Part shown: piece by piece, positions 1-64,000 of the stretch | Layout of the letters: each line of letters begins with the position of its first letter | How positions within the stretch are numbered: the first letter of the stretch is position 1 | From: Nanobdellota archaeon | Lineage (GTDB): Archaea > Aenigmatarchaeota > Aenigmatarchaeia > Aenigmatarchaeales > Aenigmatarchaeaceae | Length of the DNA stretch: 64,000 nucleotides | Direction: 5' to 3' | Assembly: GCA_018901755.1 (NCBI GenBank) | Contig: JAHIDZ010000015.1 | Location: forward strand, 65,079 to 129,078 | Program-made: the position numbers and the translations under genes | The notes under the pieces: generated by a model | What the model saw: the letters and a program-made list of their open reading frames with translations, nothing else | Told to the model about the DNA's origin: nothing | The model's database searches: none

Positions 1-289
1 CACCTTCACCTGTTTCAAATACTTTCTTTGCATTTTCTTTAGTCATCCAGATTTCATAATATTTTCGTTTTTCAGGTGGTCCACGTGTTGCTTTAACTCT
101 GAATCCAGTCTCACATAGAGAATCATAGATGTCGTTTTTATATTCCAAATCATCAAGAACATGTATTTTAATTGTTGGTTTAAGATAGTCGTTAAATTTA
201 CCTTTTATCGTGCCACCACCAATTAGTACTGGTTTATCTTCTTCTGTAAATGTTATACATATTCCAGAACCAGCAACAGACGCTTTCAT
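1..289 (-). CDS. hypothetical protein, N-terminal part only (the ORF starts with ATG at 289 and runs past the window start)
   Basis: Open minus-strand frame with no stop from 289 to position 1. The translation begins MKASVAGSGICITFTEEDKPVLIGGGTIKGKF. I recognise no family. Confidence 0.4.
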   Translation of the reverse strand, partial: MKASVAGSGICITFTEEDKPVLIGGGTIKGKFNDYLKPTIKIHVLDDLEYKNDIYDSLCETGFRVKATRGPPEKRKYYEIWMTKENAKKVFETGEG

Positions 290-320
290 ATGTTTATTGA
301 TATAGAAAACTATTTAAGCA

Positions 321-602
321 TTGAATTTAAATAATATCATTATGACAAAAAATTGGTATCCAATAATTAATTATAAAAAATGTATTGGTTGCATGGCATG
401 TGTTAATTTTTGTGAACACGGTGTTTATACAAAAAAGAATGATAAGCCGTTTGTAAAAAATGGAAAAAATTGCATAGACCAATGTACTGGATGTGAACCA
501 ATTTGCCCAATGAAAGCAATAACTCATCATGGCGCAAATAATGTGAAAAATAAAACATCTAAATGTTCTTGTAGCAATTGTGGCCCTAGTTGCGATTGTT
601 AG
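321..602 (+). CDS. 4Fe-4S ferredoxin-like protein with a Cys-rich C-terminal tail
   Basis: CIGCMACVNFC and CTGCEPICP cluster motifs in the ORF-track protein. Confidence 0.65.
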   Translation: MNLNNIIMTKNWYPIINYKKCIGCMACVNFCEHGVYTKKNDKPFVKNGKNCIDQCTGCEPICPMKAITHHGANNVKNKTSKCSCSNCGPSCDC

Positions 603-649
603 GCTATGGAAAGCTATTTAAACGTTGGATTTAAATAATCTTACTACGA

Positions 650-1249
650 GTGATTATCATGGCATTTGAAAATTTACTATCAACAGGAATGCATATAGGC
701 ATGAAGCAACAGAATGCTAAAATGCAGAAGTTTGTTTACAAGACAAGAGAAGACGGGCTTGCAATTTTAGACCTGCAAACAATAGAGAATAGAATAAAGA
801 TAGCTGGAAAATTCATATCCCAATATGACAAAATAATGGTTACTTCAAGAAAAGGAATAGCATTTAGAGCAATAAAGAAATTTGCTGAAGTTACTGGATC
901 TAAGTCAGTTACTGGTAGATTTTTACCAGGTATCATTACGAATCCTTCTTTTAGAGGCTATTATGAACCACAGGTTTTGTTAGTAGCTGATCCTTCAACA
1001 GATTATCAAGCAATTGATGAAGCAACTAAAATGAGAATACCAATAATTTCATTGTGTGGTACATATAATGAAGTTGGCGGAATTGATTTTGTAATACCTG
1101 TAAATAATAAAGGAAGAAGAGCTATAGCAATGGTTTACTGGCTTTTGGCTAGAGAGATTTTGAAAGCTCGTGGTGCAATTAAAGATGATTCTGAATATAC
1201 AGCAAAGATAGAAGACTTCGAATCAGTTGAACGTTCTGAAGAAAGATAA
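650..1249 (+). CDS. rps2: 30S ribosomal protein S2 (uS2)
   Basis: LLSTGMHIGMKQ..KFVYKTREDGL..ILDL is the archaeal uS2 N-terminal signature. Length of 199 aa fits. Confidence 0.88.
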   Translation: MIIMAFENLLSTGMHIGMKQQNAKMQKFVYKTREDGLAILDLQTIENRIKIAGKFISQYDKIMVTSRKGIAFRAIKKFAEVTGSKSVTGRFLPGIITNPSFRGYYEPQVLLVADPSTDYQAIDEATKMRIPIISLCGTYNEVGGIDFVIPVNNKGRRAIAMVYWLLAREILKARGAIKDDSEYTAKIEDFESVERSEER

Positions 1250-1279
1250 TTTATTAATACCTTTAGGTGTATTATTTCT

Positions 1280-2917
1280 ATGGAAACTGCTATCATGAAG
1301 CATGCATTGCTTAATGCCGCACAATATGACGGCAAGGCTAATGAGAATGCTGTTCTTGGAAAAATTTTAAGTGAAATACCAGAAGCTAGAAAAAATATAG
1401 ATCTTGTTAGAAAATCTATTTCAACGATTGTTAAGAAAGTTAATAGCATGACACCAGAAGAGCAGAAAAAATTAATTAAAGGATTTAAGTATGAAAAAGT
1501 TGAAAAGAAAGAACGTGAAGGATTACCACCGTTACAAGATGCTATTGATAGAAAAGTCGTTATGCGTTTAGCACCATTTCCTTCAGGTCCATTGCACATA
1601 GGAAACGCAAAACAATATATCATCAATGATTGGTATGTGAAACACTATCATGGTAAATTGCTTCTAGTTATGGACGATACGATGGGTTCTATGGAAAAAC
1701 AAATTGCAGTCGATGCTTATGATTTAATACCAGCTGGATTCGATTGGCTTGGAATAAAATATGATAAGAAGATAATTTACAAATCAGATCGATTGGAGAT
1801 ATATTACAAATATGCAGAAGATATTATCAAATCTGGCAAAGCTTATGTTTGTGAATGTGAATTTAGCGATTTGCGAAATAATAGAATGGCACAAAAAGAA
1901 TGTGTACATAGAAATCAGAGCATTGAAACTAATCTGAGTAAATGGAATGACATGATTAAAGGAAAATATAAAGAAGGAAGCGCTGTTTTAAGAATTAAAA
2001 CTTCAATGAATGACCCAAATCCAGCTTTCCGCGATCGTGTATTATTTAGAATATGCGATAGAGCACATCCACGTGTTGGAAAGAAATATAAAATATGGCC
2101 ACTTTTAGAATTTTCATGGGCGATTGATGATCATCTACTTGGTATAACACATGTTCTTCGTGGTAAAGAATTAATGATGGAGTCAGAGATGGAACGTTAC
2201 ATATGGGACATATTTGGATGGAAGCATCCTGTGATAATTCATACTGGACTACTGTTTATAGAAGGACTTAAGTTAAGCAAGTCTAAAGCACAACACGAAG
2301 TAACGTCAGGTGAATATTCTGGCTGGGATGATCCTAGAACATGGTCTCTACAGTCGTTAGCAAGAAGAGGATTTGAACCAGAAGCAATAAAGAATTTTAT
2401 AATTGCATTCGGTATAACGCAACATGAATCAAAAGTATCTTTAGATAAAATATATTCAGAAAATAGAAAACTTATTGATCATAAGGCTGAACGATATATG
2501 TTTGTAACTGATCCGATTGAAGTAATTTTAGATAAACTTCCGATGAAGAGTGTGAAAGCACCACTGTTTCCAGGAAAAAGAAAATATAGAACAATACCTG
2601 TAACTAAGAAGATATTTGTTGATAAAATAGACTTTATAGCAAATCGTGAAAAAGAAGTAAGACTTATGCATTTGTGCAACATCAATCTTAATACTAAATC
2701 TAAATTCACAGGCAAGACGAATAAAGATATACCGAAAATACATTGGGTATCTGGTAAACATGTTAAAGTAAAAATTGTTTTAGAAAATGGTAAAACAATA
2801 GAAGGTTTAGCTGAACCCAGTGTTGCTAAAGTAAAACCAGGACAGATGGTGCAGTTTGAGCGTTTATTTTTTGCTAGATGTGATAAGAAGAATTTATTCT
2901 ACTATGCGCACAAATAG
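1280..2917 (+). CDS. gltX: glutamyl-tRNA synthetase, archaeal type
   Basis: Class I HIGH motif (PSGPLHIGNA), KMSKS-like LSKSK and HVLRGKE. Length of 545 aa is typical of archaeal GluRS. Confidence 0.88.
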   Translation: METAIMKHALLNAAQYDGKANENAVLGKILSEIPEARKNIDLVRKSISTIVKKVNSMTPEEQKKLIKGFKYEKVEKKEREGLPPLQDAIDRKVVMRLAPFPSGPLHIGNAKQYIINDWYVKHYHGKLLLVMDDTMGSMEKQIAVDAYDLIPAGFDWLGIKYDKKIIYKSDRLEIYYKYAEDIIKSGKAYVCECEFSDLRNNRMAQKECVHRNQSIETNLSKWNDMIKGKYKEGSAVLRIKTSMNDPNPAFRDRVLFRICDRAHPRVGKKYKIWPLLEFSWAIDDHLLGITHVLRGKELMMESEMERYIWDIFGWKHPVIIHTGLLFIEGLKLSKSKAQHEVTSGEYSGWDDPRTWSLQSLARRGFEPEAIKNFIIAFGITQHESKVSLDKIYSENRKLIDHKAERYMFVTDPIEVILDKLPMKSVKAPLFPGKRKYRTIPVTKKIFVDKIDFIANREKEVRLMHLCNINLNTKSKFTGKTNKDIPKIHWVSGKHVKVKIVLENGKTIEGLAEPSVAKVKPGQMVQFERLFFARCDKKNLFYYAHK

Positions 2918-2948
2918 GGTTTAAATCTTTTTCTGTTCAAGTATTATT

Positions 2949-3215
2949 ATGACACTACTTAGAAAAGAAGGTAGCCATTTGTATAATTCTATAGGTCATA
3001 TTTTAATTGGTATTGGACTCACAGAAGATGTTGCATATGGAACACTTAATCGATCAGTTGAAAAGCTTGGTTTATCGCCTGGTTGCGTTCAAGAAGATAA
3101 TATAAACGGAATTTGTGACAATTTAGAGGTAGCTTTGTGTATTAGTCTTGATACGAAGAGAATGTCTGATTTGAGAAACAATATATACAAGCTTAAAGGC
3201 TCTGCTTCGAAATAG
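2949..3215 (+). CDS. hypothetical protein
   Basis: ORF only. No recognisable motifs. Confidence 0.3.
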   Translation: MTLLRKEGSHLYNSIGHILIGIGLTEDVAYGTLNRSVEKLGLSPGCVQEDNINGICDNLEVALCISLDTKRMSDLRNNIYKLKGSASK

Positions 3216-3275
3216 GGTCCATAAACCTTTAAATAGTTTATTAAATAACATAAGAATACAAAAATGGAACTAATG

Positions 3276-3293
3276 AAATGAGGTGATGATATG
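3276..3293 (+). promoter_or_regulatory. possible K-turn-like autoregulatory element in the L7Ae 5' leader overlapping the SD and start codon
   Basis: GAGGUGAUGAUAUGGAUGAA contains a C-box-like GUGAUGA and a second GAUGA. Archaeal L7Ae is known to bind a K-turn in its own leader. No paired D-box was found. Confidence 0.2.
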
Positions 3294-3605
3294 GATGAAT
3301 CAAAAATTCTTCATATAGTAGAAATTGCTAAAAATACAGGAAAAATAAGAATCGGCACAAATGAAACAACTAAAGCAGTAGAAAGAGGAATAGCAAAGTT
3401 AGTTGTAGTAGCTGATGATGTTACTCCTAGAGAAGTTATAATGCATCTAGAGCCGTTGTGTAATGAGAAGAAAATACCGTTAGCGCATGTAAATGGTAAG
3501 ATGGATTTAGGAAGAGCATGCGGAGTTACAGTACCTGCAGCAAGCATAGCAATTATTGAAGAAGGCGACGCAAAGAAAGATATTGCTGATATGAAAAAAG
3601 AGTGA
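3291..3605 (+). CDS. rpl7ae: 50S ribosomal protein L7Ae (K-turn binding)
   Basis: [19 protein letters not shown]...HLP.LC.EK.IP match the L7Ae/L30e family. Position is upstream of S28e, as in the conserved L7Ae-S28e-L24e cluster. A GGTGA Shine-Dalgarno lies 6 nt upstream. Confidence 0.9.
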
Positions 3606-3610
3606 TATGA

Positions 3611-3820
3611 ATGGCACAAGAACCAGTTCCAGCTGAAGTAGTTCAGTGTTTAGGAAGAACAGGAATAAAGGGAGTTAATCAAGTTAGATGTAAAGTTCTT
3701 GAAGGAAAGGATACTGGAAAGATACTTGTTAGAAACGTTTTAGGTCCTATTAGAAAAGGAGACATACTGGTACTTAGAGAAACTGAAATGGAACACGCTG
3801 GTACAATGGAGTTGAGATAA
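3611..3820 (+). CDS. rps28e: 30S ribosomal protein S28e
   Basis: [46 protein letters not shown] matches eS28. Confidence 0.9.
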
Positions 3821-4450
3821 ATGAAATGTGAGATAGATGTTAGGAGAGAAGACGATATCGGTTATACACTAGGTGTTATTGCTGGTGATGGGTTTATTGG
3901 AAAGAATACAGAAACGACAAGAATGATTATGCTATCTGTAAAAGATAAAGAATTTTGTGATAATTTTTCAAATAGTTTGTTTAATATATGCGGCCGAAAA
4001 TATAAGGTTAGTAGGGTTAATAATTATAGATATAGACAAGGTTATTGCTGGGTAACAAGATGTTGTATTCGACAAGTAGTTAACTTTTTTGAAAATTATG
4101 ATATTTATCAATTATCAGAAAATACAGATAAGATCAAGCTAGGTTTCTTAAGAGGTATGTTTGATGCAGAAGGTTGTAGCTTTTGTAAGCTTTATCCTAA
4201 AAGAGGAGGTTATTCAAGAACGGTTGCTGTTTTTAATAAAAATAAAAAATTACTTAATCTGTGTCAAGAATTATTGAATTCTTTCGAAATAAAAACAAGA
4301 AAATTTTCTAAAGATAAGGATGGTGTATATGCACTTCACCTGAGTCTTTCAAAAGAAAATCTAACGAAATTTAGGGATTTGATAAATTTTTCAATCCCGC
4401 GCAAAATTTCAAACTTGGAAACATGCTTAGAGAGTTATACGGGTGGTTAA
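3821..4450 (+). CDS. free-standing LAGLIDADG homing endonuclease-like protein
   Basis: Two LAGLIDADG motifs (LGVIAGDGFIG and LRGMFDAEGCS). The ATG abuts the S28e stop and the 3' end overlaps the L24e start. Confidence 0.8.
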   Translation: MKCEIDVRREDDIGYTLGVIAGDGFIGKNTETTRMIMLSVKDKEFCDNFSNSLFNICGRKYKVSRVNNYRYRQGYCWVTRCCIRQVVNFFENYDIYQLSENTDKIKLGFLRGMFDAEGCSFCKLYPKRGGYSRTVAVFNKNKKLLNLCQELLNSFEIKTRKFSKDKDGVYALHLSLSKENLTKFRDLINFSIPRKISNLETCLESYTGG

Positions 4451-4619
4451 TATCAAATGTAGCTTTTGCACTAAAGAATTAGAAAAAGGAACAGGTAAAA
4501 TGTACATAAAAACAGATTCAAAAATATTTTATTTTTGTTCGAGAAGATGCGAGAAAAACATGTTTAAATTAGGACGTGATCCTCTTAGAGTAAAATGGAT
4601 CACTAAAAAGAAAAAATAG
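4443..4619 (+). CDS. rpl24e: 50S ribosomal protein L24e (start assigned to GTG)
   Basis: My own translation from the GTG at 4443 is VVNIKCSFCTKELEKGTGKMYIKTDSKIFYFCSRRCEKNMFKLGRDPLRVKWITKKKK. It shows the L24e zinc-ribbon signature C-x2-C...C-x3-C plus KMYV-like and VKW motifs. The ORF is missing from the track because it is under 60 aa and lacks an ATG start. Confidence 0.72.
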   Translation: MVNIKCSFCTKELEKGTGKMYIKTDSKIFYFCSRRCEKNMFKLGRDPLRVKWITKKKK

Positions 4620-4689
4620 TTTCACTCATCTGGTTGAATTTACTTGGGGTATATATTCTTTTTTTGTTTAGAATATTTAACAGGTTAAA

Positions 4690-5472
4690 ATGTTAAATCA
4701 AATCCTGTTATCTGATCTAAAGATGTTTGGTCTAAGCGAATACGAAGCGCGTGCGTATCTTGTTCTATCTATGTATGGTCCATCGTCAGCATCATTTATT
4801 TCTGAGCATAGTAAGATACCTTCTTCAAAAATATATGATATTTTGAATTCTTTGCGTTTCAAAGGACTATTAGATGCGTGTAATACAAAACCTAAAAGAT
4901 TCAAATTAATTGATCCGAAGTATGCGTTAACTAGTATTCTTGCTTCAAAAGAACTTATGATAGAAGAAATGAGAATTAAAACTAAAAATCTTTTAGAAAA
5001 ATTAAATCCGCCGCAGAATAGCATAAAATCAGAAATATGGCATTCTAGAGGAAAGAGACCGTTTTATGATAAAGCATGTGAGATATTGAATAAAACTAAA
5101 GAGCATGCTATAGCGACAACTAAAGACTTTTCACGTTATCCATTTCTAGATTATGAGTTTCTTGATGCAACTAAGAGAGGTGTTAAGATAAGGATACTTT
5201 GTACTTCGAATCTTACAGATGATGCTATCTCAAGAGCAACGTGGTATGTTAAAAATGGAGCTGATATTAGAGTTCTTCCAATGAAAACAAGCCCGATACT
5301 TGGTATAATAGATGACAGTGAAGTTGTCTTTAAGATTAATTCGCAAGTAGATTGTGATTTCATGTGGTCTAACAATGAGAATCTTATTAGTATAATGAAA
5401 AATTATTTTGAGAATTTGTGGTTAAAAGCGAGTCCTATCCAGCAATGCTTATCGGTTTTGCAAGAGAATTAG
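4690..5472 (+). CDS. TrmB-family transcriptional regulator
   Basis: N-terminal wHTH (LSEYEARAYLVLSMYGPSSASFISEHSKIPSSKIYDILNSL) and a TrmB-like C-terminal domain. Confidence 0.7.
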   Translation: MLNQILLSDLKMFGLSEYEARAYLVLSMYGPSSASFISEHSKIPSSKIYDILNSLRFKGLLDACNTKPKRFKLIDPKYALTSILASKELMIEEMRIKTKNLLEKLNPPQNSIKSEIWHSRGKRPFYDKACEILNKTKEHAIATTKDFSRYPFLDYEFLDATKRGVKIRILCTSNLTDDAISRATWYVKNGADIRVLPMKTSPILGIIDDSEVVFKINSQVDCDFMWSNNENLISIMKNYFENLWLKASPIQQCLSVLQEN

Positions 5473-5728
5473 AAGGTAAAGGATACTTGAATTTGACTTT
5501 CAATGTTCCATTTCTTCCATGGAAGCCTGAAACATGCCCAACATATTTGTTTCCTTTCTTATCTTTGTAAAGTGCTTTCTTACCAATGAATTTACCAGCA
5601 TCTTTTTTAGAGTTTATTCCAGTTATTTCTACTAAAACCTCTTTCGTATAGGCCAAATGATGGTTTATAATTATTCCTTTTGGGTCATTCATAAATATAC
5701 GTCTCCCGACGATTTTTGAGTATAACAT
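5435..5728 (-). CDS. rpl35ae: 50S ribosomal protein L35Ae (eL33)
   Basis: VGHVSGFHGRNGTLKVKFKYPLP resembles the L35Ae C-terminus (RPHGNSGVVRAKF...LP). Confidence 0.75.
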   Translation of the reverse strand: MLYSKIVGRRIFMNDPKGIIINHHLAYTKEVLVEITGINSKKDAGKFIGKKALYKDKKGNKYVGHVSGFHGRNGTLKVKFKYPLPSNSLAKPISIAG

Positions 5729-5759
5729 GTTAGTTCTTTCTGATTTATATTGCTATCGG

Positions 5760-6329
5760 TTACTGGTCTAAAAGCCAGTGTACTGTTGAGACAATTGACG
5801 AAGCAAGGTACGTTCGACTTCCTAGAGAAATTCGTTCACCTTTTCGTAAAGCAAACGATTCTTCATTTTTCGGTATGCCTTTATTGTCTCCTAGAACAAA
5901 AGTTGGATTTTCTACCTTCAAACTTGTTGTTTGTGACCCTTTAACACTTAAAATGAATATATTCTTAGCTTCTTTGATTAAATCTTGAAAACTTTTTCTA
6001 GAAACAGATATACCTGTCTGTACGTTAGTCCATTCTTTGTCTTTTACTGTGTTTAATGACTTCTTAATTACTAGAGCTATAGATCGTTCAGAAGGTTCTA
6101 TACCAATCATTTTATTTCCATCAAATTTGATTGAAACTGGTGGTCGTTTTCCTGAGTTAAGAATTACTATAATCTGTGTGTCTTTTCTCATCGCTTCAGA
6201 TACCCATAATGCGCCTAGTACACAACGGCAGATTACATCAATTCTGCCAGACTCGTATAGATGATCTATATTGAAATCATCAGTTGTTCCATGTGAGTAC
6301 ATGATAAATGTTCGTGTCATAATCATCAA
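5760..6329 (-). CDS. trmY: probable tRNA (pseudouridine54-N1)-methyltransferase, SPOUT, DUF358/COG1901 family
   Basis: GRIDVICRCVLGALWVSEAMRKDTQIIVILNSGKRPPVSIKFDG..IEPSERSIALVIKKSL resembles the Mj1640/TrmY family. Confidence 0.65.
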   Translation of the reverse strand: MMIMTRTFIMYSHGTTDDFNIDHLYESGRIDVICRCVLGALWVSEAMRKDTQIIVILNSGKRPPVSIKFDGNKMIGIEPSERSIALVIKKSLNTVKDKEWTNVQTGISVSRKSFQDLIKEAKNIFILSVKGSQTTSLKVENPTFVLGDNKGIPKNEESFALRKGERISLGSRTYLASSIVSTVHWLLDQ

Positions 6330-7132
6330 TGTTTTGTTATCGTAATTTCCTTTCCGACAATATCAATAATAAGATATTTTCCTTCTGAACCAACATTTAT
6401 TATTTTAGTTTTTCCAAGCATCTCCATTCCAGCATTTTCATGCATATGGCCGCATAGAACAATCTTCGGTTCTGTTTTTTTAATATAATCTAATAGTATT
6501 TTACTTCCAGCATGTTTTCCTTGCCAACTTTGCGTTGCTGACGGATTCCGGACTTTATCCATTATTCCATAAGGAAGATCATGCATCATGACAATATCAG
6601 CTTTTCCCAATTCTTTTAGATGCTGCCTAGCAAGTTCTTGTTTTTTCTGTGCTCTTAATAGTGATACTTCATTTTCAGGTGTAAATCTCATTATCCAATC
6701 CGCGTCTTTGAAATAAGGAATACCGATAAAAGTAATGTCTTCAAATTTACTTTTTTTATAATTTATCAATTTTACATTATCAAATTTCATATCTGACAAT
6801 TTTGTAACATTAAGTTTGTATTTTTCTATTCTATCATCTATCGTATCTTCTACGTTTCCATGTATCCAATAGGTTGGAATTTTAGCTTTATCGAAATGTT
6901 TAAGTATTTTTTCTATTGTTGAGACGATTTCAAGAAATGCTTCTTCTACTTTTTCTTTTGGTAAAGTTTCTCCCCACGGCTTACTTTGTTTTATATCATA
7001 TTCAAAATAATATTTTCTTGCCAAGTTTGAACTTCCTAAGTCGCCAGGTATTAGAACACAATCAATATTATCTAAAGGAATATCAAATATTTTTCTATTT
7101 CCATGCGGATCTCCAATAACTAGAATCCTCAT
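6326..7132 (-). CDS. calcineurin-like metallophosphoesterase
   Basis: MRILVIGDPHGN...GDLG...GNVEDT...GHMHE metallophosphatase motifs. A 4-nt overlap with the upstream gene suggests translational coupling. Confidence 0.75.
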   Translation of the reverse strand: MRILVIGDPHGNRKIFDIPLDNIDCVLIPGDLGSSNLARKYYFEYDIKQSKPWGETLPKEKVEEAFLEIVSTIEKILKHFDKAKIPTYWIHGNVEDTIDDRIEKYKLNVTKLSDMKFDNVKLINYKKSKFEDITFIGIPYFKDADWIMRFTPENEVSLLRAQKKQELARQHLKELGKADIVMMHDLPYGIMDKVRNPSATQSWQGKHAGSKILLDYIKKTEPKIVLCGHMHENAGMEMLGKTKIINVGSEGKYLIIDIVGKEITITKH

Positions 7133-8382
7133 TTCTTACCACGTTTTTTCTTTTCGACTTTTCCATTTTCCGGGAGCTTTTCAATTTCCTTTGCAGTTTT
7201 TACAAGTTCTTTTGCTTCTTCCATTTTTTGTTCTGCAGCAAATCGTCCAGGTTCATCGTGTGGTTTTTGTAAGGCTGATCTTAATTCGTGGATAAATCTT
7301 CTAACATATTCTTTATTCATGTAGACATCTTTTTCTGTAATATCATCAATGTTTTTATCTCCAGTTCTTTTCTTCATTGCCATCACTTTATCAAATATGT
7401 CAGCATAGTTAGGACTTATTTTACCAGTTTCAATTAAATGTTTTTTGAATGCTATTGGAAGTTCTTTTGGATCTTTTGGCAATTTATTCATAGTCTTTAA
7501 TGCTGTTATAGAAGCTTTTAGCATGATTTCATAATTTGTATTAATATCATCAATCTTTTTTATATTTTCTAATCTTGTAAGTAATTTGGTCATTGTGTCA
7601 ACATAATCTTGAACTTTCTTAATCCATTCATCGACATCTTTTCCAGAAACTTCTCCAACATGTTCTTTATATTCTATTCTTTTTCTAAATGCATAGATAT
7701 CTTCCATAATTTTTGCATATTTTTCATCTAATAATTTTTCATTAACTAGATGTTTTCTTAATTCATCTGCACATTGGCCAGGTGCTGGTTGTCCAACTCC
7801 AACATACATTAGTATTGCTTGAGCCGCGTCAAGCACTGCATAATAGAGATCTTCAGCAATCATTAATTTTTTAACATCTCTTACTCTGACGATTCGTTTA
7901 GGAACAGATTCCATTCTTAGATAAGCTGATTCTTTCGTTCCAGGAAACTTACCTTGTTCTAACATTTTTCTCATCGGAATAAAAAAACCTGCATCATAAA
8001 CAGCATATCCGTCACGTGTTAAAGTATAGAATACTGGATTGGATTTTCTCATACCATCCCAAAATTCAGTTAGTGCAATAACAGGTTGTGGATGAAGTCG
8101 TGGATCTACTGTTCTAGCTACCTTATACATATCATTTGTAATTTTGTCACGTATTTCTTCAAATTTTTTCAAAGGAAGTTTTGTATCATCAAAAATCATA
8201 TAAATATCAACGTCAGACTTTCCATGTTGTTCACCACGAGTTATAGAACCAAACATGATAATTGCTTTAACATATGCTTTAAACATTCCAAGAAGTTTTT
8301 CTTTATATTCATTTGTTGATTTGTATCTAGTTTCAAAAGAAAATTCTTTCAATTTTTTACCGAGTTTTTTTTGTTTAGTCAT
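7129..8382 (-). CDS. Pol-beta superfamily nucleotidyltransferase domain protein with a helical C-terminal (HEPN-like?) extension
   Basis: FGSITRGEQHGKSDVDIYMIFDD minimal nucleotidyltransferase motif (GS-x9-DxD). Confidence 0.7.
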   Translation of the reverse strand: MTKQKKLGKKLKEFSFETRYKSTNEYKEKLLGMFKAYVKAIIMFGSITRGEQHGKSDVDIYMIFDDTKLPLKKFEEIRDKITNDMYKVARTVDPRLHPQPVIALTEFWDGMRKSNPVFYTLTRDGYAVYDAGFFIPMRKMLEQGKFPGTKESAYLRMESVPKRIVRVRDVKKLMIAEDLYYAVLDAAQAILMYVGVGQPAPGQCADELRKHLVNEKLLDEKYAKIMEDIYAFRKRIEYKEHVGEVSGKDVDEWIKKVQDYVDTMTKLLTRLENIKKIDDINTNYEIMLKASITALKTMNKLPKDPKELPIAFKKHLIETGKISPNYADIFDKVMAMKKRTGDKNIDDITEKDVYMNKEYVRRFIHELRSALQKPHDEPGRFAAEQKMEEAKELVKTAKEIEKLPENGKVEKKKRGKK

Positions 8383-8421
8383 TGAATCATCTATTAAAAT
8401 AATGTACTTTACATATATTTA

Positions 8422-9975
8422 TTATCTATATTCTTCTTCTACCCATTCTTTAGCTTTACCTTTTTTATGGGCGCTAGTTCCAAAGAAACCAAAATCTTCT
8501 TCATGTACAGTGAGTAGACCTTTTAATGGGTCGAGCATATGTTGCCGTATTGTTAATTCTTGACGTTTTATTTCAGGACCAAATTCTTTAAGTCCAAAGA
8601 ATTCCAACGGTAGATCTTTTGGAGGAACATTTTTTTCTAGAAACATTGCAATTAATTTTATAGATAAAACACTATCTTGAATTCCTTCTTCACCAGATCT
8701 TTCAAATATAAGCCATGCGTCTTTAAAGCCCTTTTCTCTTAATTCCCAAAGTCTTTCATAGATATACACTTGTGCATCAGATGCTCTTGGGATTCCGAGA
8801 TGTGCTGGGGCATAAGGAACAGGTGCTCCTAAGTGAACTACTTTTACTCGATTTCCTCCTTTCATAGGAAATTTGTTTATCGTCTCTTTTGGATCAATTT
8901 TACTTCCAAGCATATGTTCGAAATCTATAGCAACACCGACCCAATCAGAACCAATGCATTCTGCCAAATAATAAATGTGTAATGGATTTGAAAATCTCAT
9001 ATTTAATTCATGTCCTGGTGATGCCATTGGAGTTTCCATTACAAAATACATTTTACTTTTTTCAAGTTCTTTTTTAAGATTTTGTTCTTTGTATTCGGGT
9101 AATGATGTATTAAAATGTCCCCAGATGTATTTTCCCGCAACTGCAGAAACCCATAATTCTGGTTTTGCAATAAGGTCTGCATCTGATAAATCTTTTCCAA
9201 CAATATTTTTCCATAGGACATCATAACTATTCATCATATACTTTGCAATGATATAATAGGCAAGTCTTTCTGGTCCATATTCACTTTCCTGCGAATTGAA
9301 AAAATCAAATAATTGTCCATCTGCCTCTTCCTTCGAATCCTTCCGCATTTTATCAGCTTCTTCTTTTGGTGGCTGTTTACCTTCATGGGAATAATAATAA
9401 CTTTCAATTTTTTTCTCGAAATAACGATTTTCACCAACTATATATCTTCTCAGCTGTGCAGGCATGTCTTCTCGGTTGATAAATTTCCAGAACCAATCAA
9501 GCAATTTTGGGTTTTCTTCAAATAATTTTCTTAACGGTCTTCCATTAAAATCAACCAAGTCAACTGGTTTAAGATCGTGCCACAATGTAACAAATGGTTC
9601 AGATTCAGAAGAATGTACAAGCATATATTTTGCGCCAAGTTCTCCACTATGTTTTAAATGCAAATAAAGTCTTTCATGAGATAATTTATATTGATCTCGA
9701 TAAGGAGAATCTAAAAACAGAGTAGTTCTTCCGATTGCTTCACATTCGCCATGAATTCCGAATTCAAATCCTTCTTTAATAACTTTTTTCATTGCATCTT
9801 TCAAGCCAGGCTGTCCAAATTCTGTAATTGTTTCTATATCAACTTGTGTAAATTTGGTACCAAATCTAGAAGAATTATAAATCTTTTGATGTATACCTGC
9901 AACAAATTCTGCGCCAGAGCCTTTCTGAGATGCAATTTTAAAATATCCACTGGATATGCCAACAGTATAAGCCAT
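8422..9975 (-). CDS. hypothetical protein (517 aa), possibly a xylose-isomerase-like TIM-barrel fold
   Basis: Long coding ORF with a GISSGYF N-terminus and HLG/FEH motifs. The fold assignment is a weak guess. Confidence 0.55.
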   Translation of the reverse strand: MAYTVGISSGYFKIASQKGSGAEFVAGIHQKIYNSSRFGTKFTQVDIETITEFGQPGLKDAMKKVIKEGFEFGIHGECEAIGRTTLFLDSPYRDQYKLSHERLYLHLKHSGELGAKYMLVHSSESEPFVTLWHDLKPVDLVDFNGRPLRKLFEENPKLLDWFWKFINREDMPAQLRRYIVGENRYFEKKIESYYYSHEGKQPPKEEADKMRKDSKEEADGQLFDFFNSQESEYGPERLAYYIIAKYMMNSYDVLWKNIVGKDLSDADLIAKPELWVSAVAGKYIWGHFNTSLPEYKEQNLKKELEKSKMYFVMETPMASPGHELNMRFSNPLHIYYLAECIGSDWVGVAIDFEHMLGSKIDPKETINKFPMKGGNRVKVVHLGAPVPYAPAHLGIPRASDAQVYIYERLWELREKGFKDAWLIFERSGEEGIQDSVLSIKLIAMFLEKNVPPKDLPLEFFGLKEFGPEIKRQELTIRQHMLDPLKGLLTVHEEDFGFFGTSAHKKGKAKEWVEEEYR

Positions 9976-11667
9976 TTATCCAACACCCATTTTACCTTTT
10001 AAGAATTTGTTAATCATATTAAATTCTCCACCAATAACATTAAGATAATATTTTGTTATTCTATCAGCATAATCTGTTTCATATTGGCCAGGCTTTGAAA
10101 ACATTATACCTTCCATTTTAGGCATTTTCATAGCAGATGATGATCTGCTTATACCACTAAACATAACACGCAACTCTTTCATAAATTTGTCAAGCGCGTT
10201 TTCTTCTTCACCCTTTTTACCAAATAGGAGAGGAAACTCCTTTTTAACAACATCCATTATATCTTCTTGTCCTAGTTTTAATCCTATTATTTCATCAATA
10301 TATCTTTCAAATTCCATTTCTCGACATTTTAATTCAAGCAATTTTACAAGCATTATGTTTTGCGATATTGCATATGCATATACACTAAATGTGATATCTT
10401 CGATTTCACCGATTGTTAATCTTGAGCCTGATCTGAATACATCTATGATGAAAAATGAATAGTATAATTCTGATGGATTTAGTGCAAATCTTTTAGCTTT
10501 CCAATCTGGTAGGATTTGCTCTTCAACAACTTCATCTGCAACTGTTCTTTTTTCTACTGGTCTTTTACATTTCGGACATAGATCTGTTTTTGAAGCATAA
10601 TATTTTTTACAATCACTGCAATAAAATCTTTCATTTGCCAACCACGGATATTCTTTAGCAAGTCCTTTTTTTGGATCTAGTATTAAATTGTCTCTAACAT
10701 AGGAATCGTAAGGATGTATAATAAAATCACCTTCTTTTATAACATCACTTTTTCTTGCTTCAGTAGGTTTCAGGTCTTTCCAGGCCCATATTGTTATATT
10801 GTTTGTATAAGTAGAAATGCCAGCTAAGTCTGAAAATGATTTGAATACATTGGCTCTACCTAGAGCAGATTCAGAACCAAGTTTTGTCATCTTATATCTA
10901 GAAATGTAAGGTTTTAACCAGATTTTATATTCTTCTATTGATTTTTTTCTAGCTGTTTCTAAACCTTTAAGGGTTTCATATCTTCGTTTTACAACGTTTA
11001 GGAATTCTCCTTTCCAGTTTACAAACATTTTATTTTTTGTAACAAGAATAGTTGACTCTGCTTTACTGACATTAAGTTTTTTAGCAACTGGATTAATTTC
11101 TAAATCAGTATCATTCATTGCTTGAAAGTCTGTAATTATTGTAGGCCATCTTTTTGGCATACTAAATAGAGAAAATCCTTCACCAGTGTGCATATCGACT
11201 TGATCAATAAACATTGATCTAAGACTATGTTCATCTTTTTCTGAGAAAAGTTTCATAATTCGTCCATATTTTCTCAAATCGTGTTCAACAAGTTCATAAT
11301 CTGCAACAGCGCTTGCAGCTGAACCAAGACCTTCTTTTATTTGAGCTTCTAATTGTCTTTTGCTAGAAACTGTTTTTTGATAATATTCTGTAAAAGTTGG
11401 AGATATTTCAATCCATTCGTCTATTTTCGAAACATTGAATTTTTCAGTTCCAAGCATGAATACTAGAGAATAATACATAGCAGATGCGATTCCAACTGGA
11501 CCAGTGAAATTAAGTTTTGTAATTTGATTACAGTTTTCTTCTTCATTAACAACTCTGTTATCTGGTCCGTTGCAAAGATAGATACCCATGGTTGGTTTAT
11601 CTGGTACATTAATAGGAATGCCCCATCCCTTTCCATTTGTGAAATCAAAAATAGGTTTATCTATCAT
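9976..11667 (-). CDS. hypothetical protein (563 aa) with an internal zinc ribbon
   Basis: CSDCKKYYASKTDLCPKCKRP zinc ribbon. The start overlaps the stop of the upstream small ORF (ATGA), and the gene abuts the downstream 517-aa gene. Confidence 0.55.
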   Translation of the reverse strand: MIDKPIFDFTNGKGWGIPINVPDKPTMGIYLCNGPDNRVVNEEENCNQITKLNFTGPVGIASAMYYSLVFMLGTEKFNVSKIDEWIEISPTFTEYYQKTVSSKRQLEAQIKEGLGSAASAVADYELVEHDLRKYGRIMKLFSEKDEHSLRSMFIDQVDMHTGEGFSLFSMPKRWPTIITDFQAMNDTDLEINPVAKKLNVSKAESTILVTKNKMFVNWKGEFLNVVKRRYETLKGLETARKKSIEEYKIWLKPYISRYKMTKLGSESALGRANVFKSFSDLAGISTYTNNITIWAWKDLKPTEARKSDVIKEGDFIIHPYDSYVRDNLILDPKKGLAKEYPWLANERFYCSDCKKYYASKTDLCPKCKRPVEKRTVADEVVEEQILPDWKAKRFALNPSELYYSFFIIDVFRSGSRLTIGEIEDITFSVYAYAISQNIMLVKLLELKCREMEFERYIDEIIGLKLGQEDIMDVVKKEFPLLFGKKGEEENALDKFMKELRVMFSGISRSSSAMKMPKMEGIMFSKPGQYETDYADRITKYYLNVIGGEFNMINKFLKGKMGVG

Positions 11668-11825
11668 CCAAACACCAGCAGAAGTATTCCAATAATCAAA
11701 CTTCCAAATCCAAGATATATTCCAGTACTTAACATGTTAGATCTTTGATAGGCTCCACCTGGAAAGATTATTAGCATGAATAACCCGAATAAGATTAAAA
11801 GTATACCTATTAGCTTAAATAACAT
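11664..11825 (-). CDS. small hydrophobic membrane protein (53 aa), first gene of the operon
   Basis: My own translation is MLFKLIGILLILFGLFMLIIFPGGAYQRSNMLSTGIYLGFGSLIIGILLLVFG, predicted as two TM helices. The TGA stop overlaps the ATG of the 563-aa gene. Confidence 0.4.
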   Translation of the reverse strand: MLFKLIGILLILFGLFMLIIFPGGAYQRSNMLSTGIYLGFGSLIIGILLLVFG

Positions 11826-11896
11826 AAATCTAATTTGTTTTAAGTCAAATAAAAAGGTTTTTATTTGAGGAAATCATATAGAATATAGGTTTTAAC

Positions 11897-12391
11897 ATGG
11901 TATGGGCAAGAACAAAACTAGTAATACAGGATGATTTAATTAATCCGAGAACAAGAATGGTAATAGATTTTAAGGGAAAAAATCCTCAAAAATTTTATCA
12001 CGAAATACCAAAACTTATAGCAACATCATTTCGAGTTCATTCTGATTCGATTCAAGAGAAGAAATTCCTTATGCATAAAGGAGATCCTGAAAAATTTGAA
12101 GCAGATTGGGAAATAATTAAAGATCTTGATAAATTTTCATATTATAGAATATTGGTTTCTATGAAAGGCGCATCAAGTGGGGGCCATGGTTCGGCTGGTA
12201 TTACAATTGAAGGACTTTTACGAACAGAATATCCGCAAGACACATATTGGCAGAAAAGTCTTTTTTATGAAATAATGAGAATGTTTTGGCATAGCTTTTT
12301 CTATACGTCTAAAAGACAAAAATATTTAGATGACGGAAAAAGTTTGATATCATTTTTCTTAGATGACCTGAAAAATTTAACGAGGATATAA
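11897..12391 (+). CDS. hypothetical protein, paralog 1 of a tandem pair
   Basis: Its C-terminal region (EGLLRTEYPQDTYWQKSLFYEIMRMFWHSFFYTSKRQKYLDDGKSLISFF) aligns with the next ORF. Confidence 0.5.
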   Translation: MVWARTKLVIQDDLINPRTRMVIDFKGKNPQKFYHEIPKLIATSFRVHSDSIQEKKFLMHKGDPEKFEADWEIIKDLDKFSYYRILVSMKGASSGGHGSAGITIEGLLRTEYPQDTYWQKSLFYEIMRMFWHSFFYTSKRQKYLDDGKSLISFFLDDLKNLTRI

Positions 12392-12392
12392 C

Positions 12393-12884
12393 ATGGCAGG
12401 ATCGATGTCAATTAAATCTGACATAATGTCACCATCGGCATCAAAAGTAATTGAATATGTCGGGCCTAATCCAACGATAGTTTATAAAATAATGGCAGAT
12501 CTTCTTCGAGATGTATTTAGACTGGGCGCATCTAAAATATATGAAGATGAAGTTAAATGGGATGTGACTTCTGAACCAACTCAATTTTATGGATACTGGA
12601 GAGCAAAAGATAAGAAAGATAGCCTGACAACGATATGGATTCATGTTGAAGTGAAGGGCAGACAGTATAAAGACAAGACTGGTGAAGTTAAGTTAAAAAT
12701 TAAAGGCACAATAACAACAGCATTTAAGTACAAAAATCCGATAATGAAAGCATTATATTATTTTTATAAAATAACTTTTTACAGAAATCAAAGAGCGGTA
12801 TATATAGATGATGCCAATAAACGTCTTGATAATTTCGAAAATATATTTAGATCACATCTTAATATGATGAGGAAATCGGCATGA
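12393..12884 (+). CDS. hypothetical protein, paralog 2 of a tandem pair
   Basis: KGTITTAFKYKNPIMKALYYFYKITFYRNQRAVYIDDANKRLDNFENIF is similar to the previous ORF. The start is 2 nt after the previous stop. Confidence 0.5.
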   Translation: MAGSMSIKSDIMSPSASKVIEYVGPNPTIVYKIMADLLRDVFRLGASKIYEDEVKWDVTSEPTQFYGYWRAKDKKDSLTTIWIHVEVKGRQYKDKTGEVKLKIKGTITTAFKYKNPIMKALYYFYKITFYRNQRAVYIDDANKRLDNFENIFRSHLNMMRKSA

Positions 12885-13204
12885 AATTACTTGATATTTT
12901 TAATGTGTTTAGAAAGAAACAAGAAATAGTTTCAGAATTACCACAACCAAGTCAATTACCAGATGATTTCGAAAGATTCAGAGTTAAAAGATATCCAGAG
13001 GCGCCTCCTGAACCAGAATATCCATCATCTGACGCGGCAAGATTTAATATGCCAGCACCGGAGATAGAAACACCGCAAATAGAACCTGCAGTTAAGGAAG
13101 AGCCACAAGAATTAATTCAAACAGATAAAATAGATCTTATTCTGCAAAAATTAGAAACAATAGATACTAGATTAAGATTGATAGAAGAACGAACTAGAAA
13201 ATAA
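12881..13204 (+). CDS. hypothetical Pro/Glu-rich protein with a C-terminal coiled coil
   Basis: 4-nt overlap with the upstream gene. Low-complexity PEPE-rich middle region. Confidence 0.4.
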   Translation: MKLLDIFNVFRKKQEIVSELPQPSQLPDDFERFRVKRYPEAPPEPEYPSSDAARFNMPAPEIETPQIEPAVKEEPQELIQTDKIDLILQKLETIDTRLRLIEERTRK

Positions 13205-13209
13205 AATTA

Positions 13210-13446
13210 TTATAGAAAGGTTTTTGCAATTTGTGACAATTGATTCTGAATGCTTTCGACTTCTATATTTTTTTTGACAATTGTGCGTTCTACACTTTCG
13301 AGGGTTTCATTAAGTTTTTCCGTACACTCATAGCAAAGTGCTTGCCCCTGAACACTGTCACCACAATTTCTACAATGAGTATTATATTCATTCATTGGTT
13401 CAATTTCTTCCATAAGAACACCAATAACATGTGACACATAACTCAT
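13210..13446 (-). CDS. small zinc-ribbon protein (track ORF 13210..13521, trimmed to the internal Met)
   Basis: CRNCG...CYEC pairs. The longer track ORF would overlap the TFB 3' end by 59 nt, so the internal Met start is more plausible. Confidence 0.35.
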   Translation of the reverse strand: MSYVSHVIGVLMEEIEPMNEYNTHCRNCGDSVQGQALCYECTEKLNETLESVERTIVKKNIEVESIQNQLSQIAKTFL

Positions 13447-13462
13447 TTTAATACACCTAAAA

Positions 13463-14401
13463 TTATGATTCTTCTCTAATTTTTTTCTCAATTTCTTCTT
13501 CGATACCCATTTTTTCAACAAGTTCTTTAAATCTATTTCTAATTGTAACTTCAGTTACTCCGATAGCATCAGCAATTTCTCTTTGGGTCCTTTTTTCACC
13601 AAGTAAAACAGCTGCTATGTACAAAGCTGCTGCTGCAACACCAGTAGGTCCTTTACCTGAAGTGGCTTCATTTTTCTTAGCTTGTACTAGAATTCTAATT
13701 GCTTTAGCTTGGACATTGTCAGTTAAACCAAGCATTGATGCGAATCTAGGAATATAATCTTGTGGCGGTGCAGGAAGTATTCTTATTGCTAATTCTCTTG
13801 AAATGTAACGGTAAGTTCTTCCGATTTCTCTACGTTCAACTCCAGATGCTTCAGATATTTCTTCTAAAGTTCTAGGAGATTCCATTTCTCTACAAACAGC
13901 GTATAATAATGATGCGATTACTGATTCCATTGATCTTCCTCTTACTAAACCGCGATCAACAGCTTCTTCATATTTTTTAGCAACTTCTTCATGAACGCAT
14001 TTTGGAAGGCCTAGGAATGATACTAATCTTTGTAATTCAGATAAAGCAAATGATAGATTACGATCTTTAGATTCAACAAGTCTTTTCTGCCATTTTGCTA
14101 ATCTAATATATTGAGATCTTTTTGCAGCAGTTACTTTGAATAATTCACCACGGCCACGACCTATTTCAGTTGTCATTCCTTTATCATGTTTAGTGTGAGT
14201 TAAAGGAGCTCCTGCTCTTGTTCTTTTTGATCTTTGATCATCATCAAATGCTCTCCATTCTGGAGAAGTATCAACCATAGAATCTGCTAAAACAAGACCA
14301 CATTTTCCGCAAACTGTTTCACCACGTGCGCCATCTTCAAAGAATTGTGTACATCCACAGTCCGGACATTTTTTCTTAACGTTTTTTGCCAATAAATTCA
14401 T
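13463..14401 (-). CDS. tfb: transcription initiation factor IIB (TFB)
   Basis: N-terminal zinc ribbon CPDCG...CGKCG followed by two cyclin-fold repeats. Full-length match to archaeal TFB. Confidence 0.95.
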   Translation of the reverse strand: MNLLAKNVKKKCPDCGCTQFFEDGARGETVCGKCGLVLADSMVDTSPEWRAFDDDQRSKRTRAGAPLTHTKHDKGMTTEIGRGRGELFKVTAAKRSQYIRLAKWQKRLVESKDRNLSFALSELQRLVSFLGLPKCVHEEVAKKYEEAVDRGLVRGRSMESVIASLLYAVCREMESPRTLEEISEASGVERREIGRTYRYISRELAIRILPAPPQDYIPRFASMLGLTDNVQAKAIRILVQAKKNEATSGKGPTGVAAAALYIAAVLLGEKRTQREIADAIGVTEVTIRNRFKELVEKMGIEEEIEKKIREES

Positions 14402-14562
14402 CTCTTTTTAGTAGTAATTTAACTTTTATAACGTAACTAAGAGTTGGTTAAACTAGTATATAAAGGTTTCGGTAGGTATAGCTTTGCTCAAATAGTCGTT
14501 TTTGCACAATAAGTAGACTGCCTGCCCAAAAAGTATATATAACGAGATTCCTTAATAATAGC

Positions 14563-15528
14563 ATGAATATTAAGAAGTTTTGCGATTTTTTCAAGATAAA
14601 GCATTCTATAGAAAATGATCCAAGCTCATTGGATGATATATATCAATTTTTTGAAAGGTTACGAAAAAGCATAGAAAGTGGAGAACCGAATGCACTTATA
14701 ATAGGAGAATATCTTTTCCAGAATATATCATCTGAAAAGGTAAGGCAAAGGAAATCATCTGCCACCGAATTTGAGGATTTTCTTGAATTTTCTCTTGGTG
14801 GTAAGGTAACAGACAAAGATGCAAGAAAAAATATAGAGCTTTCAGATATTTCTAAAATAGACGATGAAATCGCAACTTACATATCAAGCAATAGAAGGGA
14901 AAAGATGGATATTACATTCCAAAGCGGATATGGTGTTTCGCTTAAAACATCTGTTCCAGAAAATAAGGAAATAAATATGGGGTCATTTGCCAGAGAAGCA
15001 TTATTTAAGGGATTTTTAACTCCGAGAGAATATGGCGGGGAAAGAAAGGGTGGTCTTGGATCTAAACCTCAGATAAAATCAACGTTTGAAAAAATACAAA
15101 GTAAAAAAACAATGTGGAAGAAATTCTCAAAAGGATTTGAAACAATGGTTAATAATATTTATGTTGATGACATGGTGTTTGTAATAAAAGGCGGAACATA
15201 TCTTGAACTTTATTTTATTGACAGCAAAATACTACAAAAAATATTGACCGATGCTGTCGAAGGAGGACCATCAAAGTCTATTGGTGTTATCAATCGATAT
15301 GAGGGCAATTCAATGCGAATAGAAAGAGACAAGATAATAAAGCATGGAAAAAAAGTAAAGTTAGACTTTACATCTGAAAATTTCACAAAATTAAGAGGCA
15401 TAATTTCTCATATTAGAATAATAGAGCAGATAACGCTTGAAAATATTGGTAATAAAAAAATCTCAGAAGCCGAAAAAGCACTTTATTCTCAGATTAAATT
15501 AATGTTGAAAGATATGGAATCGTTTTAG
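14563..15528 (+). CDS. hypothetical protein; candidate Type II restriction endonuclease partner of the adjacent C5 methyltransferase
   Basis: Convergent with the Dcm-type MTase and 4 nt from its stop. A possible D...(S/E)xK core lies at MDITF...VSLKT. The functional call is inference only. Confidence 0.35.
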   Translation: MNIKKFCDFFKIKHSIENDPSSLDDIYQFFERLRKSIESGEPNALIIGEYLFQNISSEKVRQRKSSATEFEDFLEFSLGGKVTDKDARKNIELSDISKIDDEIATYISSNRREKMDITFQSGYGVSLKTSVPENKEINMGSFAREALFKGFLTPREYGGERKGGLGSKPQIKSTFEKIQSKKTMWKKFSKGFETMVNNIYVDDMVFVIKGGTYLELYFIDSKILQKILTDAVEGGPSKSIGVINRYEGNSMRIERDKIIKHGKKVKLDFTSENFTKLRGIISHIRIIEQITLENIGNKKISEAEKALYSQIKLMLKDMESF

Positions 15529-15532
15529 ATGG

Positions 15533-16489
15533 TTATTTTATTGGTATCATTTTTGCAATATTATATGCAAGTGGCCACGGAACGGCATTTCCGATTTGTC
15601 TATATTGTGATGAAATGGATCCTTCAAAGATAAAATCATCGGGAAAATTTTGAAGTCTTGCAACTTCTCTTACAGTCATCCTTCTTTTCAGATTTGGATG
15701 CGGTATTATAACAGGCCCTCCTGTTCCGCCACCTCTACCAACTATTGTTGGAGAAGGCTCATTCCATTTTGTTGCACGGTTTCCTATATGTCCGTTTATC
15801 TTAACTTGATGTTCAGTTCCGTGATGGTTTGGTATATCTCCATCAGTTTTTTCAGGAATTCCTTTTAACCCATCTTTTACTGTTTTCCACAGTGGAAGAT
15901 TATCTTTTCCATCTTTGGAATGCGTCGGATTAGGGTGTATTATTTTTGGTTCAATATCATTTCTTGTTCCAAGTATTATGATTCTTCTTCTTGCCTGTGG
16001 AACACCATAATCCGCAGAATTAAGTATTTTAAAATTAACAGTATAGCCAATTGAAATTGCATTTTCAAGTTCCTTTAAAATAATCTTTAATACCTTTCCA
16101 GTTTTTTTAGCCCGATCTTTAGAAGTTTCATAACCTCCGGCTGAACATAATCCGACAACATTTTCAGCAACGAAATATTTCGGTTCCTTATCCCTAATAA
16201 TACGAAGAAGTTCAAGGTATAATTTATTTCTTTTGTCTTCTGTGTGTCTATATGGATTAGCGATTGAAAATCCCTGACATGGAAATCCACCAATAACTAT
16301 ATCGGCATTAGGAATTTCCAATGATGGAATCTTTTCTATATTGGTGCAAATTGGCCTATGTTTGAAGTATTTTTCATATGTTTTACATGAATCTGAATCA
16401 TTATCATTGGACCAGACTATTATGTGTCCAGCTTTAACAAATCCGAGATCCATCCCACCTGCACCACAAAATAATGATATTATTTTCAT
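15533..16489 (-). CDS. dcm: DNA (cytosine-5)-methyltransferase
   Basis: Motif I FCGAGG, motif IV GFPCQGFS, motif VI ENV (FVAENVVGL) and motif X QIGNAVP. Confidence 0.9.
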   Translation of the reverse strand: MKIISLFCGAGGMDLGFVKAGHIIVWSNDNDSDSCKTYEKYFKHRPICTNIEKIPSLEIPNADIVIGGFPCQGFSIANPYRHTEDKRNKLYLELLRIIRDKEPKYFVAENVVGLCSAGGYETSKDRAKKTGKVLKIILKELENAISIGYTVNFKILNSADYGVPQARRRIIILGTRNDIEPKIIHPNPTHSKDGKDNLPLWKTVKDGLKGIPEKTDGDIPNHHGTEHQVKINGHIGNRATKWNEPSPTIVGRGGGTGGPVIIPHPNLKRRMTVREVARLQNFPDDFIFEGSISSQYRQIGNAVPWPLAYNIAKMIPIK

Positions 16490-16557
16490 TTATATACACC
16501 ATGCTTACTTTCGTAAGTTTCTTCAGTATAAAGCTTCCTTTCACTGAACGGAGTTCT

Positions 16558-16722
16558 CTATTTAGTATTCTGAACCTTTAAGATTAAATTCTTACCGTTT
16601 ACTGCCAGAGCAAACTCAGTTTTGTCATCCCAGCCCATTGTCTCAACAACTGCTTTGGGTATTGTGACGGTATAAACTCCCTCTCCCTTCCTGTGAATAA
16701 GCCTCATAATCTTCTTAGCCAT
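16558..16722 (-). CDS. AbrB/MazE/SpoVT-type swapped-hairpin DNA-binding protein (54 aa)
   Basis: My own translation is MAKKIMRLIHRKGEGVYTVTIPKAVVETMGWDDKTEFALAVNGKNLILKVQNTK, which shows the AbrB-fold pattern. It is missing from the track because it is under 60 aa. The segment is GC-richer than its surroundings. Confidence 0.55.
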   Translation of the reverse strand: MAKKIMRLIHRKGEGVYTVTIPKAVVETMGWDDKTEFALAVNGKNLILKVQNTK

Positions 16723-16778
16723 GCTATATAGTTATCTCTATAGGTATTTATATATTACTGAAGCAACAGATATATTTC

Positions 16779-17213
16779 ATGGAGCATCTTGCAATAATGA
16801 AGAAGTCTTGGAAACTTCTGCCGAAGATTCTTTCCGGTGAAAAAAAGATAGAATCACGCTGGTATATGTCAAGATATCCGCCGTGGAACAGCATTAAGAC
16901 AGGCGAGACAGTCTATTTCAAGGATTCTGGCGAACCAGTCACAATAAAGGCAGAAGTCAAAAAAGTAATTCAGATTTCTAATCTTACTCCCGACAAGGTC
17001 AGAGAGATATTCGATAAGTACGGAAAGACTGATGGTATAGGAGTTACTGACATATCGAAATACATTAAAATGTTCAAAGACAAGAATTACTGCATGTTGA
17101 TATTCCTGAAGAACCCGCAGAATATCAAACCATTCAATATTGATAAGACTGGATTTGGATTAATGTCAGCATGGATAACAGTCAGCAGCATTAATCAAAT
17201 AAGAAAAAAATAA
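16779..17213 (+). CDS. ASCH domain protein (PUA-like beta-barrel)
   Basis: SGEKKIESRW matches the ASCH GxKxxExR signature. Size of 144 aa fits. Confidence 0.6.
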   Translation: MEHLAIMKKSWKLLPKILSGEKKIESRWYMSRYPPWNSIKTGETVYFKDSGEPVTIKAEVKKVIQISNLTPDKVREIFDKYGKTDGIGVTDISKYIKMFKDKNYCMLIFLKNPQNIKPFNIDKTGFGLMSAWITVSSINQIRKK

Positions 17214-17218
17214 CATAC

Positions 17219-17587
17219 TTATTTCAGATCATGCTCCCAGATTCTGATGACTTTCCATCCCTTCTTTCTGAGAATACAGTTTACTTTTCTGTCTCTTTTT
17301 ACGTTCCGTGCTATCTTAGGCAGCCAGTATAGTCTATTTGATTTAGGTGCTCTATAGTGCTTTGGGCACTTGTGCCAGAAGCAACCGTCAATAAAGAGGG
17401 CTATATTATATGATTTGCTGGCATAATCCGGTCTGCCGTAAATGCCTTTAGGCTGGTATGAGAAACCAAGCCTTTTCATGAGTTTCTTTATACTGAGTTC
17501 TGGCTTGGTCTTAGATGATTTGATACGGGACATGTTATAGCTACGCTGGGCTCTTGTATGCACATCTGTCATAAAAATATAAGACAC
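17219..17587 (-). CDS. vsr: very-short-patch repair endonuclease (Vsr)
   Basis: YNMSRIKSSKTKPE...FIDGCFWHKCP...RIWEHDL matches Vsr. Vsr is the functional partner of Dcm. Confidence 0.85.
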   Translation of the reverse strand: MSYIFMTDVHTRAQRSYNMSRIKSSKTKPELSIKKLMKRLGFSYQPKGIYGRPDYASKSYNIALFIDGCFWHKCPKHYRAPKSNRLYWLPKIARNVKRDRKVNCILRKKGWKVIRIWEHDLK

Positions 17588-17684
17588 ATTTAAGTAATTA
17601 ATAGGTAACCGAAAAGCTTAAATATATGTAAATCAAACACTGTATTACATAACTTATTCAGTTTGTGAACGAAGGTGAATCAAA

Positions 17685-18509
17685 ATGACAAAGGAAGAAC
17701 ATGAAAAATACCCACTGCCGTATTATGGTCGGATAAATATAGTAAATAGCATAATAGGAGAACTAAAAGGAGCTACAGAAAGGAAAGAAAAAATCATAAT
17801 TAAAAGAAATATAAGACAGAGCACTGTTGGTATAACATTTAGTTTATCATTGGGGAAGTTCTTGCATCTTCTTGATTCTGATAGTAAACGTATCTGGCTA
17901 ACCGATTTTGGATACAGATATTCAATGCTTTCACAACAGCAACAGAAAGAACTGGTAGCAAAAAATCTTCCAGATGCTTATGTAACACTTCTAAAATGGA
18001 TAAAAAATAGCGAACAAAGAATGATGACGATTGATACTTTAAAGGATGAAATACTTAAAAACTTTATAGAATGGAAACCAACGGAAAGAGTTTTTTATGA
18101 ATCATTATTGACGTTTGCTGATGTTGTAAAATACTGTCACCTTGCAGATTTTGTAAAGGGTAGCAGAGGATCAAGTTCAAGGTTTAAAATCACAGAAGAA
18201 GGAATTAACTTTTTTGATAGTGGCAATTTTGCTACGTCATCAGAAAATACCGATAAATCTGAAACTAAAGGAGATAGAGATCAAAGAAACAGGGAATGGT
18301 ATAATCAGAATCCATTTAACTTAAATATGACAGAAGGAACCACTGTCAGATTAATATCTAATCTTGGTGCGATTGAAAAAAAGATAGAAACTGATGGAGA
18401 CTGGGATAAACTTAAAATTATTATTGATCATTGGAAAGAGATATGGAAAGTTTTAGACAAAGAAAGAAAGAATAAGCCTGCGGAAGACGGGAAATCGCAA
18501 AAGGCATAG
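17685..18509 (+). CDS. hypothetical protein
   Basis: ORF-track protein. No recognised motifs. Confidence 0.45.
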   Translation: MTKEEHEKYPLPYYGRINIVNSIIGELKGATERKEKIIIKRNIRQSTVGITFSLSLGKFLHLLDSDSKRIWLTDFGYRYSMLSQQQQKELVAKNLPDAYVTLLKWIKNSEQRMMTIDTLKDEILKNFIEWKPTERVFYESLLTFADVVKYCHLADFVKGSRGSSSRFKITEEGINFFDSGNFATSSENTDKSETKGDRDQRNREWYNQNPFNLNMTEGTTVRLISNLGAIEKKIETDGDWDKLKIIIDHWKEIWKVLDKERKNKPAEDGKSQKA

Positions 18510-18599
18510 GATTCAGAAGAGAGAGCGACGGAACCTTCATAATAATGAAGAAAAACTATGGACTCTCCGCCCATAGAACAGATCATGAGCTGTGAGGGT

Positions 18600-19790
18600 C
18601 CAAGCCCTTTTCGGTCCGGTAATTTCAGCAGGCTTAGAATGATAATAATTAACCGTTATGGTTTTTATATCTATCTTGCTATATAGTTTGCTATATAGTG
18701 TATTTAAATCCTTTTGGGTGCAATTATACAATATGAAAATGGTGAAACAATCATATGCACAAAACTGGTCAGCATACAACAAAGCTCAGATGAATGAGAA
18801 ACAGCTATTCATGGAACTATTATGCGATTTGTGCAACGATGCTGAAGAACCGGAGTATGTATTCGGAAGACTTAAGATACCAGTTGCTGATATTTTATTC
18901 TGCAGTGCTTTTAAGATATATTCCGGCTATTCTGGTAGAAGATTTACAACAGATATGAGAACTGCAAAGGAAGACAACTACATCAGTAAAGTTCCGCATT
19001 ATAATTCGTTGTTTAATTTTTTGAAGAATCTTAATACATCAGCTATTCTTATGAAAATGATACAGAAATCAGGGCTTTCGTTAAAAGACGTTGAAACAAA
19101 ATTTGCTATTGATGCATCTGGATTTTCAACAACGAGATACAGAAGATGGTTTGATTTCAAATACGGTCATGAAAGGGACTTCAGAATATGGGTGAAAGCA
19201 CATGTAGTTTGCGGAGTAGGAACGAACATAGTTACAGCTGTTAGGCTGTCTGAAGCGAGGGCACACGATAATAAATTTTTCAAGGAGCTTATTAATGATA
19301 CTTCATCAAATTTCAATGTCTGCGAGATGTCAGCTGACAAAGCGTATATGTCAAGAAATAATCTTGAATTGGTTGATAGCCTTGGCGGAAAAGCATACAT
19401 ACCATTCAGATCTAATGTAACAGGAAAACAAAGAGGTTCTAAGCTGTGGGGTAAAATGTATCATTATTTCAAATATAACAATGAGGATTTTATGAAACAC
19501 TACCACCTTAGATCAAACGTCGAATCAACCTTTTCAATGATTAAACGAAAATTTGGTGATACTGTTAGAAGCAAAGATAAAACAGCACAATTTAATGAGA
19601 TTCTATGCAAGATTTTATGTCATAATATTTGTGTTGTTATACATGAAATGCACGAAATGGGTTTCTATAAGAAGACGGAATGGGCAAGTTAGTATTATCA
19701 GGTAAAAATTTATTCAAAAAGAAAAAGAGTTTAAGGACGAAATCCGATTTCTCGTTAAGGACAATTGTCCGATTTCGCCCTATCTATTAT
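18600..19790 (+). mobile_element. IS4/IS5-superfamily insertion sequence (boundaries approximate)
   Basis: Single DDE transposase ORF flanked by GC-rich segments carrying GGTCC/GGAC-GAAA motifs in inverted orientation (near 18603-18626 and 19737-19780). The terminal inverted repeats are imperfect and not firmly delimited. Confidence 0.45.
18733..19692 (+). CDS. DDE transposase, IS4/IS5 family
   Basis: NWSAYNKAQ N-terminal motif, DDE residues in DASGF, SADKAY and ESTFSMIKRKFG (E-x6-K/R). The start is taken at MKMVKQ (18733) rather than at the track's 18658. Confidence 0.8.
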   Translation: MKMVKQSYAQNWSAYNKAQMNEKQLFMELLCDLCNDAEEPEYVFGRLKIPVADILFCSAFKIYSGYSGRRFTTDMRTAKEDNYISKVPHYNSLFNFLKNLNTSAILMKMIQKSGLSLKDVETKFAIDASGFSTTRYRRWFDFKYGHERDFRIWVKAHVVCGVGTNIVTAVRLSEARAHDNKFFKELINDTSSNFNVCEMSADKAYMSRNNLELVDSLGGKAYIPFRSNVTGKQRGSKLWGKMYHYFKYNNEDFMKHYHLRSNVESTFSMIKRKFGDTVRSKDKTAQFNEILCKILCHNICVVIHEMHEMGFYKKTEWAS

Positions 19791-19831
19791 TATAAATTTA
19801 ATTAGTGATTGGGTTATTTAAGCTTTACGTT

Positions 19832-20527
19832 TTATTGTCGAATGGAAGTTATATAATCATCTAAAAATATTAATTTATCAGCGACTTCTTTCAAATCGTC
19901 TCCAAGTGCACTTCTGAAAGAAGCAACTTCAACTCTTTTCCCCATAGATTTGACACACTCAATTGCATTCTTATAATCATTATCTCCACTGACAACAAGA
20001 GCAGTATCATAAACATCCTCTCTTGCCATTCTTAAAAGTTCAGTTACTAATGCAACATCTATACCTTTCTGAAATTCTTGATTGAATTTAGTTGGATATC
20101 CGATTGGTTCGCCATTTTCAATATTAAATGGTTTGATACCAGCATTTCCTTTTTTAACGGCTTCTTCGTGTATATTTTTCCAAAGTTTACATCTTTCGCA
20201 ATCTAAAGTTTTATATCTAACTGGTCTCGTTATAACTGTTATACCTTGTTTTCTTAATGCATTGAAAAAATATTCTTTATTATTTGGAGACCTTTCAGGT
20301 TTTCCATCAAAAAAGTATGTTCTTCTTTTATCTCTTGAATCTGATAATAATTCCACAAGTTTAACATAATCAATTTTAATTTTATTTATTTTTTGTTCTG
20401 GTGGTAAATCTACATTTTTTCTTTCTATTTCTTCATTGATAGTTTTTATAGCACCAAAGACATTGGCACCATCAATAAATATCATTATTTTCTCGCTCAT
20501 ATTATAATAATAGTAATTCTTATACAT
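19832..20527 (-). CDS. NYN/LabA-like (PIN-fold) domain protein with an inserted zinc ribbon
   Basis: IFIDGANV...KGIDVALVTELL...DTALVVSGDNDY match COG1432. CERCKLW is the zinc-ribbon insertion. Confidence 0.7.
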   Translation of the reverse strand: MYKNYYYYNMSEKIMIFIDGANVFGAIKTINEEIERKNVDLPPEQKINKIKIDYVKLVELLSDSRDKRRTYFFDGKPERSPNNKEYFFNALRKQGITVITRPVRYKTLDCERCKLWKNIHEEAVKKGNAGIKPFNIENGEPIGYPTKFNQEFQKGIDVALVTELLRMAREDVYDTALVVSGDNDYKNAIECVKSMGKRVEVASFRSALGDDLKEVADKLIFLDDYITSIRQ

Positions 20528-20639
20528 TTATACCTTTACTTTCTGTGCAGGACCCATTCACACAAAAAGCCGTGTTTTACTACGACATTTTAGGCAAAGC
20601 AGGTAGGTATTTATATGGTTTTCATTTATAATAAGAAAT

Positions 20640-20837
20640 ATGATACCAAAGGCAGCGATTGAAAGAATTATTAGAAAGGCTGGGGTTGATAGAATATCTG
20701 CTGAAGCAATTGAAGAACTTCAAAAGACTACGGAAGAATTAGCTCTTGAATTAGCTAGAGATGCGGCCGAAGTAGCTAAACACGCTAAGAGAAAAACAAT
20801 AACAGAAGAAGATATTAAACTTATATCAGGGAAATAA
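20640..20837 (+). CDS. archaeal histone (HMf-like histone fold)
   Basis: IPKAAIERIIRKAGVDRISAEAIEEL...AKHAKRKTITEEDIKL matches archaeal histones. A TATA-like TTTATAT lies about 30 nt upstream. Confidence 0.85.
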   Translation: MIPKAAIERIIRKAGVDRISAEAIEELQKTTEELALELARDAAEVAKHAKRKTITEEDIKLISGK

Positions 20838-21158
20838 CTAACTCCAAATTCGACGATGTTCATTTACATTTACATCTTCAGTTAATACACTACATTCTTT
20901 AGGTTTGTGTATTTCGCCTGCTAATCTTTTTAGATAATTTATCTCTTTTACATCTTCGATTGGTTGGCCATCTAATCTTCTATAAGTTACAGTATCATCT
21001 CCTACAATAACTTCATATTTTTTTGTCCGACCTATCACTGGTCCATTCCCTATTTGTGCAATATTATAATTAAATTTTTGAAGTATCCATTTTGCGCCAT
21101 CTATTGTACCACTATATTTTAATATGATTTCTTTTAGTTCGGTTGTATGTTTTTCCAT
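20838..21158 (-). CDS. hypothetical protein
   Basis: ORF only. Confidence 0.4.
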   Translation of the reverse strand: MEKHTTELKEIILKYSGTIDGAKWILQKFNYNIAQIGNGPVIGRTKKYEVIVGDDTVTYRRLDGQPIEDVKEINYLKRLAGEIHKPKECSVLTEDVNVNEHRRIWS

Positions 21159-21210
21159 TTCATAATTACATATAGAAAACTATTTATATGAATTTAACCG
21201 GTATAATACC

Positions 21211-21600
21211 ATGACTGAAACAAAAACAGCAATTAAAAGTTTGAAACCAGGAAGATATTGTTTAATAGACGGTGAACCTTGTAAGGTTATTTCTGTTAGC
21301 ATTTCCGCGTCAGGTAAACATGGTGCAGCTAAAGCACGATTGGAAGCAGTCGGAGTTTTTGATAATAATAAAAGAAGTATTGTAAAACCAGCAAATTCTG
21401 AATTTGATGTTCCTGTTGTAGAGAAAAAAAATGGACAGGTTGTTGCTATACTTGAAAACACAGCTCAGGTTATGGATCTTGAAAACTATGAAACATTTGA
21501 TGCAATTGTCCCAGAAGAATTAAAAGATAAAGTAACACAGGGTTGTGAAGTTCAATATTGGATTTTATGCGGTAGAAAAATGCTTGTTGGAGTAAAGTAA
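21211..21600 (+). CDS. eif5a: translation initiation factor 5A (aIF-5A)
   Basis: Hypusination loop SASGKHGAAKARLE (canonical GKHGHAK) and a C-terminal OB domain. Confidence 0.9.
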   Translation: MTETKTAIKSLKPGRYCLIDGEPCKVISVSISASGKHGAAKARLEAVGVFDNNKRSIVKPANSEFDVPVVEKKNGQVVAILENTAQVMDLENYETFDAIVPEELKDKVTQGCEVQYWILCGRKMLVGVK

Positions 21601-22035
21601 TTATCCGCCTATTTTTCTAACTTCCGGTGAAACTAGTAGTTCAGCAAGTTTTTCAATCATTTTTTGTTCATATGCAACTAAATCACTTGCAGTCACTATA
21701 CCTACAATTTTACCCACTTCATCTATAACTGGAAGTTTTTTAATTTTATTTTCAGTCATTTCTTTAGCAGTTTCTTCTAATGTATTTTCTGGTGAAATTG
21801 TTATGATATTAGTTGTCATAATTTCTTCAACTTTAGTGTTAGTGCAATCCCCACCAAGTGCAACAACATCAGAAAGAATATCTCTTTCAGTTATGATGCC
21901 TTTAACTTGCCCTTCTGTAGAAATAACTACTAAAGAACCGATATGATTTTTTGTCATTTTTTCAGCAGCATTTTTTACAGAATCAGTTGGTTTAATTGTT
22001 TTAACATTAATGTTCATTACGTCTTTAATTAGCAT
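21601..22035 (-). CDS. CBS-pair domain protein
   Basis: Two CBS repeats (VKDVM..V..I.PTDSV.....M.....G.L.V; VTASDL). Confidence 0.8.
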   Translation of the reverse strand: MLIKDVMNINVKTIKPTDSVKNAAEKMTKNHIGSLVVISTEGQVKGIITERDILSDVVALGGDCTNTKVEEIMTTNIITISPENTLEETAKEMTENKIKKLPVIDEVGKIVGIVTASDLVAYEQKMIEKLAELLVSPEVRKIGG

Positions 22036-22083
22036 ACTAAATAGTAGGAGTTTTAAATATATAAAAATAAAAAAAGAAAGGGT

Positions 22084-22713
22084 TTATCGTCTTCGCTTTG
22101 CTTTGCCTACATAGTCTTTAGCAACAGAGGCTACTACATCTTTCATTCCTAGACCAATTGCAATCGCCATACCAACTCCGACAGATCCTATTATTATCAA
22201 TAGAATCCAGTTGATTAGCATTGTGTCAATTCCTATGAATGGTAGTGCTAATGCAATTGAGACATAAACTAATAGGAAGAAGATTAATTTTCCTACGATT
22301 GCTCCGTAGAATGTCTTCTTTGATACTAGTTTGTCTTTAATATATTCTGCTAGTAGTGAACCCACTATTACTATTACAGCTGCTTCTATTAGTCCAGGTA
22401 GGAATCCGATTATACTGTTCACAAAGTTTGAAATTGCGACTATGCCTAGGAATACAGTTGCTTGCTGTATGAACACTAAGTATATCCACCATCTAGCTAT
22501 TAACGATGATACCATCGAAAATTTGAATAGATGTTTTTCATCTTCTAGAACGTATTCATCAATTTTTAGTCGTGTGAATAATTCTTTTACTACTTTTCCA
22601 ACGACCTTACCTACAACTAGACCTATTATCAATGTTATAAGTGCTGCAATAAGTCCTGGTAAGCTGGCAATGAAGTTTATCCATATTGTCATTAAGACTG
22701 TTTCTAGTGCCAT
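22084..22713 (-). CDS. integral membrane protein with conserved TM-helix repeats (MscS-associated type)
   Basis: Repeated LPGLI(A/E)A..I..IG hydrophobic segments. Confidence 0.55.
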   Translation of the reverse strand: MALETVLMTIWINFIASLPGLIAALITLIIGLVVGKVVGKVVKELFTRLKIDEYVLEDEKHLFKFSMVSSLIARWWIYLVFIQQATVFLGIVAISNFVNSIIGFLPGLIEAAVIVIVGSLLAEYIKDKLVSKKTFYGAIVGKLIFFLLVYVSIALALPFIGIDTMLINWILLIIIGSVGVGMAIAIGLGMKDVVASVAKDYVGKAKRRR

Positions 22714-22766
22714 ATTTTTACCTTAACCTTTATTTAGTTAGCCACCTTATAAATTAATAGGTTGAT

Positions 22767-24161
22767 ATGGGTAAAAACGATGTATTGCGAAGTGTTTTAT
22801 CTAGCATAAGACCAAGTAAGATTGAGAGAGACCACGCTGAAATGTTTGCATTAAAACTTATAATGGTATCTAAACAGATATCAAAAAGTTATTCTATTGA
22901 ACCTATGTTCGTTGGTTCTTATGAAAAAAATACATGGTTAGCTGGAAATGATGAATTAGATTTATTTTTATTGTTTAGTCCTTCAACGCATAGAAAAAAA
23001 TTAGAAGAACAAGGATTGGAAATTGCTAAAAAGATAATAAATCAAATGGGCGGAACATATCAGAAAAAATATTCTGAACATCCTTATCTTTGCGCTACTG
23101 TAAAATTTGAAGGAATTGAATTTGATGTGGATATTGTTCCTTGCTATGACATTAAAGAGCTTAAAAAAATTAAATCTGCTGTTGATCGGACACCACATCA
23201 TGTTAGATTTGTAAAGAAAAATTTATTATTACCAGATGAAGTACGACTTTTGAAACAATTTTGTAAAGCTGCAGGAATTTATGGAGCCGATGTTAAAACA
23301 AATGGATTTTCTGGTTATCTTTGCGAGCTTATGATAATTAATTATGGTAAATTTGAAAACTGCATTAAAGATGCTATAAAATGGCGAGCACCAACTGTAA
23401 TGACTATAACTGAAATGGATAAGAAAAAATTAATTGATGTGTATAAAGGGCCGTTTATTGTAATAGATCCTGTTGATTTGAATAGAAATGTAGCTGCAGC
23501 TGTTTCAATTGAAAACTTTTATAAATTTATTGAAGCTGCTAGAAAATATATGAACAAGCCTTCTGAAAAATTATTCTTCCCAGATAAAGTTAAATCATAT
23601 TCTGTTAATGAGATAGGTAAAGAAATTGCTAATCGTGGAACAAGATGGTATGCAATTAAATTTGATAAACCAGATGTAACAGATGATATTCTTTATCCTC
23701 AGATGAGAAGGTGTGAAAACATTATAGAGAAGATAATGAATGAAGATGGTTTTGAAGTTATGAGAAAAGACTTTTATGTTGGTGAATTGTGTGTTATGCT
23801 TTTTGAAATGGAAAATTGGGAAGTACCGAGAGTATTCAAAAATATCGGTCCGAATATTTATACTAAACATGCTGAAGAATTTTTAAAACACTATAAAGAC
23901 CGTAAGATATTCTTAGAAGGAGAATACTGGGCAGTTGAGCTAGAACGAAAATACACAACGGCATTACACTTGTTGAAAGATCTTGTTTCAAACACTGATG
24001 CTAAATTAAAGGAAAAAGGAATTCCTAGCAAGATCGTATCTAATTTCAAGAATGCGTCTGTTGTATCTGGTTCTGATATGATTAAATTAATTGAAAAATT
24101 ACCTGAAGATTTTAGAGTCTTTATGAGAAACTGGTTTGAAAAGGATATTGATATTGTTTAA
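22767..24161 (+). CDS. cca: CCA-adding enzyme (archaeal class I tRNA nucleotidyltransferase)
   Basis: N-terminal Pol-beta NTase core (FVGSYEKNTWLAGNDELDLFLLF) followed by the archaeal CCA body and tail. Length of 464 aa fits. Confidence 0.85.
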   Translation: MGKNDVLRSVLSSIRPSKIERDHAEMFALKLIMVSKQISKSYSIEPMFVGSYEKNTWLAGNDELDLFLLFSPSTHRKKLEEQGLEIAKKIINQMGGTYQKKYSEHPYLCATVKFEGIEFDVDIVPCYDIKELKKIKSAVDRTPHHVRFVKKNLLLPDEVRLLKQFCKAAGIYGADVKTNGFSGYLCELMIINYGKFENCIKDAIKWRAPTVMTITEMDKKKLIDVYKGPFIVIDPVDLNRNVAAAVSIENFYKFIEAARKYMNKPSEKLFFPDKVKSYSVNEIGKEIANRGTRWYAIKFDKPDVTDDILYPQMRRCENIIEKIMNEDGFEVMRKDFYVGELCVMLFEMENWEVPRVFKNIGPNIYTKHAEEFLKHYKDRKIFLEGEYWAVELERKYTTALHLLKDLVSNTDAKLKEKGIPSKIVSNFKNASVVSGSDMIKLIEKLPEDFRVFMRNWFEKDIDIV

Positions 24162-24283
24162 TGAGTTTAAGGTATATCTACACGGTTTTGAATATATACT
24201 GTTCCCCATGTTTCATCTGATAAATCAGCATCTATTTTTGTTGGTGGATAATATATATCTAAATCATCTGGCATCATAATCAC

Positions 24284-24514
24284 CTAATAAATATATTGTC
24301 CGGTTTTTTCAAATTCTCCAAGTGCCTTTTTACCATCTTCTGTTATAGAGTAAGAATCGCCTTCATTTTTTACAAATTTGTGTTCGTATAGTCTTGATAC
24401 TGTAGTTAGAGGATGTCCTTTACTACCAGATAATTTATGTAGTATTAGTAAATCTGTATTTCCAATTGATAGTGTTTGTAACACCTTAACTTCAGTCGAT
24501 TTCATTTCAACCAT
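24284..24514 (-). CDS. small winged-helix-like protein
   Basis: ORF only. Helix-turn-helix-like pattern. Confidence 0.35.
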   Translation of the reverse strand: MVEMKSTEVKVLQTLSIGNTDLLILHKLSGSKGHPLTTVSRLYEHKFVKNEGDSYSITEDGKKALGEFEKTGQYIY

Positions 24515-24590
24515 AATATATATTACTCTAAAGTAGTATATAAATCTATCGGTTAGACGAAATTATTAATAAAGAGCGCCTATAACCTTT

Positions 24591-25478
24591 ATGCCAGAAC
24601 CAATAGAAATAACATTTCTAGGAACAGGAGCAGCCGTTCCAACAATACGAAGAAATCATTCAGCAATAGTATTACATTATACCGGAGAGTATATTTTATT
24701 TGACTGCGGAGAAGGGACACAATTACAGCTACAGAAAGCTAAGATATCACCATTAAAGATATCAAAAATATTCATAACACATTGGCATGCTGACCATTTC
24801 GCTGGACTATTGCCACTAATAGAAACATTACATCTTGAAAAACGGACGGAACCGCTGGAAATATATGGTCCTGAAGCATCACGGTTTGTAGACGCTATAA
24901 TTGAATTAAGTTATTGGGGAACAGGATTTGACATAATAGCTAAAGATGTAGAATCTAATCAGAAAATATTTGAAAATGATTTATTTGAAATTTCAACAAT
25001 TAAGACAAGGCATTCTGTTCCATCAGTTGGATATTGTTTCAAAGAAAAGGATCATGTTCATATTGATATCGGTAAAGCAAATAAATTTGGATTAAGAGGA
25101 ATAGATATTAGAAAAATCAAGGAAGATGGAAAAATAAAGATAGGAGATAAAATCATTAAATTGGAAGATGTTTCTAAAATTACACCTGGTAGAAAAATAA
25201 TTTACACCGGAGATACAAGAATATGTCCTGAAATTTTTAAGGCAGCTAAAAATATTGATTTGCTTATACATGAAGGCACGTTTATTGAAAGATTTGAGGA
25301 AAGAGAACATTCTTCTGCTAAAGAAGTTGCGAGACTTGCAAAAAAGAATAATGTAAAAAAGTTAATTTTAACACATTTCAGTAAAAGATATAAAACTTCT
25401 AAGGAGATAGAGAAAGTCGTTAAACTGATTTTTAGTAAAGCCATTGTTGCACAAGATTTGATGAAGGTAAAAATATGA
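24591..25478 (+). CDS. rnz: ribonuclease Z (tRNA 3' endonuclease)
   Basis: ITFLGTGAAVPT, metallo-beta-lactamase HxHxDH (THWHADHFAGL). Confidence 0.9.
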   Translation: MPEPIEITFLGTGAAVPTIRRNHSAIVLHYTGEYILFDCGEGTQLQLQKAKISPLKISKIFITHWHADHFAGLLPLIETLHLEKRTEPLEIYGPEASRFVDAIIELSYWGTGFDIIAKDVESNQKIFENDLFEISTIKTRHSVPSVGYCFKEKDHVHIDIGKANKFGLRGIDIRKIKEDGKIKIGDKIIKLEDVSKITPGRKIIYTGDTRICPEIFKAAKNIDLLIHEGTFIERFEEREHSSAKEVARLAKKNNVKKLILTHFSKRYKTSKEIEKVVKLIFSKAIVAQDLMKVKI

Positions 25479-26275
25479 TTAGATTAGGAACAGCAGGAAT
25501 ACCAATTTCTTTTGATGGAAGTTCTATTGAAGCTATTCCGTTTATAAAAAAATTAGGTCTTCAGGCACTTGAAGTTGAATTTGTTCGTGGAGTTCATATG
25601 AGCATACCTATAGCAAAGGAACTTGGTAAAATTGCAAAAGAAAATGATATTGCGCTTTCTATCCATGCACCATACTATATTAATTTAGCAAGTCATGAAA
25701 AAGTTAAAATAATTGATTCTAAAAAAAGAATACTTGATTCATTGGAGCGCGGAGATGCGATGGGAGCAAGAATTGTTGTCATGCATCCTGGTTACTATGG
25801 CAAACATTCCAAAGAAGAATGTTATAAAATAATTAAAGAACAGTGCCAGGAAATAATAGATAAATTTAATGGAAAATGTTTATTGGGTTTAGAGACAACT
25901 GCAAAACAAGCTGCTTTCGGAACAGTTGAAGAAATTCTACAAATTTGTAAAGATGTTAAAGGATGTGTACCAGTTATAGATTTTGCACACTTGTTTGCAA
26001 GAGATTCAAAGATTGATTATTCAGAGGTTTTGGATAAATTCAAAGGTTACAAACATTTACATTGTCATTTTTCAAATATGAAAAAAAACAAGGATGGTAG
26101 TTATACTGATAATCATGTTCCAATCGATAACGCGCCAGCATTTGAACCATTAGCAAAAGAAATCTTAAAAAGAAAATTAGATATAACAATTATTTCAGAA
26201 AGTCCATTAATAGAGAAAGACGCATTGAAGATGAAGAAAATCTTTGAGAAATTGGGTTATAAATTTATTTTTTAA
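25475..26275 (+). CDS. nfo: AP endonuclease family 2 / endonuclease IV-like TIM-barrel protein
   Basis: SIHAPYYINLAS matches the Nfo H-A-x-Y-L-I-N-L-A signature. 4-nt overlap with rnz. Confidence 0.65.
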   Translation: MIRLGTAGIPISFDGSSIEAIPFIKKLGLQALEVEFVRGVHMSIPIAKELGKIAKENDIALSIHAPYYINLASHEKVKIIDSKKRILDSLERGDAMGARIVVMHPGYYGKHSKEECYKIIKEQCQEIIDKFNGKCLLGLETTAKQAAFGTVEEILQICKDVKGCVPVIDFAHLFARDSKIDYSEVLDKFKGYKHLHCHFSNMKKNKDGSYTDNHVPIDNAPAFEPLAKEILKRKLDITIISESPLIEKDALKMKKIFEKLGYKFIF

Positions 26276-26648
26276 TTAAAATACCGTTTAACATTCCATG
26301 CTGTCCTGGTTTAGAAGTTATTTTAACAAGTCCAAGTTCAGTATCAACCACAGTTCCTTTTGTCATAATATTCATTCGTACATAGTTAGGATTTGCTGGG
26401 TTTTCTTTAACAGTGATTGCTTTGACTATTTTTGTTTTTCCCGTGTTTGTGTCGGTAACATTTATTTGATCAGAATCCATTAATCTCATTTTCTTACTCC
26501 CACCCATTGTTCTGATGGCTTTCTTTCTAACTTTAGCAATTTTAACAGGGATAAAATCATTACCAAAATCTCTTTTTTTCTTCTTTCTATAATTATTTAA
26601 AACTGCACTTGTTGGTCTCCTTGCGCTTCTTCTCTGTGCTATAGCCAT
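26265..26648 (-). CDS. rps8e: 30S ribosomal protein S8e
   Basis: Basic N-terminus (QRRSARRPTS) and overall eS8 pattern (...GGSKK.RL...D..NV.....GKTK...I). Confidence 0.85.
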   Translation of the reverse strand: MAIAQRRSARRPTSAVLNNYRKKKKRDFGNDFIPVKIAKVRKKAIRTMGGSKKMRLMDSDQINVTDTNTGKTKIVKAITVKENPANPNYVRMNIMTKGTVVDTELGLVKITSKPGQHGMLNGILIKK

Positions 26649-26742
26649 ACCCTATATACATAATAGCAATATTTATAAAGTTTATTAATTACCAAAGCAC
26701 GAGTAAAAACAAAGATTTAAATAGGTTATAGCTATAACTAAA

Positions 26743-26973
26743 TTGATGAATATGAGTTCAAGACCGTTAGATGTATTGGATAAAGCGAAAGGAAAAAGAG
26801 TAATAGTCAAACTGAAAAATGGAGTAGAAGTTACTGGTGTTTTACAAGCATTTGATTTACACTTAAATATCTGGCTTGAAGAATCAGTAGAAAGAAAAGA
26901 TAATTCAGAAATAAAGCTTGGTTCGTCTTTAGTAAGAGGCGACACAATAATCTTAATTTCTCCAGCAGAGTGA
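26743..26973 (+). CDS. Sm-like archaeal protein (SmAP/LSm)
   Basis: Sm1/Sm2 motifs (RPLDVLDKAKGKRVIVKLKNGVEVTGVLQAFDLHLNIWLEE...RGDTIILI). It is adjacent to L37e, as in the conserved archaeal pair. Confidence 0.85.
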   Translation: MMNMSSRPLDVLDKAKGKRVIVKLKNGVEVTGVLQAFDLHLNIWLEESVERKDNSEIKLGSSLVRGDTIILISPAE

Positions 26974-26977
26974 TTTT

Positions 26978-27163
26978 ATGAGTAAAGGAACACCGTCCTT
27001 TGGTAAGCATAATAAGACTAGTCACATTCCTTGTAGAAGATGCGGAATACACGCATACCACGTTAAACATAAGAGATGTGCACACTGTGGGTACCCTGAT
27101 TCTAAAATATATAAATTTAGATGGAATTGGAAAAATATTCTAACCAGAAACAGAAAGAAGTAA
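26978..27163 (+). CDS. rpl37e: 50S ribosomal protein L37e
   Basis: GTPSFGKHNKTSHIPCRRCG...CAHCGYP zinc ribbon typical of L37e. Confidence 0.9.
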   Translation: MSKGTPSFGKHNKTSHIPCRRCGIHAYHVKHKRCAHCGYPDSKIYKFRWNWKNILTRNRKK

Positions 27164-27251
27164 GTTATATAAATATTGTAATAACACTAACTTATTTGCG
27201 AGTAAACTCTACAAATCGAGTCATAATATAATATATGTATTTGAGACATAT

Positions 27252-27992
27252 ATGATACTTTCAATGGAAAGATTTAATGAAAAAATTATTATTGAAAATA
27301 GTATGCAGAGAAAGCTATTTCTAGAAATTAAGAAAATGGAAGGTTTGAGTCAAAGGAAGCTTGCAAAACGGTTAAAAATAAGTCGAAACAGCATTAAAAA
27401 CTGGGCAAGTGAGGATAGAAAATTACCGAAATTTATTTTCGAGGAAATATTAGAAAAGTTTCCATGGGCATCGGAATATAGAAATTATGTACATGGCACC
27501 CTTCCTAGAAACTGGGCTCAGATTAAGGGTGGTAAGATTCGAAGTAAGATGAAGAATAATTTAACAAATGATGATAGAGTAAAGGGATTTAGGCTGGGCA
27601 GATTGGGGATTAAAAGAAAAACAGTTGGGCCAAATGGCGAACTGATGTTTAATGATGGCGAAAAAAGAATTGCTGAGGAGTTGATACGAAATAAAATTAA
27701 CTATGTGTATGAGCCGGTAATTTTACTTGGAGAAAATTATGCTATCCCAGATTTCATTGTGAATAATACTGTTATCGAAAGATGTGGTTATCGCGATTGG
27801 AAGCCGTATTGGTCGAATATTAAGAGAAAGATTAAAAGATTAAAGAAATATGAAAATTATAAAATCATTATTTTAGTCCCATCAAAAAATTTTGATATGG
27901 TAGTTAAAATTTTAAAAAATGTCAGAGGCATCACTATATTGAAGGAAGAAAATTTGGAAGCACTTTTAGATATTTTGAAAATATACCATTGA
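27252..27992 (+). CDS. HTH fused to a PD-(D/E)xK (DUF559/Vsr-like) endonuclease domain; homing-endonuclease-like
   Basis: Its N-terminal HTH (LFLEIKKMEGLSQRKLAKRLKISRNSIKNWASEDRKLPKFIFEEILEKF) aligns with the N-termini of the LAGLIDADG genes in this window. The C-terminus IAEELIRNKINYVYEPVIL...IPDFIV...IERCG resembles the DUF559 nuclease core. Confidence 0.55.
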   Translation: MILSMERFNEKIIIENSMQRKLFLEIKKMEGLSQRKLAKRLKISRNSIKNWASEDRKLPKFIFEEILEKFPWASEYRNYVHGTLPRNWAQIKGGKIRSKMKNNLTNDDRVKGFRLGRLGIKRKTVGPNGELMFNDGEKRIAEELIRNKINYVYEPVILLGENYAIPDFIVNNTVIERCGYRDWKPYWSNIKRKIKRLKKYENYKIIILVPSKNFDMVVKILKNVRGITILKEENLEALLDILKIYH

Positions 27993-28063
27993 TTATTTGT
28001 ATATAGAAAGCAATTTAAATGATAGGATGAAATCTTATTAAAGGGTCTAACCCCCAGGCAACT

Positions 28064-28166
28064 GGGTCCATAAGTTAAATTTTAATTTAACTGGAATGCT
28101 CAGTTTGGCTAGAGCACCTGCCTCTTAAGCAGGGGGTCGCGGGTTCAAATCCCGTTGGACCCACCA
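28064..28166 (+). tRNA. tRNA-Lys (anticodon CUU) with a 25-nt intron between positions 9 and 10; CCA encoded
   Basis: Acceptor GGGUCCA/UGGACCC, D-stem GCUC/GAGC, anticodon arm CCUGC-CUCUUAA-GCAGG and T-arm GCGGG-UUCAAAU-CCCGU. The intron at 28073..28097 (AGUUAAAUUUUAAUUUAACUGGAAU) forms an 8-bp hairpin. Confidence 0.78.
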
Positions 28167-28219
28167 ATTATTTTTGAATTATTAATATGTTTAAATATTT
28201 GACTAGTAGATAATTATTT

Positions 28220-31087
28220 ATGAAAGGCATAACACAAATTTTGATATTTGCAATATTTTTGTCTATTTTGAGTACTTCGTTTTATGCATATAATATTACA
28301 GATTCTGGTTACTATTGCCACAATTGTACAGATTGTATGGACGCTATTAACAATGTTACAATGAATGTGACATATCTTAATATGAGCATATATGTAGAAT
28401 CATCATGTGTAGATAATCCTGAAAATTTTACAAATGAAATATTCGATTGCCAAAATTATAACATAACTGGAAGCGGAACTGCTGCAATTTATTTGAATAA
28501 TAGAAATAATGTTACAGTTAGAAATTGTGATATTGCTGGTTATAATGGATATGGTATATTGTTAACATCTTCTACAGATAATACAATTCTTAATAATACA
28601 ATATGGACGCCGTCTACTATATCTATACTGCTACAAACATCAAGTGATAATAATGTAATTGCCAGCAATACATTGAGAATGCCAGACTGGTATTATAATT
28701 TATATGGTGGTTATTCGAGTCGAAATATTAAAATTACTGATTCTTCAAATAATAATATAACTGGAAATAATATTAGTCATGCATATAGAGGTCAGGGTCC
28801 ATATATTGAAATTTCTAATGCAACATATACCAACATTATCAATAATAATGTTTATGGTAGTTATTGCTCTTATCTTCCGCCAGCTCAGTTATGTGATGGT
28901 TCTGGAATATATGCAGCAGATTTTACTGATAGTGTAATAGCAAATAATACAATATCTGGTAATTTAACCGGTATTTACATTTCATCTGCTTCAGATAATA
29001 CAATTATTAATAATAGTATTAGTGGACATACCAGTGCTGCTACTTATAGTGGAATAAATTTGTATGCATCCGAAGCAAATAATGTAACTAATAATAGTAT
29101 AATAGATGCAACTTCTACATCATATGGAATTTCATTATATGCAGCTTCCAACATTAATAATATAACAGCAAATATCATATCTTCGGCTGCAAACATATAT
29201 CTTCAATTGTCTGATGAAAATATTATCAATGATAATACAATTTACAATGGTGTAAGAGGATTTTTAACCTATATGGCAAATTATAATAATTTTACAAACA
29301 ATATAGTAACAGGCTCAACACTTACTAACATATATCTTTTGGCATCATCATATAATAATTTTACATATAATACTATGACAAATACGAAATATGGTATTCA
29401 GATAGAAGATGATCCTGGTGATTGGTCAATATCACCTATACCAGAGTATTTTGATAATTATATAGATACTACAAATACGATAGGTGGAAAAACAGTTTAT
29501 TATTATCGTAATCAATATAATACAACATTGAGTCCGTCTAGTCCAGGATTTTTAGGATGTTTTAATTGCACAAATGTTACAATACGAGATACATCTATTT
29601 CAGAAAATGGACAGGGAATATTGCTTGCAAGTACAAATGATTCTCTTATTACAAATTGTACAATTGGCTCAAATTATATGGGATTTTATTTTGATACGGC
29701 AACTTATAACAATAATGTTACCAATTCTCTAATTTACGGAAACGATTATTTAACAGTTGTTGATTTGGGGGTAAATAATATTTTCGGAAATGATAATATT
29801 TATTTATATGATATGATTGTTCCAGTATCAAATACATGGTATACAAGTTTTGATGAAATGTCATTTAAAATATCAAATTTGACCTATGCTAATATGATAT
29901 GTAGTCAATATATTAATAATACTCTTACAAAAACAAATACATCTGTTAAAGATAATCAGAAAACAAACTTTACATATACTGCATCGGAAGGACCACATTC
30001 TTATTATTTTTATTGTAATGATACTAACGGAACCGATATGTTTGACTTTTCAACAGCAGCAATAACATATGGATTGAAGTATTCTAATAATATAGCAGGA
30101 TGCACGCTAGGAACACATTGTAAATCTGGTTTTTGTGTACATAACATATGTCGAGCAGCAGCAACATATTGTGGAGATGGATATTGTGATGCTGGGGAAG
30201 GGGCATGTACAGTTGATTGTGGTTCTGGCGGTAGCACCGGGGGAAGCTTACCAATATCATCTGTAATAACACCAATAGTATCAACACTCCCACCGTCAAT
30301 AACATTCCCAAATACTGTATTCAATAATGCGAACGGATTGTTAATAATACCTGAAGATGGAGCAGTTATGTCATTGTCAATCGATGGAAAGTATATAATA
30401 GATCCAAGTGGGTATCCGATATCTTTTGTATTATTTGGTAGTGCAGGAACAGCAAATGTAATTAAAACTGTTGAAATAACACCAGACCAATTCAAAGAAA
30501 CAAAATGTTACCAAGAAACTTTAGCATCATATGTTTTAGAAATAGAAGGTGAAAATAAATATTTATGTTTAAACATAGAAGATTATAGTAAAGAAAATGT
30601 AATAGATATCAAAACATACAAATTTGTAGATGATGATTGGCAAGAGATATCATATCAAGATTATAATGGAAAATTATGCTCACCAATAACTTCAACACCA
30701 TACATGATTGCGGGGTTCAAATCTAGCTCAACGCAGCAAGAAGCTCTTACTAAAATATTAATGGCTGAAAGTACATTAGAAGTTGCATCTGAGAGTGGGC
30801 AAGATACCGAATATGCAGAACAATTAATTACTGAAGCTAATGTCGCATATTGGTCTTGTCAATATGCTAGTGCATCAGATTTAGCTATACGTGCCGTACA
30901 AAGTGTAAAGACGATAGAATTACCACTTTATATGATTTTATCAGGAGTTGCTATTATTTTAGCTGGAATTTTATACTTATTTAGAAACAAATTAAATTTC
31001 ATTAAATTTCCAAAGAAGGAAATAACTTCAATAAATGAAACAACTGTATCAGAGATATCAAAAAAGAAATTAAAGAAACAAAAATAA
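28220..31087 (+). CDS. cell-surface protein: signal peptide, parallel beta-helix repeats, Cys-rich stalk and C-terminal TM anchor; likely heavily N-glycosylated (S-layer or adhesin candidate)
   Basis: N-terminal hydrophobic signal (ILIFAIFLSILSTSF). Dozens of NxS/T sequons within N-N-T-I/N-N-S-I beta-helix repeats. Cys-rich segment CTLGTHCKSGFCVHNICRAAATYCGDGYCDAGEGACTVDC. C-terminal TM helix LPLYMILSGVAIILAGILYLF followed by a basic tail. Confidence 0.75.
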   Translation: MKGITQILIFAIFLSILSTSFYAYNITDSGYYCHNCTDCMDAINNVTMNVTYLNMSIYVESSCVDNPENFTNEIFDCQNYNITGSGTAAIYLNNRNNVTVRNCDIAGYNGYGILLTSSTDNTILNNTIWTPSTISILLQTSSDNNVIASNTLRMPDWYYNLYGGYSSRNIKITDSSNNNITGNNISHAYRGQGPYIEISNATYTNIINNNVYGSYCSYLPPAQLCDGSGIYAADFTDSVIANNTISGNLTGIYISSASDNTIINNSISGHTSAATYSGINLYASEANNVTNNSIIDATSTSYGISLYAASNINNITANIISSAANIYLQLSDENIINDNTIYNGVRGFLTYMANYNNFTNNIVTGSTLTNIYLLASSYNNFTYNTMTNTKYGIQIEDDPGDWSISPIPEYFDNYIDTTNTIGGKTVYYYRNQYNTTLSPSSPGFLGCFNCTNVTIRDTSISENGQGILLASTNDSLITNCTIGSNYMGFYFDTATYNNNVTNSLIYGNDYLTVVDLGVNNIFGNDNIYLYDMIVPVSNTWYTSFDEMSFKISNLTYANMICSQYINNTLTKTNTSVKDNQKTNFTYTASEGPHSYYFYCNDTNGTDMFDFSTAAITYGLKYSNNIAGCTLGTHCKSGFCVHNICRAAATYCGDGYCDAGEGACTVDCGSGGSTGGSLPISSVITPIVSTLPPSITFPNTVFNNANGLLIIPEDGAVMSLSIDGKYIIDPSGYPISFVLFGSAGTANVIKTVEITPDQFKETKCYQETLASYVLEIEGENKYLCLNIEDYSKENVIDIKTYKFVDDDWQEISYQDYNGKLCSPITSTPYMIAGFKSSSTQQEALTKILMAESTLEVASESGQDTEYAEQLITEANVAYWSCQYASASDLAIRAVQSVKTIELPLYMILSGVAIILAGILYLFRNKLNFIKFPKKEITSINETTVSEISKKKLKKQK

Positions 31088-31121
31088 TTATCTTTTTATA
31101 GCACTTCTACGAATTACACTT

Positions 31122-31373
31122 ATGAAGAAAATAGTCGCGATGAGTCTTTTAATATTATCTATAATGATTGGTTCTATTTTTGTCATTGCAGGCACCGTGT
31201 CTGATACTGAATTTTTTATTTGGGTTGGAATGGTTATAATTGCAATTGGTGTGATAAATCTATTGTTAAAAATGATAATAATTGAACCAAAATATCAACC
31301 AAACATTGTAACTGTACGAAAAAATGTAAGAAAAACAGTTAAAAAGAAGCTAAAAAAGAAGGCTAAACGGTAA
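31122..31373 (+). CDS. small membrane protein with a Lys-rich tail
   Basis: Two hydrophobic segments followed by KKKLKKKAKR. Confidence 0.4.
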   Translation: MKKIVAMSLLILSIMIGSIFVIAGTVSDTEFFIWVGMVIIAIGVINLLLKMIIIEPKYQPNIVTVRKNVRKTVKKKLKKKAKR

Positions 31374-31471
31374 ATCTCAAAATACGACAATAACCGTAAA
31401 CTTTATAAAGATATAAAAACAATAAAAGAAAAGCAATTTTACATTTATCTCTCAAAGACGGGAGTATCTAA

Positions 31472-31741
31472 TTGGGTGGTTTATTGGCTAAAGAAGAAAA
31501 TGAAATTGAAATTGATGTTTTATCGCATAGATTTGTACCGGAACACATAATTCTAGGAGAAAAAGAGATAAAAGAATTAATGGACAAATATAATATAATA
31601 CCAGAACAATTGCCAAAACTTTTGAAAAATGATCCAGCAGTTAAAGCTATCAATGCAAAAGAAGGAGATGTAGTAAAATTGATAAGAAAATCAATAACAG
31701 CAGGCGTAACAACATATTATAGATTTGTTGTTAAGAAGTGA
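31472..31741 (+). CDS. rpoH: DNA-directed RNA polymerase subunit H (Rpb5 homolog); apparent TTG start
   Basis: VPEHIILGEKEIKELMDKYNI...LP.L...DP....I.AKEGDVVKLIR.S...G....YR.VV matches RpoH. It lies immediately upstream of rpoB. Confidence 0.85.
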   Translation: MGGLLAKEENEIEIDVLSHRFVPEHIILGEKEIKELMDKYNIIPEQLPKLLKNDPAVKAINAKEGDVVKLIRKSITAGVTTYYRFVVKK

Positions 31742-34700
31742 TTTCATGGAACCTAAACCACTATTAAACGGATTTGAAAGAGATGTTGGATTTATAAAAT
31801 TCCAGATTGAAAGTTATAATAATTTTATTAATAACAGATTACAGAAAATAATAAATGAGATTAAAGAAATAAAACCTGAAGTTCCTGAGATAGGCGAATT
31901 GACAATAAAACTCGGTAAAGTAACTGTTGGTCAGCCATCTGTAAAAGAAGCTGAAGGTTCTATTAGAAAAATTATTCCAATTGAAGCAAGATTGAGAGAT
32001 CTTTCTTATACAGCTCCGGTTTTTGTTGAATTAACACCTATTGTGAATAAAACAGAACAGGAACCAATAAACGTACAATTTGGAGAAATACCAGTAATGG
32101 TAAAATCTAGTTTATGTCCATTGAGTAAAATGTCAAATGAAGATTTGATAAAAAATGGAGAAGATATTTATGATACAGGTGGGTATTTCATAGTTAATGG
32201 AACTGAACGTGCTTTAGTTCTTATAGAAGAAATAGCACAGAACAAAATGATTGTTCAGAAACAGAATATTGGTAATTATACTGAAATGCTTAGAGTTAAT
32301 TCAGAACATAACGGATATGTTCAGCGTCATCTTATTGAAAGAAAAAATGATGGAACAATTTATATTTCATTTGCAAACATCAGAAGACTTCCTATTGTTG
32401 TATTAATAAAAATGCTTGGGATTTTGAAAGATAAAAATATCGTTGATGAAATAGGCGATGAAGCAATAGTAAATGAATTTTATAATAATCTTTATGAAAC
32501 AGAAGTTGAAACAACAGGCCAGGCAATTGAATACATTAGTTCTCATTTGAAAATCGCACAAAAAGAATATCAAAAACAAAGAGTTGAACAATTAATAGAT
32601 AAATATCTTTTACCACATTTAGGACAAGATTCTAGTGATAGAACAAGCAAAGCGCAATATCTATTAAAGTCAGTTCGGAAAATAGTTCAGCTTGCTTTAG
32701 AAATAATACCTGAAGATGATTTAGATCATTATGGAAATAAAAGAATCAAAATGTCCGGCGATATGTTAGAATTATTATTTAGATCTATTCTTGTTGGTAA
32801 ATGGGGGCTAATTGCAAGAGTAAAATATAATTATCAGAAAATGGCTAAACGTGGTAAATTACCACCAATTCAAACAATAGTTGAATCTAATGTTGTAACG
32901 AATCAATTAATTTCTGCAATGGCTACTGGTTCATGGGTAGGTGGAAGAACTGGAGTTTCACAGAGATTAGAAAGAAAAAATTATGTTCATGCATTATCTC
33001 ATTTAAGACTTATTTTATCACCGTTAACAACAACACAAGAACATTTCGAGGCAAGAGAACTTCATGCTACACATTGGGGAAGATTTTGTCCAGCCGAAAC
33101 ACCAGAAGGACCTACAATTGGATTGAGAAAACACTTAGCATTATTTGCTGAAATTACAAGAGGTGTACCTGAAGTAGATAGAAAAAAAATAGTTTCATTT
33201 TTAAAGTTTGATAAGGGCGCAAAAATAGACGTATTTCTTGACGGCGTTGTTATTGGAGCAACATTAGATGGCGGAAAGTTTATAGAATCGTTAAGAGAAA
33301 AAAGAAGAACAAATAAAATATCAGGAGAAACAAATTTCTCATTTTATCCAGAACTTAATGAGCTTAGAATAAGCACGGACTCAGGAAGAGTTAGAAGACC
33401 ATTGGCAGTTGTCGATAATGGCAAATCAAGATTAACAGATGATCATTTAAGAAAATTAAATGAAGGTGAACTTAAATGGAATGATCTTTTCGAATCAGGT
33501 ATGCTTGAATATATTGATGCTGAAGAAGAAGATGCTTTATTTATTGCATTGAATGAAAAGGAAATTAATACTCATACACATATGGAATTATCACCAATTG
33601 CATTGCTTGGACTATCTGCAAGTTTAGTAACATTCCCAGAACACAACAGAGGAGATAGAGTAAACTTGGGGGCTAAAATGTTAGGACAGGCAGTTGGAGT
33701 ATATGCAAATAATTTTGCACTGAGAACAGATACAAAATCAAATATACTTCTTTATCCTCAAACACCACTGATAGATACAGATACAACGGCTATGTGTGGT
33801 TTAACTCATCATCCGGCAGGACAGAATGTTGTCATCGCTGTGTTAAGTTATCATGGATATAATATGCAAGATTCTGTAGTATTCAATAAAGATTCAATTG
33901 ATCGTGGTATGTTTAGATCATTATTTTATAGAATTTATAGCGCCGATCAGAAAAGATATTGGGGTGGCCAAGAGGATTTAATTGGAATACCTGATAAAGA
34001 TGTACGTGGATTTAAAGCAGAAGAAGATTATGCCCAACTTGCAGAAGACGGAATAATATCTTTAGAAACACGAGTTAAAGGAGAAGATGTTCTTGTAGGA
34101 AGAATGTCACCATTAAGATTCTTAAGTGCAAATGAGCTTATGTCAGGAATTTCTAATATGAGAGAAAATTCTACATGTGTTAGACATAGCGAAGGCGGTG
34201 TTGTTGATAGAATTTTCCTAACGCAGACAACAAATGGTGTAAAACTTGTTAAAACAGCAGTTAGAGATATGAGAATACCTGAACTTGGTGATAAATTCGC
34301 ATCAAGACACGGGCAGAAATCTGTAGTAGGATTAATACTTCCTGGCGAAGATATGCCATTTACAGCAGCTGGTATAACACCAGATATAATTTTAAATCCA
34401 CACTCAATTCCTTCGAGACAAACAATTGGACAGTTATTAGAAATAATATCTGGAAAAGTTTCTGCTATGAACGCTAAGAAAGTTAATGGCTCTGCATTTA
34501 CGGGCGATGAGGAAATGAATATACGTGATTTGCTAAGAACACTTGGATTGAGAAGTGATGGGAAGGAAGTTATGTATAACGGAATAAATGGAGAAAAGTA
34601 CGAGGTTGAAATTTATACTGGTATGGTTTATTATCAGAAACTTGATCATATGGTTGCAAATAAAATACAATCAAGATCAAGAGGTCCTGTAACATTATTA

Positions 34701-35001
34701 ACAAGACAACCAACAGAAGGTAAAACTAAAGAAGGTGGTTTAAGATTAGGAGAAATGGAAAAGGATTGCCTAATAGCTCATGGGGCTGTTTTAGCACTTA
34801 AGGAAAGATTCGATTCAGATAAAGTTACCGTACCGATATGTAGACAATGTGGTTTGATTGCAGTTTGGGATAAGGTGAAAGATAAATATGTTTGTCCTAG
34901 CTGTAAAGAAGATAACATTGTTGATACAGACATGTCCTATGCATTCAAATTGCTATTAGATGAACTAAAGGCAATGATGACATATCCAAAATTAAATGTG
35001 A

Positions 35002-35009
<8 letters not shown>
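31725..35009 (+). CDS. rpoB: DNA-directed RNA polymerase subunit B, unsplit (the start may be the ATG at 31746)
   Basis: 1094-aa Rpb2 homolog with a C-terminal zinc ribbon CRQCG...CPSCK. A single ORF covers both the B'' and B' regions. Confidence 0.95.
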
Positions 35010-38642
<3,633 letters not shown>

Positions 38643-38643
38643 T

Positions 38644-38913
38644 ATGACAGAAAAAACATTAACTGAAAAAATAAAAGATGCAATGTCAGCGAAAAAGATA
38701 ATGTTAGGTGGAAAAGTGACAATTAAACACCTTAAGATGAAAGAATTGAAATCTGTTATAATTTCAAATAATTGTCCAGAGAATATGAAGAAAGACATAA
38801 ATCGTTACGCAGAATTGGTTGGAATAGAAGTGGAAGTATTTGATGGAACATCAAAACAATTGGGTATAGTTTGCGGAAAACCATTTCCAATAGCGGTATT
38901 GTCAATAAAGTGA
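38644..38913 (+). CDS. rpl30e: 50S ribosomal protein L30e
   Basis: GK..IG.K.T.K......K.VI...N.P......I...A.L..I.V..F.G.S.ELG..CGKPF fits the L30e pattern. Position after rpoA2 is canonical. Confidence 0.88.
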   Translation: MTEKTLTEKIKDAMSAKKIMLGGKVTIKHLKMKELKSVIISNNCPENMKKDINRYAELVGIEVEVFDGTSKQLGIVCGKPFPIAVLSIK

Positions 38914-38917
38914 TCTT

Positions 38918-39319
38918 GTGAGAGAATTTGATACAGATACAATAAAACTGATTGCAGCTTTTGAAGACCTTAGCAAAACAGAAGTTAGAGATTGTTGCAT
39001 TAATCCAGATAGTATATATTTCTTAGTTAATAGTGGCAAGATAGCTGTTGCTATAGGTAAAGGTGGACAGACAATAAAACAAGCAGAAAAGATGTTTAAA
39101 AAACCAATAAAAATATTTGAGTGGGCCGAATCTGATGAAGCATTCTTAAAAAATATGATACCAAAAGCTAAAAAAATAGTAATAAAAGATACTTTTGCTC
39201 AAGTAACACTTGATTCAAAGAATAGAGGAGCTGTACTTGGAAGAGCTGGTTCTAACATAAAGGCAATAAGAGAACTTTTAGAGAGAAATAGTAACATAAA
39301 AGAACTTAAGATTCTTTAG
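38918..39319 (+). CDS. nusA: transcription termination/antitermination factor NusA homolog (KH domains)
   Basis: GKIAVAIGKGGQTIKQAEKMFKKPIKI and GAVLGRAGSNIKAIRELL KH GxxG loops. Position after L30e is canonical. Confidence 0.85.
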   Translation: MREFDTDTIKLIAAFEDLSKTEVRDCCINPDSIYFLVNSGKIAVAIGKGGQTIKQAEKMFKKPIKIFEWAESDEAFLKNMIPKAKKIVIKDTFAQVTLDSKNRGAVLGRAGSNIKAIRELLERNSNIKELKIL

Positions 39320-39417
39320 ATAACTGATTAGAGAATTTTTATTGTTGACGCATTCATGATAAACTGAATTTCTCATAACTCATAATATACAACTATATCG
39401 AAAAGCATTTAATCTCA

Positions 39418-40554
39418 TTATAATGAAGGTCCGAAGAAGTTATATAAGATTATTAGGAGCATTATACCGCTTATAATTTTTATAGTTGTTTTTGATCTTT
39501 TCTTTAGATATTTGTCAGTAAGCGCTTCAATCATTAAACCACCATCCAATGGATATAATGGTAATATGTTAAACAATCCAACTGCAAATGAGAATAACCA
39601 TATCATAGTAAGTAGTGGTAGTAGAATAGTTGTTAGAAATATAGCATCTGCCTTGAAAACAGGTTTATAGATAATACCAATGTAAGGTTTTCCATTATTT
39701 TCTGTTATATTTACATTATAATCTATATGGTTTTCAGACGTAAACGTAATTGTTTGATTTACAGATACCGTACCGAGTTCGTTTGATAGATAACCAGTGC
39801 CAGCAAGATATTCTTGATAGGTTGTTGTAATTAATTTATTATCAACTTGCATTAGTGTCATGTTTGGTCTTAGTCCTGCTAGATATGAAGGGCTCGTTTC
39901 ATTAACATTTATTATTTCTATTCCGCCAGATGTGTACATCGGCCATATAATATAGGAGGCTAAAAGCAGTACAAACGCTGCAACTAAGAAATTTGCACCA
40001 GAACCAGCGGCAAATACTCTTAATTTTTTCAGAGTACTTGATTTCTTAAGTTGCTTTTCATCAGGTTCTACAAATGCACCTGGGAATATTGCAAAAAGTA
40101 ATAGGCCTACTGATTTTAGTTTTATTTTTTCAGCTCTTGCTATTATACCATGAGATAGTTCATGAGGAATCAGTATGCATGCAATTGTTATGAACCAGAA
40201 CCAAAATGGAATTAGCATATAACCTGGACCACTTGAAGCAGTTGCACCCAATGATGGTAATACTAACTGTAAACCAGGTTGAGTGATTGTTCCGAGCATT
40301 ATTGCTTTTGATTGAACTAATAACAGATATACTCCCTGTGCCATATAATAGAAGCAAACTAAAATAGCTATAGTTGATATAAATTTCCAGAATTTAGGTG
40401 ATTTATTAGCTATTCTATCAATAAGCTTGCTAAATCTTTTCGTTCGGACCATAAATAAAACGTAATACTTATAATCTACTTTTTTTCTATATTTGTATAA
40501 TAGCGATCCAACTATTGTAAAGAATAATATTATAGATATTAGATATATATCCAT
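39418..40554 (-). CDS. site-2 protease family (M50) membrane metalloprotease with a PDZ-like region
   Basis: HELSHGIIA HExxH in a TM helix, multiple TM segments, and LDGG near the C-terminus. Confidence 0.8.
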   Translation of the reverse strand: MDIYLISIILFFTIVGSLLYKYRKKVDYKYYVLFMVRTKRFSKLIDRIANKSPKFWKFISTIAILVCFYYMAQGVYLLLVQSKAIMLGTITQPGLQLVLPSLGATASSGPGYMLIPFWFWFITIACILIPHELSHGIIARAEKIKLKSVGLLLFAIFPGAFVEPDEKQLKKSSTLKKLRVFAAGSGANFLVAAFVLLLASYIIWPMYTSGGIEIINVNETSPSYLAGLRPNMTLMQVDNKLITTTYQEYLAGTGYLSNELGTVSVNQTITFTSENHIDYNVNITENNGKPYIGIIYKPVFKADAIFLTTILLPLLTMIWLFSFAVGLFNILPLYPLDGGLMIEALTDKYLKKRSKTTIKIISGIMLLIILYNFFGPSL

Positions 40555-40607
40555 AAACTAATTTCCTACTCTCTATATTTAAATATAATAATCTTGGATT
40601 ATTAGTT

Positions 40608-42068
40608 ATGGTAAAGGAGCTAAAGTACCCTAAAGAGATAGAGGAAATACGAAAACTCGGTTTTAATCCTTATGCTCATAAATTTGATAAAGATACAAAC
40701 ATTTCTCAACTTATAGAAAAATATAGTGGATTTAAGGCAAATGATAAAGATGAGAAAATTAAATATAAGGTTGCTGGAAGAATACGTTCAGTAAGAGGAC
40801 ATGGTAAATTATTTTTCATGGATTTAGAAGATTTTTCCGGAAGAATACAATTATACATAGATGCTTCTAATATTTCTGATAAAGAGTTGAAATTAGTAAA
40901 TTTATTACATGCAGGAGATATCGTTGGTGTAGAAGGCGGAGTGTTAAAAACAGCACGAGGCGAGTTAAGTCTTTTAGTTAAGAAAATAACAATTTTAACA
41001 AGATCTTTACAAGTATTACCGAAAGAATGGTTCGGACTTAAAGATGAAGAACTGAAGTATAGGAAAAGATATTTAGACATGCTGATGAATAAAGAGACAA
41101 GAGATATCTTTGTAAAGAAAGGAATATTTTGGGATTCGTTTAGAGAATTTTTGAAATCTAAAGGATTCATAGAAGTAGAGACACCGGTGTTTGAAAATAA
41201 AACAGGCGGTGCTGATGCCCGTCCTTTTGTAACGCATCATAATGCTTTAGATATTGATGTTTATCTTAGAATATGCGCCGGAGAATTATGGCAAAAAAGA
41301 TTAATGGTTGCCGGTTTCGAGAAAACATTTGAAATAGGACGTGTCTTTAGAAATGAAGGAATTGATTTAGAACATGCTCAAGATTATACTCTTTTAGAAT
41401 TTTATTGGAGCTATGCTGATTACGAGATGGCTATGAAACTTGTAGAAGAAATGTATAAATATGTGATTAAGAAAACATTCGGTACATTGAAATTTGAAAT
41501 TGGTGAACATAATGTTGATTTTTCAAAGAAATGGGAAAGATATGATTATACTGAACAAGTAAAGAAACACACTGGTATAGATATTAATAAAGCTACTTTG
41601 AAAGATATTGAAAAGAAACTAAAAGAATTGAAAATAAATTATGATAAGAAAGGATTCAACATGACACGTGCTATTGATAATCTCTGGAAATATTGTAGAA
41701 AAAAATTATCAGGACCAGGTTTCTTAATTAATGAACCATTAGCAGTATCACCTTTAGCTAAGAAAAGAGACAATAATCCAAATGTTGTAGAAAGGTTCCA
41801 TCCTATAATTGCTGGAACTGAAATGGGTAATGGTTATTCTGAATTAAATGATCCTATAGATCAGGCAGCTAGGTTTGAAGAACAGAACGAAATGAGAGAA
41901 GCTGGCGATGAAGAAGCACAAATGTATGATAAGGAGTTTGTAGAAGCTTTAGAATATGGTATGCCACCAACAGCTGGTTTTGGTGTATCTGAAAGATTGT
42001 TTAGTTTATTGTTGAATAAATCAATTAGAGAATGTCAGGCGTTCCCATTACTAAGACCAGAACAATAA
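40608..42068 (+). CDS. lysS: lysyl-tRNA synthetase, class II
   Basis: N-terminal OB anticodon-binding fold (KVAGRIRSVRGHGKLFFMDLED). Class II motif 1 (FIEVETP), motif 2 (FRNEGID..H..DYTLLEFY) and motif 3 (GMPPTAGFGVSERL). Confidence 0.9.
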   Translation: MVKELKYPKEIEEIRKLGFNPYAHKFDKDTNISQLIEKYSGFKANDKDEKIKYKVAGRIRSVRGHGKLFFMDLEDFSGRIQLYIDASNISDKELKLVNLLHAGDIVGVEGGVLKTARGELSLLVKKITILTRSLQVLPKEWFGLKDEELKYRKRYLDMLMNKETRDIFVKKGIFWDSFREFLKSKGFIEVETPVFENKTGGADARPFVTHHNALDIDVYLRICAGELWQKRLMVAGFEKTFEIGRVFRNEGIDLEHAQDYTLLEFYWSYADYEMAMKLVEEMYKYVIKKTFGTLKFEIGEHNVDFSKKWERYDYTEQVKKHTGIDINKATLKDIEKKLKELKINYDKKGFNMTRAIDNLWKYCRKKLSGPGFLINEPLAVSPLAKKRDNNPNVVERFHPIIAGTEMGNGYSELNDPIDQAARFEEQNEMREAGDEEAQMYDKEFVEALEYGMPPTAGFGVSERLFSLLLNKSIRECQAFPLLRPEQ

Positions 42069-42798
42069 TTATTTACCAAACTTCTTTTTCTGGGCAAAAT
42101 ACCATTTCATTATTTTATCAAATTCTTTTTTAGAGAAATCTGGCCATAATGTGTTGGAAAAGTATATTTCAGCATAAGCTGATTGAAACAATAAAAAGTT
42201 TGATAATCGATGATAGCCGCCTGTTCTTATTACGAGGTCTACCGGTTTTTTAACAAGCAAGAATTTATTAAAGGCATCTCCAGCGATTGGTATTTTTTTT
42301 ATTCCTCTTTTCAATAGGTTATTCATAGAAGCGATTATTTCAAATTGACCACCATATGCAAGAAGAATATTTAATACACTTTTTGTATAATTTTTAGTAT
42401 TAATCATAACTTCTTTTGCAGTTTTTTTAACATCTGAACGCCATAAATTATGATTACCAAGAACATTAACTTTTATTTGATCCTTTTTAAATTCTTTGTT
42501 TTTTGTTAATTTTCTAAGATTGTCCATGTAGACTTTCCATAGATAATTTAATTCCTGCTTATCTCTTCCTAGATTTTCGGTTGATAGAGCATATACGCTA
42601 ATCATTTTTATTTCAGGATATTTTTTAGACCATTTCAAGAAATTTTCTAAAGTTTTTGCTCCAGCCTGATGGCCTTGTAAAGTCGCTTTATTTTCTTTCT
42701 GCGCCCATCTGCGATTTCCATCGGGTTTATTGTTTGCTCAACAGAAGCTAAGCAAATATCAATGCCACATGGATACCGCTTGATCCATCTTTGTTCAT
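42069..42798 (-). pseudogene. uppS: undecaprenyl/di-trans,poly-cis-prenyl diphosphate synthase (cis-prenyltransferase) disrupted near the 5' end by a roughly 28-31 nt frameshifting insertion
   Basis: The main ORF (TTG start at 42638) carries DLVIRTGGYHRLSNFLLFQSAYAEIYF and YALSTEN. In-frame upstream lies PDGNRRWAQKENKATLQGHQAGAK, the catalytic DGNRRWA motif, preceded immediately by TGA. An N-terminal fragment MNKDGSSGIHVALIFA (42798..42751) sits in another frame and ends at TAG. Confidence 0.55.
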
Positions 42799-42806
42799 AA
42801 CATATA

Positions 42807-43616
42807 TCACCATCTAAATTTTGAAGGTTGCAGTCTGCATATCATTCTTTGTGTATTTACCTTTTTATAATAACATTCATATTCTATATCTTTAAGCGTA
42901 TTATTGTAGAAATCTGTCAGTGATTTATTATGCAAAAGTATCGAAAACTCATTTCTTTTATGATATATGCATAATTTATGTGAATAATTATTTTTTAATA
43001 GTTGAACAATTTGTTTGGCGAGTATTTCGTTTTTTAAAGAAGATGCCACTAAAATATTATCTTTCAATTTAATTTTACCATTGCTTCCTTCATCAATAAA
43101 ACATGCTCTTAAGATGGAGTTTTTCCAGCTTGGATTTTTTAGAGCAAGTGCAATTATTTTTTTAGGAAGTTTCCTTCTTTCAAACCCATAATGATTTATT
43201 AGTAAATTTGATGCTACAGAAGATAGCCCGTATGATTTTACACCGTTTTGATTGCTATGGTATAGAGCGGTGCCCATTCCAATTTTTTTAACTAAATCAG
43301 AAAACATTTCTTGTTCCATGTTGTTGCGCGTTTCATAATAAAAGGAGTTTCCCCTTCCTACGGTGCCATCAAATAAAGTATGTGCTATTATTTCGGCGTG
43401 TTCTGGCATTTCTTTATACGGAAATTTATTAAGTATAAAATTTATTTTCGGGTAGTTAAATATGATTATGTGCGATTCTATAGATTTTTTTGATATTTTA
43501 AGAACGTCAATCCATTTAAGGAATATGTTAATCGTTGGGTGTCTATGACCATTTTCATAGTGAGATATGCGTCCTTTTTTAATTTGTATTAATTTTGCTA
43601 TGGCTTTCTGTGTCAA
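42807..43616 (-). CDS. HTH (XRE-like) fused to a LAGLIDADG homing endonuclease-like domain
   Basis: N-terminal QKAIAKLIQIKKGRISHYENG HTH. LAGLIDADG motifs IIAHTLFDGTVG and LRACFIDEGSNG. Confidence 0.75.
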   Translation of the reverse strand: MTQKAIAKLIQIKKGRISHYENGHRHPTINIFLKWIDVLKISKKSIESHIIIFNYPKINFILNKFPYKEMPEHAEIIAHTLFDGTVGRGNSFYYETRNNMEQEMFSDLVKKIGMGTALYHSNQNGVKSYGLSSVASNLLINHYGFERRKLPKKIIALALKNPSWKNSILRACFIDEGSNGKIKLKDNILVASSLKNEILAKQIVQLLKNNYSHKLCIYHKRNEFSILLHNKSLTDFYNNTLKDIEYECYYKKVNTQRMICRLQPSKFRW

Positions 43617-43740
43617 TTTCAGTTCATTTTTTTTAGAAACCAGAAGTTTTTTAAAATATGGCGTTATTATAACCCTGCTTCGTTGAGAGGCTTCCCACCA
43701 ATGAATTAAATTATTGTTGGTTGGTATTAAATCACCATTA

Positions 43741-43860
43741 TGGTGCGGGAGGCAGGATTTGAACCTGCGAATGAACTAATCAACTGGGTCCTAAGCTTCG
43801 CTCAAGAATAAACGTATTTAATCTTGTCCAGCGCCTTAGACCTAGCTTGGCAACTCCCGC
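43741..43860 (-). tRNA. tRNA-Leu (anticodon UAG) with a 31-nt intron at the anticodon-stem position 30/31 (or 31/32); CCA encoded
   Basis: Minus-strand read GCGGGAG-UU-GCC...GGC-G-CUGG[ACAAGAUUAAAUACGUUUAUUCUUGAGCGAA]G-CUUAGGA-CCCAG-UUGAUUAGUUCAUUC(variable arm)-GCAGG-UUCAAAU-CCUGC-CUCCCGC-A-CCA. Removing the intron gives a perfect CUGGG/CCCAG anticodon stem with G37. The D-arm and long variable arm match archaeal tRNA-Leu. Confidence 0.7.
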
Positions 43861-43904
43861 ATGTAAGATATTATTAAACATATTAGTTTATATAAATTTA
43901 AGAA

Positions 43905-44360
43905 TTAGATGTTTTCTGTCCTATCGCCAATTTCTTTCAATTCACTTTCCATTTGGTTGATATTTCCATCAATTGGTCTACTATTGTCTTTTATGAAAGG
44001 TTCGAACGATTGTGGTCTTACTAGTTCCTGATCTAATTGGTTAAGAAGACCTGAGAATTCGTCAAGATTTTTCTTTTCATTAGCTTCTATTTGTGATGCT
44101 ATTTTTTCGACTTCTCCTTCTAGTCTAGCTAAAGCACTAAGATTACTTAGGATTGTTTTTAATTTTTGAACTCTTTGAAGAACTTCTTTATATTTATCTA
44201 TTTTGATGTATAGTGGAGCGAAGTTTTTAGGTTCTTGCATTGAAGGCATTTCTATTTTTCTAATTTCTGGTATTTCTGTAGGTCTAGTAAATACAGGTTG
44301 GCTTGGTTCCACTGCATCTTTTATTTCTTGCACATCGTCTTTCTTTTTATTCCAAAACAT
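43905..44360 (-). CDS. hypothetical coiled-coil protein
   Basis: ORF only. Confidence 0.45.
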   Translation of the reverse strand: MFWNKKKDDVQEIKDAVEPSQPVFTRPTEIPEIRKIEMPSMQEPKNFAPLYIKIDKYKEVLQRVQKLKTILSNLSALARLEGEVEKIASQIEANEKKNLDEFSGLLNQLDQELVRPQSFEPFIKDNSRPIDGNINQMESELKEIGDRTENI

Positions 44361-44480
44361 TCAATCATCCTTTTAATTTATTCAAACTCAGAGTATTTAA
44401 TGATTATGGTGCACTGTGCGAGATTCACCACCAAGGGTGAAAACGTGCTTTAAACTGAAGCAACAACATTTCATTAATTT

Positions 44481-45224
44481 ATGAATAACATTGATAAAAA
44501 TAAGGTATTACGTCTGTATAAAGATGGGTATACATTAGCACAGATTTCTATAAACACTGGACTAAGTAAAACTACAATTTATTATCATACGCGGAAGCAA
44601 TTTGGGAGAAAATATAAGCTCATAACGATTTCAGATAACAGAGAGAAAATTGGTGAATTCATTGGTGTTTTTACAGGAGACGGGTATTTCATTAAGGATA
44701 AGATAGGACATTACAAAACAATGATAACTGTTTCGATTAAAGCATCTGAATACATAAAGCACTTAGATACGATTTTTACAGAACTGTTTTCTAAATCCCC
44801 ACTTATTATCAAAAGACTTAAATATAATACAGTCGAACTTCGATACGATTCTAAAGAAATATACGAATTGATAAAAAACTATTTGTTTTGGGATGGAAAG
44901 AAACATAACTCAGTTAGACTGCTGGTAATTGAGCACGATAAGGAATTTCTTACAGGATTCTTAAGAGGTTGCCTAGATACAGATGGTCATGTTCATAAGA
45001 ATTATAAAAGAATATGCTTTTCTACCACATCTCTATTTTTGGCGAACCAGCTTTCTTCTATTTTAACTAATCTTGGTTTTGAGAACAAAATTCTAATAGC
45101 AAGAGATAAGAGATTGAATAGAAAATTGTTATATAATGTAAGATTGTTGGGAGAAGAAGCTATTAGATTGATTAAAACAATTAAACCAGGAAATCCTTCA
45201 AAGAGAAGAGATTGGTGCGAGTGA
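44481..45224 (+). CDS. HTH fused to a LAGLIDADG homing endonuclease-like domain
   Basis: N-terminal HTH (YKDGYTLAQISINTGLSKTTIYYHTRKQ). LAGLIDADG motifs IGVFTGDGYF and LRGCLDTDGHV. The last 9 nt overlap the acceptor stem of tRNA-Gly on the opposite strand. Confidence 0.8.
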   Translation: MNNIDKNKVLRLYKDGYTLAQISINTGLSKTTIYYHTRKQFGRKYKLITISDNREKIGEFIGVFTGDGYFIKDKIGHYKTMITVSIKASEYIKHLDTIFTELFSKSPLIIKRLKYNTVELRYDSKEIYELIKNYLFWDGKKHNSVRLLVIEHDKEFLTGFLRGCLDTDGHVHKNYKRICFSTTSLFLANQLSSILTNLGFENKILIARDKRLNRKLLYNVRLLGEEAIRLIKTIKPGNPSKRRDWCE

Positions 45225-45303
45225 GGGGATTTGAACCCCTGTTGTAAACTTTTTGCGAAATTCTTGGCAAGCTTACGTACTGGCCAGACTATACGACACT
45301 CGC
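45213..45303 (-). tRNA. tRNA with a 14-nt intron at the canonical 37/38 position, most likely tRNA-Gly (anticodon GCC); CCA encoded
   Basis: Minus-strand read GCGAGUG-UC-GUAU-AGUCUGGCCA-GUAC-G-UAAGC-UUGCCA[AGAAUUUCGCAAAA]A-GUUUA-CAAC-AGGGG-UUCAAAU-CCCCU-CACUCGC-A-CCA. UUGC of the loop can pair with GCAA in the intron, giving a BHB-like helix flanked by 3-nt bulges. Confidence 0.62.
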
Positions 45304-45337
45304 GTTAATAAGAATTCTGCGTATGATTATTTAAATA

Positions 45338-45616
45338 TTAAATTGGTATGCCGAAAGCATCTGTAATTTCTTGTATTTTTCTAAATTCGACTATAAACTG
45401 AACGCCTTTTTTGGTTATCTTAAAATGTGTGTGTCCGCGCTCAGAAACCATTTCTAAAAAGCCATTTTCTATAAGCGCATCTAAGTATAATTTTAATCTT
45501 TTATGAGAAAGATTTGCGCCATAAAGAATATGTGTTGATTTTGCCGTTCCTCCTTTTCGATGAACAAGCCTTAGAATATCTACAAGTATCTGAGTCTTTG
45601 AACGCCTTTCTTTCAT
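45338..45616 (-). CDS. small winged-helix DNA-binding protein (putative transcriptional regulator)
   Basis: KTQILVDILRLVHRKGGTAKSTHILYGANLSHKRLKLYLDALIENGFLE has a wHTH pattern. The start overlaps the stop of the upstream membrane-protein gene (ATGA). Confidence 0.5.
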   Translation of the reverse strand: MKERRSKTQILVDILRLVHRKGGTAKSTHILYGANLSHKRLKLYLDALIENGFLEMVSERGHTHFKITKKGVQFIVEFRKIQEITDAFGIPI

Positions 45617-46251
45617 TAGAATCTACCTTTTTTTCGACTGACTCTAAAGATCATCCAAAACATACCAATAAATCCAGCCAGTAGACACAGGTGAGCTATT
45701 ACAAACATCCATTCACTAAATGATGTGAAGAACATGAATGTGTGATAAAAACCGATTGATAAGAATGATAACATAATTAACATTGAATTCTTGGTTCTCG
45801 TGACAAACCAATTTGCAGTTGCTCTGAATATGACGTATGATATTAAGAATAGTGACAATACGTGGAAGTACGGGAATCCCTTATACCAATAAGGAAGAAA
45901 TAGCGCAAATTTCAAATCTTTTGGAAGATAGATTAAACACAATAATGAATATGACATAATTGAACAAATGTAATACATCCATATACCAAGATCTCTGAAT
46001 GATGCGAAGTTTTCAAACATGTTTGCTGTTCCTTGCATAATACTTAGGTATGTGTATAATTCTGTTACACCGAGAACTAAGAATCCCATGCTCAGTGATG
46101 CGAAACTTAGATACATATAATAATGATTTTTTTGCTTCGAAAACGTGAAACTTCGATAGAAGTAAAAACTAACTAGAAAACCAATCATGCTTGCTAAAAT
46201 ATAGATAAATGGTTGTATGCTGAAAAACCACTCTGGTATCAGTATTAACAT
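45616..46251 (-). CDS. integral membrane protein, unknown function
   Basis: Six predicted hydrophobic helices. Coupled to the downstream wHTH gene. Confidence 0.5.
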   Translation of the reverse strand: MLILIPEWFFSIQPFIYILASMIGFLVSFYFYRSFTFSKQKNHYYMYLSFASLSMGFLVLGVTELYTYLSIMQGTANMFENFASFRDLGIWMYYICSIMSYSLLCLIYLPKDLKFALFLPYWYKGFPYFHVLSLFLISYVIFRATANWFVTRTKNSMLIMLSFLSIGFYHTFMFFTSFSEWMFVIAHLCLLAGFIGMFWMIFRVSRKKGRF

Positions 46252-46476
46252 ATTTCTATTACATTTTTGGTATTAATAAATTTACCTATGAACCATTCGT
46301 CTAGATTATACTTTCACAAATGGTTTATATACTAATTTCTAATTCTAATTAGATTCCTCCGTGGAAAAGGTGTAAATAATTGGTGTAAAAAATGAAAACA
46401 AAACTATGTCCGTGTTGCGGGCGAATTGGCGCATATAACATAAGAGTACTTACAGATACTGTTAAGGGCGCTAAGA

Positions 46477-46767
46477 GTGGTGATTAAAATGGTTTCAGCT
46501 ACTATAAGTGAAATGTGTATGCATACTGAATCTTGGGGTGATCCGATAGAAGAAGCTAGGTCTTCTTGTTCAAATTTACAATCAGAAACAATGTGTAAAT
46601 ATCCTGGTGTTTGTAAAGACCAATACAGATTTGGAAGACCTATTAATTTAAATGGTGTAGCCTATTTGGCTTATTGTAAAAAAGCAGTTGGAGAAAGTAA
46701 AAAGAAACCCATTCAGAAAAATACACATAATGACTTTTTTGTTAGAAAAAAACCATATATCTGCTAA
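46477..46767 (+). CDS. hypothetical Cys-containing protein
   Basis: ORF only. Confidence 0.3.
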   Translation: MVIKMVSATISEMCMHTESWGDPIEEARSSCSNLQSETMCKYPGVCKDQYRFGRPINLNGVAYLAYCKKAVGESKKKPIQKNTHNDFFVRKKPYIC

Positions 46768-46772
46768 AATGA

Positions 46773-48065
46773 TTATTCTTTCATTGGCCAACCAATTAGT
46801 GTAGTAGGTGTTGCATCATCTATTCTTACTTTAACTATTTTTCCAAGAAGTTTTCCTGATTTATTTATAACAACAGGTTTATATGCAAAGTTTCTACCAA
46901 TCCACTGTCCTGGTTTTTTACCAGGTTCAGTTATTAGTATATCACCATTCCATTTTAACCATTCCATATTTTTTTTAAAAGAAATGTTATTTACCAGGCT
47001 TGTAAGCGTGGCTGTCCTTCTTTTCATTTCCTTGGTATCTAGCTGTTGCAATTTACTAGCAACTGTGTTATCTCTTTTAGCAAATCTTGAGATATTAACA
47101 TAATCTGGTTTTAGTCGTTTTATTAATTCTAATGTATTCCTAAATTGTTCTTCTGTTTCACCCGGATATCCAACTATAATATCAGTCCATATTGTGCAAC
47201 GAAATGCATCTCTGAAAGCAGCGATAATCTCTTCAAAATCTTCTATAGTATATCCACGATTCATGTTTTCAAGTATATCATTGTCTCCAGATTGTATTGG
47301 TATATGAACGAATTTGTATATTTTTTTATTATTGAAAGCTGATACTAGATCATTTAGTATTGGTTTTATGTTGTTTGGATTTATCATACCTACGCGCACG
47401 GAAAATTTTCCAGGTAGGTTGGATATTTTATCTAATAAATCTGGAAGATGTGATTCATCATATTTGTCTAATTCATATGCGCCAACGTCTTGAGCAGTTA
47501 ACCATATTTCTTTACATCCACTTCCTATAGAGTTTGATATCTCTTCAAGTATTTTATTTTTAGGATATGACAATAATTTTCCTTTCGCTAGTCTAGTTTC
47601 ACAATATGTACATTCACCAACACAACCAGAAGATATTGGTACTATTCCAATAATAGGATTTTTTCTTAAAATAGGTAAACATAATTTAATATCATTTGAC
47701 CCACCGAGCAATTCTATCTCTTTACCATCAATTATTTTTTTAATAGATTGTGGTATTTTTTTAATTTGATTAGTACTGATAAGACTTATGTGAGGATTGA
47801 CACCGTATAGTTTTTCTCTAATTGTTTCTGGTGCACAGCCTGCTATGATAATTTTCTTCCCAGGATAGTTTTTTGTAATTTCTTCTAATCTGAACAGTAG
47901 TTTTTGTTCTGTTACAGATTTTACTATACAAGAATTGATGATTATTATGTCAGAATTATCTATATTGATTACAATATCATATCCAGCTTTTTGAAGAAGG
48001 CCGGCAATTATCTCTGATTCATGTATATTTGTACTACAACCGTAAGTTTCTATGAAAATATTCAT
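46773..48065 (-). CDS. radical-SAM methylthiotransferase of the MiaB/MtaB/RimO family (probable tRNA t6A37 methylthiotransferase)
   Basis: N-terminal MTTase domain (IETYGCSTN). Radical-SAM CxxxCxxC (CVGECTYC). C-terminal TRAM domain. Confidence 0.85.
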   Translation of the reverse strand: MNIFIETYGCSTNIHESEIIAGLLQKAGYDIVINIDNSDIIIINSCIVKSVTEQKLLFRLEEITKNYPGKKIIIAGCAPETIREKLYGVNPHISLISTNQIKKIPQSIKKIIDGKEIELLGGSNDIKLCLPILRKNPIIGIVPISSGCVGECTYCETRLAKGKLLSYPKNKILEEISNSIGSGCKEIWLTAQDVGAYELDKYDESHLPDLLDKISNLPGKFSVRVGMINPNNIKPILNDLVSAFNNKKIYKFVHIPIQSGDNDILENMNRGYTIEDFEEIIAAFRDAFRCTIWTDIIVGYPGETEEQFRNTLELIKRLKPDYVNISRFAKRDNTVASKLQQLDTKEMKRRTATLTSLVNNISFKKNMEWLKWNGDILITEPGKKPGQWIGRNFAYKPVVINKSGKLLGKIVKVRIDDATPTTLIGWPMKE

Positions 48066-48142
48066 AATATTTATTTATATTCTGTCGTATATGAGTTTAA
48101 CTTAAATCCTTTTCGGACCAATTATTATTATGAGGTAGTACT

Positions 48143-48988
48143 ATGACTAACAAAAACTGCTCGGCATTCATACCACCAGGTGTGATAGAATTCGCTAGAA
48201 CCGTGTACAGTGCAGACTATGAAGGTTCTAATACTGCTAAAACTGTTATAGACAAATTCATGGATATAATAGATGATTCAGATGGTAATGATAGAGTATA
48301 TTTATTGGAGTATGTTTCAGCAGCTTGCGATGTTGCTTTGGGTCTAAAGGATACTCGTGATTATAAGAAAAATATGTATGAAAAGATAGATTTTGATAGA
48401 CGTGATGCTATTAATACAGCTATAGAAAGTAAGAATTCGGAAATTAAAGCAACAAATGAGAATAAATTTTCAGAAATCAAATCAGTGGATGAGAAAGAAA
48501 AAAGCCTATTGAAGAGATTCATACCAGCCGGATCTATTTATGTACCACTAAAATCAGCAACTTTAAATATAGGGTCAGGTCTTCCAGAATATTTACAATG
48601 GGTTCCAGAATTAGTTGGTTCTATTGTATTGGTTGGAGCAGATCTTAATGCAAGATATGTGGCTAGAAAAGATAGAAGGAAAATAAGAGATTTAACTATA
48701 GTTAAAAATAAAGAAATAAGAAAGAAATATAGTAAACAAATTAAAGACATAAGCCAGAATTATATAGATGCAGTAAGTGAGCTTGAAACACTTACAGATG
48801 AAAAGAATAGAGAAAGATTTGATAGAGCTGAAGAGAAAATGACAAATTGTTATGAAAGTTGTTATGGAATAGATCTTAGAGGTGTTTGGGACATGTTAAA
48901 TCAATATAGAACCAGCGCTGAAGAATTTAAAAGTGATAATGGTAAATTGACAAAAGAACATCTTAAGAGAGTAGATCCTATTGTTTAA
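48143..48988 (+). CDS. hypothetical protein
   Basis: ORF only. Confidence 0.45.
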   Translation: MTNKNCSAFIPPGVIEFARTVYSADYEGSNTAKTVIDKFMDIIDDSDGNDRVYLLEYVSAACDVALGLKDTRDYKKNMYEKIDFDRRDAINTAIESKNSEIKATNENKFSEIKSVDEKEKSLLKRFIPAGSIYVPLKSATLNIGSGLPEYLQWVPELVGSIVLVGADLNARYVARKDRRKIRDLTIVKNKEIRKKYSKQIKDISQNYIDAVSELETLTDEKNRERFDRAEEKMTNCYESCYGIDLRGVWDMLNQYRTSAEEFKSDNGKLTKEHLKRVDPIV

Positions 48989-49135
48989 TATATAATAAGT
49001 TCTCCGCTTTCTGTTTTATTATCCCATATGATTTTAGTTTTACCTATTTTTAGAGGTTCTTTGAATAATGGACAGTTTATTACGAGACTTTCGACTTCCC
49101 ACGTCAATAGACTTATATAGAATGGGGGCAATAAG

Positions 49136-50263
49136 TTGTGCATGATAAAATCTTTTAAACAGTATGTTCAATTGGCTCCTATTATAGGGAAGATACATTA
49201 TTGGGATTTACCAAAGGAAATAACGATAAACTTAAAAACTAAGGAAAAAATGAAGTTAAAAAATTTATTAAATCTTTATGGAAAAGATAAATATATAGAA
49301 AAGAAAATTGAAGCTATTTCCCACGCAGGAAATAAAATGCATATATCTTTTCCACTGAAATTAAGAAATATTGATTATGTTAAGTTGTACGCATTAATGA
49401 TTTCCGAAGGATACTTTAAAAGAGAATTTAGTATACATGTTCCAGAAGAAGAATTTCATAGTATATTTAAAAATACATTGAAAAATATTTTTAATCAAAA
49501 TGTTATAAATGCACAAAATTTAGTAGTTAGCTGTTTCAAAACAAGAGCTACAAAATTTATTAGATATCTAATTCCTATACCAGAGTATATTCCACGGTTT
49601 ATAGTTAAAAGTAAAGATTATTCTAGAGAATATCTAAAGATAGCATTTGAAGCAGAAGCCTATCCGCATTACTCCACGCCAAGGACTGGTATTAAGAGAT
49701 ATATTAAACTTGCTCGTTCTGTTGATATATCTGACATAGCAAAAGAAGTTAAATATGAAGAAAGTAAAAGAATTTCGTTTGGTAAATTAAAAAGAGAATA
49801 TCCTGCAATTATAAAAAAAATAGATAAAAGACCACCAGTCACTCTTCTAGGAGAATATTATATGTTACAGGAGCATTTTAATATATTCAGTGTTATGAAG
49901 CCTGATTCGTTGAGAGTAAATAAAACTGAATATAAACGTGGTAAAATTAGTATGAGATGGTGTCTCTATATTTATAGCGATTCCCTAGACAAATTTATAC
50001 GCGAAATCAATTTCATAACAAAGCGGAAGAAATTAATAACAGCAAAAATGAAAAAGGTTAAAGGACAAAAAAGAAAATTTTCCACGGTAAAAATAATGAA
50101 ATTGGTTTCAAAGAATAATATTTTTATAACTAAAGATGTTGTAAAGAAAATGAAAGAATTAGGATATAAGAGTCCATATTCCTTTATATGGAAATATAAT
50201 AAAAGAGGAATTATTAAAAAAATCTCAAGGGGGAAATATAAAATTATTTATCAATTAAAATAG
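49136..50263 (+). CDS. LAGLIDADG-like endonuclease domain protein with a C-terminal wHTH-like tail (permuted domain order)
   Basis: Degenerate LAGLIDADG motifs LYALMISEGYF and LKIAFEAEAYP. C-terminal KDVVKKMKELGYKSPYSFIWKYNKRGII. Confidence 0.5.
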   Translation: MCMIKSFKQYVQLAPIIGKIHYWDLPKEITINLKTKEKMKLKNLLNLYGKDKYIEKKIEAISHAGNKMHISFPLKLRNIDYVKLYALMISEGYFKREFSIHVPEEEFHSIFKNTLKNIFNQNVINAQNLVVSCFKTRATKFIRYLIPIPEYIPRFIVKSKDYSREYLKIAFEAEAYPHYSTPRTGIKRYIKLARSVDISDIAKEVKYEESKRISFGKLKREYPAIIKKIDKRPPVTLLGEYYMLQEHFNIFSVMKPDSLRVNKTEYKRGKISMRWCLYIYSDSLDKFIREINFITKRKKLITAKMKKVKGQKRKFSTVKIMKLVSKNNIFITKDVVKKMKELGYKSPYSFIWKYNKRGIIKKISRGKYKIIYQLK

Positions 50264-50930
50264 ATTCTTCAATAATTAGTTCTCCACTTTGTGTGTTTTT
50301 TTGCCATATTTTTTTAGACTTCAGAATTTTTATTCTTTTCTTGAATAATGAGCAATCTAATACCAGTGTTTCATATTCACCGCCTTCTCCTATTACACAT
50401 GTATAACACATGTCATGTAAATTTGTTAGCTCAACAACAGCTGTTTTATCTATCTTTCTACCAAGCCATTCTTTTCCAAGTCCGCCAGCAGCAACAGCAG
50501 TAATTATTATTTCAAACCCAACATCTATCATATTTTTCCATAATTTATTCGGTTCCATACCCCATAATGGAGTTAGTGATTTTAAATCAAGTTCATTGCA
50601 TATTTTTTCAATTCTATCTTTTTGATATTTTGAAGCAATTGCACCAGAAACAACACCTTCTATTTCATATTTTTCTTTAGCTTCTATGATGACATTTTTG
50701 AGATCTTCTAATTCTTCCTCTTTAATACCTTTTGTTTCTTCGAATATAATTGGTATACCCATTAACACTGCCTGTTCTTTTACAAGGTTAATTCCAGGTA
50801 CATGGAACATATATGATTCTGGATTTTCTGATTTCATTGTTACGATTACTGAAATTTCATGTTCTTTTTTGGCTAAGAATAATGAATATATTGAGTCTTT
50901 ACCACCAGACACAAGAGCTGCAAGTTTCAT
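50244..50930 (-). CDS. diphthine-ammonia ligase / PP-loop ATP pyrophosphatase (Dph6/MJ0570-like)
   Basis: SGGKDS PP-loop at the N-terminus. Overall alpha/beta ATPase pattern with EGGEYETLVLD. Confidence 0.72.
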   Translation of the reverse strand: MKLAALVSGGKDSIYSLFLAKKEHEISVIVTMKSENPESYMFHVPGINLVKEQAVLMGIPIIFEETKGIKEEELEDLKNVIIEAKEKYEIEGVVSGAIASKYQKDRIEKICNELDLKSLTPLWGMEPNKLWKNMIDVGFEIIITAVAAGGLGKEWLGRKIDKTAVVELTNLHDMCYTCVIGEGGEYETLVLDCSLFKKRIKILKSKKIWQKNTQSGELIIEESILIDK

Positions 50931-51208
50931 AGGTTTATTGTTGAGCGTTAGGTTTATATATCTTAATTTCCTATGATTGATATGTCAGGGTTCGATTTAC
51001 TCGGAAAAAAGGGTGAAGCAAGAGGTTACCCATGTAAAGATGATTATGATAAAAGAATATCTCATCTTAATAGTATGGTGCCACGGAACACATACACTGG
51101 CAATGATGACAAGCTTGGCGACGGATTTTAGTTCTAAAAAGCCTTTATAAATAGCCTTTAAATACCTTGATTAGCTATATTTATATACTATTTAAAGGAG
51201 GTTTTAAG

Positions 51209-51757
51209 ATGGGTTTTAGGATAAAAATCGAAAATGTTGTTGCGTCGGCTTCTTTCAATATTCCAATAAAACTTGAAAAGATTGTTTCTTCATTGGAAGG
51301 CATTGAATATGAACCTGAACAGTTTCCAGGTTTAGTTATGAGATTAGCTGAACCAAAGGTAGCTGCATTAATATTTTCTTCGGGAAAAACAGTTTGTACA
51401 GGAGCTAAATCACCGAAAGATTCAAAGATAGCGATTGGTAAGATAGTTGTAAAGCTTAGAAAAATTGGATTTAAAATTCCACCTAATTATAAAGTGAAGT
51501 TAGAAAATATTGTTGCTTCAGCTAAACTAGATCAGTTATTGAATTTAGACATGATTGCATTCTCATTAGTTAATACAGAATATGAACCAGAACAATTCCC
51601 AGGATTAGTGTATAGAATGGATGATCCGAAAGTTACATTTCTTCTATTTGGTAGTGGAAAAATAATTTGCACTGGTGGACGTAGTATAGCAGATGTTAAA
51701 AGAGCAGTAGAAAAGATAGATAAAAGACTAAAAGAACTCGTAAAAAATAAGAAATAA
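51209..51757 (+). CDS. tbp: TATA-box binding protein
   Basis: Two TBP repeats (IENVVASA...FPGLVMRL...K.AALIFSSGK.VCTGAKS and IVASAKL...FPGLVYRMD.PKVTFLLFGSGKIICTGG). AGGAGG lies 7 nt upstream of the ATG at 51209. The track ORF starts earlier at 51167. Confidence 0.9.
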   Translation: MGFRIKIENVVASASFNIPIKLEKIVSSLEGIEYEPEQFPGLVMRLAEPKVAALIFSSGKTVCTGAKSPKDSKIAIGKIVVKLRKIGFKIPPNYKVKLENIVASAKLDQLLNLDMIAFSLVNTEYEPEQFPGLVYRMDDPKVTFLLFGSGKIICTGGRSIADVKRAVEKIDKRLKELVKNKK

Positions 51758-51792
51758 GGGATATAAATAATTTTAGGTTCAATTAGAAGTAG

Positions 51793-53796
51793 GTGCATTT
51801 TATGGAAATGGAGAAATTTGAAGAGTTTTTCAGGCAATTTTATGAGAAAGATTTAATGGCAGCAGCAGCGCTCGGAGAAAAGTCAATACTAGTTGATTTT
51901 TCTCTTTTAGATAAATTTGATCCTATACTTGCTGATAAACTTTTGAATGATCCAGACGAGATTATAGAACAGGCTAGATTGGCAATACGAAATATAGATT
52001 TGCCAGAAGGTTCTATAAAGATTGAACCACGATTTTTGAATTTTCCACAACAGCAGAATATTAGAATTAGGAATTTGCGTTCAGAACATATTGGTAAATT
52101 TATGTCTATCGATGGTATAGTAAGACTGGCTTCTGAGGTTTTGCCACAAATTGAATGTGGTGTTTATGAGTGTATGGATTGTGGATATAAGACGGAAGTT
52201 AAACCAACAGATAAAATGTTAGCTCCACCTATGTCGTGTGATAAGTGTAATAGACGTGGGAGATTCGATCTTGTTTCTAAAAAACTTTATGATTTTAGAA
52301 TGATAAAAATCGAAGAACCGTTTGAAATCGCAAGTGGTGAAAAATCATGTCAGCTTCGAGTATTTTTAAAAGAAGATTTAACGTCTCCAGAACTTCAGAG
52401 AAAACATGATCCCGGAAATAGACTGAGAATAAATGGTATTCTTCGTGAACAGAAAAGAATAACAAAAGGAAAAATGAGTACAACTCTTGAATTGTTCCTT
52501 GATGCAAATAACATAGAAGCTACAGAAATAGAATGGGACGAAGTTGATGTTAATGATGCTGATGTAAAAAAGATTAAAGAATTATCTGTAGATCCACTAG
52601 TGTTTAGAAAAATAGTTAATTCAATCGCGCCGTCAATTTATGGACTTGATAGAATTAAAGAAGCAATTGCTTTACAAATGTTTAGTGGTGTGCCACACGT
52701 GCTTAATGATGGTGTTAGAATAAGAGGAGATATTCATGTTCTATTACTTGGTGATCCGTCAACTGCAAAATCTCAAATATTAAAATTAATTTCAAAAGTT
52801 ATGCCACGTGGAAAATATGTCAGTGGTAAAGGGTCAAGTGCTGCAGGTTTGACAGCTACTGTTGTTAAGGACGAAGAACTAACTGGTGGTTGGATATTAG
52901 AAGCAGGTGCAATGGTTCTTGCTAATAAATCTTTAATTTCTATTGATGAGTTTGATAAAATTGCTAAAGAAGATATGGTAGCACTTCACGAAGCAATGTC
53001 AATACAGACCATTTCTATCGCGAAAGCATCTATAATAGCAACACTACCGGCACAGGTTTCTGTTTTAGCTGGTGCAAATCCTAAATTATCGAGATTTGAT
53101 AAATTCAAACCAGTATCTCAACAAACAGATATACCTGAAACAATTTTGTCTAGATTTGATTTGAAATTTGTTTTAAAAGATATACCAGATAAGGACATGG
53201 ATCGAAGACTTGCAGATCACATTGTTTCTACTAGATTAAATCCTGAAACAACAGTACCAGAACTGGGTTCTGGTTTCATAAGAAAATATGTTGCCTATGC
53301 TAGAAAATATTGCAAACCTGAAATGACAAAAGAATCTGCAAATAAAATGGCACAATTTTATGTTGACATGCGTGCTAAATCTACACCCGATTCATTAGCA
53401 ATTACACTTAGACAGAATGAAGCTTTAATGAGATTGGCTGAAGCATCTGCTAAAATCAGATTATCTCCTACAGTTGAAGTACAGGATGCAGATAGAGCCA
53501 TTAGTATAATGGAATATTCTATAAATGAACTTGGTTATGATGCTGAGACGGGAAAAATTGATATTGATAGAATGAATGAAAAAACATCATCGACTCAACG
53601 AGCAAAGATACACACAATACTTGATATTATTGAAATGCTTGGTAAGAAAATAGGAATACCTACACCAAGAGAAGAAATAATTGCTGCGGCTGAAGATAGA
53701 GGAATATCTACAAAAGATGTAGAAGAATTATTATTTAGATTAAAGAAAGAAGGATTTACATTTGAACCAAAACCTAATTTTATACAAAAGATATGA
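51793..53796 (+). CDS. mcm: MCM replicative helicase, no intein
   Basis: Zinc finger C-x2-C...C-x2-C, Walker A (LLLGDPSTAKSQ), Walker B (IDEFDK), arginine finger (SRFDL) and a C-terminal wH. Confidence 0.92.
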   Translation: MHFMEMEKFEEFFRQFYEKDLMAAAALGEKSILVDFSLLDKFDPILADKLLNDPDEIIEQARLAIRNIDLPEGSIKIEPRFLNFPQQQNIRIRNLRSEHIGKFMSIDGIVRLASEVLPQIECGVYECMDCGYKTEVKPTDKMLAPPMSCDKCNRRGRFDLVSKKLYDFRMIKIEEPFEIASGEKSCQLRVFLKEDLTSPELQRKHDPGNRLRINGILREQKRITKGKMSTTLELFLDANNIEATEIEWDEVDVNDADVKKIKELSVDPLVFRKIVNSIAPSIYGLDRIKEAIALQMFSGVPHVLNDGVRIRGDIHVLLLGDPSTAKSQILKLISKVMPRGKYVSGKGSSAAGLTATVVKDEELTGGWILEAGAMVLANKSLISIDEFDKIAKEDMVALHEAMSIQTISIAKASIIATLPAQVSVLAGANPKLSRFDKFKPVSQQTDIPETILSRFDLKFVLKDIPDKDMDRRLADHIVSTRLNPETTVPELGSGFIRKYVAYARKYCKPEMTKESANKMAQFYVDMRAKSTPDSLAITLRQNEALMRLAEASAKIRLSPTVEVQDADRAISIMEYSINELGYDAETGKIDIDRMNEKTSSTQRAKIHTILDIIEMLGKKIGIPTPREEIIAAAEDRGISTKDVEELLFRLKKEGFTFEPKPNFIQKI

Positions 53797-54518
53797 TTTT
53801 TATGGAGACAAGAAGAATAACTTCAAAAAAAGCATCAATCGAAGAAATTGTTAATGGAAAATTTGTAAAGAAAACTGGTTTTGAAAGTAGTTATGTTTTA
53901 ACAGATCTTGGAAGAAAACTTTCTAGAGTTAGAATACTTGCATTAATTGTTGATAAATACATTAAGGATGGTTCTAATTATGGTGCAATTACTTTAGATG
54001 ATGGTACAGAGACGGTAAGATGTAAAGTATTTGTAAGTGTCAAAATATTTGATAATTTAACAAAAGGAGATCTGGTAGACATATTTGGCAAATTGAAAGA
54101 ATATAATGATGAAGTTTACATAATGCCTGAAATAATTAGAAAAGCTGATTCTAATCTTGAAGCTCTCAGACTTTTAGAAATAGAACAAGTTCACAAATAT
54201 CAGAATGAATTGATAAATAAGATAAAATCATTAGAGACGCGAGATGTGAATGAATTGAAAATACTTCTGAAAGATTTAAAAGGAGAAGATATTGAATCGA
54301 TAATAGAATCTGAATGTTTGGAAATAGTTAAACCAGAAGTTAAGTTAAATGAAAAAGATACAATTATGAATATAATTAAAGAGAATGATGGAATTGATTA
54401 TCTTTCAATTATACAAAAATCTGGTTTCGATGAGAATGTGGTTGATCAGATTGTTCAAGATTTCTTAGAGAAGAGAATATGTTTTGAACCATCTCCTGGT
54501 GTGATTAAAGTTTTATAA
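53793..54518 (+). CDS. OB-fold plus C-terminal winged-helix protein, RPA32-like
   Basis: Central OB fold (RVRILALIVDK...ITLDDGTETVRCKVF) and an RPA32-like C-terminal wH. 4-nt overlap with the mcm stop. Confidence 0.45.
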   Translation: MIFMETRRITSKKASIEEIVNGKFVKKTGFESSYVLTDLGRKLSRVRILALIVDKYIKDGSNYGAITLDDGTETVRCKVFVSVKIFDNLTKGDLVDIFGKLKEYNDEVYIMPEIIRKADSNLEALRLLEIEQVHKYQNELINKIKSLETRDVNELKILLKDLKGEDIESIIESECLEIVKPEVKLNEKDTIMNIIKENDGIDYLSIIQKSGFDENVVDQIVQDFLEKRICFEPSPGVIKVL

Positions 54519-54540
54519 GTCTTAATTATATATTATTCTT

Positions 54541-54942
54541 ATGAATTACGAAGAACTATTGAATAAAGCATTTGATAAGCTTCCTAAGATTAAGGATTCT
54601 GGAGAAAGATTTGAGATACCTAAAATAGATTTGATGATTGAAGGAAGCACTACAATAATAAAGAATTTTGTTCAAGTGTCAAATACTCTTAGAAGAGAAC
54701 CAGAGCATATGCTAAAGTTTCTTACAAAAGAACTAGCAGCACCTGGTGCAATAAAACAACAAAGAGCTGTTTTTACAGCTAGATTAACACCAAACGCTGT
54801 ACAGCAAAAATTAGAATTATATGTTAGAGATTATGTTATTTGTAAAGAATGTAAAAGACCAGATACGAAATTAGTCAAAGAAAATAGAATAACTATTTTG
54901 ACTTGTGAAGCATGCGGAGCAAAATATGGTGTTAAAGGATGA
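54541..54942 (+). CDS. eif2b: translation initiation factor 2 subunit beta (aIF-2 beta)
   Basis: C-terminal C4 zinc ribbon CKECKRPDT...CEACG. Conserved central helix (TIIKNF...EHMLKFL). Confidence 0.85.
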   Translation: MNYEELLNKAFDKLPKIKDSGERFEIPKIDLMIEGSTTIIKNFVQVSNTLRREPEHMLKFLTKELAAPGAIKQQRAVFTARLTPNAVQQKLELYVRDYVICKECKRPDTKLVKENRITILTCEACGAKYGVKG

Positions 54943-55304
54943 AGGGTCAATTTTTTATAATATCAACAGTAATAATGATTTCTGCACTTATTTTGATAAT
55001 GAATTATCTTTATGATTATGGTAAAGTTGATTTAAGCAACGTCGAAAAGATGCAGGAATTAAATTATATCGGTGATGTGAAAAATAGTTTAATGCAAACA
55101 TTGCAAATATCATGTGCTAATTCTCAGAATCCAGAAATGAATCTTGTTCTTTCGGAGAAGAATCTTAAAGAAAGATTATTAGAACGTGGTATAGTTCTTG
55201 AAGTGGCTCATACTAATGTAGGATGCAACCCAGAACCAGTAGGAGATATTACTTTTAAGATTAAATCAAATACTTTTTCTATAGAAAATAGTTTTTCAGT
55301 CTAA
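54939..55304 (+). CDS. small secreted/membrane protein with a possible class III (type IV pilin-like) signal peptide
   Basis: MKG|QFFIISTVIMISALILIM: a short basic leader, Gly, then Gln followed by a hydrophobic helix. Confidence 0.35.
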   Translation: MKGQFFIISTVIMISALILIMNYLYDYGKVDLSNVEKMQELNYIGDVKNSLMQTLQISCANSQNPEMNLVLSEKNLKERLLERGIVLEVAHTNVGCNPEPVGDITFKIKSNTFSIENSFSV

Positions 55305-56384
55305 GCCCGTTATTATTTTAAGATATGGCAGTTGAGTTTTTATGCACCTTTTTGAGCAATGCAACTCTTGCGCTAATTTACCATGTGTTTCATTATTTTC
55401 AGCTCTATCTTCTTTGCTTTTACCGAGTATCATGATTTTTTCTGGAGGCTTATATGGTGTGTATGAATTGTCTTTTCTTATTAGTGTCATAGATACCATC
55501 ATGTTTTTCATATATAATAACATTCTGTAGTTTTTTCCAACATAAACTTTTTCTCTAAACATATCTGCTTTACTAAGTATATCAAATGCGAATGCAATTT
55601 CTTCAGGTTTTTTATATTCGTTTGTAATATTTTGTTCCATCCACCAAAAGATTTCTTCAATATCTTTATCACAAGAATCAATTGCTTTTGAGGCATCATT
55701 GAGACTATTAGATTTGAATATTATTCTAATAGCTTCGAAAATGTTTATACCTCTTTCTCTGAATCCAATTATTTCAGTATGTGTTACTTTTTTTCTATTA
55801 GTTATTATTATTTGTAGATCATTTATTGCAGATCTTAAATCTCCGCCAGAACTTTCTGCTATTCTTACAATTATATCATTGTCTACTTCTACACCTTCTT
55901 TAGCACATATTTCTCTTAGTTTTTTACCAATTGATAATGTTCCAATTCTTCTAAATTGAATTAATGTGCAGTAGCCTCTTAATGTTCTGAGACCTTTATC
56001 ATATGCATCGTTAGCAGTAAGTATTACAGGAAATTTGCTGGTTTTAATAAGATTTATTATTTCAGTAACAGTTCCTTTGTCAGTATAATTATCAATTTCA
56101 TCTACAACTATTATTCTTTTTGCACCAAGCAGAGACATCATTGTTGAAGATGATTTTATTTTTTTTACTTCTTCTATTTCAGATGCGTGAACTTCGGTTA
56201 TATTTATTTTATTATCAATTGATATTACCTGTGATATAATTGTTTTTCCAATACCAGGTGCACCATAAAGAAGAATCGCTTTTCCAGTTTTGAATGTTTT
56301 AATATATTCTACAATATTTGCCAAAGCTGTAGAATTTCCAACAATGTCTGATACTTTTTTTGGTTTATATCTGTTTACTAACAT
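55296..56384 (-). CDS. rfcL: replication factor C large subunit
   Basis: NRYKPKKVSDIVGN, Walker A GAPGIGKT, Walker B VVDEID and SRC-like region. The start overlaps the stop of the upstream LAGLIDADG gene by 7 nt. Confidence 0.8.
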   Translation of the reverse strand: MLVNRYKPKKVSDIVGNSTALANIVEYIKTFKTGKAILLYGAPGIGKTIISQVISIDNKINITEVHASEIEEVKKIKSSSTMMSLLGAKRIIVVDEIDNYTDKGTVTEIINLIKTSKFPVILTANDAYDKGLRTLRGYCTLIQFRRIGTLSIGKKLREICAKEGVEVDNDIIVRIAESSGGDLRSAINDLQIIITNRKKVTHTEIIGFRERGINIFEAIRIIFKSNSLNDASKAIDSCDKDIEEIFWWMEQNITNEYKKPEEIAFAFDILSKADMFREKVYVGKNYRMLLYMKNMMVSMTLIRKDNSYTPYKPPEKIMILGKSKEDRAENNETHGKLAQELHCSKRCIKTQLPYLKIITGLD

Positions 56385-57373
56385 CGTGATACCCCTACTA
56401 TTGCTCTCATATTATTTGCTCTTTTAATACGGTTTGGATGTTGCAATGGCGTATTGTTTAAAAATGTAGGAATAGAATCAACCTTTAAAGAAAAATCGTA
56501 TGTGATACCAAATTCCTTTACCCTTGTAGATATCTTTCCAGATTGCATATTCAAGCGTTCGGTAAATAATTTTAATTCTTCTAGAAACATTCTGTCTGCT
56601 TGGGCGAATATAATTTTTTTATCGGGTTCATATATACAACCATCGGCATCGAAAAACCCTGCGATAAAGGCATTTTTGATTTCTTTTGAACCATTATATA
56701 TAATATCCGGTATTTTTAGTTGTCCTTTCTTTTTACCCATTGGTATACCGCATATTTTATTAAGAAAAATAAACAACACCTTAGACTGTATGTAAATTTC
56801 AAAGCATTTGGAATTTGTTTTATATATATTAGCTTTCAAATCAAATTGATTATTGATAAATTTGTTGAATTTATTAGCAAATTTTACCGTGTCTGAAGCT
56901 ATTTCAATCATGTATTTGAAATTTCCAGTTCTCATTTTTGGTTTCCATATATCTACAAGACAACCATCACCTATGATATAACCGATAATGTATGACAGTT
57001 CTTCTGTAATTTCTTTTGGAAGTTTTACTATTTTACCCTTAGCCACAGAAAAATACTCATTTTCTTTGAATGCAGATTCAATTATTTTGTTTTTTTCATC
57101 TTCTGATTTTCTGCAAACTCCTTTCCAAATATTTATTAGTTGAAAGAATTTCGATATGGGTATTGGTGAAGTTCCGTTAATCCAATTTGAAACTGTTCTC
57201 CTCGGAACGCCAAAAGACATCGTTGTAAGTTTAATAATTCCCTTCCCATGCTCCTTCTTTATTTCAGAATATAAATTTTTAGTTATGTTACTTATATCAC
57301 ACATTCTAATTTCATCATTTCTATCGTAATTAGACAAAACCATAAAATAGTTTGGGATTTTAATAATTATCAC
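56378..57373 (-). CDS. HTH fused to a LAGLIDADG homing endonuclease-like domain; GTG start
   Basis: N-terminal HTH-like region (GVPRRTVSNWINGTSPIPISKFFQLI). LAGLIDADG motifs IIGYIIGDGCLV and FIAGFFDADGCIY. It sits between rfcS and rfcL. Confidence 0.8.
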   Translation of the reverse strand: MIIIKIPNYFMVLSNYDRNDEIRMCDISNITKNLYSEIKKEHGKGIIKLTTMSFGVPRRTVSNWINGTSPIPISKFFQLINIWKGVCRKSEDEKNKIIESAFKENEYFSVAKGKIVKLPKEITEELSYIIGYIIGDGCLVDIWKPKMRTGNFKYMIEIASDTVKFANKFNKFINNQFDLKANIYKTNSKCFEIYIQSKVLFIFLNKICGIPMGKKKGQLKIPDIIYNGSKEIKNAFIAGFFDADGCIYEPDKKIIFAQADRMFLEELKLFTERLNMQSGKISTRVKEFGITYDFSLKVDSIPTFLNNTPLQHPNRIKRANNMRAIVGVSRC

Positions 57374-57377
57374 CTAG

Positions 57378-58346
57378 TTATTCCTTTCTGAACAGTGCAA
57401 ATTGTGCAAGCAAACTTTCCAACTGTATTTGTTCATTACCACCTTGGTTGATTCTGAATTCAAATTCTCCAACCTTTTCAATAAGATTTACTTTTTCTTT
57501 TTCTGTTAAATCGATACTGTATATTTGCTGCATTATCTGTTTTATTATATCTTGCCCACAAATTCCATCTTTTAAAATCATATTATTTAAAATTTTTCTT
57601 GCTTCTAAGAAATTTCCTTTTAATGAAATTTCAAGCATATTTTTTACTTCTTTTGGCTCTGCGATTGAAGCTACATCATATATGGCTTTCTCGGTGATAT
57701 TTTTAGTATTAATTGCGGCAGTTTGAAGAATGTTTATTGCTTTTCTAATATCACCTTCAGATAATTTGCATATTGCATCTATTGCATCTGAATCTGCACT
57801 TACCTTTTCCATTCCGATTATCAGATCGAGCCGTTTCTTTATACTTTCATCTGAAATTGTTTTAAATCTAAAAACACAGCATCTAGACTGCAATGGTTCT
57901 ATTATTTTTGAAGAATAATTGCATGATAGGAAGAATCTGCACGAATTACTATAGCTTTCCATTGTTCTTCTTAGTGCATTTTGCGCGTCAGCTGTTAGTG
58001 CATCTGCTTCATCTAGAAATATTATTTTATACGGTATGTTTCCGACAGATTTTGTTCTTGCGAAATCTTTTACTTTTGATCTAATTACGTTAATTCCTCT
58101 TTCATCTGAAGAATTAAGTTCAAGGAAGTTCTGTCTCCAGTTGCTTCCAAATAGCTTTTTTGCTATTATTATTGATATTGTTGATTTACCACACCCGGCA
58201 GGTCCTGCGAACATTAGATGTGGGATTTGTCGAGAATCAACAAAAGCTGAGATTCTTTCAATTATGTTTTCTTGCCCAACAACATCTGAAAATTCAGTTG
58301 GTCTGTACTTTTCGGTCCATATTTGATATTCAGTCATAGTAATCAT
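57378..58346 (-). CDS. rfcS: replication factor C small subunit, no intein
   Basis: WTEKYRP, Walker A GPAGCGKST, DEAD-like FLDEADALT, and SRC motif (SRC in LQSRCCVFRF). Confidence 0.92.
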   Translation of the reverse strand: MITMTEYQIWTEKYRPTEFSDVVGQENIIERISAFVDSRQIPHLMFAGPAGCGKSTISIIIAKKLFGSNWRQNFLELNSSDERGINVIRSKVKDFARTKSVGNIPYKIIFLDEADALTADAQNALRRTMESYSNSCRFFLSCNYSSKIIEPLQSRCCVFRFKTISDESIKKRLDLIIGMEKVSADSDAIDAICKLSEGDIRKAINILQTAAINTKNITEKAIYDVASIAEPKEVKNMLEISLKGNFLEARKILNNMILKDGICGQDIIKQIMQQIYSIDLTEKEKVNLIEKVGEFEFRINQGGNEQIQLESLLAQFALFRKE

Positions 58347-58374
58347 CTATATATTTATAAGCAAACAATTTAAA

Positions 58375-59922
58375 ATGATATGTATGATTAAACAATTTAT
58401 ATTAGTGATTATGCTTGTTTCTATGTTTTCATTCTCAGTATACGCTCAGATTGATAATCCGTATACTATAGATTATCTTAAAGTTGATATTATACAGACC
58501 GGCGAGATAGACACAACTGGTAGAGTCGAGGATATGGAACTTACGCTATCAATACCACAAAATGATCAATATCAGAAGGTTGAAAACATCGAATCAAATG
58601 TTAATTATACCGAATACTATGACGATATTGGCAATAAATATTTGAAATTAAAATGGATTAAGCCAGAAGTTGTTAATAAGTTTAGAGTTAAAACAACAGT
58701 CACTATAAATCGAAGAAATACTATGGATGTAGAAAAATTTCCAGAATTCATAGATTCAACACAATTAGTTGATTATGATACAAATGATATTGATGTTCTG
58801 TCGAAGACATTTAGAGGCAATGATATAGATAAAATATTTTCTGTAGCTACATGGGTAAATAAAAACATAAAATATGATATGGAATATGCACAAGTGAATA
58901 TGTCAGCTTCTTGGGTTTTAGAAAATAGAAAAGGTGTTTGTGATGAAATTACAACATTGTTTGTCGCGCTTACTAGGAGCATGGGGTATTATTCACCATA
59001 TATAGCTGGTTATGCTTATTCGAAGGATGCTAATTCAATGGATGGTTTTGTAGCACATGGTTGGGCAGAGGTGAACGGAATACCCGTTGATGTCACATGG
59101 TCACAGGGTGGATTTTTAGATGCTACACATATTAAATTTGCAAAATTGGCAGATTCATCATATACACAGGCTTCTTTGAATGCAAGAGGTCTTGGTAGTT
59201 TTAAAGTAGATCTTAAAGATATTACAACAGAGATAACCACTGTTGAAAACACTGAAAGTTTGATTATTGGTTCTACATCTTCGCTTCTTGATGATATTGT
59301 ATACAAAGGATATGTCGTTGTTAAGAGTGATGTTACATCTGATAGATGTGTATTAACAAAATTGAAAGTTCAGGGATGTATTGATAGTAGTGGAGAAAAT
59401 GTCATGAGAAATACAGAAAATAATGATGCTTTCTATTTTTGCAATCAGAGGAAAGTCTTTTCTATACTTGAATTGTTAGATGAAGGAAACGCACTTGGAT
59501 TGTACAAATGTCCGATTGTTGTTTTGCCTTATGGTGGTGAAACTGAAACCGTTTCTGTGAAAGTTTCTTTTGAGAATGAGAAGAAAGTCGATCTATCTAC
59601 TGATAAAACTAATCTTGCTGCGGGAGAAGAATATAGTGTTTATGCAAAGGATAGTTACATATTTACAAGTAATGGTGATTTTGCATATCAGAAATCACAA
59701 TTTATAGCACCACATAATGATTTTATTTTATATGGATATAATTCAGGAACACTTGTTTCGGAAAATATGCATGTGACAGATACTAATTCTATTTTAATTG
59801 AAACAGAAGTATCCCAGCCCGATATTGAAATTATTGTCGAAAAGCCTGAAGATGTAAGTATCGGATTTTTCTCTATGATTTTTAATATGTTCAGCAACTT
59901 GTTCAAAGGGTTGAGTATATGA
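58375..59922 (+). CDS. secreted transglutaminase-like (papain-fold Cys-His-Asp) domain protein with a C-terminal hydrophobic anchor
   Basis: Signal peptide. RKGVCDEITTLFVALTRSMG ... HGWAEV is the transglutaminase core. Confidence 0.68.
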   Translation: MICMIKQFILVIMLVSMFSFSVYAQIDNPYTIDYLKVDIIQTGEIDTTGRVEDMELTLSIPQNDQYQKVENIESNVNYTEYYDDIGNKYLKLKWIKPEVVNKFRVKTTVTINRRNTMDVEKFPEFIDSTQLVDYDTNDIDVLSKTFRGNDIDKIFSVATWVNKNIKYDMEYAQVNMSASWVLENRKGVCDEITTLFVALTRSMGYYSPYIAGYAYSKDANSMDGFVAHGWAEVNGIPVDVTWSQGGFLDATHIKFAKLADSSYTQASLNARGLGSFKVDLKDITTEITTVENTESLIIGSTSSLLDDIVYKGYVVVKSDVTSDRCVLTKLKVQGCIDSSGENVMRNTENNDAFYFCNQRKVFSILELLDEGNALGLYKCPIVVLPYGGETETVSVKVSFENEKKVDLSTDKTNLAAGEEYSVYAKDSYIFTSNGDFAYQKSQFIAPHNDFILYGYNSGTLVSENMHVTDTNSILIETEVSQPDIEIIVEKPEDVSIGFFSMIFNMFSNLFKGLSI

Positions 59923-60416
59923 AGATTGGAATAACTGGAACCCCAGGCGTCGGCAAGACTATAGTTTCTAAAAAACTTGCTAAACAGATGAAATATCGAT
60001 TAGTGGAATTAAACAAAGATGTTAAAACGAAAAAATTATACGATTCTTATGATAAAAAGAGAAAGTGTTTTGTGGTCGATGTAAAAAAAATAAATAGATA
60101 TTTTAAGAAAATAGAAGAAAAAAATGTTATAATTGACAGTCATTTATCACATACACTAATTGGGCTAGATAAGATTTTTGTTCTTAGATGTAGACCAAAT
60201 ATCCTGGAAAAACGATTACATAAAAAGAGATGGAATAAGGAAAAAATACGGGAAAATCTTGAAGCAGAGTACATTAGTTTGATAAGTTGGGAGGCAAGGC
60301 AAATGAATAAAAATGTTTATGACGTAGATAACACAGGAAGTAAGGCTTTAAATACAATAAAACAAATTATAAATGGAAGGGGAAACAAGTACAAAAAACA
60401 AATAAATTGGATGTGA
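59919..60416 (+). CDS. Fap7/adenylate-kinase-isoenzyme-6-like P-loop NTPase (COG1936)
   Basis: MKIGITGTPGVGKT Walker A at the extreme N-terminus. About 165 aa. 4-nt overlap with the upstream gene. Confidence 0.68.
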   Translation: MKIGITGTPGVGKTIVSKKLAKQMKYRLVELNKDVKTKKLYDSYDKKRKCFVVDVKKINRYFKKIEEKNVIIDSHLSHTLIGLDKIFVLRCRPNILEKRLHKKRWNKEKIRENLEAEYISLISWEARQMNKNVYDVDNTGSKALNTIKQIINGRGNKYKKQINWM

Positions 60417-60420
60417 TTTA

Positions 60421-60597
60421 ATGGGAAAAATAAGAGCACCGGCGAATGTTAAAAGAGTATATGATAGAATGTTTATTTGCATGAAATGTAACTCAAAAAT
60501 GAGAACAGACATGCTTAGAGTAAAAGCTAAGAAAGTTAAATGTAGAAAATGTGGTTACAAAGGATTAAGACCAAAGAAAAAAGATAGAAAGGCATAA
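60421..60597 (+). CDS. rpl40e: 50S ribosomal protein L40e
   Basis: My own translation is MGKIRAPANVKRVYDRMFICMKCNSKMRTDMLRVKAKKVKCRKCGYKGLRPKKKDRKA, which shows the L40e zinc-ribbon pattern (ICM.C....A..C.KCGY..LRPK). It is missing from the track because it is under 60 aa. Confidence 0.78.
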   Translation: MGKIRAPANVKRVYDRMFICMKCNSKMRTDMLRVKAKKVKCRKCGYKGLRPKKKDRKA

Positions 60598-60600
60598 ATA

Positions 60601-61410
60601 ATGAATTCTCTACTACAGCTAATGAGGCCGTCTGTAGTTATTCTGGGGAGTCTTGGAGCTTTAGTTGGAGCACTTGTAATTGGGTATTATGATATTTTTG
60701 ATATAGTAATAGCAATGTTCGTAGTAGTATTATTATCAGGTGCAGGAAATGCGCTTAATGACTATTATGACTATAAGATCGATAAGACCAATAAACCAGG
60801 AAGACCGATACCTTCTGGAAAAATTAAAAGGATAGATGCTTTCAGATTTGCTACAATTCTTTATGTGGCAGGTTTACTACTTTGCATGACACTTAGCATT
60901 TATTGTTTTATTTTAGCAATTGTTAACACTATATTGACAGTTATTTATTCTAAAAAAATAAAAACAATGACAGTATTTGGTGGTGCGTTTCCAAGTTGGT
61001 TGGCAGCATCAACATTCCTATTTGGAGGACTGTTGACTGAAACAGTAAACATAACAATACTTGCGCTTGTTGCAATAGCATTCTTTGGTAATTTTGGACG
61101 TGAAATTGTTAAAGATATTGAAGACATTGAAGGAGATAAAAAGGGTGGAAAGAAAACAATACCGATTATATATGGTGAAGACGTCGCAAGAGCTTATTCA
61201 ATAATATGTGTTTTCATAGCAATTATTCTGATGGCGCTTCCTTGGGTATTTGATTTGTTAAATGTTTATTATATTTTCTTTATACTAATTACAGATATTG
61301 TACTGTTTAGAGCAATTCGACATTTGAAGAAAAATCCAGCAAAATCACAAAAATTAATGAAGTTAGCTATGTTTATAGTTATACTTGCCTTCATAGCTGG
61401 TACAATATAG
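60601..61410 (+). CDS. digeranylgeranylglyceryl phosphate synthase (UbiA prenyltransferase family)
   Basis: NDYYDYKIDKTNKPGRPIPSG is the first Asp-rich motif; a second occurs at KDIEDIEGD. 8-9 TM helices. Confidence 0.82.
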   Translation: MNSLLQLMRPSVVILGSLGALVGALVIGYYDIFDIVIAMFVVVLLSGAGNALNDYYDYKIDKTNKPGRPIPSGKIKRIDAFRFATILYVAGLLLCMTLSIYCFILAIVNTILTVIYSKKIKTMTVFGGAFPSWLAASTFLFGGLLTETVNITILALVAIAFFGNFGREIVKDIEDIEGDKKGGKKTIPIIYGEDVARAYSIICVFIAIILMALPWVFDLLNVYYIFFILITDIVLFRAIRHLKKNPAKSQKLMKLAMFIVILAFIAGTI

Positions 61411-61444
61411 AAAAGTATTTAAGACAATCATTCGATTTCTAATT

Positions 61445-61744
61445 ATGGACGAGATAAGTAAAATAATAGAAAAAAGAGGAATTAAGCCAGCCGATTGTGC
61501 TTATCATACTCTTAGAGATTTTGAAAATGGTGGACGACTTAGAGCTCTTCTAATTAAAGGTGAAACAATAACTCACGTAGAATATAAGTGTCCTGAATGT
61601 GGGCATGTAGCGTATACAACTCAGCCATGGGTACCGGTTTCTAAGGCAGCTTCAGTGCGATTTATTGTAGAATGCGTTAAGTGCAAGTTTAAGATTAAAG
61701 TTGAGAAGTTGAAAGGAAAGAAAAAGAAAGCCAAGAAAGAATAA
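61445..61744 (+). CDS. small zinc-ribbon protein with a Lys-rich tail
   Basis: CPECGH...CVKCKF. Confidence 0.4.
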   Translation: MDEISKIIEKRGIKPADCAYHTLRDFENGGRLRALLIKGETITHVEYKCPECGHVAYTTQPWVPVSKAASVRFIVECVKCKFKIKVEKLKGKKKKAKKE

Positions 61745-61786
61745 AGTTATTATTTAAATTCTAACAATCTAAGATATTAGTTAGAT

Positions 61787-61863
61787 GCCTCGGTAGTTCA
61801 GTCGGTACGAATGCTCGCTTGGTAAGTGAGAGGTCGTGGGTTCAATTCCCACCCGAGGCTCCA
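61787..61863 (+). tRNA. tRNA-Thr (anticodon GGU), no intron, CCA encoded
   Basis: GCCUCGG-UA-GUUC-AGUCGGUAC-GAAU-G-CUCGC-UUGGUAA-GUGAG-AGGUC-GUGGG-UUCAAUU-CCCAC-CCGAGGC-U-CCA. Confidence 0.9.
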
Positions 61864-61898
61864 GATTATTTATATATTTAATCAATGTAATTATATTT

Positions 61899-62408
61899 AT
61901 GGCTAAAGAAATCGAAAAGAAATATTTGTTTCAAGGAAAAGCTAGGGATAAAGTTCTCTATGTACTAGGTTTACCAGAAATAAATTTGAATAAAGGTACG
62001 AAGATAAGACAGGGTTACCTTCCTGTAGATATGGCACATAAGATTGCATGTATTTTGAATTTGCCGGAAGGTTTCAAACCAGGTGAACTGCGTGTTAGAG
62101 ATAAGGGTGGAAAATATTTTTTGACTGCTAAAAGTGCAGGTGGAATAAAGCGTGATGAATATGAAAAGCAGATAGATAAAAAATTATTTGAAGCACTTTG
62201 GCCAGAGACTGAAGGTAGGAGAATAGAAAAGGTAAGATCAACTTTTGATTACGGGGGGCATGAAGTGGAACTTGATTTTTTTACAGATAGAAAACTTATT
62301 TTGGGTGAAGTTGAGGTTAAATCTTTGAAAGAGGCCAGAAAAGTCAGTTTGCCTGGAAAGGATGTTACCGAGGATCAAACATACAAGAATAAAAATTTAG
62401 CTAAATGA
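61899..62408 (+). CDS. CYTH-domain protein (triphosphate tunnel metalloenzyme; CyaB/ThTPase family)
   Basis: EIEKKYL has the ExExK signature at the N-terminus, with later acidic strands (ELDFF, GEVEV). The track ORF starts at 61836 inside tRNA-Thr, so the start was trimmed to the Met at 61899. Confidence 0.72.
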   Translation: MAKEIEKKYLFQGKARDKVLYVLGLPEINLNKGTKIRQGYLPVDMAHKIACILNLPEGFKPGELRVRDKGGKYFLTAKSAGGIKRDEYEKQIDKKLFEALWPETEGRRIEKVRSTFDYGGHEVELDFFTDRKLILGEVEVKSLKEARKVSLPGKDVTEDQTYKNKNLAK

Positions 62409-62443
62409 ATCATTATTGGTTTAGATTCTATTCAAGATTCCAT

Positions 62444-62656
62444 TTAAGCTTTAAACGTATCAATCTTACCCGGATTTCTTTGCTTACAAATGCCAGTTTC
62501 CATATCTATAATCATATCATCTCTCCTGACTCTAGTTTTATTTCCAGCACTGTCTGTAAACATCATAAATCTATTTCCAAATTGATCTACTCCGTATCTG
62601 TCTGGACTCGTAAGAGTTTTTTCATCTAAAACAAGCGTAAATTTTTTCTCTTCCAT
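62444..62656 (-). CDS. hypothetical small protein
   Basis: ORF only. More protein-like than the overlapping plus-strand ORF. Confidence 0.35.
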   Translation of the reverse strand: MEEKKFTLVLDEKTLTSPDRYGVDQFGNRFMMFTDSAGNKTRVRRDDMIIDMETGICKQRNPGKIDTFKA

Positions 62657-62697
62657 AAAATTACCTATAAAATTATCATAATTACATATATTTAAGT

Positions 62698-63282
62698 CTA
62701 TTTCAGAATCTTACCAGTTTCCATGTACCATAAATATAAATCTAATTCTGCTAAATTCAGGCTAACTTTCTTTCCCATTTCTCTTAATTTGTTTTCTATT
62801 TCTAAATATGTTTTCGGTGTGAGTGTTTTAGGTTGTTTAATTATTTTATGTTTAACAAGCAAGTCGATTATATGAAAATCAATTATAGCATAGTCTGTGA
62901 ACCCAACGTTACGTAGAAAGTGAGAAGCTTCCTTCATACCTAGTCCTTTAACGTTTTTAACAATCCATTCTCTTGTGCAATTATTTTTAAGACAGGTTTT
63001 ATGTTTTCTAGCTTCCATAATATATTCTGCTCTTTTGTTTGGGTAACGATGCCCATGTTTTTTTAATGTGTTTTTTAATTCCGCTAGAGTTAGTTTTGAG
63101 AAATCTTTAATGTTATTCTGAATTTTTATCGAACGTTCTGCATTAAAATTTGCAGTAAGTATACAGAAACATAATTCATTGAATAAATCTTTATTGTTCT
63201 TGAATTCATTCATTCTAGTTTTAATAAGTTTGCTAACTTCACTTTCTTTTAATTTGTTTATAGAACTGATTAATTCTTTCAT
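62698..63282 (-). CDS. HhH-GPD N-glycosylase/DNA lyase (archaeal Ogg-type 8-oxoguanine glycosylase)
   Basis: VKGLGMKEASHFLRNVGFTDYAIIDFHI matches the helix-hairpin-helix plus Gly/Pro-Asp loop. Confidence 0.72.
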   Translation of the reverse strand: MKELISSINKLKESEVSKLIKTRMNEFKNNKDLFNELCFCILTANFNAERSIKIQNNIKDFSKLTLAELKNTLKKHGHRYPNKRAEYIMEARKHKTCLKNNCTREWIVKNVKGLGMKEASHFLRNVGFTDYAIIDFHIIDLLVKHKIIKQPKTLTPKTYLEIENKLREMGKKVSLNLAELDLYLWYMETGKILK

Positions 63283-63403
63283 ATTATCTATACTTATACA
63301 AAGGTTTTTAAAATGTAGTTATAGTAATAGTTTGTAAGGGCTCGTCGTATACTATTTCAAAGTATACAACGCATTTATATATTTCGATTGACGTAGTTAT
63401 TTC

Positions 63404-64000
63404 ATGAAAATGTGTAAAACCGATAGATTAATTTTCAAATCTGGAAAACAGAAAATTTTTATAGAAGATGTTAAGAACCAGACAGGTTTATCATGGAAGG
63501 AACTATCTAGTAAAATAAATAAAAGTGAAATAGCATTAAGACATGAATTAAGGAATGAAAAATATAACATATCATATTCCGATTTTATGAAATTGTGCGA
63601 TATTTGTAAGTGCCCTAAAAAATTGTATACAAGATATATTCTAAGAATAGAAGATAAAAATTGGGGTCAGAAAAAAGGCGGTCGAATTGGCGGGTTATCA
63701 AAAAAACACAATATGCCAAGAATCATTATAAATAAACCTAAACATTCTGAAAAACTTGCTGAGTTTGTTGGCATAATGCTTGGTGATGGAAGTATTAGCA
63801 AAACGAATTATACTATTGATATAACTCTTAACAGATTTATTGAGAAGCATTATTCAAAATATGTTTCTAATTTGATACGTGAACTTTTTAAGATAAATCC
63901 TCACATTTTTTATCCTAGGAATAAGAATACGATTCAGATTAGAGTAAATTCGTTAGAATTATTTAATTTTTTGAATGAAATTGGATTGGTAACTGGAACG
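63404..64000 (+). CDS. HTH fused to a LAGLIDADG homing endonuclease-like domain, truncated by the window end
   Basis: Its N-terminal region aligns with the other members (KQKIFIEDVKNQTGLSWKELSSKINKSEIALRHEL). First LAGLIDADG motif FVGIMLGDGSI. Confidence 0.72.
   Translation, partial: MKMCKTDRLIFKSGKQKIFIEDVKNQTGLSWKELSSKINKSEIALRHELRNEKYNISYSDFMKLCDICKCPKKLYTRYILRIEDKNWGQKKGGRIGGLSKKHNMPRIIINKPKHSEKLAEFVGIMLGDGSISKTNYTIDITLNRFIEKHYSKYVSNLIRELFKINPHIFYPRNKNTIQIRVNSLELFNFLNEIGLVTGT

Follow-up and report, generated by a model that had tools for sequence, protein, structure and literature searches.

How can a homing endonuclease gene lie within the first codons of an essential ribosomal protein gene, and how can that protein still be made? 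Homing endonuclease genes in essential genes are usually said to survive only inside self-splicing introns or inteins. The locus that raises this question lies in a 64-kb stretch of DNA (the whole stretch that was analysed, hereafter the window) from the chromosome of a DPANN archaeon. The MAG is labelled Nanoarchaeota, and its nearest relatives are labelled Aenigmatarchaeota.

Four genes follow one another on the plus strand at this locus: L7Ae, S28e, an ORF with two LAGLIDADG motifs, and L24e. L7Ae, the first gene in the operon (3291-3605; Pfam Ribosomal_L7Ae, 1.2e-27), carries GAGGTGAT 3 nt 5′ of its ATG; S28e (3611-3820; Pfam Ribosomal_S28e, 4e-23) ends in a TAA stop codon at 3818-3820 that directly adjoins the ATG of the endonuclease ORF; and L24e, as now readable, comprises 58 aa from a GTG (4443-4619; Pfam Ribosomal_L24e, 1e-15), with its conserved body, K-C-S-F-C..., beginning at 4455. 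These ORFs and Pfam matches bear out the original prediction, which placed a 209-aa double-LAGLIDADG ORF between S28e and L24e in an L7Ae-S28e-L24e operon. Neither a second L24e nor a second copy of the endonuclease gene was found within the window. As judged from sequence comparisons, L24e is still under purifying selection in the loci occupied by the endonuclease gene, with pN/pS values of 0.2-0.5 in occupied and empty loci alike.

The inserted ORF (3821-4450, plus strand, with a TAA stop at 4448-4450) is a free-standing gene for a single-chain, I-DmoI-like double-LAGLIDADG homing endonuclease of 209 aa, which matches Pfam LAGLIDADG_3 (3.5e-14) and additionally LAGLIDADG_1 (1.2e-4). In the alignment, motif 1 (IGYTLGVIAGDGFIG, 3857-3901) reads ...VIAGDG with G22, D23 and G24 invariant, the predicted catalytic Asp23 being encoded by GAT at 3887-3889, and motif 2 (LGFLRGMFDAEG, 4139-4174) reads ...MFDAEG with D115, A116, E117 and G118 invariant in the clade of L24e-site proteins, the predicted catalytic Glu117 being encoded by GAA at 4169-4171. 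Both predicted catalytic acids, D23 and E117, are kept in all six (6/6) L24e-site proteins. An AlphaFold model (pLDDT 86.5, pTM 0.87) consists of two helix-plus-four-strand units, with the motif helices at residues 10-22 and 103-115. The protein has the hallmarks of single-chain two-motif LAGLIDADG enzymes, namely two motifs, each with an acidic residue and a glycine, and, in the model, a pseudo-dimeric alpha-beta-beta-alpha-beta-beta-alpha fold. The best Foldseek match is I-DmoI (E 4e-11, TM 0.65-0.76); the best 34 matches are all I-DmoI, the next being PI-PfuI, E-DreI and I-SceI, and a PDB profile search also matched I-DmoI (E about 1e-3). Against its five homologues the endonuclease has dN/dS values of 0.07-0.19 (about 0.1), and the substitution pattern indicates that it is under strong purifying selection. 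Its more distant relatives (25-35% identity) are encoded by free-standing genes, on virus-like contigs or at intergenic positions, and a phage database held no protein matching it. The enzyme, whose natural target is defined, is a candidate for a new LAGLIDADG specificity.

That target can be read from relatives in which the site is empty. Alignment with related genomes, which had been proposed as a check, revealed an uninterrupted junction in the closest relatives, for example L006, L007, L008, L018 and L019, where an ATG-started MKCSFC L24e comes directly after S28e. The empty sites consist of the stop codon, 0-5 nt, ATG AAA TGY and then S-F-C, as in L006 (TAA AT ATG AAA TGT TCG TTC TGT), and the reconstructed empty site for the present genome is GAGTTGAGATAAATGAAATGTAGCTTTTGCACT. 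A GTG-started VVNIKC N-terminus, or an unrelated gene, as the normal occupant of this position was seen in none of the closest relatives. Relative to the empty sites, the element is located after the third codon of L24e. The 5′ copy of a short repeat, ATG AAA TGT (M-K-C) at 3821-3829 (plus strand), is the native L24e start with codons 2 and 3, and it now serves as codons 1-3 of the endonuclease ORF; the 3′, element-borne copy, ATC AAA TGT at 4452-4460 (plus strand), is identical to it at 8/9 positions and gives L24e back its Lys and first zinc-ligand Cys; L24e resumes as ATC AAA TGT AGC TTT TGC at 4452-4469 (IKCSFC). In this 3′ copy, ATC stands in place of the ATG of the empty site, and the other five occupied lineages have ATA AAA TGY. 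When compared with the empty L006 and L007 sites, the inserted segment measures 631 nt (3830-4460, plus strand), although its register is ambiguous, anywhere from 3824-4454 to 3830-4460, because of the AAATGT repeat. The repeat copies are 631 nt apart here and 638 nt apart in the other five lineages; since 631 mod 3 = 1, the endonuclease and L24e frames differ. At the 3′ junction, TTAATATCAAATGT is identical to TAAATATGAAATGT of the empty L006 site at 12/14 positions. All of the endonuclease homologues (6/6) begin with M-K-C at the L24e start position, M1, K2 and C3 being invariant and residues 4-12 variable. It would be more parsimonious, on this alignment, to regard the 5′ ATG AAA TGY as the host-derived copy. 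The original prediction was therefore right that AAATGT is present at both junctions, that the endonuclease ORF opens exactly as L24e proteins do, and that the element has taken over the L24e ATG, as the comparison with empty sites places the native start at the head of the endonuclease ORF.

Most likely, L24e translation restarts at the 3′ end of the element. Upstream of the AAA codon the L24e frame contains just 8 open codons, and, as had been predicted, it has no ATG; its sole canonical start is the GTG at 4443-4445 (plus strand), four codons 5′ of AAA TGT, which overlaps the end of the endonuclease ORF by 8 nt (4443 to 4450). A GTG occurs at −4 codons in 5/6 lineages, in four of these as GTGA overlapping the stop codon, and its position is conserved although the type and position of the stop codon vary; in three lineages it is the only canonical start. 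In L003, GAG takes the place of GTG, and there is no canonical start among 58 open codons. The GTG also sits within an SD-like motif, GGGTGGT at 4441-4447 (plus strand), 4-5 nt upstream of ATC 4452, so that the two signals are inseparable. In the other lineages this motif is (A/G)GGTGA or GAGTGA exactly 5 nt before ATA, or, in L003, GGAGG 9 nt before ATA. The sequences thus leave the L24e start codon ambiguous between GTG and the near-cognate ATC or ATA. The earlier proposal that L24e starts at GTG or by re-initiation agrees with the conserved GTG of 5/6 lineages, but its first part is weakened by the position of that GTG inside an SD-like motif and by L003, which has no canonical start.

With the same element, L24e might instead be initiated at the near-cognate ATC/ATA that occupies the old ATG position, the conserved GTG being merely part of the SD signal. 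This variant is possible, although we consider initiation there the less probable course. It would account for the spacing from G(G/A)GTG(A/G) to ATH, which is exactly 5 nt in 5/6 lineages and equals that of GAGTGA+5+ATG at the S28e and S2 genes of the window, and for the retention of GGAGG in L003, where almost all differences from the L24e of L004 are synonymous (pS 0.54, pN 0.01) even though the GTG is absent. The 3′ end of the element is also similar to the S28e-stop/spacer/L24e-start sequence of a natural junction, with identities of 12/14 and 15/20. However, initiation at ATA or ATC is very weak in the systems studied so far, and L24e is a stoichiometric ribosomal protein; GTGA, with GTG overlapping the stop, is a classic arrangement for translational coupling; and the ATA/ATT variation at one spacer site is silent in the L24e frame, as a GTG start would predict. 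L003 is represented by a single contig, which may carry a sequencing error. Two further routes to L24e were considered and rejected. For a −1 frameshift fusion of the endonuclease with L24e, the sequences contain no slippery heptamer 5′ of the stop codon that is common to the lineages. A TATA-like TTTATAAA, which might have been an internal archaeal promoter, is conserved at the 3′ junction of five lineages and absent from the window; at a distance of 0-3 nt from the K-C codons, such a promoter could not give rise to a complete L24e.

The same arrangement is found in five more independent assemblies (L002, L003, L004, L005 and L035), and it is therefore due neither to chance nor to misassembly. 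L035 was the one further locus recovered in a metagenome scan with the endonuclease profile. The endonucleases of these five other DPANN lineages, all at exactly the L24e site, are 57-64% identical to that of the window. The six occupied lineages known fall into two deep clades, and occupied and empty sites are intermixed among the hosts. When the window genome is compared with the empty L006, identities are 78% for GluRS, 62% for TrmB, 87% for S28e and 73% for L24e; when it is compared with the occupied L002, they are 46% for GluRS, 46% for TrmB and 62% for the endonuclease. Two empty lineages are nearer to the window genome than is L002. By these pairwise identities, presence and absence at one precise site do not follow host relatedness, as is typical of a mobile element. 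An endonuclease more conserved than the host GluRS, together with the mixture of occupied and empty sites, suggests continuing mobility. No sign of co-conversion of the flank was seen in S28e, where the window is 87% identical to the empty L006 and 78% identical to the occupied L002. In L017, the gap between S28e and L24e is 711 nt long and holds an unrelated 150-aa ORF and no endonuclease.

The distribution might also reflect an immobile endonuclease that was acquired once, inherited vertically and kept through its coupling to L24e or through some host function, the empty sites being precise losses. Five of the six elements do form one clade (65-85% identity); the insertion is old, as dS is saturated; the 8/9 direct repeat would allow the element to be excised exactly; nonsense mutations would be disfavoured by coupling; and the occupied lineages known number only six, in two deep clades. 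Yet coupling explains only that the frame is open; it accounts neither for a dN/dS of about 0.1 nor for the invariant catalytic acids and DNA-binding scaffold. The window and L002 enzymes are, moreover, more alike than the GluRS and TrmB proteins of their hosts, and relatives closer than L002 lack the gene. Vertical descent is accordingly improbable as an account of this pattern.

A further alternative is removal of the insert from the RNA, as an archaeal BHB intron, a group I intron or by another splicing route. Archaeal LAGLIDADG genes are classically borne by introns, I-DmoI is the closest structure, BHB splicing is active in the host and its tRNA introns include non-canonical ones, the repeat would permit an in-register junction, and such removal would explain the missing canonical L24e start of L003. 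The locus was scanned for a BHB motif (helix, 3-nt bulge, 4-bp helix, 3-nt bulge, helix) at which splicing restores the frame, under strict rules and under relaxed ones (3 of 4 central pairs, 2-bp flanks). In an anchor-registered scan, none of the seven register-restoring splice pairs showed a BHB in any of the six lineages, even under the relaxed rules, and neither the strict nor the relaxed scan gave a BHB position that is common across lineages and also opens the L24e frame. As a positive control, the scanner ranked the tRNA-Trp, tRNA-Lys and tRNA-Leu introns of the window first, and ARAGORN confirmed two of these three after in-silico splicing. A weak, all-AU/GU candidate was seen in L003, L004 and L005 and rejected; the window, L002 and L035 lack it, and it yields MKCxQ/KCSFC in two lineages and a stop codon in L005. 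No helix bridging the joined junctions was present in the RNAalifold consensus, and single-sequence duplex predictions vary by lineage. Rfam gave no match up to E=1 within 3000-5200, and thus no group I or group II intron there, and at the gathering threshold it gave tRNAs only in the whole window; as the ORF fills the whole insert, there is no room for a ribozyme core. The conserved GTG/ATH AAA TGY module would also serve no purpose in an insert that is spliced out, and we regard removal from the RNA as very unlikely.

An intein, intact or degenerate, is scarcely credible, just as the original prediction had held, with frame, size and fold all in agreement: the ORF does begin with M-K-C (inteins start with Cys), a JGI entry names one homologue 'intein-encoded DNA endonuclease-like protein' and PI-PfuI is among the fold matches, but the two frames differ by an offset that itself varies (631 vs 638 nt, neither a multiple of 3), the endonuclease ORF has its own stop codon, the 3′ junction lacks His-Asn plus a nucleophile, Pfam finds no intein domain in the ORF, and the 209-aa protein contains no splicing (Hint) blocks, as its first LAGLIDADG helix starts at residue 10.

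The explanation that we consider probable is that a free-standing homing endonuclease gene of the I-DmoI type homes into the first L24e codons of DPANN archaea and carries with it a module for restarting L24e. The endonuclease ORF starts on the host's L24e start codon, and as this codon abuts the S28e stop, the ORF would be translated with the L7Ae-S28e-L24e operon by the stop/start coupling that L24e normally uses. At its 3′ end, the element carries a replacement module, made up of the SD-like GGTG, the GTG overlapping the stop, and ATC/ATA AAA TGY, which restores the residues severed by the insertion, Lys and the first zinc-ligand Cys. L24e would then be made by re-initiation or by SD-directed initiation at this module, presumably as M-V-N-I-K-C-S-F-C..., or as (M)-K-C... 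if ATC is used. The putative enzyme would cut the uninterrupted S28e/L24e junction of element-free genomes, and repair from an occupied copy would install the element. Such cutting of the empty junction is predicted from the fold, the intact catalytic residues, the purifying selection and the patchy distribution. An exact duplicate would recreate too much of the sequence that the enzyme itself is predicted to cut, which may be why the element-borne copy lacks ATG; for this reading in terms of self-immunity, the ATH codons amount to two independent observations at most.

A stronger version of this explanation, that the capture of the start codon and the restart cassette make up an element built to be hard to lose, with the non-ATG restart (GTG/ATH) preventing self-recutting, is offered only tentatively, as a speculation that may well prove wrong. 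An essential ribosomal protein gene would lose its only ATG and its S28e coupling signal to the element, and L24e translation would come to depend on ribosomes that traverse the endonuclease ORF to reach the element-borne restart.

Among known systems, fungal mitochondrial mORFs that carry a replacement gene end, such as those in atp6 of Allomyces macrogynus and in atp6, atp9, cox2 and nad3 of Glomus (PMC3630166), appear to be the nearest analogues, and by analogy the L24e element looks like their N-terminal archaeal mirror image. In both cases, a free-standing endonuclease ORF (LAGLIDADG or GIY-YIG in the fungi) lies in phase within a conserved protein-coding gene, the displaced gene end is present in duplicate, so that the host protein stays whole, and occurrence is patchy among close relatives, from which horizontal transfer has been inferred for mORFs (PMC3630166). 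The mORFs, however, lie at the 3′ end of the gene, with a foreign C-terminal piece before the endonuclease ORF and the native C-terminus left as a dead remnant (PMC3630166), whereas here the insertion follows codon 3, the replacement piece (SD-like motif, start, I-K-C) is 3′ of the endonuclease ORF, and the displaced native ATG AAA TGY serves as the endonuclease start. The setting also differs, being a ribosomal-protein operon on an archaeal chromosome instead of a mitochondrial genome.

I-DmoI, from the 23S rRNA intron of Desulfurococcus mobilis, is likewise an archaeal enzyme of about 200 aa with two motifs in one chain and an Asp/Glu pair, although the present endonuclease is only 18-21% identical to it. 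I-DmoI lies in a BHB intron of an rRNA gene and takes no host-gene start; here, no intron was found and the target is protein-coding. Free-standing phage endonuclease genes, such as mobE in nrdA of Aeromonas phage Aeh1 (PMC3045599) and the Seg and Mob genes of T4 (PMC2988022), also lie in or beside essential conserved genes with neither intron nor intein, and sequences that arose through the insertion rescue the host function, with splicing of neither RNA nor protein. Those enzymes are of the HNH or GIY-YIG type and belong to phage genomes, whereas this one is LAGLIDADG and archaeal. While nrdA interrupted by mobE yields two large polypeptides, which come together again by means of new tails (PMC3045599), just three codons are severed here, and the element replaces them in cis. 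Like intron ORFs that are in frame with upstream host codons, the endonuclease would borrow the host's translation start signals; unlike those ORFs, which reside in self-splicing introns removed from the mRNA, it has no detectable intron around it. In the literature searched, no description of start capture with a substitute start was found for Archaea or for the 5′ end of a gene.

If the proposed explanation is true, genome-reduced archaea would harbour a third, translation-based way of rendering such an insertion harmless, with neither intron nor intein. The locus also lends itself, as a compact natural system, to tests of re-initiation and of non-ATG starts in DPANN archaea. At these loci, L24e is truncated or given a wrong start by gene callers; the NCBI annotation of the present one begins L24e at GTG 4443 (MBU3896883.1).

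The genes for L7Ae (3291-3605; Pfam Ribosomal_L7Ae, 1.2e-27), S28e (3611-3820; Ribosomal_S28e, 4e-23), a 209-aa endonuclease (3821-4450; LAGLIDADG_3, 3.5e-14; LAGLIDADG_1, 1.2e-4) and L24e (4443-4619 as a GTG-started ORF; Ribosomal_L24e, 1e-15) are tightly packed on the + strand, as seen when positions 2400-5400 of the window were read and its ORFs listed. The endonuclease ORF begins with ATG AAA TGT directly adjoining the TAA of S28e, and L24e resumes at 4452-4469 as ATC AAA TGT AGC TTT TGC. A distance of 631 nt separates the two AAATGT copies; with the preceding codon included, they read ATGAAATGT and ATCAAATGT (8/9 identical). In the L24e frame, eight codons are open upstream of the AAA, and the sole canonical start among them is the GTG at 4443, giving an 8-nt overlap with the endonuclease ORF. 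These data confirm what had been described originally: a double-LAGLIDADG ORF with an MKC start between S28e and L24e, resumption of L24e as IKCSFC, AAATGT at both junctions, and a single overlapping GTG. A hypothetical protein of a Nanoarchaeota-labelled MAG matches the 209-aa protein at 100% identity, and the NCBI annotation starts L24e of that MAG at the GTG (4443-4619 in the window). A TTTAAATA box at 3228-3235, some 55 nt before L7Ae begins, and a T-rich run, TTCTTTTTTTGTTT, at 4657-4670, about 40 nt past the L24e stop, look on reading like the archaeal promoter and terminator of one L7Ae-S28e-HE-L24e transcription unit.

A scan for S28e, with one genome per species, yielded 28 loci, and L24e lies 7-51 nt after S28e in almost all of them. 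Among these, MAGs labelled Aenigmatarchaeota are the closest relatives, and their junctions are uninterrupted: ...AGA TAA AT ATG AAA TGT TCG TTC TGT in L006, whose S28e is 87% identical to that of the window, TAA TTTAA ATG AAA TGC TCA TTT TGT in L007, and TAA A ATG AAA TGC ACA TTC TGC (M-K-C-T-F-C) in L008. M-K-C-S/T-F-C is also the L24e N-terminus in several more distant archaea (L018 and L019). Therefore, the normal L24e N-terminus is an ATG-started MKCSFC, the opposite of a GTG-started VVNIKCSF being the rule, and the window carries a surplus of 631 nt after the third L24e codon. In another Aenigmatarchaeota MAG (L017), an unrelated 150-aa Cys-rich ORF (2387-2839) lies between S28e and an ATG-started L24e with MKCSFC (region 2196-2900); thus, S28e and L24e are not contiguous in every genome.

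Protein searches identified five endonuclease homologues (57-64% identity), the DNA of one being added by a metagenome scan, and all five are placed between S28e and L24e (occupied loci L002, L003, L004, L005 and L035). At the 5' junction of the six lineages, the stop of S28e either directly adjoins the start codon or overlaps it (TAAATG, TAATG, TGAATG, TAGTG, TAGACATG), and this codon is followed by AAR TGY, so that 6/6 endonucleases are headed by M-K-C while residues 4-12 are variable. The 3' junction reads GGGTGG TTAAT ATC AAA TGT AGC TTT TGC in the window and (A/G)GGTGA or GAGTGA, T(A/T)TTT and ATA AAA TGY TCN TTY TGY in the five other lineages. As the repeats are spaced by 638 nt in these five versus 631 nt in the window, the frame offset is neither zero nor conserved. 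All six lineages share this junction logic, and its presence in six independent assemblies excludes an assembly artefact. The earlier interpretation of an element seated in the L24e start is supported.

The 5' ATG AAA TGY is kept as M-K-C with synonymous variation and heads an otherwise variable, unstructured endonuclease tail. If the insertion point is after TGY, the 5' copy would be host sequence at every new invasion, and its conservation would be explained without a role in the enzyme. The 3' copy would then be the element's own, retained for the K-C that L24e requires. The 3' end of the element resembles a natural junction of S28e stop, spacer and L24e start (TTAATATCAAATGT in the window versus TAAATATGAAATGT in L006, 12/14 identical; AGGTGATATTTATAAAATGC in L002 versus AGGTAATTTAAATGAAATGC in L007, 15/20 identical), a likeness that may be inherited from such a junction or have arisen by convergence on shared signals. 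In the 3' copy, the codon at the start position has C or A, never G, as its third base. A proposed reason is that an exact copy, with ATG, would re-create too much of the sequence that the enzyme targets.

L24e is under purifying selection in the occupied genomes (pN/pS 0.2-0.5, the same as between empty loci; for L003 versus L004, pS is 0.54 and pN 0.01), and there is no second L24e copy in the window; therefore, its translation must begin at the element's 3' end. A GTG is present four codons before AAA TGY in 5/6 lineages. In four lineages, it runs into the endonuclease stop as GTGA, and in the window it is 5 nt before the TAA stop; as it occupies the same place despite the differing stop, its position is kept relative to L24e. 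It is the only canonical L24e start in the window, L002 and L035. We favour termination-reinitiation, in which ribosomes finishing the endonuclease ORF would restart at this GTG or at the nearest usable codon. A live alternative is Shine-Dalgarno (SD)-directed initiation at the ATC or ATA that replaces the original ATG, since these bases also make up an SD-like G(G/A)GTG(A/G) exactly 5 nt before this codon, a spacing matching GAGTGA+5+ATG at S28e and S2 in the window. In L003 (680-692), GAG stands in place of the GTG and the TGA stop is lost too, so that the endonuclease is three codons longer, ending at TAA; upstream of its L24e, 58 codons are open but include no ATG, GTG or TTG, and a GGAGG lies 9 nt before the ATA. 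Either the GAG is an error of sequencing, or the locus tests non-canonical initiation naturally. The original prediction of a GTG start or re-initiation holds in that GTG is the only canonical start in the window and re-initiation is favoured, but the data also fit an SD-directed ATC/ATA start. Extra residues before the first Cys are natural: other archaeal L24e proteins begin MVVKNKC..., MVEGQEC... or MSRRLRKC.... Public gene calls begin L24e at an internal ATG in L002 (4645-4791, 48 aa) and L003 (737-856, 39 aa), dropping the first CxxC, and L24e is therefore mis-annotated wherever the element is present. In L003 (692-853), L004 (802-942) and L005 (767-907), the third zinc-ligand Cys of L24e is Asp (YFDSSKC or FFDKSKC instead of YFCSxKC), with the remainder conserved.

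Identities to the window for empty L006, empty L007 and occupied L002, respectively, are 78, 72 and 46% for GluRS, 62, 46 and 46% for the TrmB-like protein, 87, 72 and 78% for S28e, and 73, 63 and 63% for L24e; thus, occupied and empty states are interleaved among hosts. The endonuclease, absent from L006 and L007, is 62% identical in L002, being more conserved than GluRS and the TrmB-like protein. Together, these data are suggestive of, although not conclusive for, horizontal spread by homing. A possible alternative is precise loss via the flanking 8/9 repeat, regenerating the exact empty site.

Archaeal LAGLIDADG genes are classically intron-borne, and for this reason, and because L003 lacks a canonical L24e start, an archaeal bulge-helix-bulge (BHB) intron was the rival taken most seriously. 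A scanner written for this analysis (helix, 4-bp helix, 3-nt bulge geometry) found nothing conserved at the junctions and, even under relaxed rules, no BHB in any of the seven splice registers restoring MKCSFC; the RNAalifold consensus of the joined junctions had no bridging helix. Three tRNA genes in the window served as a positive control, and the scanner ranked their introns first. tRNA-Lys(CTT) (28064-28170, + strand) has an intron of 25 nt (28073-28097) that follows roughly the ninth nucleotide and whose flanks form a perfect 7+4+7 bp BHB; unspliced, it is missed by ARAGORN and its Rfam match covers model positions 10-63 only. The 117-nt tRNA-Leu(TAG) gene (43744-43860, - strand), found only by Rfam before intron removal, has a predicted 31-nt intron (43797-43827) at a non-canonical position. 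With these two introns removed, ARAGORN recognises both tRNAs. tRNA-Trp(CCA) (45213-45303, - strand) has a 14-nt canonical 37/38 BHB intron. The organism therefore splices BHB introns, but this reading of the insert was rejected, the scanner having found no conserved or frame-restoring BHB at the junctions. A second, weaker BHB candidate is present in the tRNA-Leu gene. A group I or II intron was rejected because Rfam gave no match around the locus up to E=1 (and nothing besides tRNAs in the whole window at the gathering threshold) and the insert is wholly filled by the ORF. An intein, already discounted originally, is dismissed by the differing frames, the ORF's own stop codon, the lack of room for splicing blocks and a 3' junction without His-Asn and a nucleophile.

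The nearest parallel among known arrangements is the fungal mitochondrial mORF: its endonuclease ORF has inserted in phase within atp6, atp9, cox2 or nad3 and brings along a foreign copy of the C-terminal codons that it displaces. This type was seen first in Allomyces macrogynus and subsequently in Glomus (PMC3630166). The present case mirrors it at the 5' end of a gene on an archaeal chromosome, except that the displaced native codons of L24e serve as the endonuclease's own start. Phage mobE, which splits nrdA, likewise needs neither an intron nor an intein, but there two polypeptides reassemble (PMC3045599). Intron ORFs fused to upstream exons likewise borrow host start signals, but are spliced out (PMC8393795). 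Full-text searches turned up no paper that connects LAGLIDADG with L24e, and none of the papers retrieved on DPANN homing endonucleases or on archaeal LAGLIDADG genes that are free-standing describes the arrangement.

Within the I-DmoI-type LAGLIDADG family, the enzyme is a new and distant member, and it is predicted to be active. In the six-protein alignment, motifs 1 and 2 each end in an invariant acidic residue plus Gly (D23-G24 and E117-G118), and the family profile matches I-DmoI and PI-PfuI in the PDB (E about 1e-3). The AlphaFold model (pLDDT 86.5, pTM 0.87) has two helix-plus-four-strand units, the first helix starting at residue 10, and Foldseek places I-DmoI at the top (E 4e-11, TM 0.65-0.76), followed by PI-PfuI, E-DreI, I-SceI and WhiA. 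Pairwise comparison of the six genes gave a dN/dS of 0.07-0.19, dS being saturated; therefore, the protein sequence, beyond a mere open frame, has long been maintained. A phage collection searched with the protein gave no match. More distant relatives (25-35% identity) are free-standing genes, either intergenic or in virus-like contigs beside methyltransferases, Endonuclease VII, HNH, RecU or DnaB. One of them, 30% identical (2501-3160 of locus L037), is intergenic, between a 126-aa ORF and CDC48, just upstream of the latter. Its final codons, AAG GAG AAT TGA, provide an AAGGAG SD for CDC48 with no start-codon capture, and its DNA is visibly richer in AT than the flanks.

Follow-up and report, generated by a model that had tools for sequence, protein, structure and literature searches.

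Seven stand-alone nuclease-like genes occur within 64,000 nt of DNA from a Nanobdellota archaeon with a small DPANN genome, and the question raised by this locus is whether they represent one selfish family that is spreading at present, as an earlier note on the same DNA had suggested, or several lineages with longer histories. This stretch (hereafter the window, part of a 206-kb contig) contains six LAGLIDADG genes, designated A, B, C, D, E, and G, and one HTH-PD-(D/E)xK-like gene, designated F. All seven of the ORFs that had been proposed were recovered with the same boundaries, and all seven are nuclease-like. These genes and their neighbors are as follows:

3611-3820 and 4443-4619: genes for S28e and L24e, the neighbors of A, both Pfam-confirmed, in an L7Ae-S28e-L24e cluster
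3821..4450, + strand: A, 209-aa double-LAGLIDADG protein with no HTH; Pfam LAGLIDADG_3 twice (3.5e-14)
26957-27160: L37e gene, upstream of F
27252..27992, + strand: F, XRE-type HTH (HTH_3/HTH_19), NWGQxKGG linker, and PD-(D/E)xK-like domain
28064..28164, + strand: tRNA-Lys(CUU), downstream of F, interrupted by an intron immediately past the 5' acceptor strand
42807..43738 (ORF 42807-43616), - strand: B, IHWWE motif, HTH_3, and double LAGLIDADG
43741-43860: class II tRNA, encoded CCA included; B starts 3 nt after it
44481..45224, + strand: C, double LAGLIDADG; Pfam HTH_7 (2.5e-5, a resolvase-type HTH) and LAGLIDADG_3 (3.9e-14)
45213-45303, - strand: tRNA-Trp, convergent with C and overlapping it
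48991..49098, - strand: dph6 relic, a duplicate of the last ~36 codons, in a 52-codon ORF (48985-49143) just upstream of E
49136..50263, + strand: E, small N-terminal domain (IHYWDLP), double LAGLIDADG, and C-terminal winged HTH
50244..50930, - strand: dph6-like diphthamide synthase gene (PF01902), complete; Pfam 8e-68
55296-56384, - strand: RFC large subunit gene, overlapping D; Pfam-confirmed
56378..57373, - strand: D, HTH and double LAGLIDADG; Pfam LAGLIDADG_3 twice (4.1e-14) and a weak HTH_3
57378-58346, - strand: RFC small subunit gene, 4 nt from D; Pfam-confirmed
62698-63282: Ogg glycosylase gene, divergent from G
63404..64000, + strand: G, F-type HTH head and then the first LAGLIDADG domain, cut by the window end

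Architecture and relatedness of the seven genes

Each gene is a separate ORF bounded by stop codons, in agreement with the earlier view that no copy lies inside an intron or an in-frame intein. Pfam gave no Intein_splicing match in any of the seven, and neither a Hint/splicing domain nor an in-frame insertion was found, so they are not inteins; E, moreover, is on the strand opposite dph6. The reported overlaps with neighboring genes are real, measuring 20 nt for E and dph6, 7 nt for D and the RFC large subunit gene, 12 nt for C and tRNA-Trp, and 8 nt for A and L24e, on the assumption that L24e begins with the GTG at 4443. The non-ATG starts, on the other hand, proved mostly to be artefacts of the longest-ORF rule. 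The start of E is likely the ATG at 49142, two codons in (called product, 373 aa), the called product of D has 321 aa, and the frame of A runs from stop to stop from 3821, with an ATG directly 3' of the S28e stop codon and the first LAGLIDADG motif from residue 13. The TTG start of B stems from a 1-nt shift: its homologues start with the IHWWE motif, which in the window is in frame upstream of the TTG, and a single T within a T-run shifts the true ATG (43738-43736) out of frame. The identical sequence is present in two other assemblies, and B either is a pseudogene or encodes a protein shortened at its N terminus; we read this broken start as a further sign of a selfish origin.

Five ORFs had been described as carrying an HTH before two LAGLIDADG motifs, which holds for B, C, D, and G but not for A. 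Profile searches gave Pfam LAGLIDADG models above threshold in A, C, D, and G (for G, LAGLIDADG_2 at 7.5e-6) but not in B, E, or F. Taken alone, B matches only HTH_3 in Pfam; LAGLIDADG_3 is matched by 5 of its 15 homologues, and the profile of these homologues matches the PI-PfuI endonuclease (8.8e-7). No Pfam match was obtained for E, and its AlphaFold (AF2) model (pLDDT 92, pTM 0.84) retrieved TliVMA, PI-PfuI, PI-SceI, WhiA, and I-DmoI from the PDB with Foldseek (E 8e-8 to 1e-4). This fold, together with a C-terminal wHTH that is AbiEi_4-like in 11/25 homologues, bears out the permuted order of LAGLIDADG followed by wHTH that had been noticed in E.

For F, the proposed HTH was confirmed and the proposed DUF559-like identity was not. 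A DUF559/Vsr-like assignment was rejected, there being no DUF559 match at E <= 1, and the C-terminal core has no sequence match in the PDB or Pfam. The AF2 model (pLDDT 88) has PspGI, Mus81, AF1548, NucS, and Can2 as its best Foldseek matches; the top matches are PD-(D/E)xK enzymes, with probabilities of ~0.8-0.99 but marginal E values (2e-3 to 4e-2), which suggests a PD-(D/E)xK-like fold. Residues E137, P166-D167, E176, and K193 are invariant in the family, although the E...PD...(D/E)xK motif of the restriction-endonuclease-like alpha-beta-beta-beta-alpha-beta core appears in F as E-R-C, its Lys having moved to K193.

Conserved acidic residues that end the LAGLIDADG helices serve in metal binding. 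An acidic residue at the C-terminal end of each such helix is conserved in D (D136, invariant, and D244, nearly so), E (E91 and E174, within the invariant set E91-G92 and E174), and B (D117 and E210, within the invariant D117-G and D209-E210-G), and the single sequences of A, C, and G have GDG, DAEG, or DTDG at the acidic positions of the motif.

The ORFs are only 22-29% identical to one another; six of them split into two old LAGLIDADG clades, A/C/D/G and B/E, and F stands apart. Within the first clade, A is matched by the D-family HMM (4.5e-16) and G by the D profile (hhalign E 2.3e-7); E and the B family are related at a hhalign E of 5e-11. In sequence, the A, C, D, and G cores come closest to intein-borne endonuclease domains of archaeal RFC, RpoA'', VatA, and IF-2. 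C is also 28% identical to a nuclease-like coding sequence within annotated Staphylococcus phage DNA polymerase genes, and a metagenome scan yielded no relatives of it. An N-terminal head common to several members, as previously claimed, was found in F and G, where the similarity (hhalign E 3.1e-9) covers G residues 4-100 (95 residues) and includes NWGQxKGG; D and F have only the HTH in common (hhalign E 3e-5), and the resolvase-type head of C differs. The notion of one DNA-binding head joined to different nuclease cores thus holds for F and G.

Fixed sites in distant archaea

The genes lie between S28e and L24e (A), between the RFC small and large subunit genes (D), at the 3' end of dph6 (E), before tRNA-Lys (F), after a tRNA (B), and against tRNA-Trp (C). 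Orthologue positions were traced for D, E, and F, with A, C, and G having no traced orthologues. Relatives of each traced family are few (18-35 clusters among 5.8 billion proteins), and each family has its own set of orthologues in other archaea, at 35-70% identity.

The position of D between the two RFC genes is kept in all five genomes compared (the window, L007, L008, L010, and L125), its pairwise identities track those of RFC-S and RFC-L, and it is intact in 17/17 homologues, with no degenerate-looking copy. Locus L011 is without D, its RFC-S and RFC-L genes lying 12 nt apart; loci from Thermococcus, Pacearchaeota, and Woesearchaeota likewise have the two genes side by side. F precedes tRNA-Lys(CUU), near L37e/S8e, in three of three genomes (the window, L003, and L005), and its 35 full-length homologues (44-70% identity) are intact. 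The tRNA itself scores 43.2 bits against the Rfam tRNA model over model positions 10-63, with the acceptor halves readable in the sequence, and the position of its intron differs in L003 and L005. E is convergent with dph6, its presumed target, and overlaps the dph6 3' end at 27/27 testable unique loci, which span several archaeal phyla from DPANN to Asgard (one Asgard genome included); its identity correlates with that of Dph6 (r = 0.51, Mantel p about 5e-4). L011 is without E as well, dph6 being followed there by a YjbQ-like gene. Since D tracks RFC-S and RFC-L and E tracks Dph6, inheritance has been mainly vertical; this co-divergence also points to purifying selection as strong as that on the essential neighbors, which fits a host function too.

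The three traced families are therefore ancient residents at fixed sites in distant archaea rather than a multiplying family, and the idea of one recently expanding, currently active selfish family spreading within this genome is largely refuted; we regard it as highly improbable. The common head of F and G speaks for it, as does the local density, which had been called unusual and is so in that family HMMs gave 7 matches in the 64-kb window versus 1 in ~1.1 Mb of 80 other archaeal loci, a control that is, however, biased towards these particular families. Against it, the copies have a pairwise identity of only 22-29%, and D, E, and F are closer to orthologues at the same site in other genomes, where the same genes sit in the same places (D in 5/5, F in 3/3, and E in 27/27), an outcome that the earlier note itself had named as refuting its view. 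Neither repeated flanks nor recent duplicates were found in the window, the relic beside E excepted. Empty sites, which the earlier note had proposed to compare with occupied ones, do exist in L011 and in other archaea, but the divergence of D and E follows that of their flanks, and close relatives showed no presence/absence polymorphism.

A dph6 relic beside E

The relic in the window matches 36 aa of the Dph6 C-terminus (blastx, 58% identity, E 4e-8), with a z of 16.7 versus shuffles and ~70% DNA identity over 101 nt. Six independent loci carry a significant C-terminal relic (z 9-21) upstream of E; its homology always begins at the EGGE motif, and its decay varies between loci, with internal stops in the window and L100. 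E itself is degenerate in L116 and L122 (frame breaks) and in L118/L121 (N-terminal half lost), although the frame breaks come from single metagenome contigs and may be assembly errors. Among the seven genes, only E shows both an insertion at the 3' end of its conserved neighbor and a duplicated C-terminal segment, no relic duplications being found flanking A, B, C, D, F, or G; nor were relatives of E, B, or F found in viral contigs as possible vectors. A selfish, insertional origin thus still shows at E, in the dph6 C-terminal duplicate, the degenerate copies, and the E-less and D-less genome L011.

The seven genes are best explained as old, mutually distant lineages, each tied to its own site beside a highly conserved information-processing gene, and on balance they are probably long-lived, site-specific, free-standing homing endonuclease genes, with domestication as the main rival. 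The LAGLIDADG core and its fused HTH or wHTH would recognize a long site within the conserved neighbor, in the allele that lacks the nuclease gene; the nuclease would cut that allele, and repair from the occupied allele would copy the nuclease gene in. At E, insertion may have displaced the last ~45 codons of dph6, from the EGGE motif on, with a second C-terminal copy attached to dph6 replacing the displaced piece and the old copy left to decay. Invasion would be followed by long-term residence and mostly vertical inheritance with the flanks, with occasional loss or decay and with the catalytic residues kept. The folds, conserved residues, fixed sites, relic, degenerate copies, and one genome with empty sites are observed, whereas DNA cutting by these proteins, their exact targets, and any movement today are inferred.

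Domestication, conflict, and known systems

A role in the host is a possibility that we hold to be real though doubtful: D and F at least, and perhaps E, could have been recruited long ago as DNA-binding regulators or host nucleases, like WhiA or HO, acting on or with the RFC operon, tRNA-Lys, and dph6. The packing of D in the RFC operon (4-nt gap, 7-nt overlap), its integrity in 17/17 homologues that diverge in step with RFC-S and RFC-L, the 35 intact homologues of F that always adjoin tRNA-Lys, the co-divergence of E with dph6, and the extra HTH or wHTH domains, as in WhiA, are all consistent with such recruitment. However, WhiA-type domesticated proteins lose the catalytic acidic residues (PMC3384342), and these are retained in D, E, and B; E has degenerate copies and a dph6 relic, the start of B is broken, L011 lacks both D and E, and the LAGLIDADG_WhiA model stays below threshold in Pfam (13-21 bits versus a 23.2-bit cut-off). 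A bolder form of this proposal, which we consider rather unlikely, is that in DPANN and some other archaea catalytically intact LAGLIDADG-HTH genes now belong permanently to core operons, as in RFC-small/D/RFC-large, S28e/A/L24e, and dph6 with antisense E. They would form a set, not described before, that serves the host as nucleases or by regulating genes for replication and translation. If this were true, archaea would have their own equivalent of HO or WhiA with the active site kept, and the dph6-E pair, from DPANN to Asgard, would work as a functional module rather than a parasite.

It is improbable that these free-standing nucleases act as exclusion or defence factors in conflicts with viruses or other mobile elements, a role that has been suggested for phage seg/mob genes and for Haloferax islands. 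The idea has been raised for archaeal free-standing LAGLIDADG genes (PMC5867893), and PADLOC 'HEase' models match A, C, and D weakly, but these matches reflect the generic LAGLIDADG core only, and the genes lie inside core operons, not defence islands. A methylase and a transposase are encoded elsewhere in the window, with no link to the nuclease genes.

Homing by long-resident genes, the reading that we favor, has several partial precedents. Homing endonuclease genes of the free-standing type are well known from phages and organelles, but to our knowledge they have hardly been described from archaeal chromosomes. In the mitochondrial atp6/ORF360 system of Allomyces, a free-standing endonuclease ORF inserts in the 3' end of a gene and carries a replacement C-terminus. 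E similarly adjoins the 3' end of a conserved gene whose C-terminal coding segment is present twice, one copy attached and one a relic; unlike ORF360, it is antisense, overlaps the stop codon of its host gene, archaeal dph6, and is found at 27 loci in several archaeal phyla. The seg/mob genes of phage T4, cyanophage F-CphI, and a Haloferax LAGLIDADG_2 gene (PMC5867893) are likewise stand-alone ORFs wedged between conserved genes, with no intron or intein and with empty sites in related genomes where the flanking genes are adjacent. The window genes differ from all of these in being fused to HTH or wHTH modules and in keeping their site even between genomes with only 40-56% identity in the flanking proteins, and from the phage type, mostly GIY-YIG or HNH, in being chromosomal LAGLIDADG genes of DPANN/Asgard archaea. 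WhiA (DUF199), a regulator of Gram-positive bacteria whose structures are among the fold matches of E, has the same two-domain LAGLIDADG scaffold with an HTH and is stable, vertically inherited, and fixed in position, whereas B, C, D, and G carry their HTH at the N terminus. F resembles I-Ssp6803I, a PD-(D/E)xK homing endonuclease, and HTH-nuclease fusions in combining a sequence-reading HTH with a restriction-like core (a marginal fold match) and in its tie to a tRNA gene, but it is free-standing upstream of the tRNA rather than intronic and has no sequence match to I-Ssp6803I.

Several lineages with intact active-site residues have thus stayed for very long periods at the margins of the best-conserved genes in small archaeal genomes, which is relevant to host recruitment and to the time for which a homing endonuclease can survive outside an intron or intein. 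With its antisense 3' overlap, decaying duplicate, and degenerate copies, the E/dph6 pair offers a clean natural series for invasion, fixation, and decay across 27 loci, and the D, E, and B families provide a so far unexploited supply of nucleases that read long sites and carry additional HTH modules. The relation of RFC and MCM inteins to free-standing neighbors is a further subject on which these genes bear. Inteins of archaeal RFC, MCM, RpoA'', VatA, and IF-2 occupy the same class of target genes as the window nucleases, which differ in having no Hint/splicing domain and in possessing their own start and stop. Inteins also occur in RFC-S and MCM in the related loci L010 and L007, next to free-standing copies.

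Gene setting and domain identity

The window (G+C, 31%) matches contigs of the MAG GCA_018899515.1 ('Nanoarchaeota archaeon') in sequence and is crowded with archaeal core genes, including those for ribosomal proteins S2, L7Ae, S28e, L24e, S8e, and L37e, GluRS, AspRS, TFB, TBP, MCM, the small and large RFC subunits (RFC-S and RFC-L), RpoA'' (Rpb1_5), the CCA-adding enzyme, and tRNase Z; large ORFs upstream of the RpoA'' gene look like an RpoB/RpoA' operon. All seven nuclease-like ORFs (A–G) were recovered where the earlier note had placed them:

3821-4450, candidate A
27252-27992, candidate F
42807-43616, candidate B
44481-45224, candidate C
49136-50263, candidate E
56378-57373, candidate D
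63404 to the end of the window, candidate G

In the window, HMMs of the A–G families match these seven ORFs and no others; in ~1.1 Mb from 80 other archaeal loci, a biased control, they gave one match. With this qualification, the high density of endonuclease genes is real. Both the control and the empty-site set consist of genome contigs found by an RFC-small scan, which returned archaea of every phylum at 50–57% identity and no close relatives.

Pfam LAGLIDADG models are passed directly by four of the seven ORFs, namely A (two LAGLIDADG_3 matches), C (LAGLIDADG_3 and HTH_7), D (two LAGLIDADG_3 matches and a weak HTH_3), and G (LAGLIDADG_2), whose cores are most like the endonucleases found in inteins of archaeal replication and expression genes. 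The N-terminal HTH initially proposed to precede the double LAGLIDADG core is missing from A, because its first LAGLIDADG motif begins at residue 13. As a single sequence, B matched only HTH_3 in Pfam, and single-sequence PDB searches with B, E, and F yielded nothing beyond HTH matches and noise. A profile of B homologues, however, matched the PI-PfuI endonuclease at 8.8e-7; LAGLIDADG_3 was reached by 5 of the 15 homologues, and both motif acids (FDG and IDEG) are invariant in the family.

Profile searches with E and F against PDB sequences matched no nuclease domains, and structure prediction was therefore needed. For E, which had no Pfam or PDB match by sequence, single or profile, an AlphaFold model from 25 homologues was confident (pLDDT 92, pTM 0.84), with PDB fold matches to LAGLIDADG enzymes (TliVMA, PI-PfuI, PI-SceI, I-Tsp061I, and I-DmoI) and WhiA at E-values of 8e-8 to 1e-4; a winged HTH (AbiEi_4-like in 11/25 homologues) forms the C-terminus. 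F had been described as an HTH with a DUF559-like PD-(D/E)xK core. Its HTH (XRE-type) was confirmed, and its C-terminal domain model (pLDDT 88) has its best fold matches among PD-(D/E)xK nucleases (PspGI, Mus81, AF1548, NucS, and Can2), although at marginal E-values of only 2e-3 to 4e-2; conserved E137, PD167, and E176 are consistent with this fold, while F does not match Pfam DUF559. Catalytic acids are conserved in the D, E, and B families. NCBIfam holds a dedicated model for none of the seven ORFs.

Most of the non-ATG starts reported earlier did not survive inspection. In E and D, the start codon is an ATG that follows the longest-ORF start by a few codons, and the TTG of B is an artefact, since its homologues begin with ..IHWWE.., which in the window is encoded in frame upstream of the TTG. 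The sole ATG of B (43738-43736, minus strand) lies 3 nt past the CCA of a tRNA, and a one-T shift within a TTT run puts it out of frame (ATG GTG ATT TAA; 43727-43741, minus strand). The start region is identical in two other assemblies. Either B has recently become a pseudogene, or an assembly or homopolymer error has been repeated.

Relations among the seven

Pairwise identity among A–G is 22–29% or undetectable. The D-family HMM matches A at 4.5e-16, C at 2.2e-14, and G at 4.5e-9, and A, C, D, and G thus form one clade. B and E constitute a second (hhalign E-value 5e-11), colinear from an IH[WY]W motif, across the two LAGLIDADG domains, to a C-terminal wHTH, which has been lost in the window's B and its nearest homologue; profiles of E and D are only distantly related (E-value 1.4e-4). 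The idea of a shared DNA-binding head on swapped nuclease cores holds for F and G, which have in common an N-terminal head of 95 residues including NWGQxKGG (E-value 3.1e-9), but not for D, which shares only the HTH with F, nor for C, whose HTH is of another type than that of D and F. A–G are not one young family.

Genomic neighbours and relatives

The D family comprises 18 relatives at 26–52% identity. All five orthologues of at least 42% identity (window, L007, L008/9, L010, and L125) lie between RFC-small and RFC-large, and a paralogue at 26% identity adjoins Nop56/fibrillarin genes. Pairwise identities of D follow those of RFC-S and RFC-L, with the rate of D between the two. In many archaea the RFC genes are directly adjacent, as in L011, a contig named Aenigmatarchaeota, whose RFC-L is 45% identical to that of the window, while the RFC-L of D-bearing genomes is less so (39–40%). 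A decayed RFC intein was ruled out as the origin of D, which is a separate ORF and has no Hint domain. A viral-contig scan (IMG/VR) with the D family yielded only generic LAGLIDADG cores lacking the HTH head. Free-standing and intein-borne copies coexist at the same genes, as judged from two contigs: in L007, another free-standing LAGLIDADG_3 gene, encoding 286 aa (9078-9938, minus strand), directly adjoins an MCM gene (10059-end, minus strand) with its own LAGLIDADG intein, and in L010 an intein sits in the RFC-small gene, right beside the D orthologue. A small DUF6364 ORF (48–68 aa) separates RFC-small from the D orthologue in L007 (4858-5004) and L008 (4791-4997); in the window, the RFC-small/D gap is only 4 nt, too short for such an ORF. 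The contig of the distant D paralogue (L124) also has genes for a small GIY-YIG protein and for a possibly F-like HTH_3/HTH_19 protein of 233 aa (7372-7701 and 10077-10778).

E has 25 relatives (38–53% identity), including Aenigmarchaeota and one Asgard Atabeyarchaeia genome. In 27/27 unique loci having downstream sequence, a gene resembling dph6 (diphthamide synthase) is convergent with E, and the 3' ends overlap by 4–50 nt except in L116, where E is split by a frame break. Six independent loci retain, upstream of E and on the dph6 strand, a relic of the last 26–53 residues of Dph6, with homology always starting at the conserved EGGE motif (z = 9–21 versus shuffles); its state of decay differs among loci, the window and L100 copies containing stop codons, and about 14 loci have no such relic. 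No relic duplications were found around A, B, C, D, F, or G. Endonuclease ORFs that replace the 3' end of a gene occur in fungal mitochondria. Some E copies are degenerate, with frame breaks in L116 and L122 and the first domain missing in L118/L121. In L011, dph6 has no E beside it, and a YjbQ-like gene comes next. Identities of E and Dph6 are correlated (r = 0.51, Mantel p about 5e-4), with a few discordant pairs; where the hosts diverge most, conservation of E exceeds that of Dph6. The identity matrix of 36–43-aa segments comparing the relic with the attached dph6 C-terminus as the companion of E was too noisy.

F has 35 full-length relatives (33–70% identity) and, in the window, L003, and L005, directly adjoins on its 3' side a tRNA-Lys(CUU) gene, near S8e, LSM, and L37e:

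window 28064-28164, plus strand, tRNA-Lys(CUU), intron after the 5' acceptor strand
L003 6751-6844, tRNA-Lys(CUU), intron 3' of the anticodon
L005 6757-6844, tRNA-Lys(CUU), intron in the 5' anticodon stem

The intron position thus differs among all three related genomes, and ARAGORN detected none of the three genes. A tRNA 'fragment' after F, considered as an att-like remnant, was rejected as such, because the tRNA-Lys there is complete and has a non-canonical intron. The interval from this tRNA to the RNA polymerase genes holds a 955-aa NosD/beta-helix protein gene (28220-31087, plus strand), where the related locus L005 instead shows several small ORFs. Of the window's four tRNA genes, three adjoin a candidate nuclease gene (B, C, or F; estimated chance ~0.03); the minus-strand tRNAs at 43744-43860 and 45213-45303 both have introns and an encoded CCA end. 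C overlaps tRNA-Trp by 12 nt, and the only repeats around B and C are the 3' ends of the two tRNAs.

The L7Ae-S28e-L24e cluster is contiguous in archaea, and A exactly fills the interval from the S28e stop to the L24e start. Orthologues were traced for none of A, C, and G, in the case of C because a metagenome scan found no relatives; A did not match phage records, and the E, B, and F families had no match among viral contigs (IMG/VR).

Homing, domestication, and housekeeping

The earlier note proposed one active, expanding family and held that the same genes at the same places in orthologous loci would speak against it. Such loci do keep D, E, and F at the same sites, and the proposal is therefore unsupported, as it is by the low identities among the seven. 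Simple housekeeping genes do not fit the data either, because the families are uncommon, some sites are empty and some copies degenerate, the target gene of E shows a scar of insertion, the A, C, D, and G cores resemble intein-borne endonucleases, and the catalytic acids are conserved. Domesticated WhiA proteins lose these acids (PMC3384342), whereas the D, E, and B families retain them. On the same grounds, we favour the reading of A–G as old, site-specific, free-standing homing endonuclease genes, whose cleavage, target sequences, and present mobility we infer, and which would now be long-term residents beside conserved targets. Domestication, especially of D and F, is a serious rival to this homing endonuclease reading; WhiA and HO are known domesticated LAGLIDADG proteins. 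Most known examples of free-standing endonuclease genes come from phages. In Haloferax, one free-standing LAGLIDADG_2 gene has been noted (PMC5867893). A literature search on LAGLIDADG in DPANN returned only papers on CPR rRNA and tRNA introns, and no paper was found that links LAGLIDADG genes with diphthamide synthase. The E/dph6 and RFC-S/D/RFC-L arrangements are the most distinctive.

Elsewhere in the window, the regions 8422-11667 (minus strand) and 11897-13204 (plus strand) together hold two large ORFs (517 and 563 aa) and three smaller ones; neither large ORF has a significant Pfam match, nor does either of the two smaller ORFs scanned. A C-5 cytosine DNA methyltransferase (15533-16489, minus strand) and, a few kb away, a DDE_Tnp_1 (IS4/IS5-type) transposase (18658-19692, plus strand) are other mobile or restriction-related genes with no relation to the LAGLIDADG set.

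Follow-up and report, generated by a model that had tools for sequence, protein, structure and literature searches.

What do three short, tightly packed genes without familiar relatives contribute to an archaeal genome, and do they belong to the chromosome that carries them or are they remnants of something else? This question is raised by positions 11897 to 13204 of the 64,000-nucleotide stretch of DNA analysed here (the window). An inspection of the letters alone (hereafter the sequence-only reading) had recognised a tandem pair of duplicates followed by a Pro/Glu-rich gene, and had likened the set to structural or surface appendage components, toxin-immunity pairs or viral remnants. The surroundings are those of an archaeal chromosome with a low GC content (about 31%). 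The window encodes TFB, Rpo2/Rpo1, MCM, a canonical TBP, aminoacyl-tRNA synthetases and the CCA-adding enzyme, and the housekeeping neighbours (TFB, RNA polymerase, MCM and aminoacyl-tRNA synthetases) are found in related loci as well. The proteins KJ697_03065 to KJ697_03090 stem from a metagenome-assembled genome, and their homologues are overwhelmingly labelled Aenigmatarchaeota, which are uncultured, genome-reduced DPANN archaea with much of their conserved gene content functionally unassigned. We conclude that the three ORFs are real, cytoplasmic and single-copy genes of housekeeping type, that they belong to the chromosome of a member of the Aenigmatarchaeota (DPANN), and that their inheritance is vertical and restricted to this phylum.

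All three ORFs lie on the forward strand, at the positions originally described. ORF1 (11897..12391, 164 aa, NCBI KJ697_03080) and ORF2 (12393..12884, 163 aa, KJ697_03085) represent the slowly and the fast-evolving member of a paralogous pair, respectively, and ORF3 (12881..13204, 107 aa, KJ697_03090) is a protein of three parts. The TAA stop codon of ORF1 occupies positions 12389-12391 and the ATG of ORF2 stands at 12393, which leaves a spacer of 1 nt and not of 2 nt as formerly counted; the 4-nt overlap between ORF2 and ORF3, by comparison, had been read correctly and consists of an ATGA shared by stop and start. The spacing of 1 nt and the overlap suggest translational coupling of ORF1, ORF2 and ORF3.

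ORF1 and ORF2 align in BLASTP over 158 aa with 25% identity (E=5e-13), which indicates that they are paralogs with homology over their whole length. The sequence-only reading had called them duplicates on account of a shared C-terminal pattern; the duplication stands, while the likeness extends well beyond the C-terminus. Both copies were found by a joint ORF1/ORF2 profile at 84 of 84 related loci, and in each of the 80 loci of sufficient length ORF2 directly follows ORF1; the spacer between them has a median of 1 nt and does not exceed 20 nt at 92.5% of these 80. The duplication is common to all 84 Aenigmatarchaeota loci examined and therefore predates their divergence.

In comparison with the closest relative (L085), dN/dS amounts to 0.13 for ORF1, 0.21 for ORF2 and 0.37 for ORF3, against 0.03 for TFB and 0.12 for p563, a large protein of the neighbouring operon. 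We interpret these ratios as an indication of purifying selection on all three genes. The sequence-only reading was to be given up if the ORFs showed no coding constraint in relatives or matched a known housekeeping family: constraint is evident in each of them, and none of the three belongs to a described family.

The two paralogs differ considerably in their rates of evolution. A collection of 5.8 billion proteins yielded 209 homologues of ORF1, and among the 120 of these 209 matches listed nearly all are 163-169 aa long and share 49-82% identity with ORF1. The family possesses 21 invariant columns and the signature LRTEYPQDTxWQxSxxYExxRxxWHxxFY. When a single genome was scanned for each GTDB species, relatives of ORF1 turned up in 210 species genomes, and almost all records that bear a name belong to Aenigmatarchaeota. 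By contrast, ORF2 evolves much faster than ORF1 and lacks most of the invariant polar residues of the latter; a word-indexed search with ORF2 returned 3 matches only. A profile built from ORF1 and ORF2, run exhaustively with HMMER through 1.84 billion representatives, matched 227 clusters, about 21 of which are ORF1-like, and the rest probably belong mostly to the faster-diverging ORF2 type. Among the matches listed (the best 150 of the 227 clusters), all proteins are small (48-222 aa), without room for an extra domain; the longer proteins inspected among them carry low-complexity tails only, and no annotated distant relative is present in this set. Lys-rich tails are found on some ORF2 homologues. 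Synteny persists down to loci in which ORF1 is about 40%, ORF2 about 22-30% and p563 about 28-33% identical to its counterpart.

The absence of recognisable homology, remarked upon from the outset, is borne out by profile searches: neither ORF1 nor ORF2 nor ORF3 has a significant match in Pfam, NCBIfam, PHROGs, PADLOC or PDB sequence profiles. The comparison of 55 ORF1/2 family members with Pfam at E<=0.5 revealed no recurring weak family, PDB sequence profiles gave no meaningful match for ORF1/2, ORF3 or p563, and hhalign detected no relationship between the ORF1 and the p563 families.

A link to known proteins is provided by the predicted fold. The AlphaFold2 model of ORF1, based on an alignment of 52 sequences, is confident (mean pLDDT 84) and displays, in this order, two strands at the N-terminus, one helix, four long strands in antiparallel arrangement and a C-terminal helix of 42 residues. 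The modelled protein falls into the TBP-like/helix-grip fold class. DUF4468 (PDB 4e6f), the KA1 domains (Chk1, BRSK/MARK, TUT1, METTL16) and Bet v1/START/SRPBCC proteins have this fold class (SCOP d.129) in common with the model, but their identity to ORF1 is 5-16%, with no Pfam or PDB profile match. ORF1 is further distinguished from them by an additional N-terminal strand, by the much longer C-terminal helix (42 residues) and by the invariant RTEYPQD...WH motif. Moreover, ORF1 and ORF2 form a stand-alone pair of paralogs and are not domains of a kinase or of an RNA-modifying enzyme. A KA1 domain comprises about 100 aa with a beta-alpha-beta4-alpha layout, is situated at the C-terminus of such an enzyme and binds acidic phospholipid or RNA by means of basic patches, while in helix-grip proteins of the SRPBCC/Bet v1/START superfamily the long C-terminal helix lies against an antiparallel sheet and closes off a hydrophobic cavity for a ligand. 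Judged by exclusion, on the basis of these sequence comparisons, the trio lies outside every known family and system, and the fold class is its sole link. The segment of residues 108-140 is the most conserved of ORF1, yet has the lowest model confidence (block means 64-78), which we read as a sign that its conformation may depend on a partner.

The physical properties of the proteins add to this picture. The pI is 9.3 for ORF1, 9.7 for ORF2 and 4.9 for ORF3 in the window, with family medians of 9.0, 9.2 and 6.3, respectively. Aromatic residues make up 15% of ORF1 and 14% of the ORF1/ORF2 family, which is unusually high. ORF1 possesses as many invariant acidic as invariant basic residues, a balance more in keeping with an enzyme or a protein-protein interface than with a protein that simply binds nucleic acids. 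A simple hydropathy scan gave no signal peptide, no hydrophobic, signal-like N-terminus and no TM segment in ORF1, ORF2 and ORF3 (maximum 19-residue hydropathy 0.50, 0.78 and 0.27, respectively).

ORF3 is built differently. Its N-terminus bears a hydrophobic and polybasic motif (M-x-[IL]-[FL]-D-x-F-K-K-K-K) with a modest hydrophobic moment of 0.30-0.37, the middle is a Pro/Glu-rich linker of variable length that contains PEPEYP/PAPEIETPQIEP, and the C-terminus consists of a conserved short amphipathic helix (KIDLILQKLETIDxRLxLIEEK) in which hydrophobic residues occupy 6 of the 8 a/d positions of the heptads. The linker and the C-terminal heptad region were already part of the sequence-only reading, and both are seen here. 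This three-part layout, with conserved termini and a very variable linker, is kept across distant clades, and near relatives also bear an LPxDLExFR motif. The N-terminal pattern of the ORF3 family, e.g., MGIFDRFRKK and MGLFSIFKRKKK, is akin to the alpha-0 helix of PspA/Vipp1/ESCRT-III, in which PspA starts with MGIFSRF and Vipp1 with MGLFDRL. However, ORF3 is far shorter and without the helical hairpin core of ESCRT-III/PspA, and the likeness comprises about 8 residues and could be due to chance. An ESCRT-III MIM motif in the C-terminal helix was rejected on visual inspection because of a mismatch in register. At 59 of the 84 loci ORF2 is followed by a protein of the ORF3 type, which is missing at the other 25, among them one whole subclade. 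Members of this subclade have an HTH-riboflavin-kinase-like gene in the same slot.

The three genes had so far been taken as a unit, but they constitute only half of one. A divergent operon located 71 bp upstream is conserved together with them, and trio and divergent operon together make up a co-conserved module, the order of which is kept in most loci examined. The 71-bp intergenic region (11826..11896), between the first gene of this operon and ORF1, may accommodate back-to-back promoters: an A/T-rich, TATA-like element, AAAAAGGTTTTTATTT, is located about 30 nt upstream of the ATG of ORF1, and comparable elements are seen equally far from the start codon in related loci. The operon opens with p53 (11664..11825, minus strand, KJ697_03075), the gene of a 53-aa microprotein with two TM helices and a hydropathy of 2.88, which overlaps the start of p563 by 4 nt. 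Small hydrophobic ORFs of this kind (two-TM microproteins of about 54 aa) separate p563 from ORF1 at 70 of 74 loci, 30 of which have two or three, and the relatives display the loop motif YFPxxxxYQ.

The following gene encodes p563 (9976..11667, minus strand, 563 aa, KJ697_03070), of which a homologue of 520-640 aa is situated upstream of ORF1 and in divergent orientation in 74 of the 84 loci. Its AlphaFold2 model (pLDDT 81) shows a long hairpin of two antiparallel helices (residues 93-142 and 202-260), the tip of which is conserved, together with beta-sheet base domains, and the sequence contains a CxxC...CxxC Zn ribbon. The protein has no Pfam family and no structural relative in the PDB, where matches are at the level of coiled coils only; NCBIfam, PHROGs and PADLOC yielded nothing for p563 either, and p53 was without a match in all four of these family collections, Pfam included. 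A homologue of p517 comes after p563 in 65 of the 84 loci, and in 45 of the 84 a Pol-beta-type nucleotidyltransferase is found beside p517. In the window this is p417 (7129..8382, minus strand, 417 aa), the gene next to p517 in the same operon, in which a nucleotidyltransferase domain of Pol-beta/MNT type precedes a helical C-terminal region; one relative, but not p417 itself, gave a HepT-like match for the latter. An MTPAP-like palm is observed in nucleotidyltransferase relatives of p417. The ORF1-ORF2 pair lies apart from p563 and p517 in a few genomes, in one of which p563 is located on another contig.

p517 (8422..9975, minus strand, 517 aa, KJ697_03065) is a xylose-isomerase-like/Endo IV-like TIM barrel, interrupted by an insertion of about 190 aa (about residues 122-313). 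PF01261 is matched by 20 of 29 family members, with a best E of 7.9e-9; the window protein itself remains below the Pfam gathering threshold (19.8 vs 31.1 bits), and scores against the PDB are weak (E about 5e-3). Endo IV is an AP endonuclease, a TIM barrel in which His, Glu and Asp hold a trinuclear metal site, and MJ1311 is given in PMC2770678 as the protein of M. jannaschii predicted to be homologous to it. The metal-ligand motifs HxS, xE, DxxH and xH of Endo IV and of MJ1311 align with the invariant H75, H121, E314, D351, H381, H392 and E425 and the near-invariant H354 of p517, while one of the nine ligand positions of Endo IV has no obvious counterpart. A related genome (L001) possesses a separate, ordinary Endo IV/UvdE-like gene. 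The insertion, the weak scores, the unmatched ligand and this separate gene argue that p517 is a specialised paralog.

With these components at hand, we tentatively propose that ORF1 and ORF2 form a heterodimer which, tethered by ORF3, acts in a membrane-associated, phylum-specific machine for the processing of phosphodiester substrates; we hold this as a possibility that may well turn out otherwise. Heterodimer, tether and membrane attachment are elements that we infer from gene order and sequence pattern. The invariable adjacency of ORF1 and ORF2, their close spacing and their asymmetric conservation, as of a functional subunit and a degenerate partner, point to an obligate 1:1 heterodimer. 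ORF1 would contribute the functional site, composed of the invariant RTEYPQD loop and one conserved face of the C-terminal helix, and ORF2 would serve as the degenerate structural partner. The conserved ends on either side of a variable linker suggest that ORF3 is a flexible tether, the C-terminal helix of which would dock on the pair or on p563, and the hydrophobic, polybasic N-terminus would attach the assembly to the membrane. The two-TM microprotein would likewise anchor p563 there. The basic ORF1/2 module may then bind a phosphodiester-containing substrate or present it to the phosphodiesterase-like TIM barrel and the nucleotidyltransferase.

Candidates for this substrate are a nucleic-acid end and the head group of a lipid or glycolipid. 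For nucleic acid speak the Endo IV-like ligands of p517, the nucleotidyltransferase with its MTPAP-like palm in relatives, the Zn ribbon, the basic character of the proteins and the Lys-rich tails of some ORF2 homologues, and we slightly favour a nucleic-acid end. Nevertheless, several observations count against the proposal. ORF3 is missing in 25 of the 84 loci and the pair is separated from p563 and p517 in a few genomes; p517 of the window scores below threshold in Pfam and has one Endo IV ligand unmatched; the hydrophobic moment of the ORF3 N-terminus (0.30-0.37) is modest; and the equal number of invariant acidic and basic residues in ORF1 suits a simple nucleic-acid binder less well than an enzyme or a protein-protein interface. 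The trio and the divergent operon might also represent an undescribed, phylum-defining, membrane-associated machine for a process without known counterpart, composed of a TBP-fold heterodimer, a flexible tether, two-TM microproteins, p563 as a scaffold with a novel fold, an Endo IV-like phosphodiesterase and a nucleotidyltransferase, an idea we regard as doubtful. Possible roles of such a machine include the remodelling or uptake of host lipids by a DPANN symbiont, or the membrane-tethered processing or repair of nucleic-acid ends.

Other interpretations have to be considered. ORF1 and ORF2 may be START/Bet v1-like or KA1-like binders of lipids or membranes which, along with ORF3, the two-TM microproteins, the TIM barrel and the nucleotidyltransferase, extract, shuttle or remodel host-derived lipids. 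The START- and KA1-like fold neighbours of ORF1, the aromatic richness of the pair and the membrane components of the module speak for this, as does the dependence of DPANN archaea on lipids, which is general knowledge. By sequence profile (Pfam and PDB) the pair does not belong to SRPBCC/Bet v1/START: Polyketide_cyc, START, Bet_v_1 and related Pfam models remained unmatched by ORF1, ORF2 and the 55 family members even at E<=0.5. We consider lipid handling in this sense unlikely, and attribute a distinctly lower probability to ORF1 as a small helix-grip/TBP-like enzyme with ORF2 as its catalytically dead regulatory or structural paralog, and ORF3 and the operon only loosely related to them. 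Against the latter idea, ORF1 has no sequence relationship to any enzyme family, and the strength of its synteny with p563 and p517 suggests that these genes act together. The TBP-like fold class also raises the question of a transcription-related factor, in which ORF1 and ORF2, each with one TBP-like domain, would assemble into a saddle like that of TBP and cooperate with the neighbouring TFB. The proteins are basic, and TFB follows immediately downstream, in convergent orientation, in 28-30 loci, all of the nearer clade. A split TBP was nevertheless rejected, as a canonical TBP is present in the window, and ORF1 and ORF2 do not show the two tandem repeats in one chain that characterise TBP (Pfam PF00352); a role of this kind appears very improbable.

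The interpretations offered by the sequence-only reading fare worst. Small paired genes, with a probable restriction-modification pair and a transposase a few kb downstream of the trio in the window genome, could bring to mind a toxin-immunity or defence pair, a viral remnant or a surface appendage. The restriction-modification pair, however, is absent from the syntenic loci, and PADLOC recorded no match for ORF1, ORF2, ORF3, p53, p563 or p517. Toxin-antitoxin and defence systems show a patchy, mobile distribution in variable genomic islands, and a toxin-immunity pair is further contradicted by the phylum-wide, syntenic, single-copy occurrence of the genes under purifying selection. Against a viral origin stand the lack of a significant PHROG match, the lack of relatives of the trio in IMG/VR and GenBank phages and the chromosomal core genes on the flanks; and the hydropathy maxima of 0.27-0.78, with no signal peptide or TM segment in ORF1-3, do not agree with a structural or surface appendage. 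These readings are largely refuted, and we regard what is left of them as scarcely tenable.

Genome-reduced symbionts tend to shed dispensable genes. The order kept in most of the 84 loci and the strong purifying selection in such genomes therefore imply that the cluster is very likely important to the biology of Aenigmatarchaeota. The module joins a new family of TBP-like fold and the structural orphan p563 with recognisable catalytic partners, i.e., the phosphodiesterase-like TIM barrel and the nucleotidyltransferase, and its six or seven small-to-medium soluble proteins, which can be co-expressed, offer a tractable experimental entry. No surprising mechanism is evident so far, and the module is best described as a well-defined, tractable case in a poorly understood phylum. 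Should it prove to serve host-lipid handling or a new kind of repair or processing, it would bear on how DPANN symbionts live; should it turn out to assist in a known process, as an accessory peculiar to the lineage, it would still provide a marker of the phylum and two new families for structural classification.

Conserved phylum-specific families without functional prediction have been reported from Aenigmarchaeota as "Module 128" (Castelle et al. 2021, PMC8204110). The genes of the cluster fit this description, and the passage of that study on these families gives no gene order, folds or paralogy for the present cluster. As to the extent of the module in the window, a small Zn-ribbon ORF (13210-13446, minus strand) downstream of ORF3 was considered as a further part and discarded for lack of conservation: the closest relative has an ORF at the corresponding place, but the two share 18% identity at a dN/dS of 0.8.

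Between p563, a gene of the divergent minus-strand operon, and ORF1, the first gene of the plus-strand trio, the gene for the two-TM microprotein is tandemly duplicated in about 30 of the 74 related loci in which p563 and ORF1 are neighbours (among them L003, L050, L055, L074, L075, L078 and L082). The second copy in these loci differs from the first in its loop motif.

ORF3, the last gene of the trio, is missing in one subclade (L044, L052, L054, L056, L058, L059, L063, L064, L070 and L080), in which its place directly downstream of ORF2 is taken by a 217-aa gene that by eye looks like an HTH domain joined to a CTP-dependent riboflavin kinase. At the other end of the module, a 569-aa ORF adjoins the operon gene p517 in about 15 loci and replaces the nucleotidyltransferase; inspected likewise by eye, it resembles an ATP-dependent DNA ligase. 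The loci carrying it seemingly belong to the same ORF3-less subclade, as checked in L051 alone. Downstream of the trio, an Obg-like (YGR210-type) GTPase is found in two distant clades, with 13 loci in total (e.g., in the regions L060 8286-11403 and L041 9661-10806). In L060, genes for Ku and an ATP-dependent DNA ligase come next after the GTPase.

In the window, the slot between ORF3 and the TFB gene holds a minus-strand ORF (13210-13446; about 78 aa counted from the ATG at 13446) with a CxxC...CxxC Zn-ribbon and a helix. In the closest relative, L085, this position is occupied by an ORF (4067-4342) that shows no recognisable homology to it (18% identity, dN/dS about 0.8). Beyond the nucleotidyltransferase gene, the minus-strand operon is extended by genes for a metallophosphoesterase (6326-7132, -) and the tRNA pseudouridine-54 methyltransferase TrmY (5760-6329, -), with a 4-nt overlap between each of them and the gene before it. 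Among the related loci, linkage of the metallophosphoesterase to the module is confined to the nearest relatives (5 loci).

A plus-strand gene for a 321-aa protein without family match (14563-15528) and a convergent gene for a C-5 cytosine DNA methylase (15533-16489, -) probably represent a type II restriction-modification pair inserted beside TFB. At the corresponding place, a histone gene takes the position of the pair in the syntenic loci L001 and L085. Two mobile elements lie in this otherwise housekeeping region: a DDE transposase (PF01609; 18658-19692, +) and a free-standing ORF (3821-4450, +) that resembles LAGLIDADG endonucleases.

A gene for a canonical, two-repeat TATA-binding protein (51167-51757, +) lies directly upstream of MCM (51793-53796); in tblastn, 176 aa align with Pyrococcus woesei TBP at 47% identity. 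One tRNA match is 117 nt long and may contain an intron (43744-43860, -). Another covers model positions 10-63 only (28098-28155, +); the tRNA there may be partial, split or atypical. A 955-aa NosD/right-handed beta-helix protein (28220-31087, +) may serve this symbiont at its surface or in adhesion.

Follow-up and report, generated by a model that had tools for sequence, protein, structure and literature searches.

The locus analyzed here very probably comprises a Cac8I-family Type IIP restriction-modification (R-M) system in a DPANN ("Nanoarchaeota") archaeon, together with a separately acquired Vsr/AbrB cassette and an ASCH-domain gene as a passenger. In itself the R-M gene pair is an ordinary Type II one, with kinship to Cac8I, a commercially available enzyme. 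This explanation is built on homology, synteny, fold, motifs, and composition; what we infer from these is the recognition of GCNNGC, the activity of the enzymes, the function of the AbrB-like protein, and the order of acquisition. Features are listed in Table 1, numbered along the window, that is, the whole 64,000-nt stretch of DNA that was analyzed. An earlier note on this DNA had recognized five ORFs, all of which recur in the ORF list at the same coordinates. What stands of its interpretation is the restriction endonuclease candidate, the Vsr, the AbrB/MazE fold, and a plausible horizontal acquisition; what gives way is the ASCH protein as a reader of modified bases, the GC-rich character of the R-M pair, and the 54-aa protein as a classical controller or an antitoxin.

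Table 1. Features of the R-M locus and its right-hand flank, in window coordinates
Feature	Position	Strand	Description	Basis
R	14563..15528	+	321-aa Type IIP restriction endonuclease of the Cac8I family; predicted site, GCN^NGC	Cac8I homology
M	15533..16489	-	318-aa C5-cytosine DNA methyltransferase, cognate to R and predicted to make m5C in GCNNGC	PF00145 4e-74; TIGR00675 229 bits
AbrB-like	16558..16722	-	54-aa SpoVT/AbrB-MazE-fold predicted DNA-binding protein; candidate M/Vsr regulator	PF04014
Divergent intergenic region	16723..16778	.	56 nt, between the AbrB and ASCH genes	Sequence inspection; blastn
ASCH	16779..17213	+	144-aa GKER-type ASCH-domain protein, inside the foreign block	PF04266 21.7 bits vs cut-off 21.2
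Vsr	17219..17587	-	122-aa very-short-patch T:G mismatch endonuclease; GTG start, alternative ATG 15 nt downstream (codon 6)	TIGR00632, PF03852
Candidate IS	17607..19832	.	2.2 kb, with 18-nt imperfect inverted repeats	TIRs match 16/18 nt
ORF inside candidate IS	17685-18509	+	274 aa	
Transposase inside candidate IS	18658-19692	+	IS5-family DDE transposase	PF01609 4.8e-24; NF033579 128.9 bits, below 140 cut-off

The 321-aa protein had been put forward as a candidate restriction endonuclease, and searching its sequence bears this out: the relative found is R.Cac8I (GenBank ADX97293.1), which cuts GCN^NGC and belongs to the m5C R-M system of Clostridium acetobutylicum ABKn8. R is homologous to it over nearly its full length, with 40% identity over 306 aa and E values of 5e-66 in the pairwise comparison and 2.5e-52 in the database search. 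The link came only from the large protein database; R gave no direct sequence match in Pfam, NCBIfam, PADLOC, PHROGs, or the PDB. Its predicted PD-(D/E)XK core contains the invariant residues E71/D72, E113, D116, S126-x-K128, and E136; the active site could plausibly follow a variant pattern, D...(S/N/Q)-x-K. The structural model is confident and suggests a PD-(D/E)XK core; the nearest solved folds are the PD-(D/E)XK enzymes ThaI, MspI, HinP1I, and PvuII, of which ThaI and PvuII are, like Cac8I, blunt cutters.

R and M are convergent and their stop codons lie exactly 4 nt apart, as the ORF coordinates bear out. A homologous C5-methyltransferase (C5-MTase) adjoins the R homolog at 45 of 49 distinct loci in archaea and bacteria, and three of the remaining four loci are cut by contig ends; the M homologs that sit beside R homologs are 42 to 75% identical to M. 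Taken together, the homology to Cac8I, the pairing with an MTase at these 45 loci, and the conserved target-recognition domain (TRD) described below identify R and M, at the level of sequence, as a Cac8I-type R-M pair. The pair resembles the clostridial system in its C5-MTase partner, in a TRD conserved with Clostridium-clade systems, and in the same predicted Type IIP organization. It differs in that R is without the ∼65 aa by which the clostridial enzymes extend at the C terminus (321 versus 386 aa), M is ∼65 aa shorter, the host is a DPANN archaeon, genes for a Vsr and an AbrB-like protein accompany the pair, and the specificity is a predicted one.

M was described earlier as a complete Dcm-type C5-MTase on the strength of motifs I, IV, VI, and X. 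All four are present, together with VIII and IX: FCGAGG (I) at position 7, PCQ (IV) at 70, ENV (VI) at 109, QARRR (VIII) at 165, REVARLQ (IX) at 274, and GNAV (X) at 300. The best PDB match is M.HaeIII (5e-51). We compared the TRD, which lies between motifs VIII and IX, with those of MTases paired with Cac8I-like nucleases; this set included the Clostridium clade and did not include M.Cac8I itself. The TRD of M is 42 to 67% identical to theirs and 25% identical to that of M.HaeIII, and among the Cac8I-paired MTases it is conserved to the same level as the catalytic core. In the TRD alignment, M thus falls with the MTases of the predicted GCNNGC specificity group. Judged from these sequences, M most likely methylates a cytosine in GCNNGC, and R most likely cuts unmethylated GCN^NGC.

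A pair that belongs to the Cac8I family but whose recognition site has diverged to something other than GCNNGC is, in our judgment, unlikely. Such a reading could point to the modest identity between R and R.Cac8I (only 40%), to M.HaeIII, which recognizes GGCC, as the best solved relative of M, and to the frequency of GCNNGC in the window, where 47 sites are present against ∼52 expected, with no significant depletion. The TRD, however, is conserved across the Cac8I-paired MTases, Clostridium clade included, at 42 to 67%, versus 25% with M.HaeIII; R and M co-vary over the 45 loci; and GGCC is not depleted either, its observed/expected ratio being 0.94 to 1.00 under order-2 and order-3 models versus 0.71 (z, −1.9) under an order-1 model. 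Under higher-order composition models none of GCNNGC, GGCC, GCGC, CCGG, and CCWGG was significantly depleted in the window, and we regard site avoidance as uninformative as independent evidence of specificity. Also very improbable is an inactive R that has left the MTase as a solitary epigenetic enzyme: R and/or M are clearly disrupted in a number of genomes of Campylobacter and Helicobacter (L021-L024), and the lack of GCNNGC avoidance bears on this point too, but R is here full length (321 aa, versus 311 to 330 in relatives) and retains all 28 family-invariant residues. With an active Cac8I-type pair and 47 GCNNGC sites in the window, the host would depend on M for self-protection.

The R-M genes and their neighbors differ in composition. 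The segment from 16501 to 17500 has the peak GC content of the window (0.377 versus 0.317 overall), so the GC-richer island that had been noticed by eye is real, but the enrichment is limited to the AbrB, ASCH, and Vsr ORFs, with GC3 values of 0.455, 0.441, and 0.455, respectively (z ∼3.7 against 60 window genes). These three genes form a block with sharp boundaries, and the R-M pair is excluded from it; R (GC3 of 0.25) and M (0.20) lie at the host average of 0.22. The island is therefore a mosaic of an R-M pair of host-like composition and a foreign AbrB-ASCH-Vsr block.

A candidate insertion sequence delimits the island on the right, directly next to an NYN gene; an IS5-family DDE transposase does lie where the earlier note had placed an IS element. 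There is a single candidate pair of terminal inverted repeats, at 17607 and 19832, and we found neither a target-site duplication nor a second copy of the element within the window. Neither a tRNA gene nor an integrase was found at the island edges. A bacterial promoter/terminator scan showed no enrichment (30 versus 24.7 ± 5.1), and such a scan is not applicable to an archaeon. Horizontal acquisition of the island is plausible given the adjacent IS, the presence of the family in archaea as well as bacteria, and the foreign GC3 of one block.

The Vsr is genuine, as judged by its sequence: it scores 134.7 bits against TIGR00632 (cut-off, 97.85) and 79 against PF03852 (cut-off, 27), PADLOC also calls it, and in its match to E. 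coli Vsr (1cw0; 2.4e-20) the GRPD and GCFWH motifs line up. A Vsr adjoins Cac8I-like R-M systems at seven other loci. Association of Vsr ("V." proteins) with m5C R-M systems is known from HpaII and Neisseria systems and from E. coli Dcm-Vsr, and in E. coli the dcm and vsr genes overlap. The window resembles these V.-type Type II m5C systems and Dcm-Vsr in that Vsr is encoded close to a C5-MTase; it differs in that two genes lie between it and M, its compositional origin is another, and it travels with an AbrB-fold protein, and unlike E. coli vsr its gene does not overlap that of the MTase.

A rival reading is that Vsr, the AbrB-like protein, and ASCH are an independent mobile block that merely landed by the R-M pair, with Vsr serving some other 5mC MTase, encoded elsewhere in the genome, or none. 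The distinct GC3 and the sharp boundaries of the block are in keeping with this, as are the Vsr sequence, only 35 to 55% identical to the Vsr genes beside Cac8I-like systems and 73% identical to that of another locus, L058, and the MTase of L058, the closest relative, which is of a different, HhaI-like kind. We nevertheless think it somewhat unlikely, because a tblastn search with M found no other C5-MTase in the window, the AbrB-like gene lies immediately upstream of the MTase start codon in both the window and L058, and Vsr recurs with Cac8I-like R-M at the seven other loci.

The 54-aa protein is rare. Nine relatives were found among 1.84e9 representatives, and its sole close homolog (78% identity) is encoded in L058, between the 73%-identical Vsr and the HhaI-like C5-MTase. 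It scores 24.6 bits against the PF04014 MazE/AbrB model, just under the cut-off of 24.7, and all nine distant relatives match PF04014, which upholds the AbrB/MazE fold. In the window its gene shares the strand of M and precedes it by 68 nt. The 56-nt divergent intergenic region on its other side contains a TTTATATA box, ∼28 nt from both the AbrB ATG (16722) and the ASCH ATG (16779), which by inference only might be a promoter. The 35 nt of this region that adjoin the AbrB gene are conserved in L058 (blastn; L058 421-617 corresponds to window 16757-16560).

The 54-aa protein had been suggested as the controller of the R-M system or as an antitoxin. Like the Xre-type HTH controllers C.PvuII and C.AhdI, it is a small predicted DNA-binding protein inside an R-M locus, but it does not qualify as a classical C protein: it and its nine relatives carry PF04014, not HTH_3, and hence the SpoVT/AbrB swapped-hairpin fold, and its gene precedes M, not R (in L058 it also follows Vsr). 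No C-box was identified for it, and no small ORF precedes R in the ORF list at this locus; sister Cac8I-like loci have HTH_3 or winged-helix (wHTH) genes upstream of R. Neither tblastn nor an HMM made from the two sequences of the AbrB-like protein detected its gene in any of 54 Cac8I-like loci. A 67-aa ORF upstream of M in L003 was considered as a counterpart and rejected, having no Pfam match and no similarity.

A Type II antitoxin, orphaned or degraded, is an improbable alternative to an MTase regulator. The family models that fit the 54-aa protein best are those of MazE antitoxins, along with a PHROG antitoxin family, but no toxin gene adjoins it either in the window, where its neighbors are M and ASCH, or in L058, where they are Vsr and the MTase. 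Its Vsr/MTase-linked position and the 35 upstream nt are also conserved with L058, and some relatives repeat the domain two to four times in tandem, as is typical of DNA-binding proteins of the AbrB/MraZ kind. The synteny with Vsr and MTase in L058 favors a regulatory role, and the 54-aa protein probably regulates transcription of the MTase gene, the Vsr gene, or both. Since its sole close relative is flanked by a closely related Vsr and a different C5-MTase, Vsr and the AbrB-like gene look like a portable cassette. A bolder version, which we regard as unlikely, is that the two genes form a DPANN "repair and control" cassette that docks upstream of unrelated C5-MTases (Cac8I/HaeIII-like here, HhaI-like in L058), the AbrB protein then representing a new, non-HTH class of R-M/Vsr controller.

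The remaining gene of the foreign block encodes an ASCH-domain protein, as had been recognized from its GxKxxExR motif. Besides the marginal PF04266 match, G20, K22, E25, and R27 of this motif are invariant in 38 orthologs, and the AF2 model (pLDDT, 90.6) has an ASCH fold, for which Foldseek returned ZmASCH (E, 1e-8; TM, 0.68) as well as TTHA0113 and YqfB. The protein shares its predicted fold and the invariant K22, E25, and R27 with the GKER-type ASCH proteins (Zymomonas ZmASCH, Thermus TTHA0113, and E. coli YqfB relatives); sequence identity to them is only 14 to 21%, and its function is a predicted one. In tRNA ac4C deacetylases the GKER motif, which K22, E25, and R27 match, is catalytic (bioRxiv 10.64898/2026.02.27.708502). 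A location in a Vsr/AbrB cassette is atypical for the orthologs of this gene: all five that were sampled (69 to 76% identity) lie among tRNA/translation housekeeping genes, without an MTase, R-M system, or Vsr. We considered whether ASCH is a native gene flanked by inserted island DNA, and rejected this; its GC3 of 0.44 fits Vsr and AbrB and not the host, and its orthologs are at or below the GC3 of their own genomes.

That the ASCH protein, with its PUA-like fold, reads 5mC or some other modified base, and so serves the R-M/Vsr system as a functional accessory, had been proposed, and we give this only a slim chance. The gene does have Vsr on one side and the AbrB-like gene on the other, and its GC3 is foreign like theirs; ASCH (L004, L049, and L052) or EVE (L005, L047, and L048) genes flank Cac8I-like R-M systems at six loci; standalone EVE and ASCH genes adjoin archaeal Type I R-M systems (PMC7641849); and the N-terminal domain of McrB bound to m5C DNA is a weak Foldseek match of the model (E, 7e-3). 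By tblastn, however, the window gene has no detectable similarity to these six genes, which belong to other subfamilies, and no relative of it was found in any R-M locus, which also disposes of ASCH as a shared R-M accessory. Its family is moreover large, with more than 2,100 homologs (top matches listed at 64 to 76% identity) against ∼60 for R. Since its orthologs lie among housekeeping genes and its predicted fold matches RNA-acting ASCH enzymes, the protein is probably a passenger with an RNA (ac4C-type) function, and not a part of the R-M system.

In the mechanism that we propose, R would cut unmethylated GCN^NGC in incoming DNA, and M would protect host DNA by methylating cytosine in GCNNGC. 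The m5C would deaminate to T, leaving a T:G mismatch, and Vsr is predicted to nick 5′ of the mismatched T, so that the site would be restored and the mutational loss of methylated sites limited. Vsr and the AbrB-like gene would have arrived jointly, as a separate cassette of GC-richer origin, and the AbrB-like protein would fill the slot that is held in sister systems by Xre-type or winged-helix regulators, those upstream of R.

Nothing at this locus overturns known R-M biology. R, deposited as "hypothetical" and matched by no Pfam, NCBIfam, or PADLOC model, becomes assignable to the Cac8I restriction endonuclease family, and with it its ∼60 database relatives from DPANN archaea, CPR bacteria, Clostridia, and Campylobacterota. 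The occurrence of R and M at 62 to 75% identity in Nanoarchaeota, Woesearchaeota, and a Staskawiczbacteria (CPR) genome documents an exchange of defense-system genes between episymbiotic archaea and bacteria. If the bolder reading with a non-HTH controller is true, three folds that are unrelated to one another (Xre HTH, winged helix, and AbrB) would have come to occupy the controller slot of one R-M family. The mosaic structure, and the linkage of a rare protein of AbrB type to genes for Vsr and an MTase, offer a small, testable lead on the regulation of m5C systems in archaea.

The 321-aa protein beside the methyltransferase gene (R; table below) is identical to KJ697_03105, deposited as hypothetical from a 206-kb contig of a "Nanoarchaeota archaeon" MAG, and searches of Pfam, NCBIfam, PADLOC, PHROGs, and PDB sequences returned no match to it. 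A large protein database yielded 60 relatives, one of which (GenBank ADX97293.1/UniRef F1KC40) is named Cac8I, from Clostridium acetobutylicum; pairwise comparison with R gave 40% identity over 306 residues (E = 5e-66). Cac8I cleaves at GCN/NGC (PMC6651057); with a C5-cytosine methyltransferase (C5-MTase) as partner, m5C is expected at GCNNGC, as validated in the Cac8I source strain, ABKn8 (PMC8565308). The AlphaFold model of R, built on an alignment of 42 sequences, was confident (pLDDT 90.9, pTM 0.89) and places the family-invariant residues D116 and S126-x-K128 in or beside consecutive predicted strands; E71/D72, E113, and E136 are likewise invariant. From this mapping we infer a putative active site of the variant PD...(S)xK type, resembling those of MspI and HinP1I.

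The neighboring 318-aa protein (M) is unambiguously a C5-MTase. Motifs I, IV, VI, VIII, IX, and X were all found, and the protein is HaeIII-like (177 bits, versus 110 bits to HhaI). R and M are convergent, with stop codons 4 nt apart. Fifty-four loci encoding an R homolog were gathered, 49 of them distinct; a homolog of M (42 to 75% identical) adjoins R in 45 of the 49, arranged as tandem R>M> (24 loci), convergent (19), divergent (1), or M>R> (1), and three of the four loci without a paired MTase are truncated by contig ends. The proposal in the earlier note of a restriction endonuclease beside the MTase is upheld by this pairing and by the homology to Cac8I.

The target-recognition domain of M (TRD, residues 186 to 258) is 42 to 67% identical within the family, equal to the level of the catalytic core, and 25% identical to M.HaeIII; it carries the conserved signature NH.Gt.hkVkIng..GNR.T.w..PTI.GRGgGTGG. 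Such conservation fits a single specificity, common to the family in DPANN archaea, Clostridia, and Campylobacterota alike, with m5C predicted at GCNNGC. Counts of GCNNGC in the window (47 observed versus ∼52 expected) gave no independent support for this specificity. As a separate observation, GATC is strongly depleted in the window (133 observed versus ∼205 to 211 expected under order-1 and order-2 Markov models; ratio 0.63 to 0.65, z −5 to −6), GANNTC is also low (0.75 to 0.80), and CANNTG is over-represented (1.3, z ∼5); these skews could stem from codon effects or from a further restriction-modification (R-M) system encoded elsewhere in the genome.

Splitting of genes by frameshifts is usual in decaying R-M systems. 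In four loci, from Campylobacter majalis, Campylobacter sp., Helicobacter bilis, and Helicobacter sp. (L021 to L024), R and/or M is split by frameshifts or stops into several tblastn segments, which indicates that the Cac8I-like system is decaying in those lineages; R and M of the window, unlike those copies, are intact. The closest relatives of R (62%) and M (75%) lie on a contig assigned to Candidatus Staskawiczbacteria (CPR; L007/L026), which points to either recent cross-domain transfer or mis-binning.

Features of the window, with matched segments and accessory genes of related loci
Feature	Position	Strand	Description
Four consecutive ORFs	9976-13204		563, 164, 163, 107 aa; just left of TFB; no Pfam match
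TFB	13463-14401		Archaeal character
R	14563-15528	+	321 aa, Cac8I homolog
M	15533-16489	-	C5-MTase; PF00145 4e-74, TIGR00675 229 bits
AbrB-like ORF	16558-16722	-	54 aa
ASCH	16779-17213	+	Just over Pfam threshold; G20-x-K22-x-x-E25-x-R27
Vsr	17219-17587	-	Far over curated cut-offs
274-aa ORF	17685-18509		Weak AAA_assoc_C/wHTH match only
IS5-family DDE transposase	18658-19692		
NYN-domain protein	19832-20527	-	Beside IS
Histone	20640-20837		Archaeal character
aIF5A	21211-21600		Archaeal character
tRNA-Trp	45213-45303	-	91 nt; suggests intron-containing archaeal tRNA
Island	∼14402-19832		Bounded by TFB and NYN gene
Candidate IS	17607-19832		2.2 kb
Inverted repeat	17607-17624/19815-19832		16/18 nt match
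Direct repeat	16722-16743, 18677-18698		22 nt, 86% identical
L058 match 1	17552-17220		L058 79-411
L058 match 2	16757-16560		L058 421-617
EVE, upstream of M	L005 3393-3836, L047 2746-3219, L048 7196-7684		Standalone
Other ASCH, flanking R-M	L004 3632-3961, L049 4480-4869, L052 2784-3179		

Every ORF listed in the earlier note was recovered in place, and the window (31.7% GC overall) is archaeal in gene content. Against a baseline of 60 window genes of ≥100 aa (third-position GC [GC3] mean 0.217, SD 0.062), the AbrB-like ORF (0.455), ASCH (0.441), and Vsr (0.455) stand 3.6 to 3.8 SD above the mean. Values are ordinary for R (0.252), M (0.197), and the 274-aa ORF (0.251) and slightly elevated for the transposase (0.328). 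GC3 changes abruptly between M and the AbrB-like ORF and again between Vsr and the 274-aa ORF. The GC-rich segment described earlier is thus real, but it marks only the ∼1.03-kb AbrB-ASCH-Vsr block, of GC-richer origin, and not the R-M pair.

The AbrB-like ORF scored 24.6 bits against PF04014 (cut-off, 24.7). Across 1.84 billion cluster representatives, a full HMMER scan detected only nine relatives; all nine match PF04014, several with two to four tandem copies of the domain. The subfamily is rare, and the fold proposed in the earlier note is sound. The call of Vsr in that note is equally sound, the GRPD and GCFWH motifs lining up with E. coli Vsr. A single close relative of the AbrB-like protein (78% identical, among 5.8 billion clusters) lies on a 1,052-bp contig, L058, where genes for Vsr, the AbrB-like protein, and a C5-MTase (5′ part) follow in that order on a single strand. 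Vsr of L058 is 73% identical to that of the window. Over its first 117 residues the L058 MTase shares only 38% identity with M, and it is HhaI-like, scoring 119 bits to M.HhaI and 85 bits to M.HaeIII. The contig is 38% GC, with GC3 of ∼0.5 in Vsr and the AbrB-like gene. Two segments match at the DNA level, taking in 35 nt upstream of the AbrB-like start codon; the gap between them is 9 nt in L058 and 461 nt in the window, and the difference is the ASCH gene, which sits precisely inside the Vsr-AbrB cassette. Judged by this single outgroup contig, the difference may be either an insertion or a deletion. The start codons of ASCH and of the AbrB-like gene each lie ∼28 nt from a TTTATATA box, which may serve both genes as a bidirectional archaeal TATA element. 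Separately, a direct repeat (TGCTATATAGTT...CTATAG; blastn E = 0.01), which may be due to chance, has one copy at the AbrB-like start/promoter region and the other at the 5′ end of the transposase ORF.

The ASCH protein had been suggested to read modified DNA for the R-M system. More than 2,100 homologs were found, and among the matches listed the top ones are 64 to 76% identical and of uniform length (∼144 aa). Five ortholog contexts were sampled, among them those of the two nearest orthologs on usable contigs; all five lie among housekeeping genes (for instance, TruD with a PP-loop ATPase, tRNA-intron endonuclease with Pelota, PCNA with Nre, and a class-I tRNA synthetase with a PUA protein), and no MTase or Vsr was found near them. 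The AlphaFold model (pLDDT 90.6) best matches Zymomonas ZmASCH (E = 1e-8, TM 0.68), PH0355, Thermus TTHA0113, and E. coli YqfB; the match to the m5C-reading McrB N-terminal domain reached only E = 7e-3. A 2026 preprint (bioRxiv 10.64898/2026.02.27.708502) reports deacetylation of tRNA ac4C by ASCH proteins with the GKER motif, TTHA0113 among them, via the motif Lys and Glu; K22, E25, and R27 are invariant in the family of the ASCH protein studied here. Because of these ortholog contexts, RNA-type model matches, and GKER residues, a role as modified-DNA reader is quite unlikely. The window gene is foreign in composition; its orthologs elsewhere are at or below the GC3 of their own genomes.

Accessory genes of sister loci were surveyed with Pfam on 134 flanking ORFs and precomputed annotations. 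Vsr adjoins R in seven loci and NUDIX was found in three. In the nine loci individually checked, the gene immediately preceding R encodes a small DNA-binding protein, either an Xre-type HTH_3 protein (L029, L035, L047, L048, and L054) or a winged helix (HVO_A0261_N/MarR-like; L009, L031, L033, and L034); similarly placed small ORFs occur in L036 and L049, outside these nine. The two unrelated folds look like non-orthologous displacement of the controller within one R-M family. The window differs in having no gene upstream of R; the AbrB-like ORF, which lies 68 nt upstream of M, encodes its sole small DNA-binding protein. EVE genes directly upstream of M accompany the longer (∼380-aa) MTases of a distant clade, and PUA-like genes (EVE and ASCH), unrelated to the window ASCH, recur with the Cac8I-like m5C Type II family.

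At the right edge, the best inverted repeat of the region brackets the 274-aa ORF and the transposase and ends exactly at the NYN gene stop codon. These IS limits are provisional, since neither a target-site duplication nor a second copy in the window was found. At least three pieces make up the mosaic island, namely R-M, Vsr cassette, and IS. The adjacent NYN protein matches the PADLOC candidate defense family HEC-09 (3e-12) and a LabA-like NYN nuclease model, which may place the island in a small defense neighborhood.

From the homology, synteny, folds, motifs, and composition observed here, M would methylate GCNNGC, R would cut unmethylated GCNNGC sites in invading DNA, and Vsr would nick at T:G mismatches arising from m5C deamination, so preserving the sites. 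Transcription of M, of the AbrB-type gene itself, and perhaps of Vsr is probably controlled by the AbrB-type protein, which may take the place of the HTH or wHTH regulators found in sister systems. Type IIP m5C R-M systems with Vsr are already known; this is an archaeal member. The gain is an annotation, and a structural model, for the Cac8I-like restriction endonuclease family, so far without a model, together with evidence for DPANN-CPR exchange and, as a lead, the Vsr-AbrB cassette.
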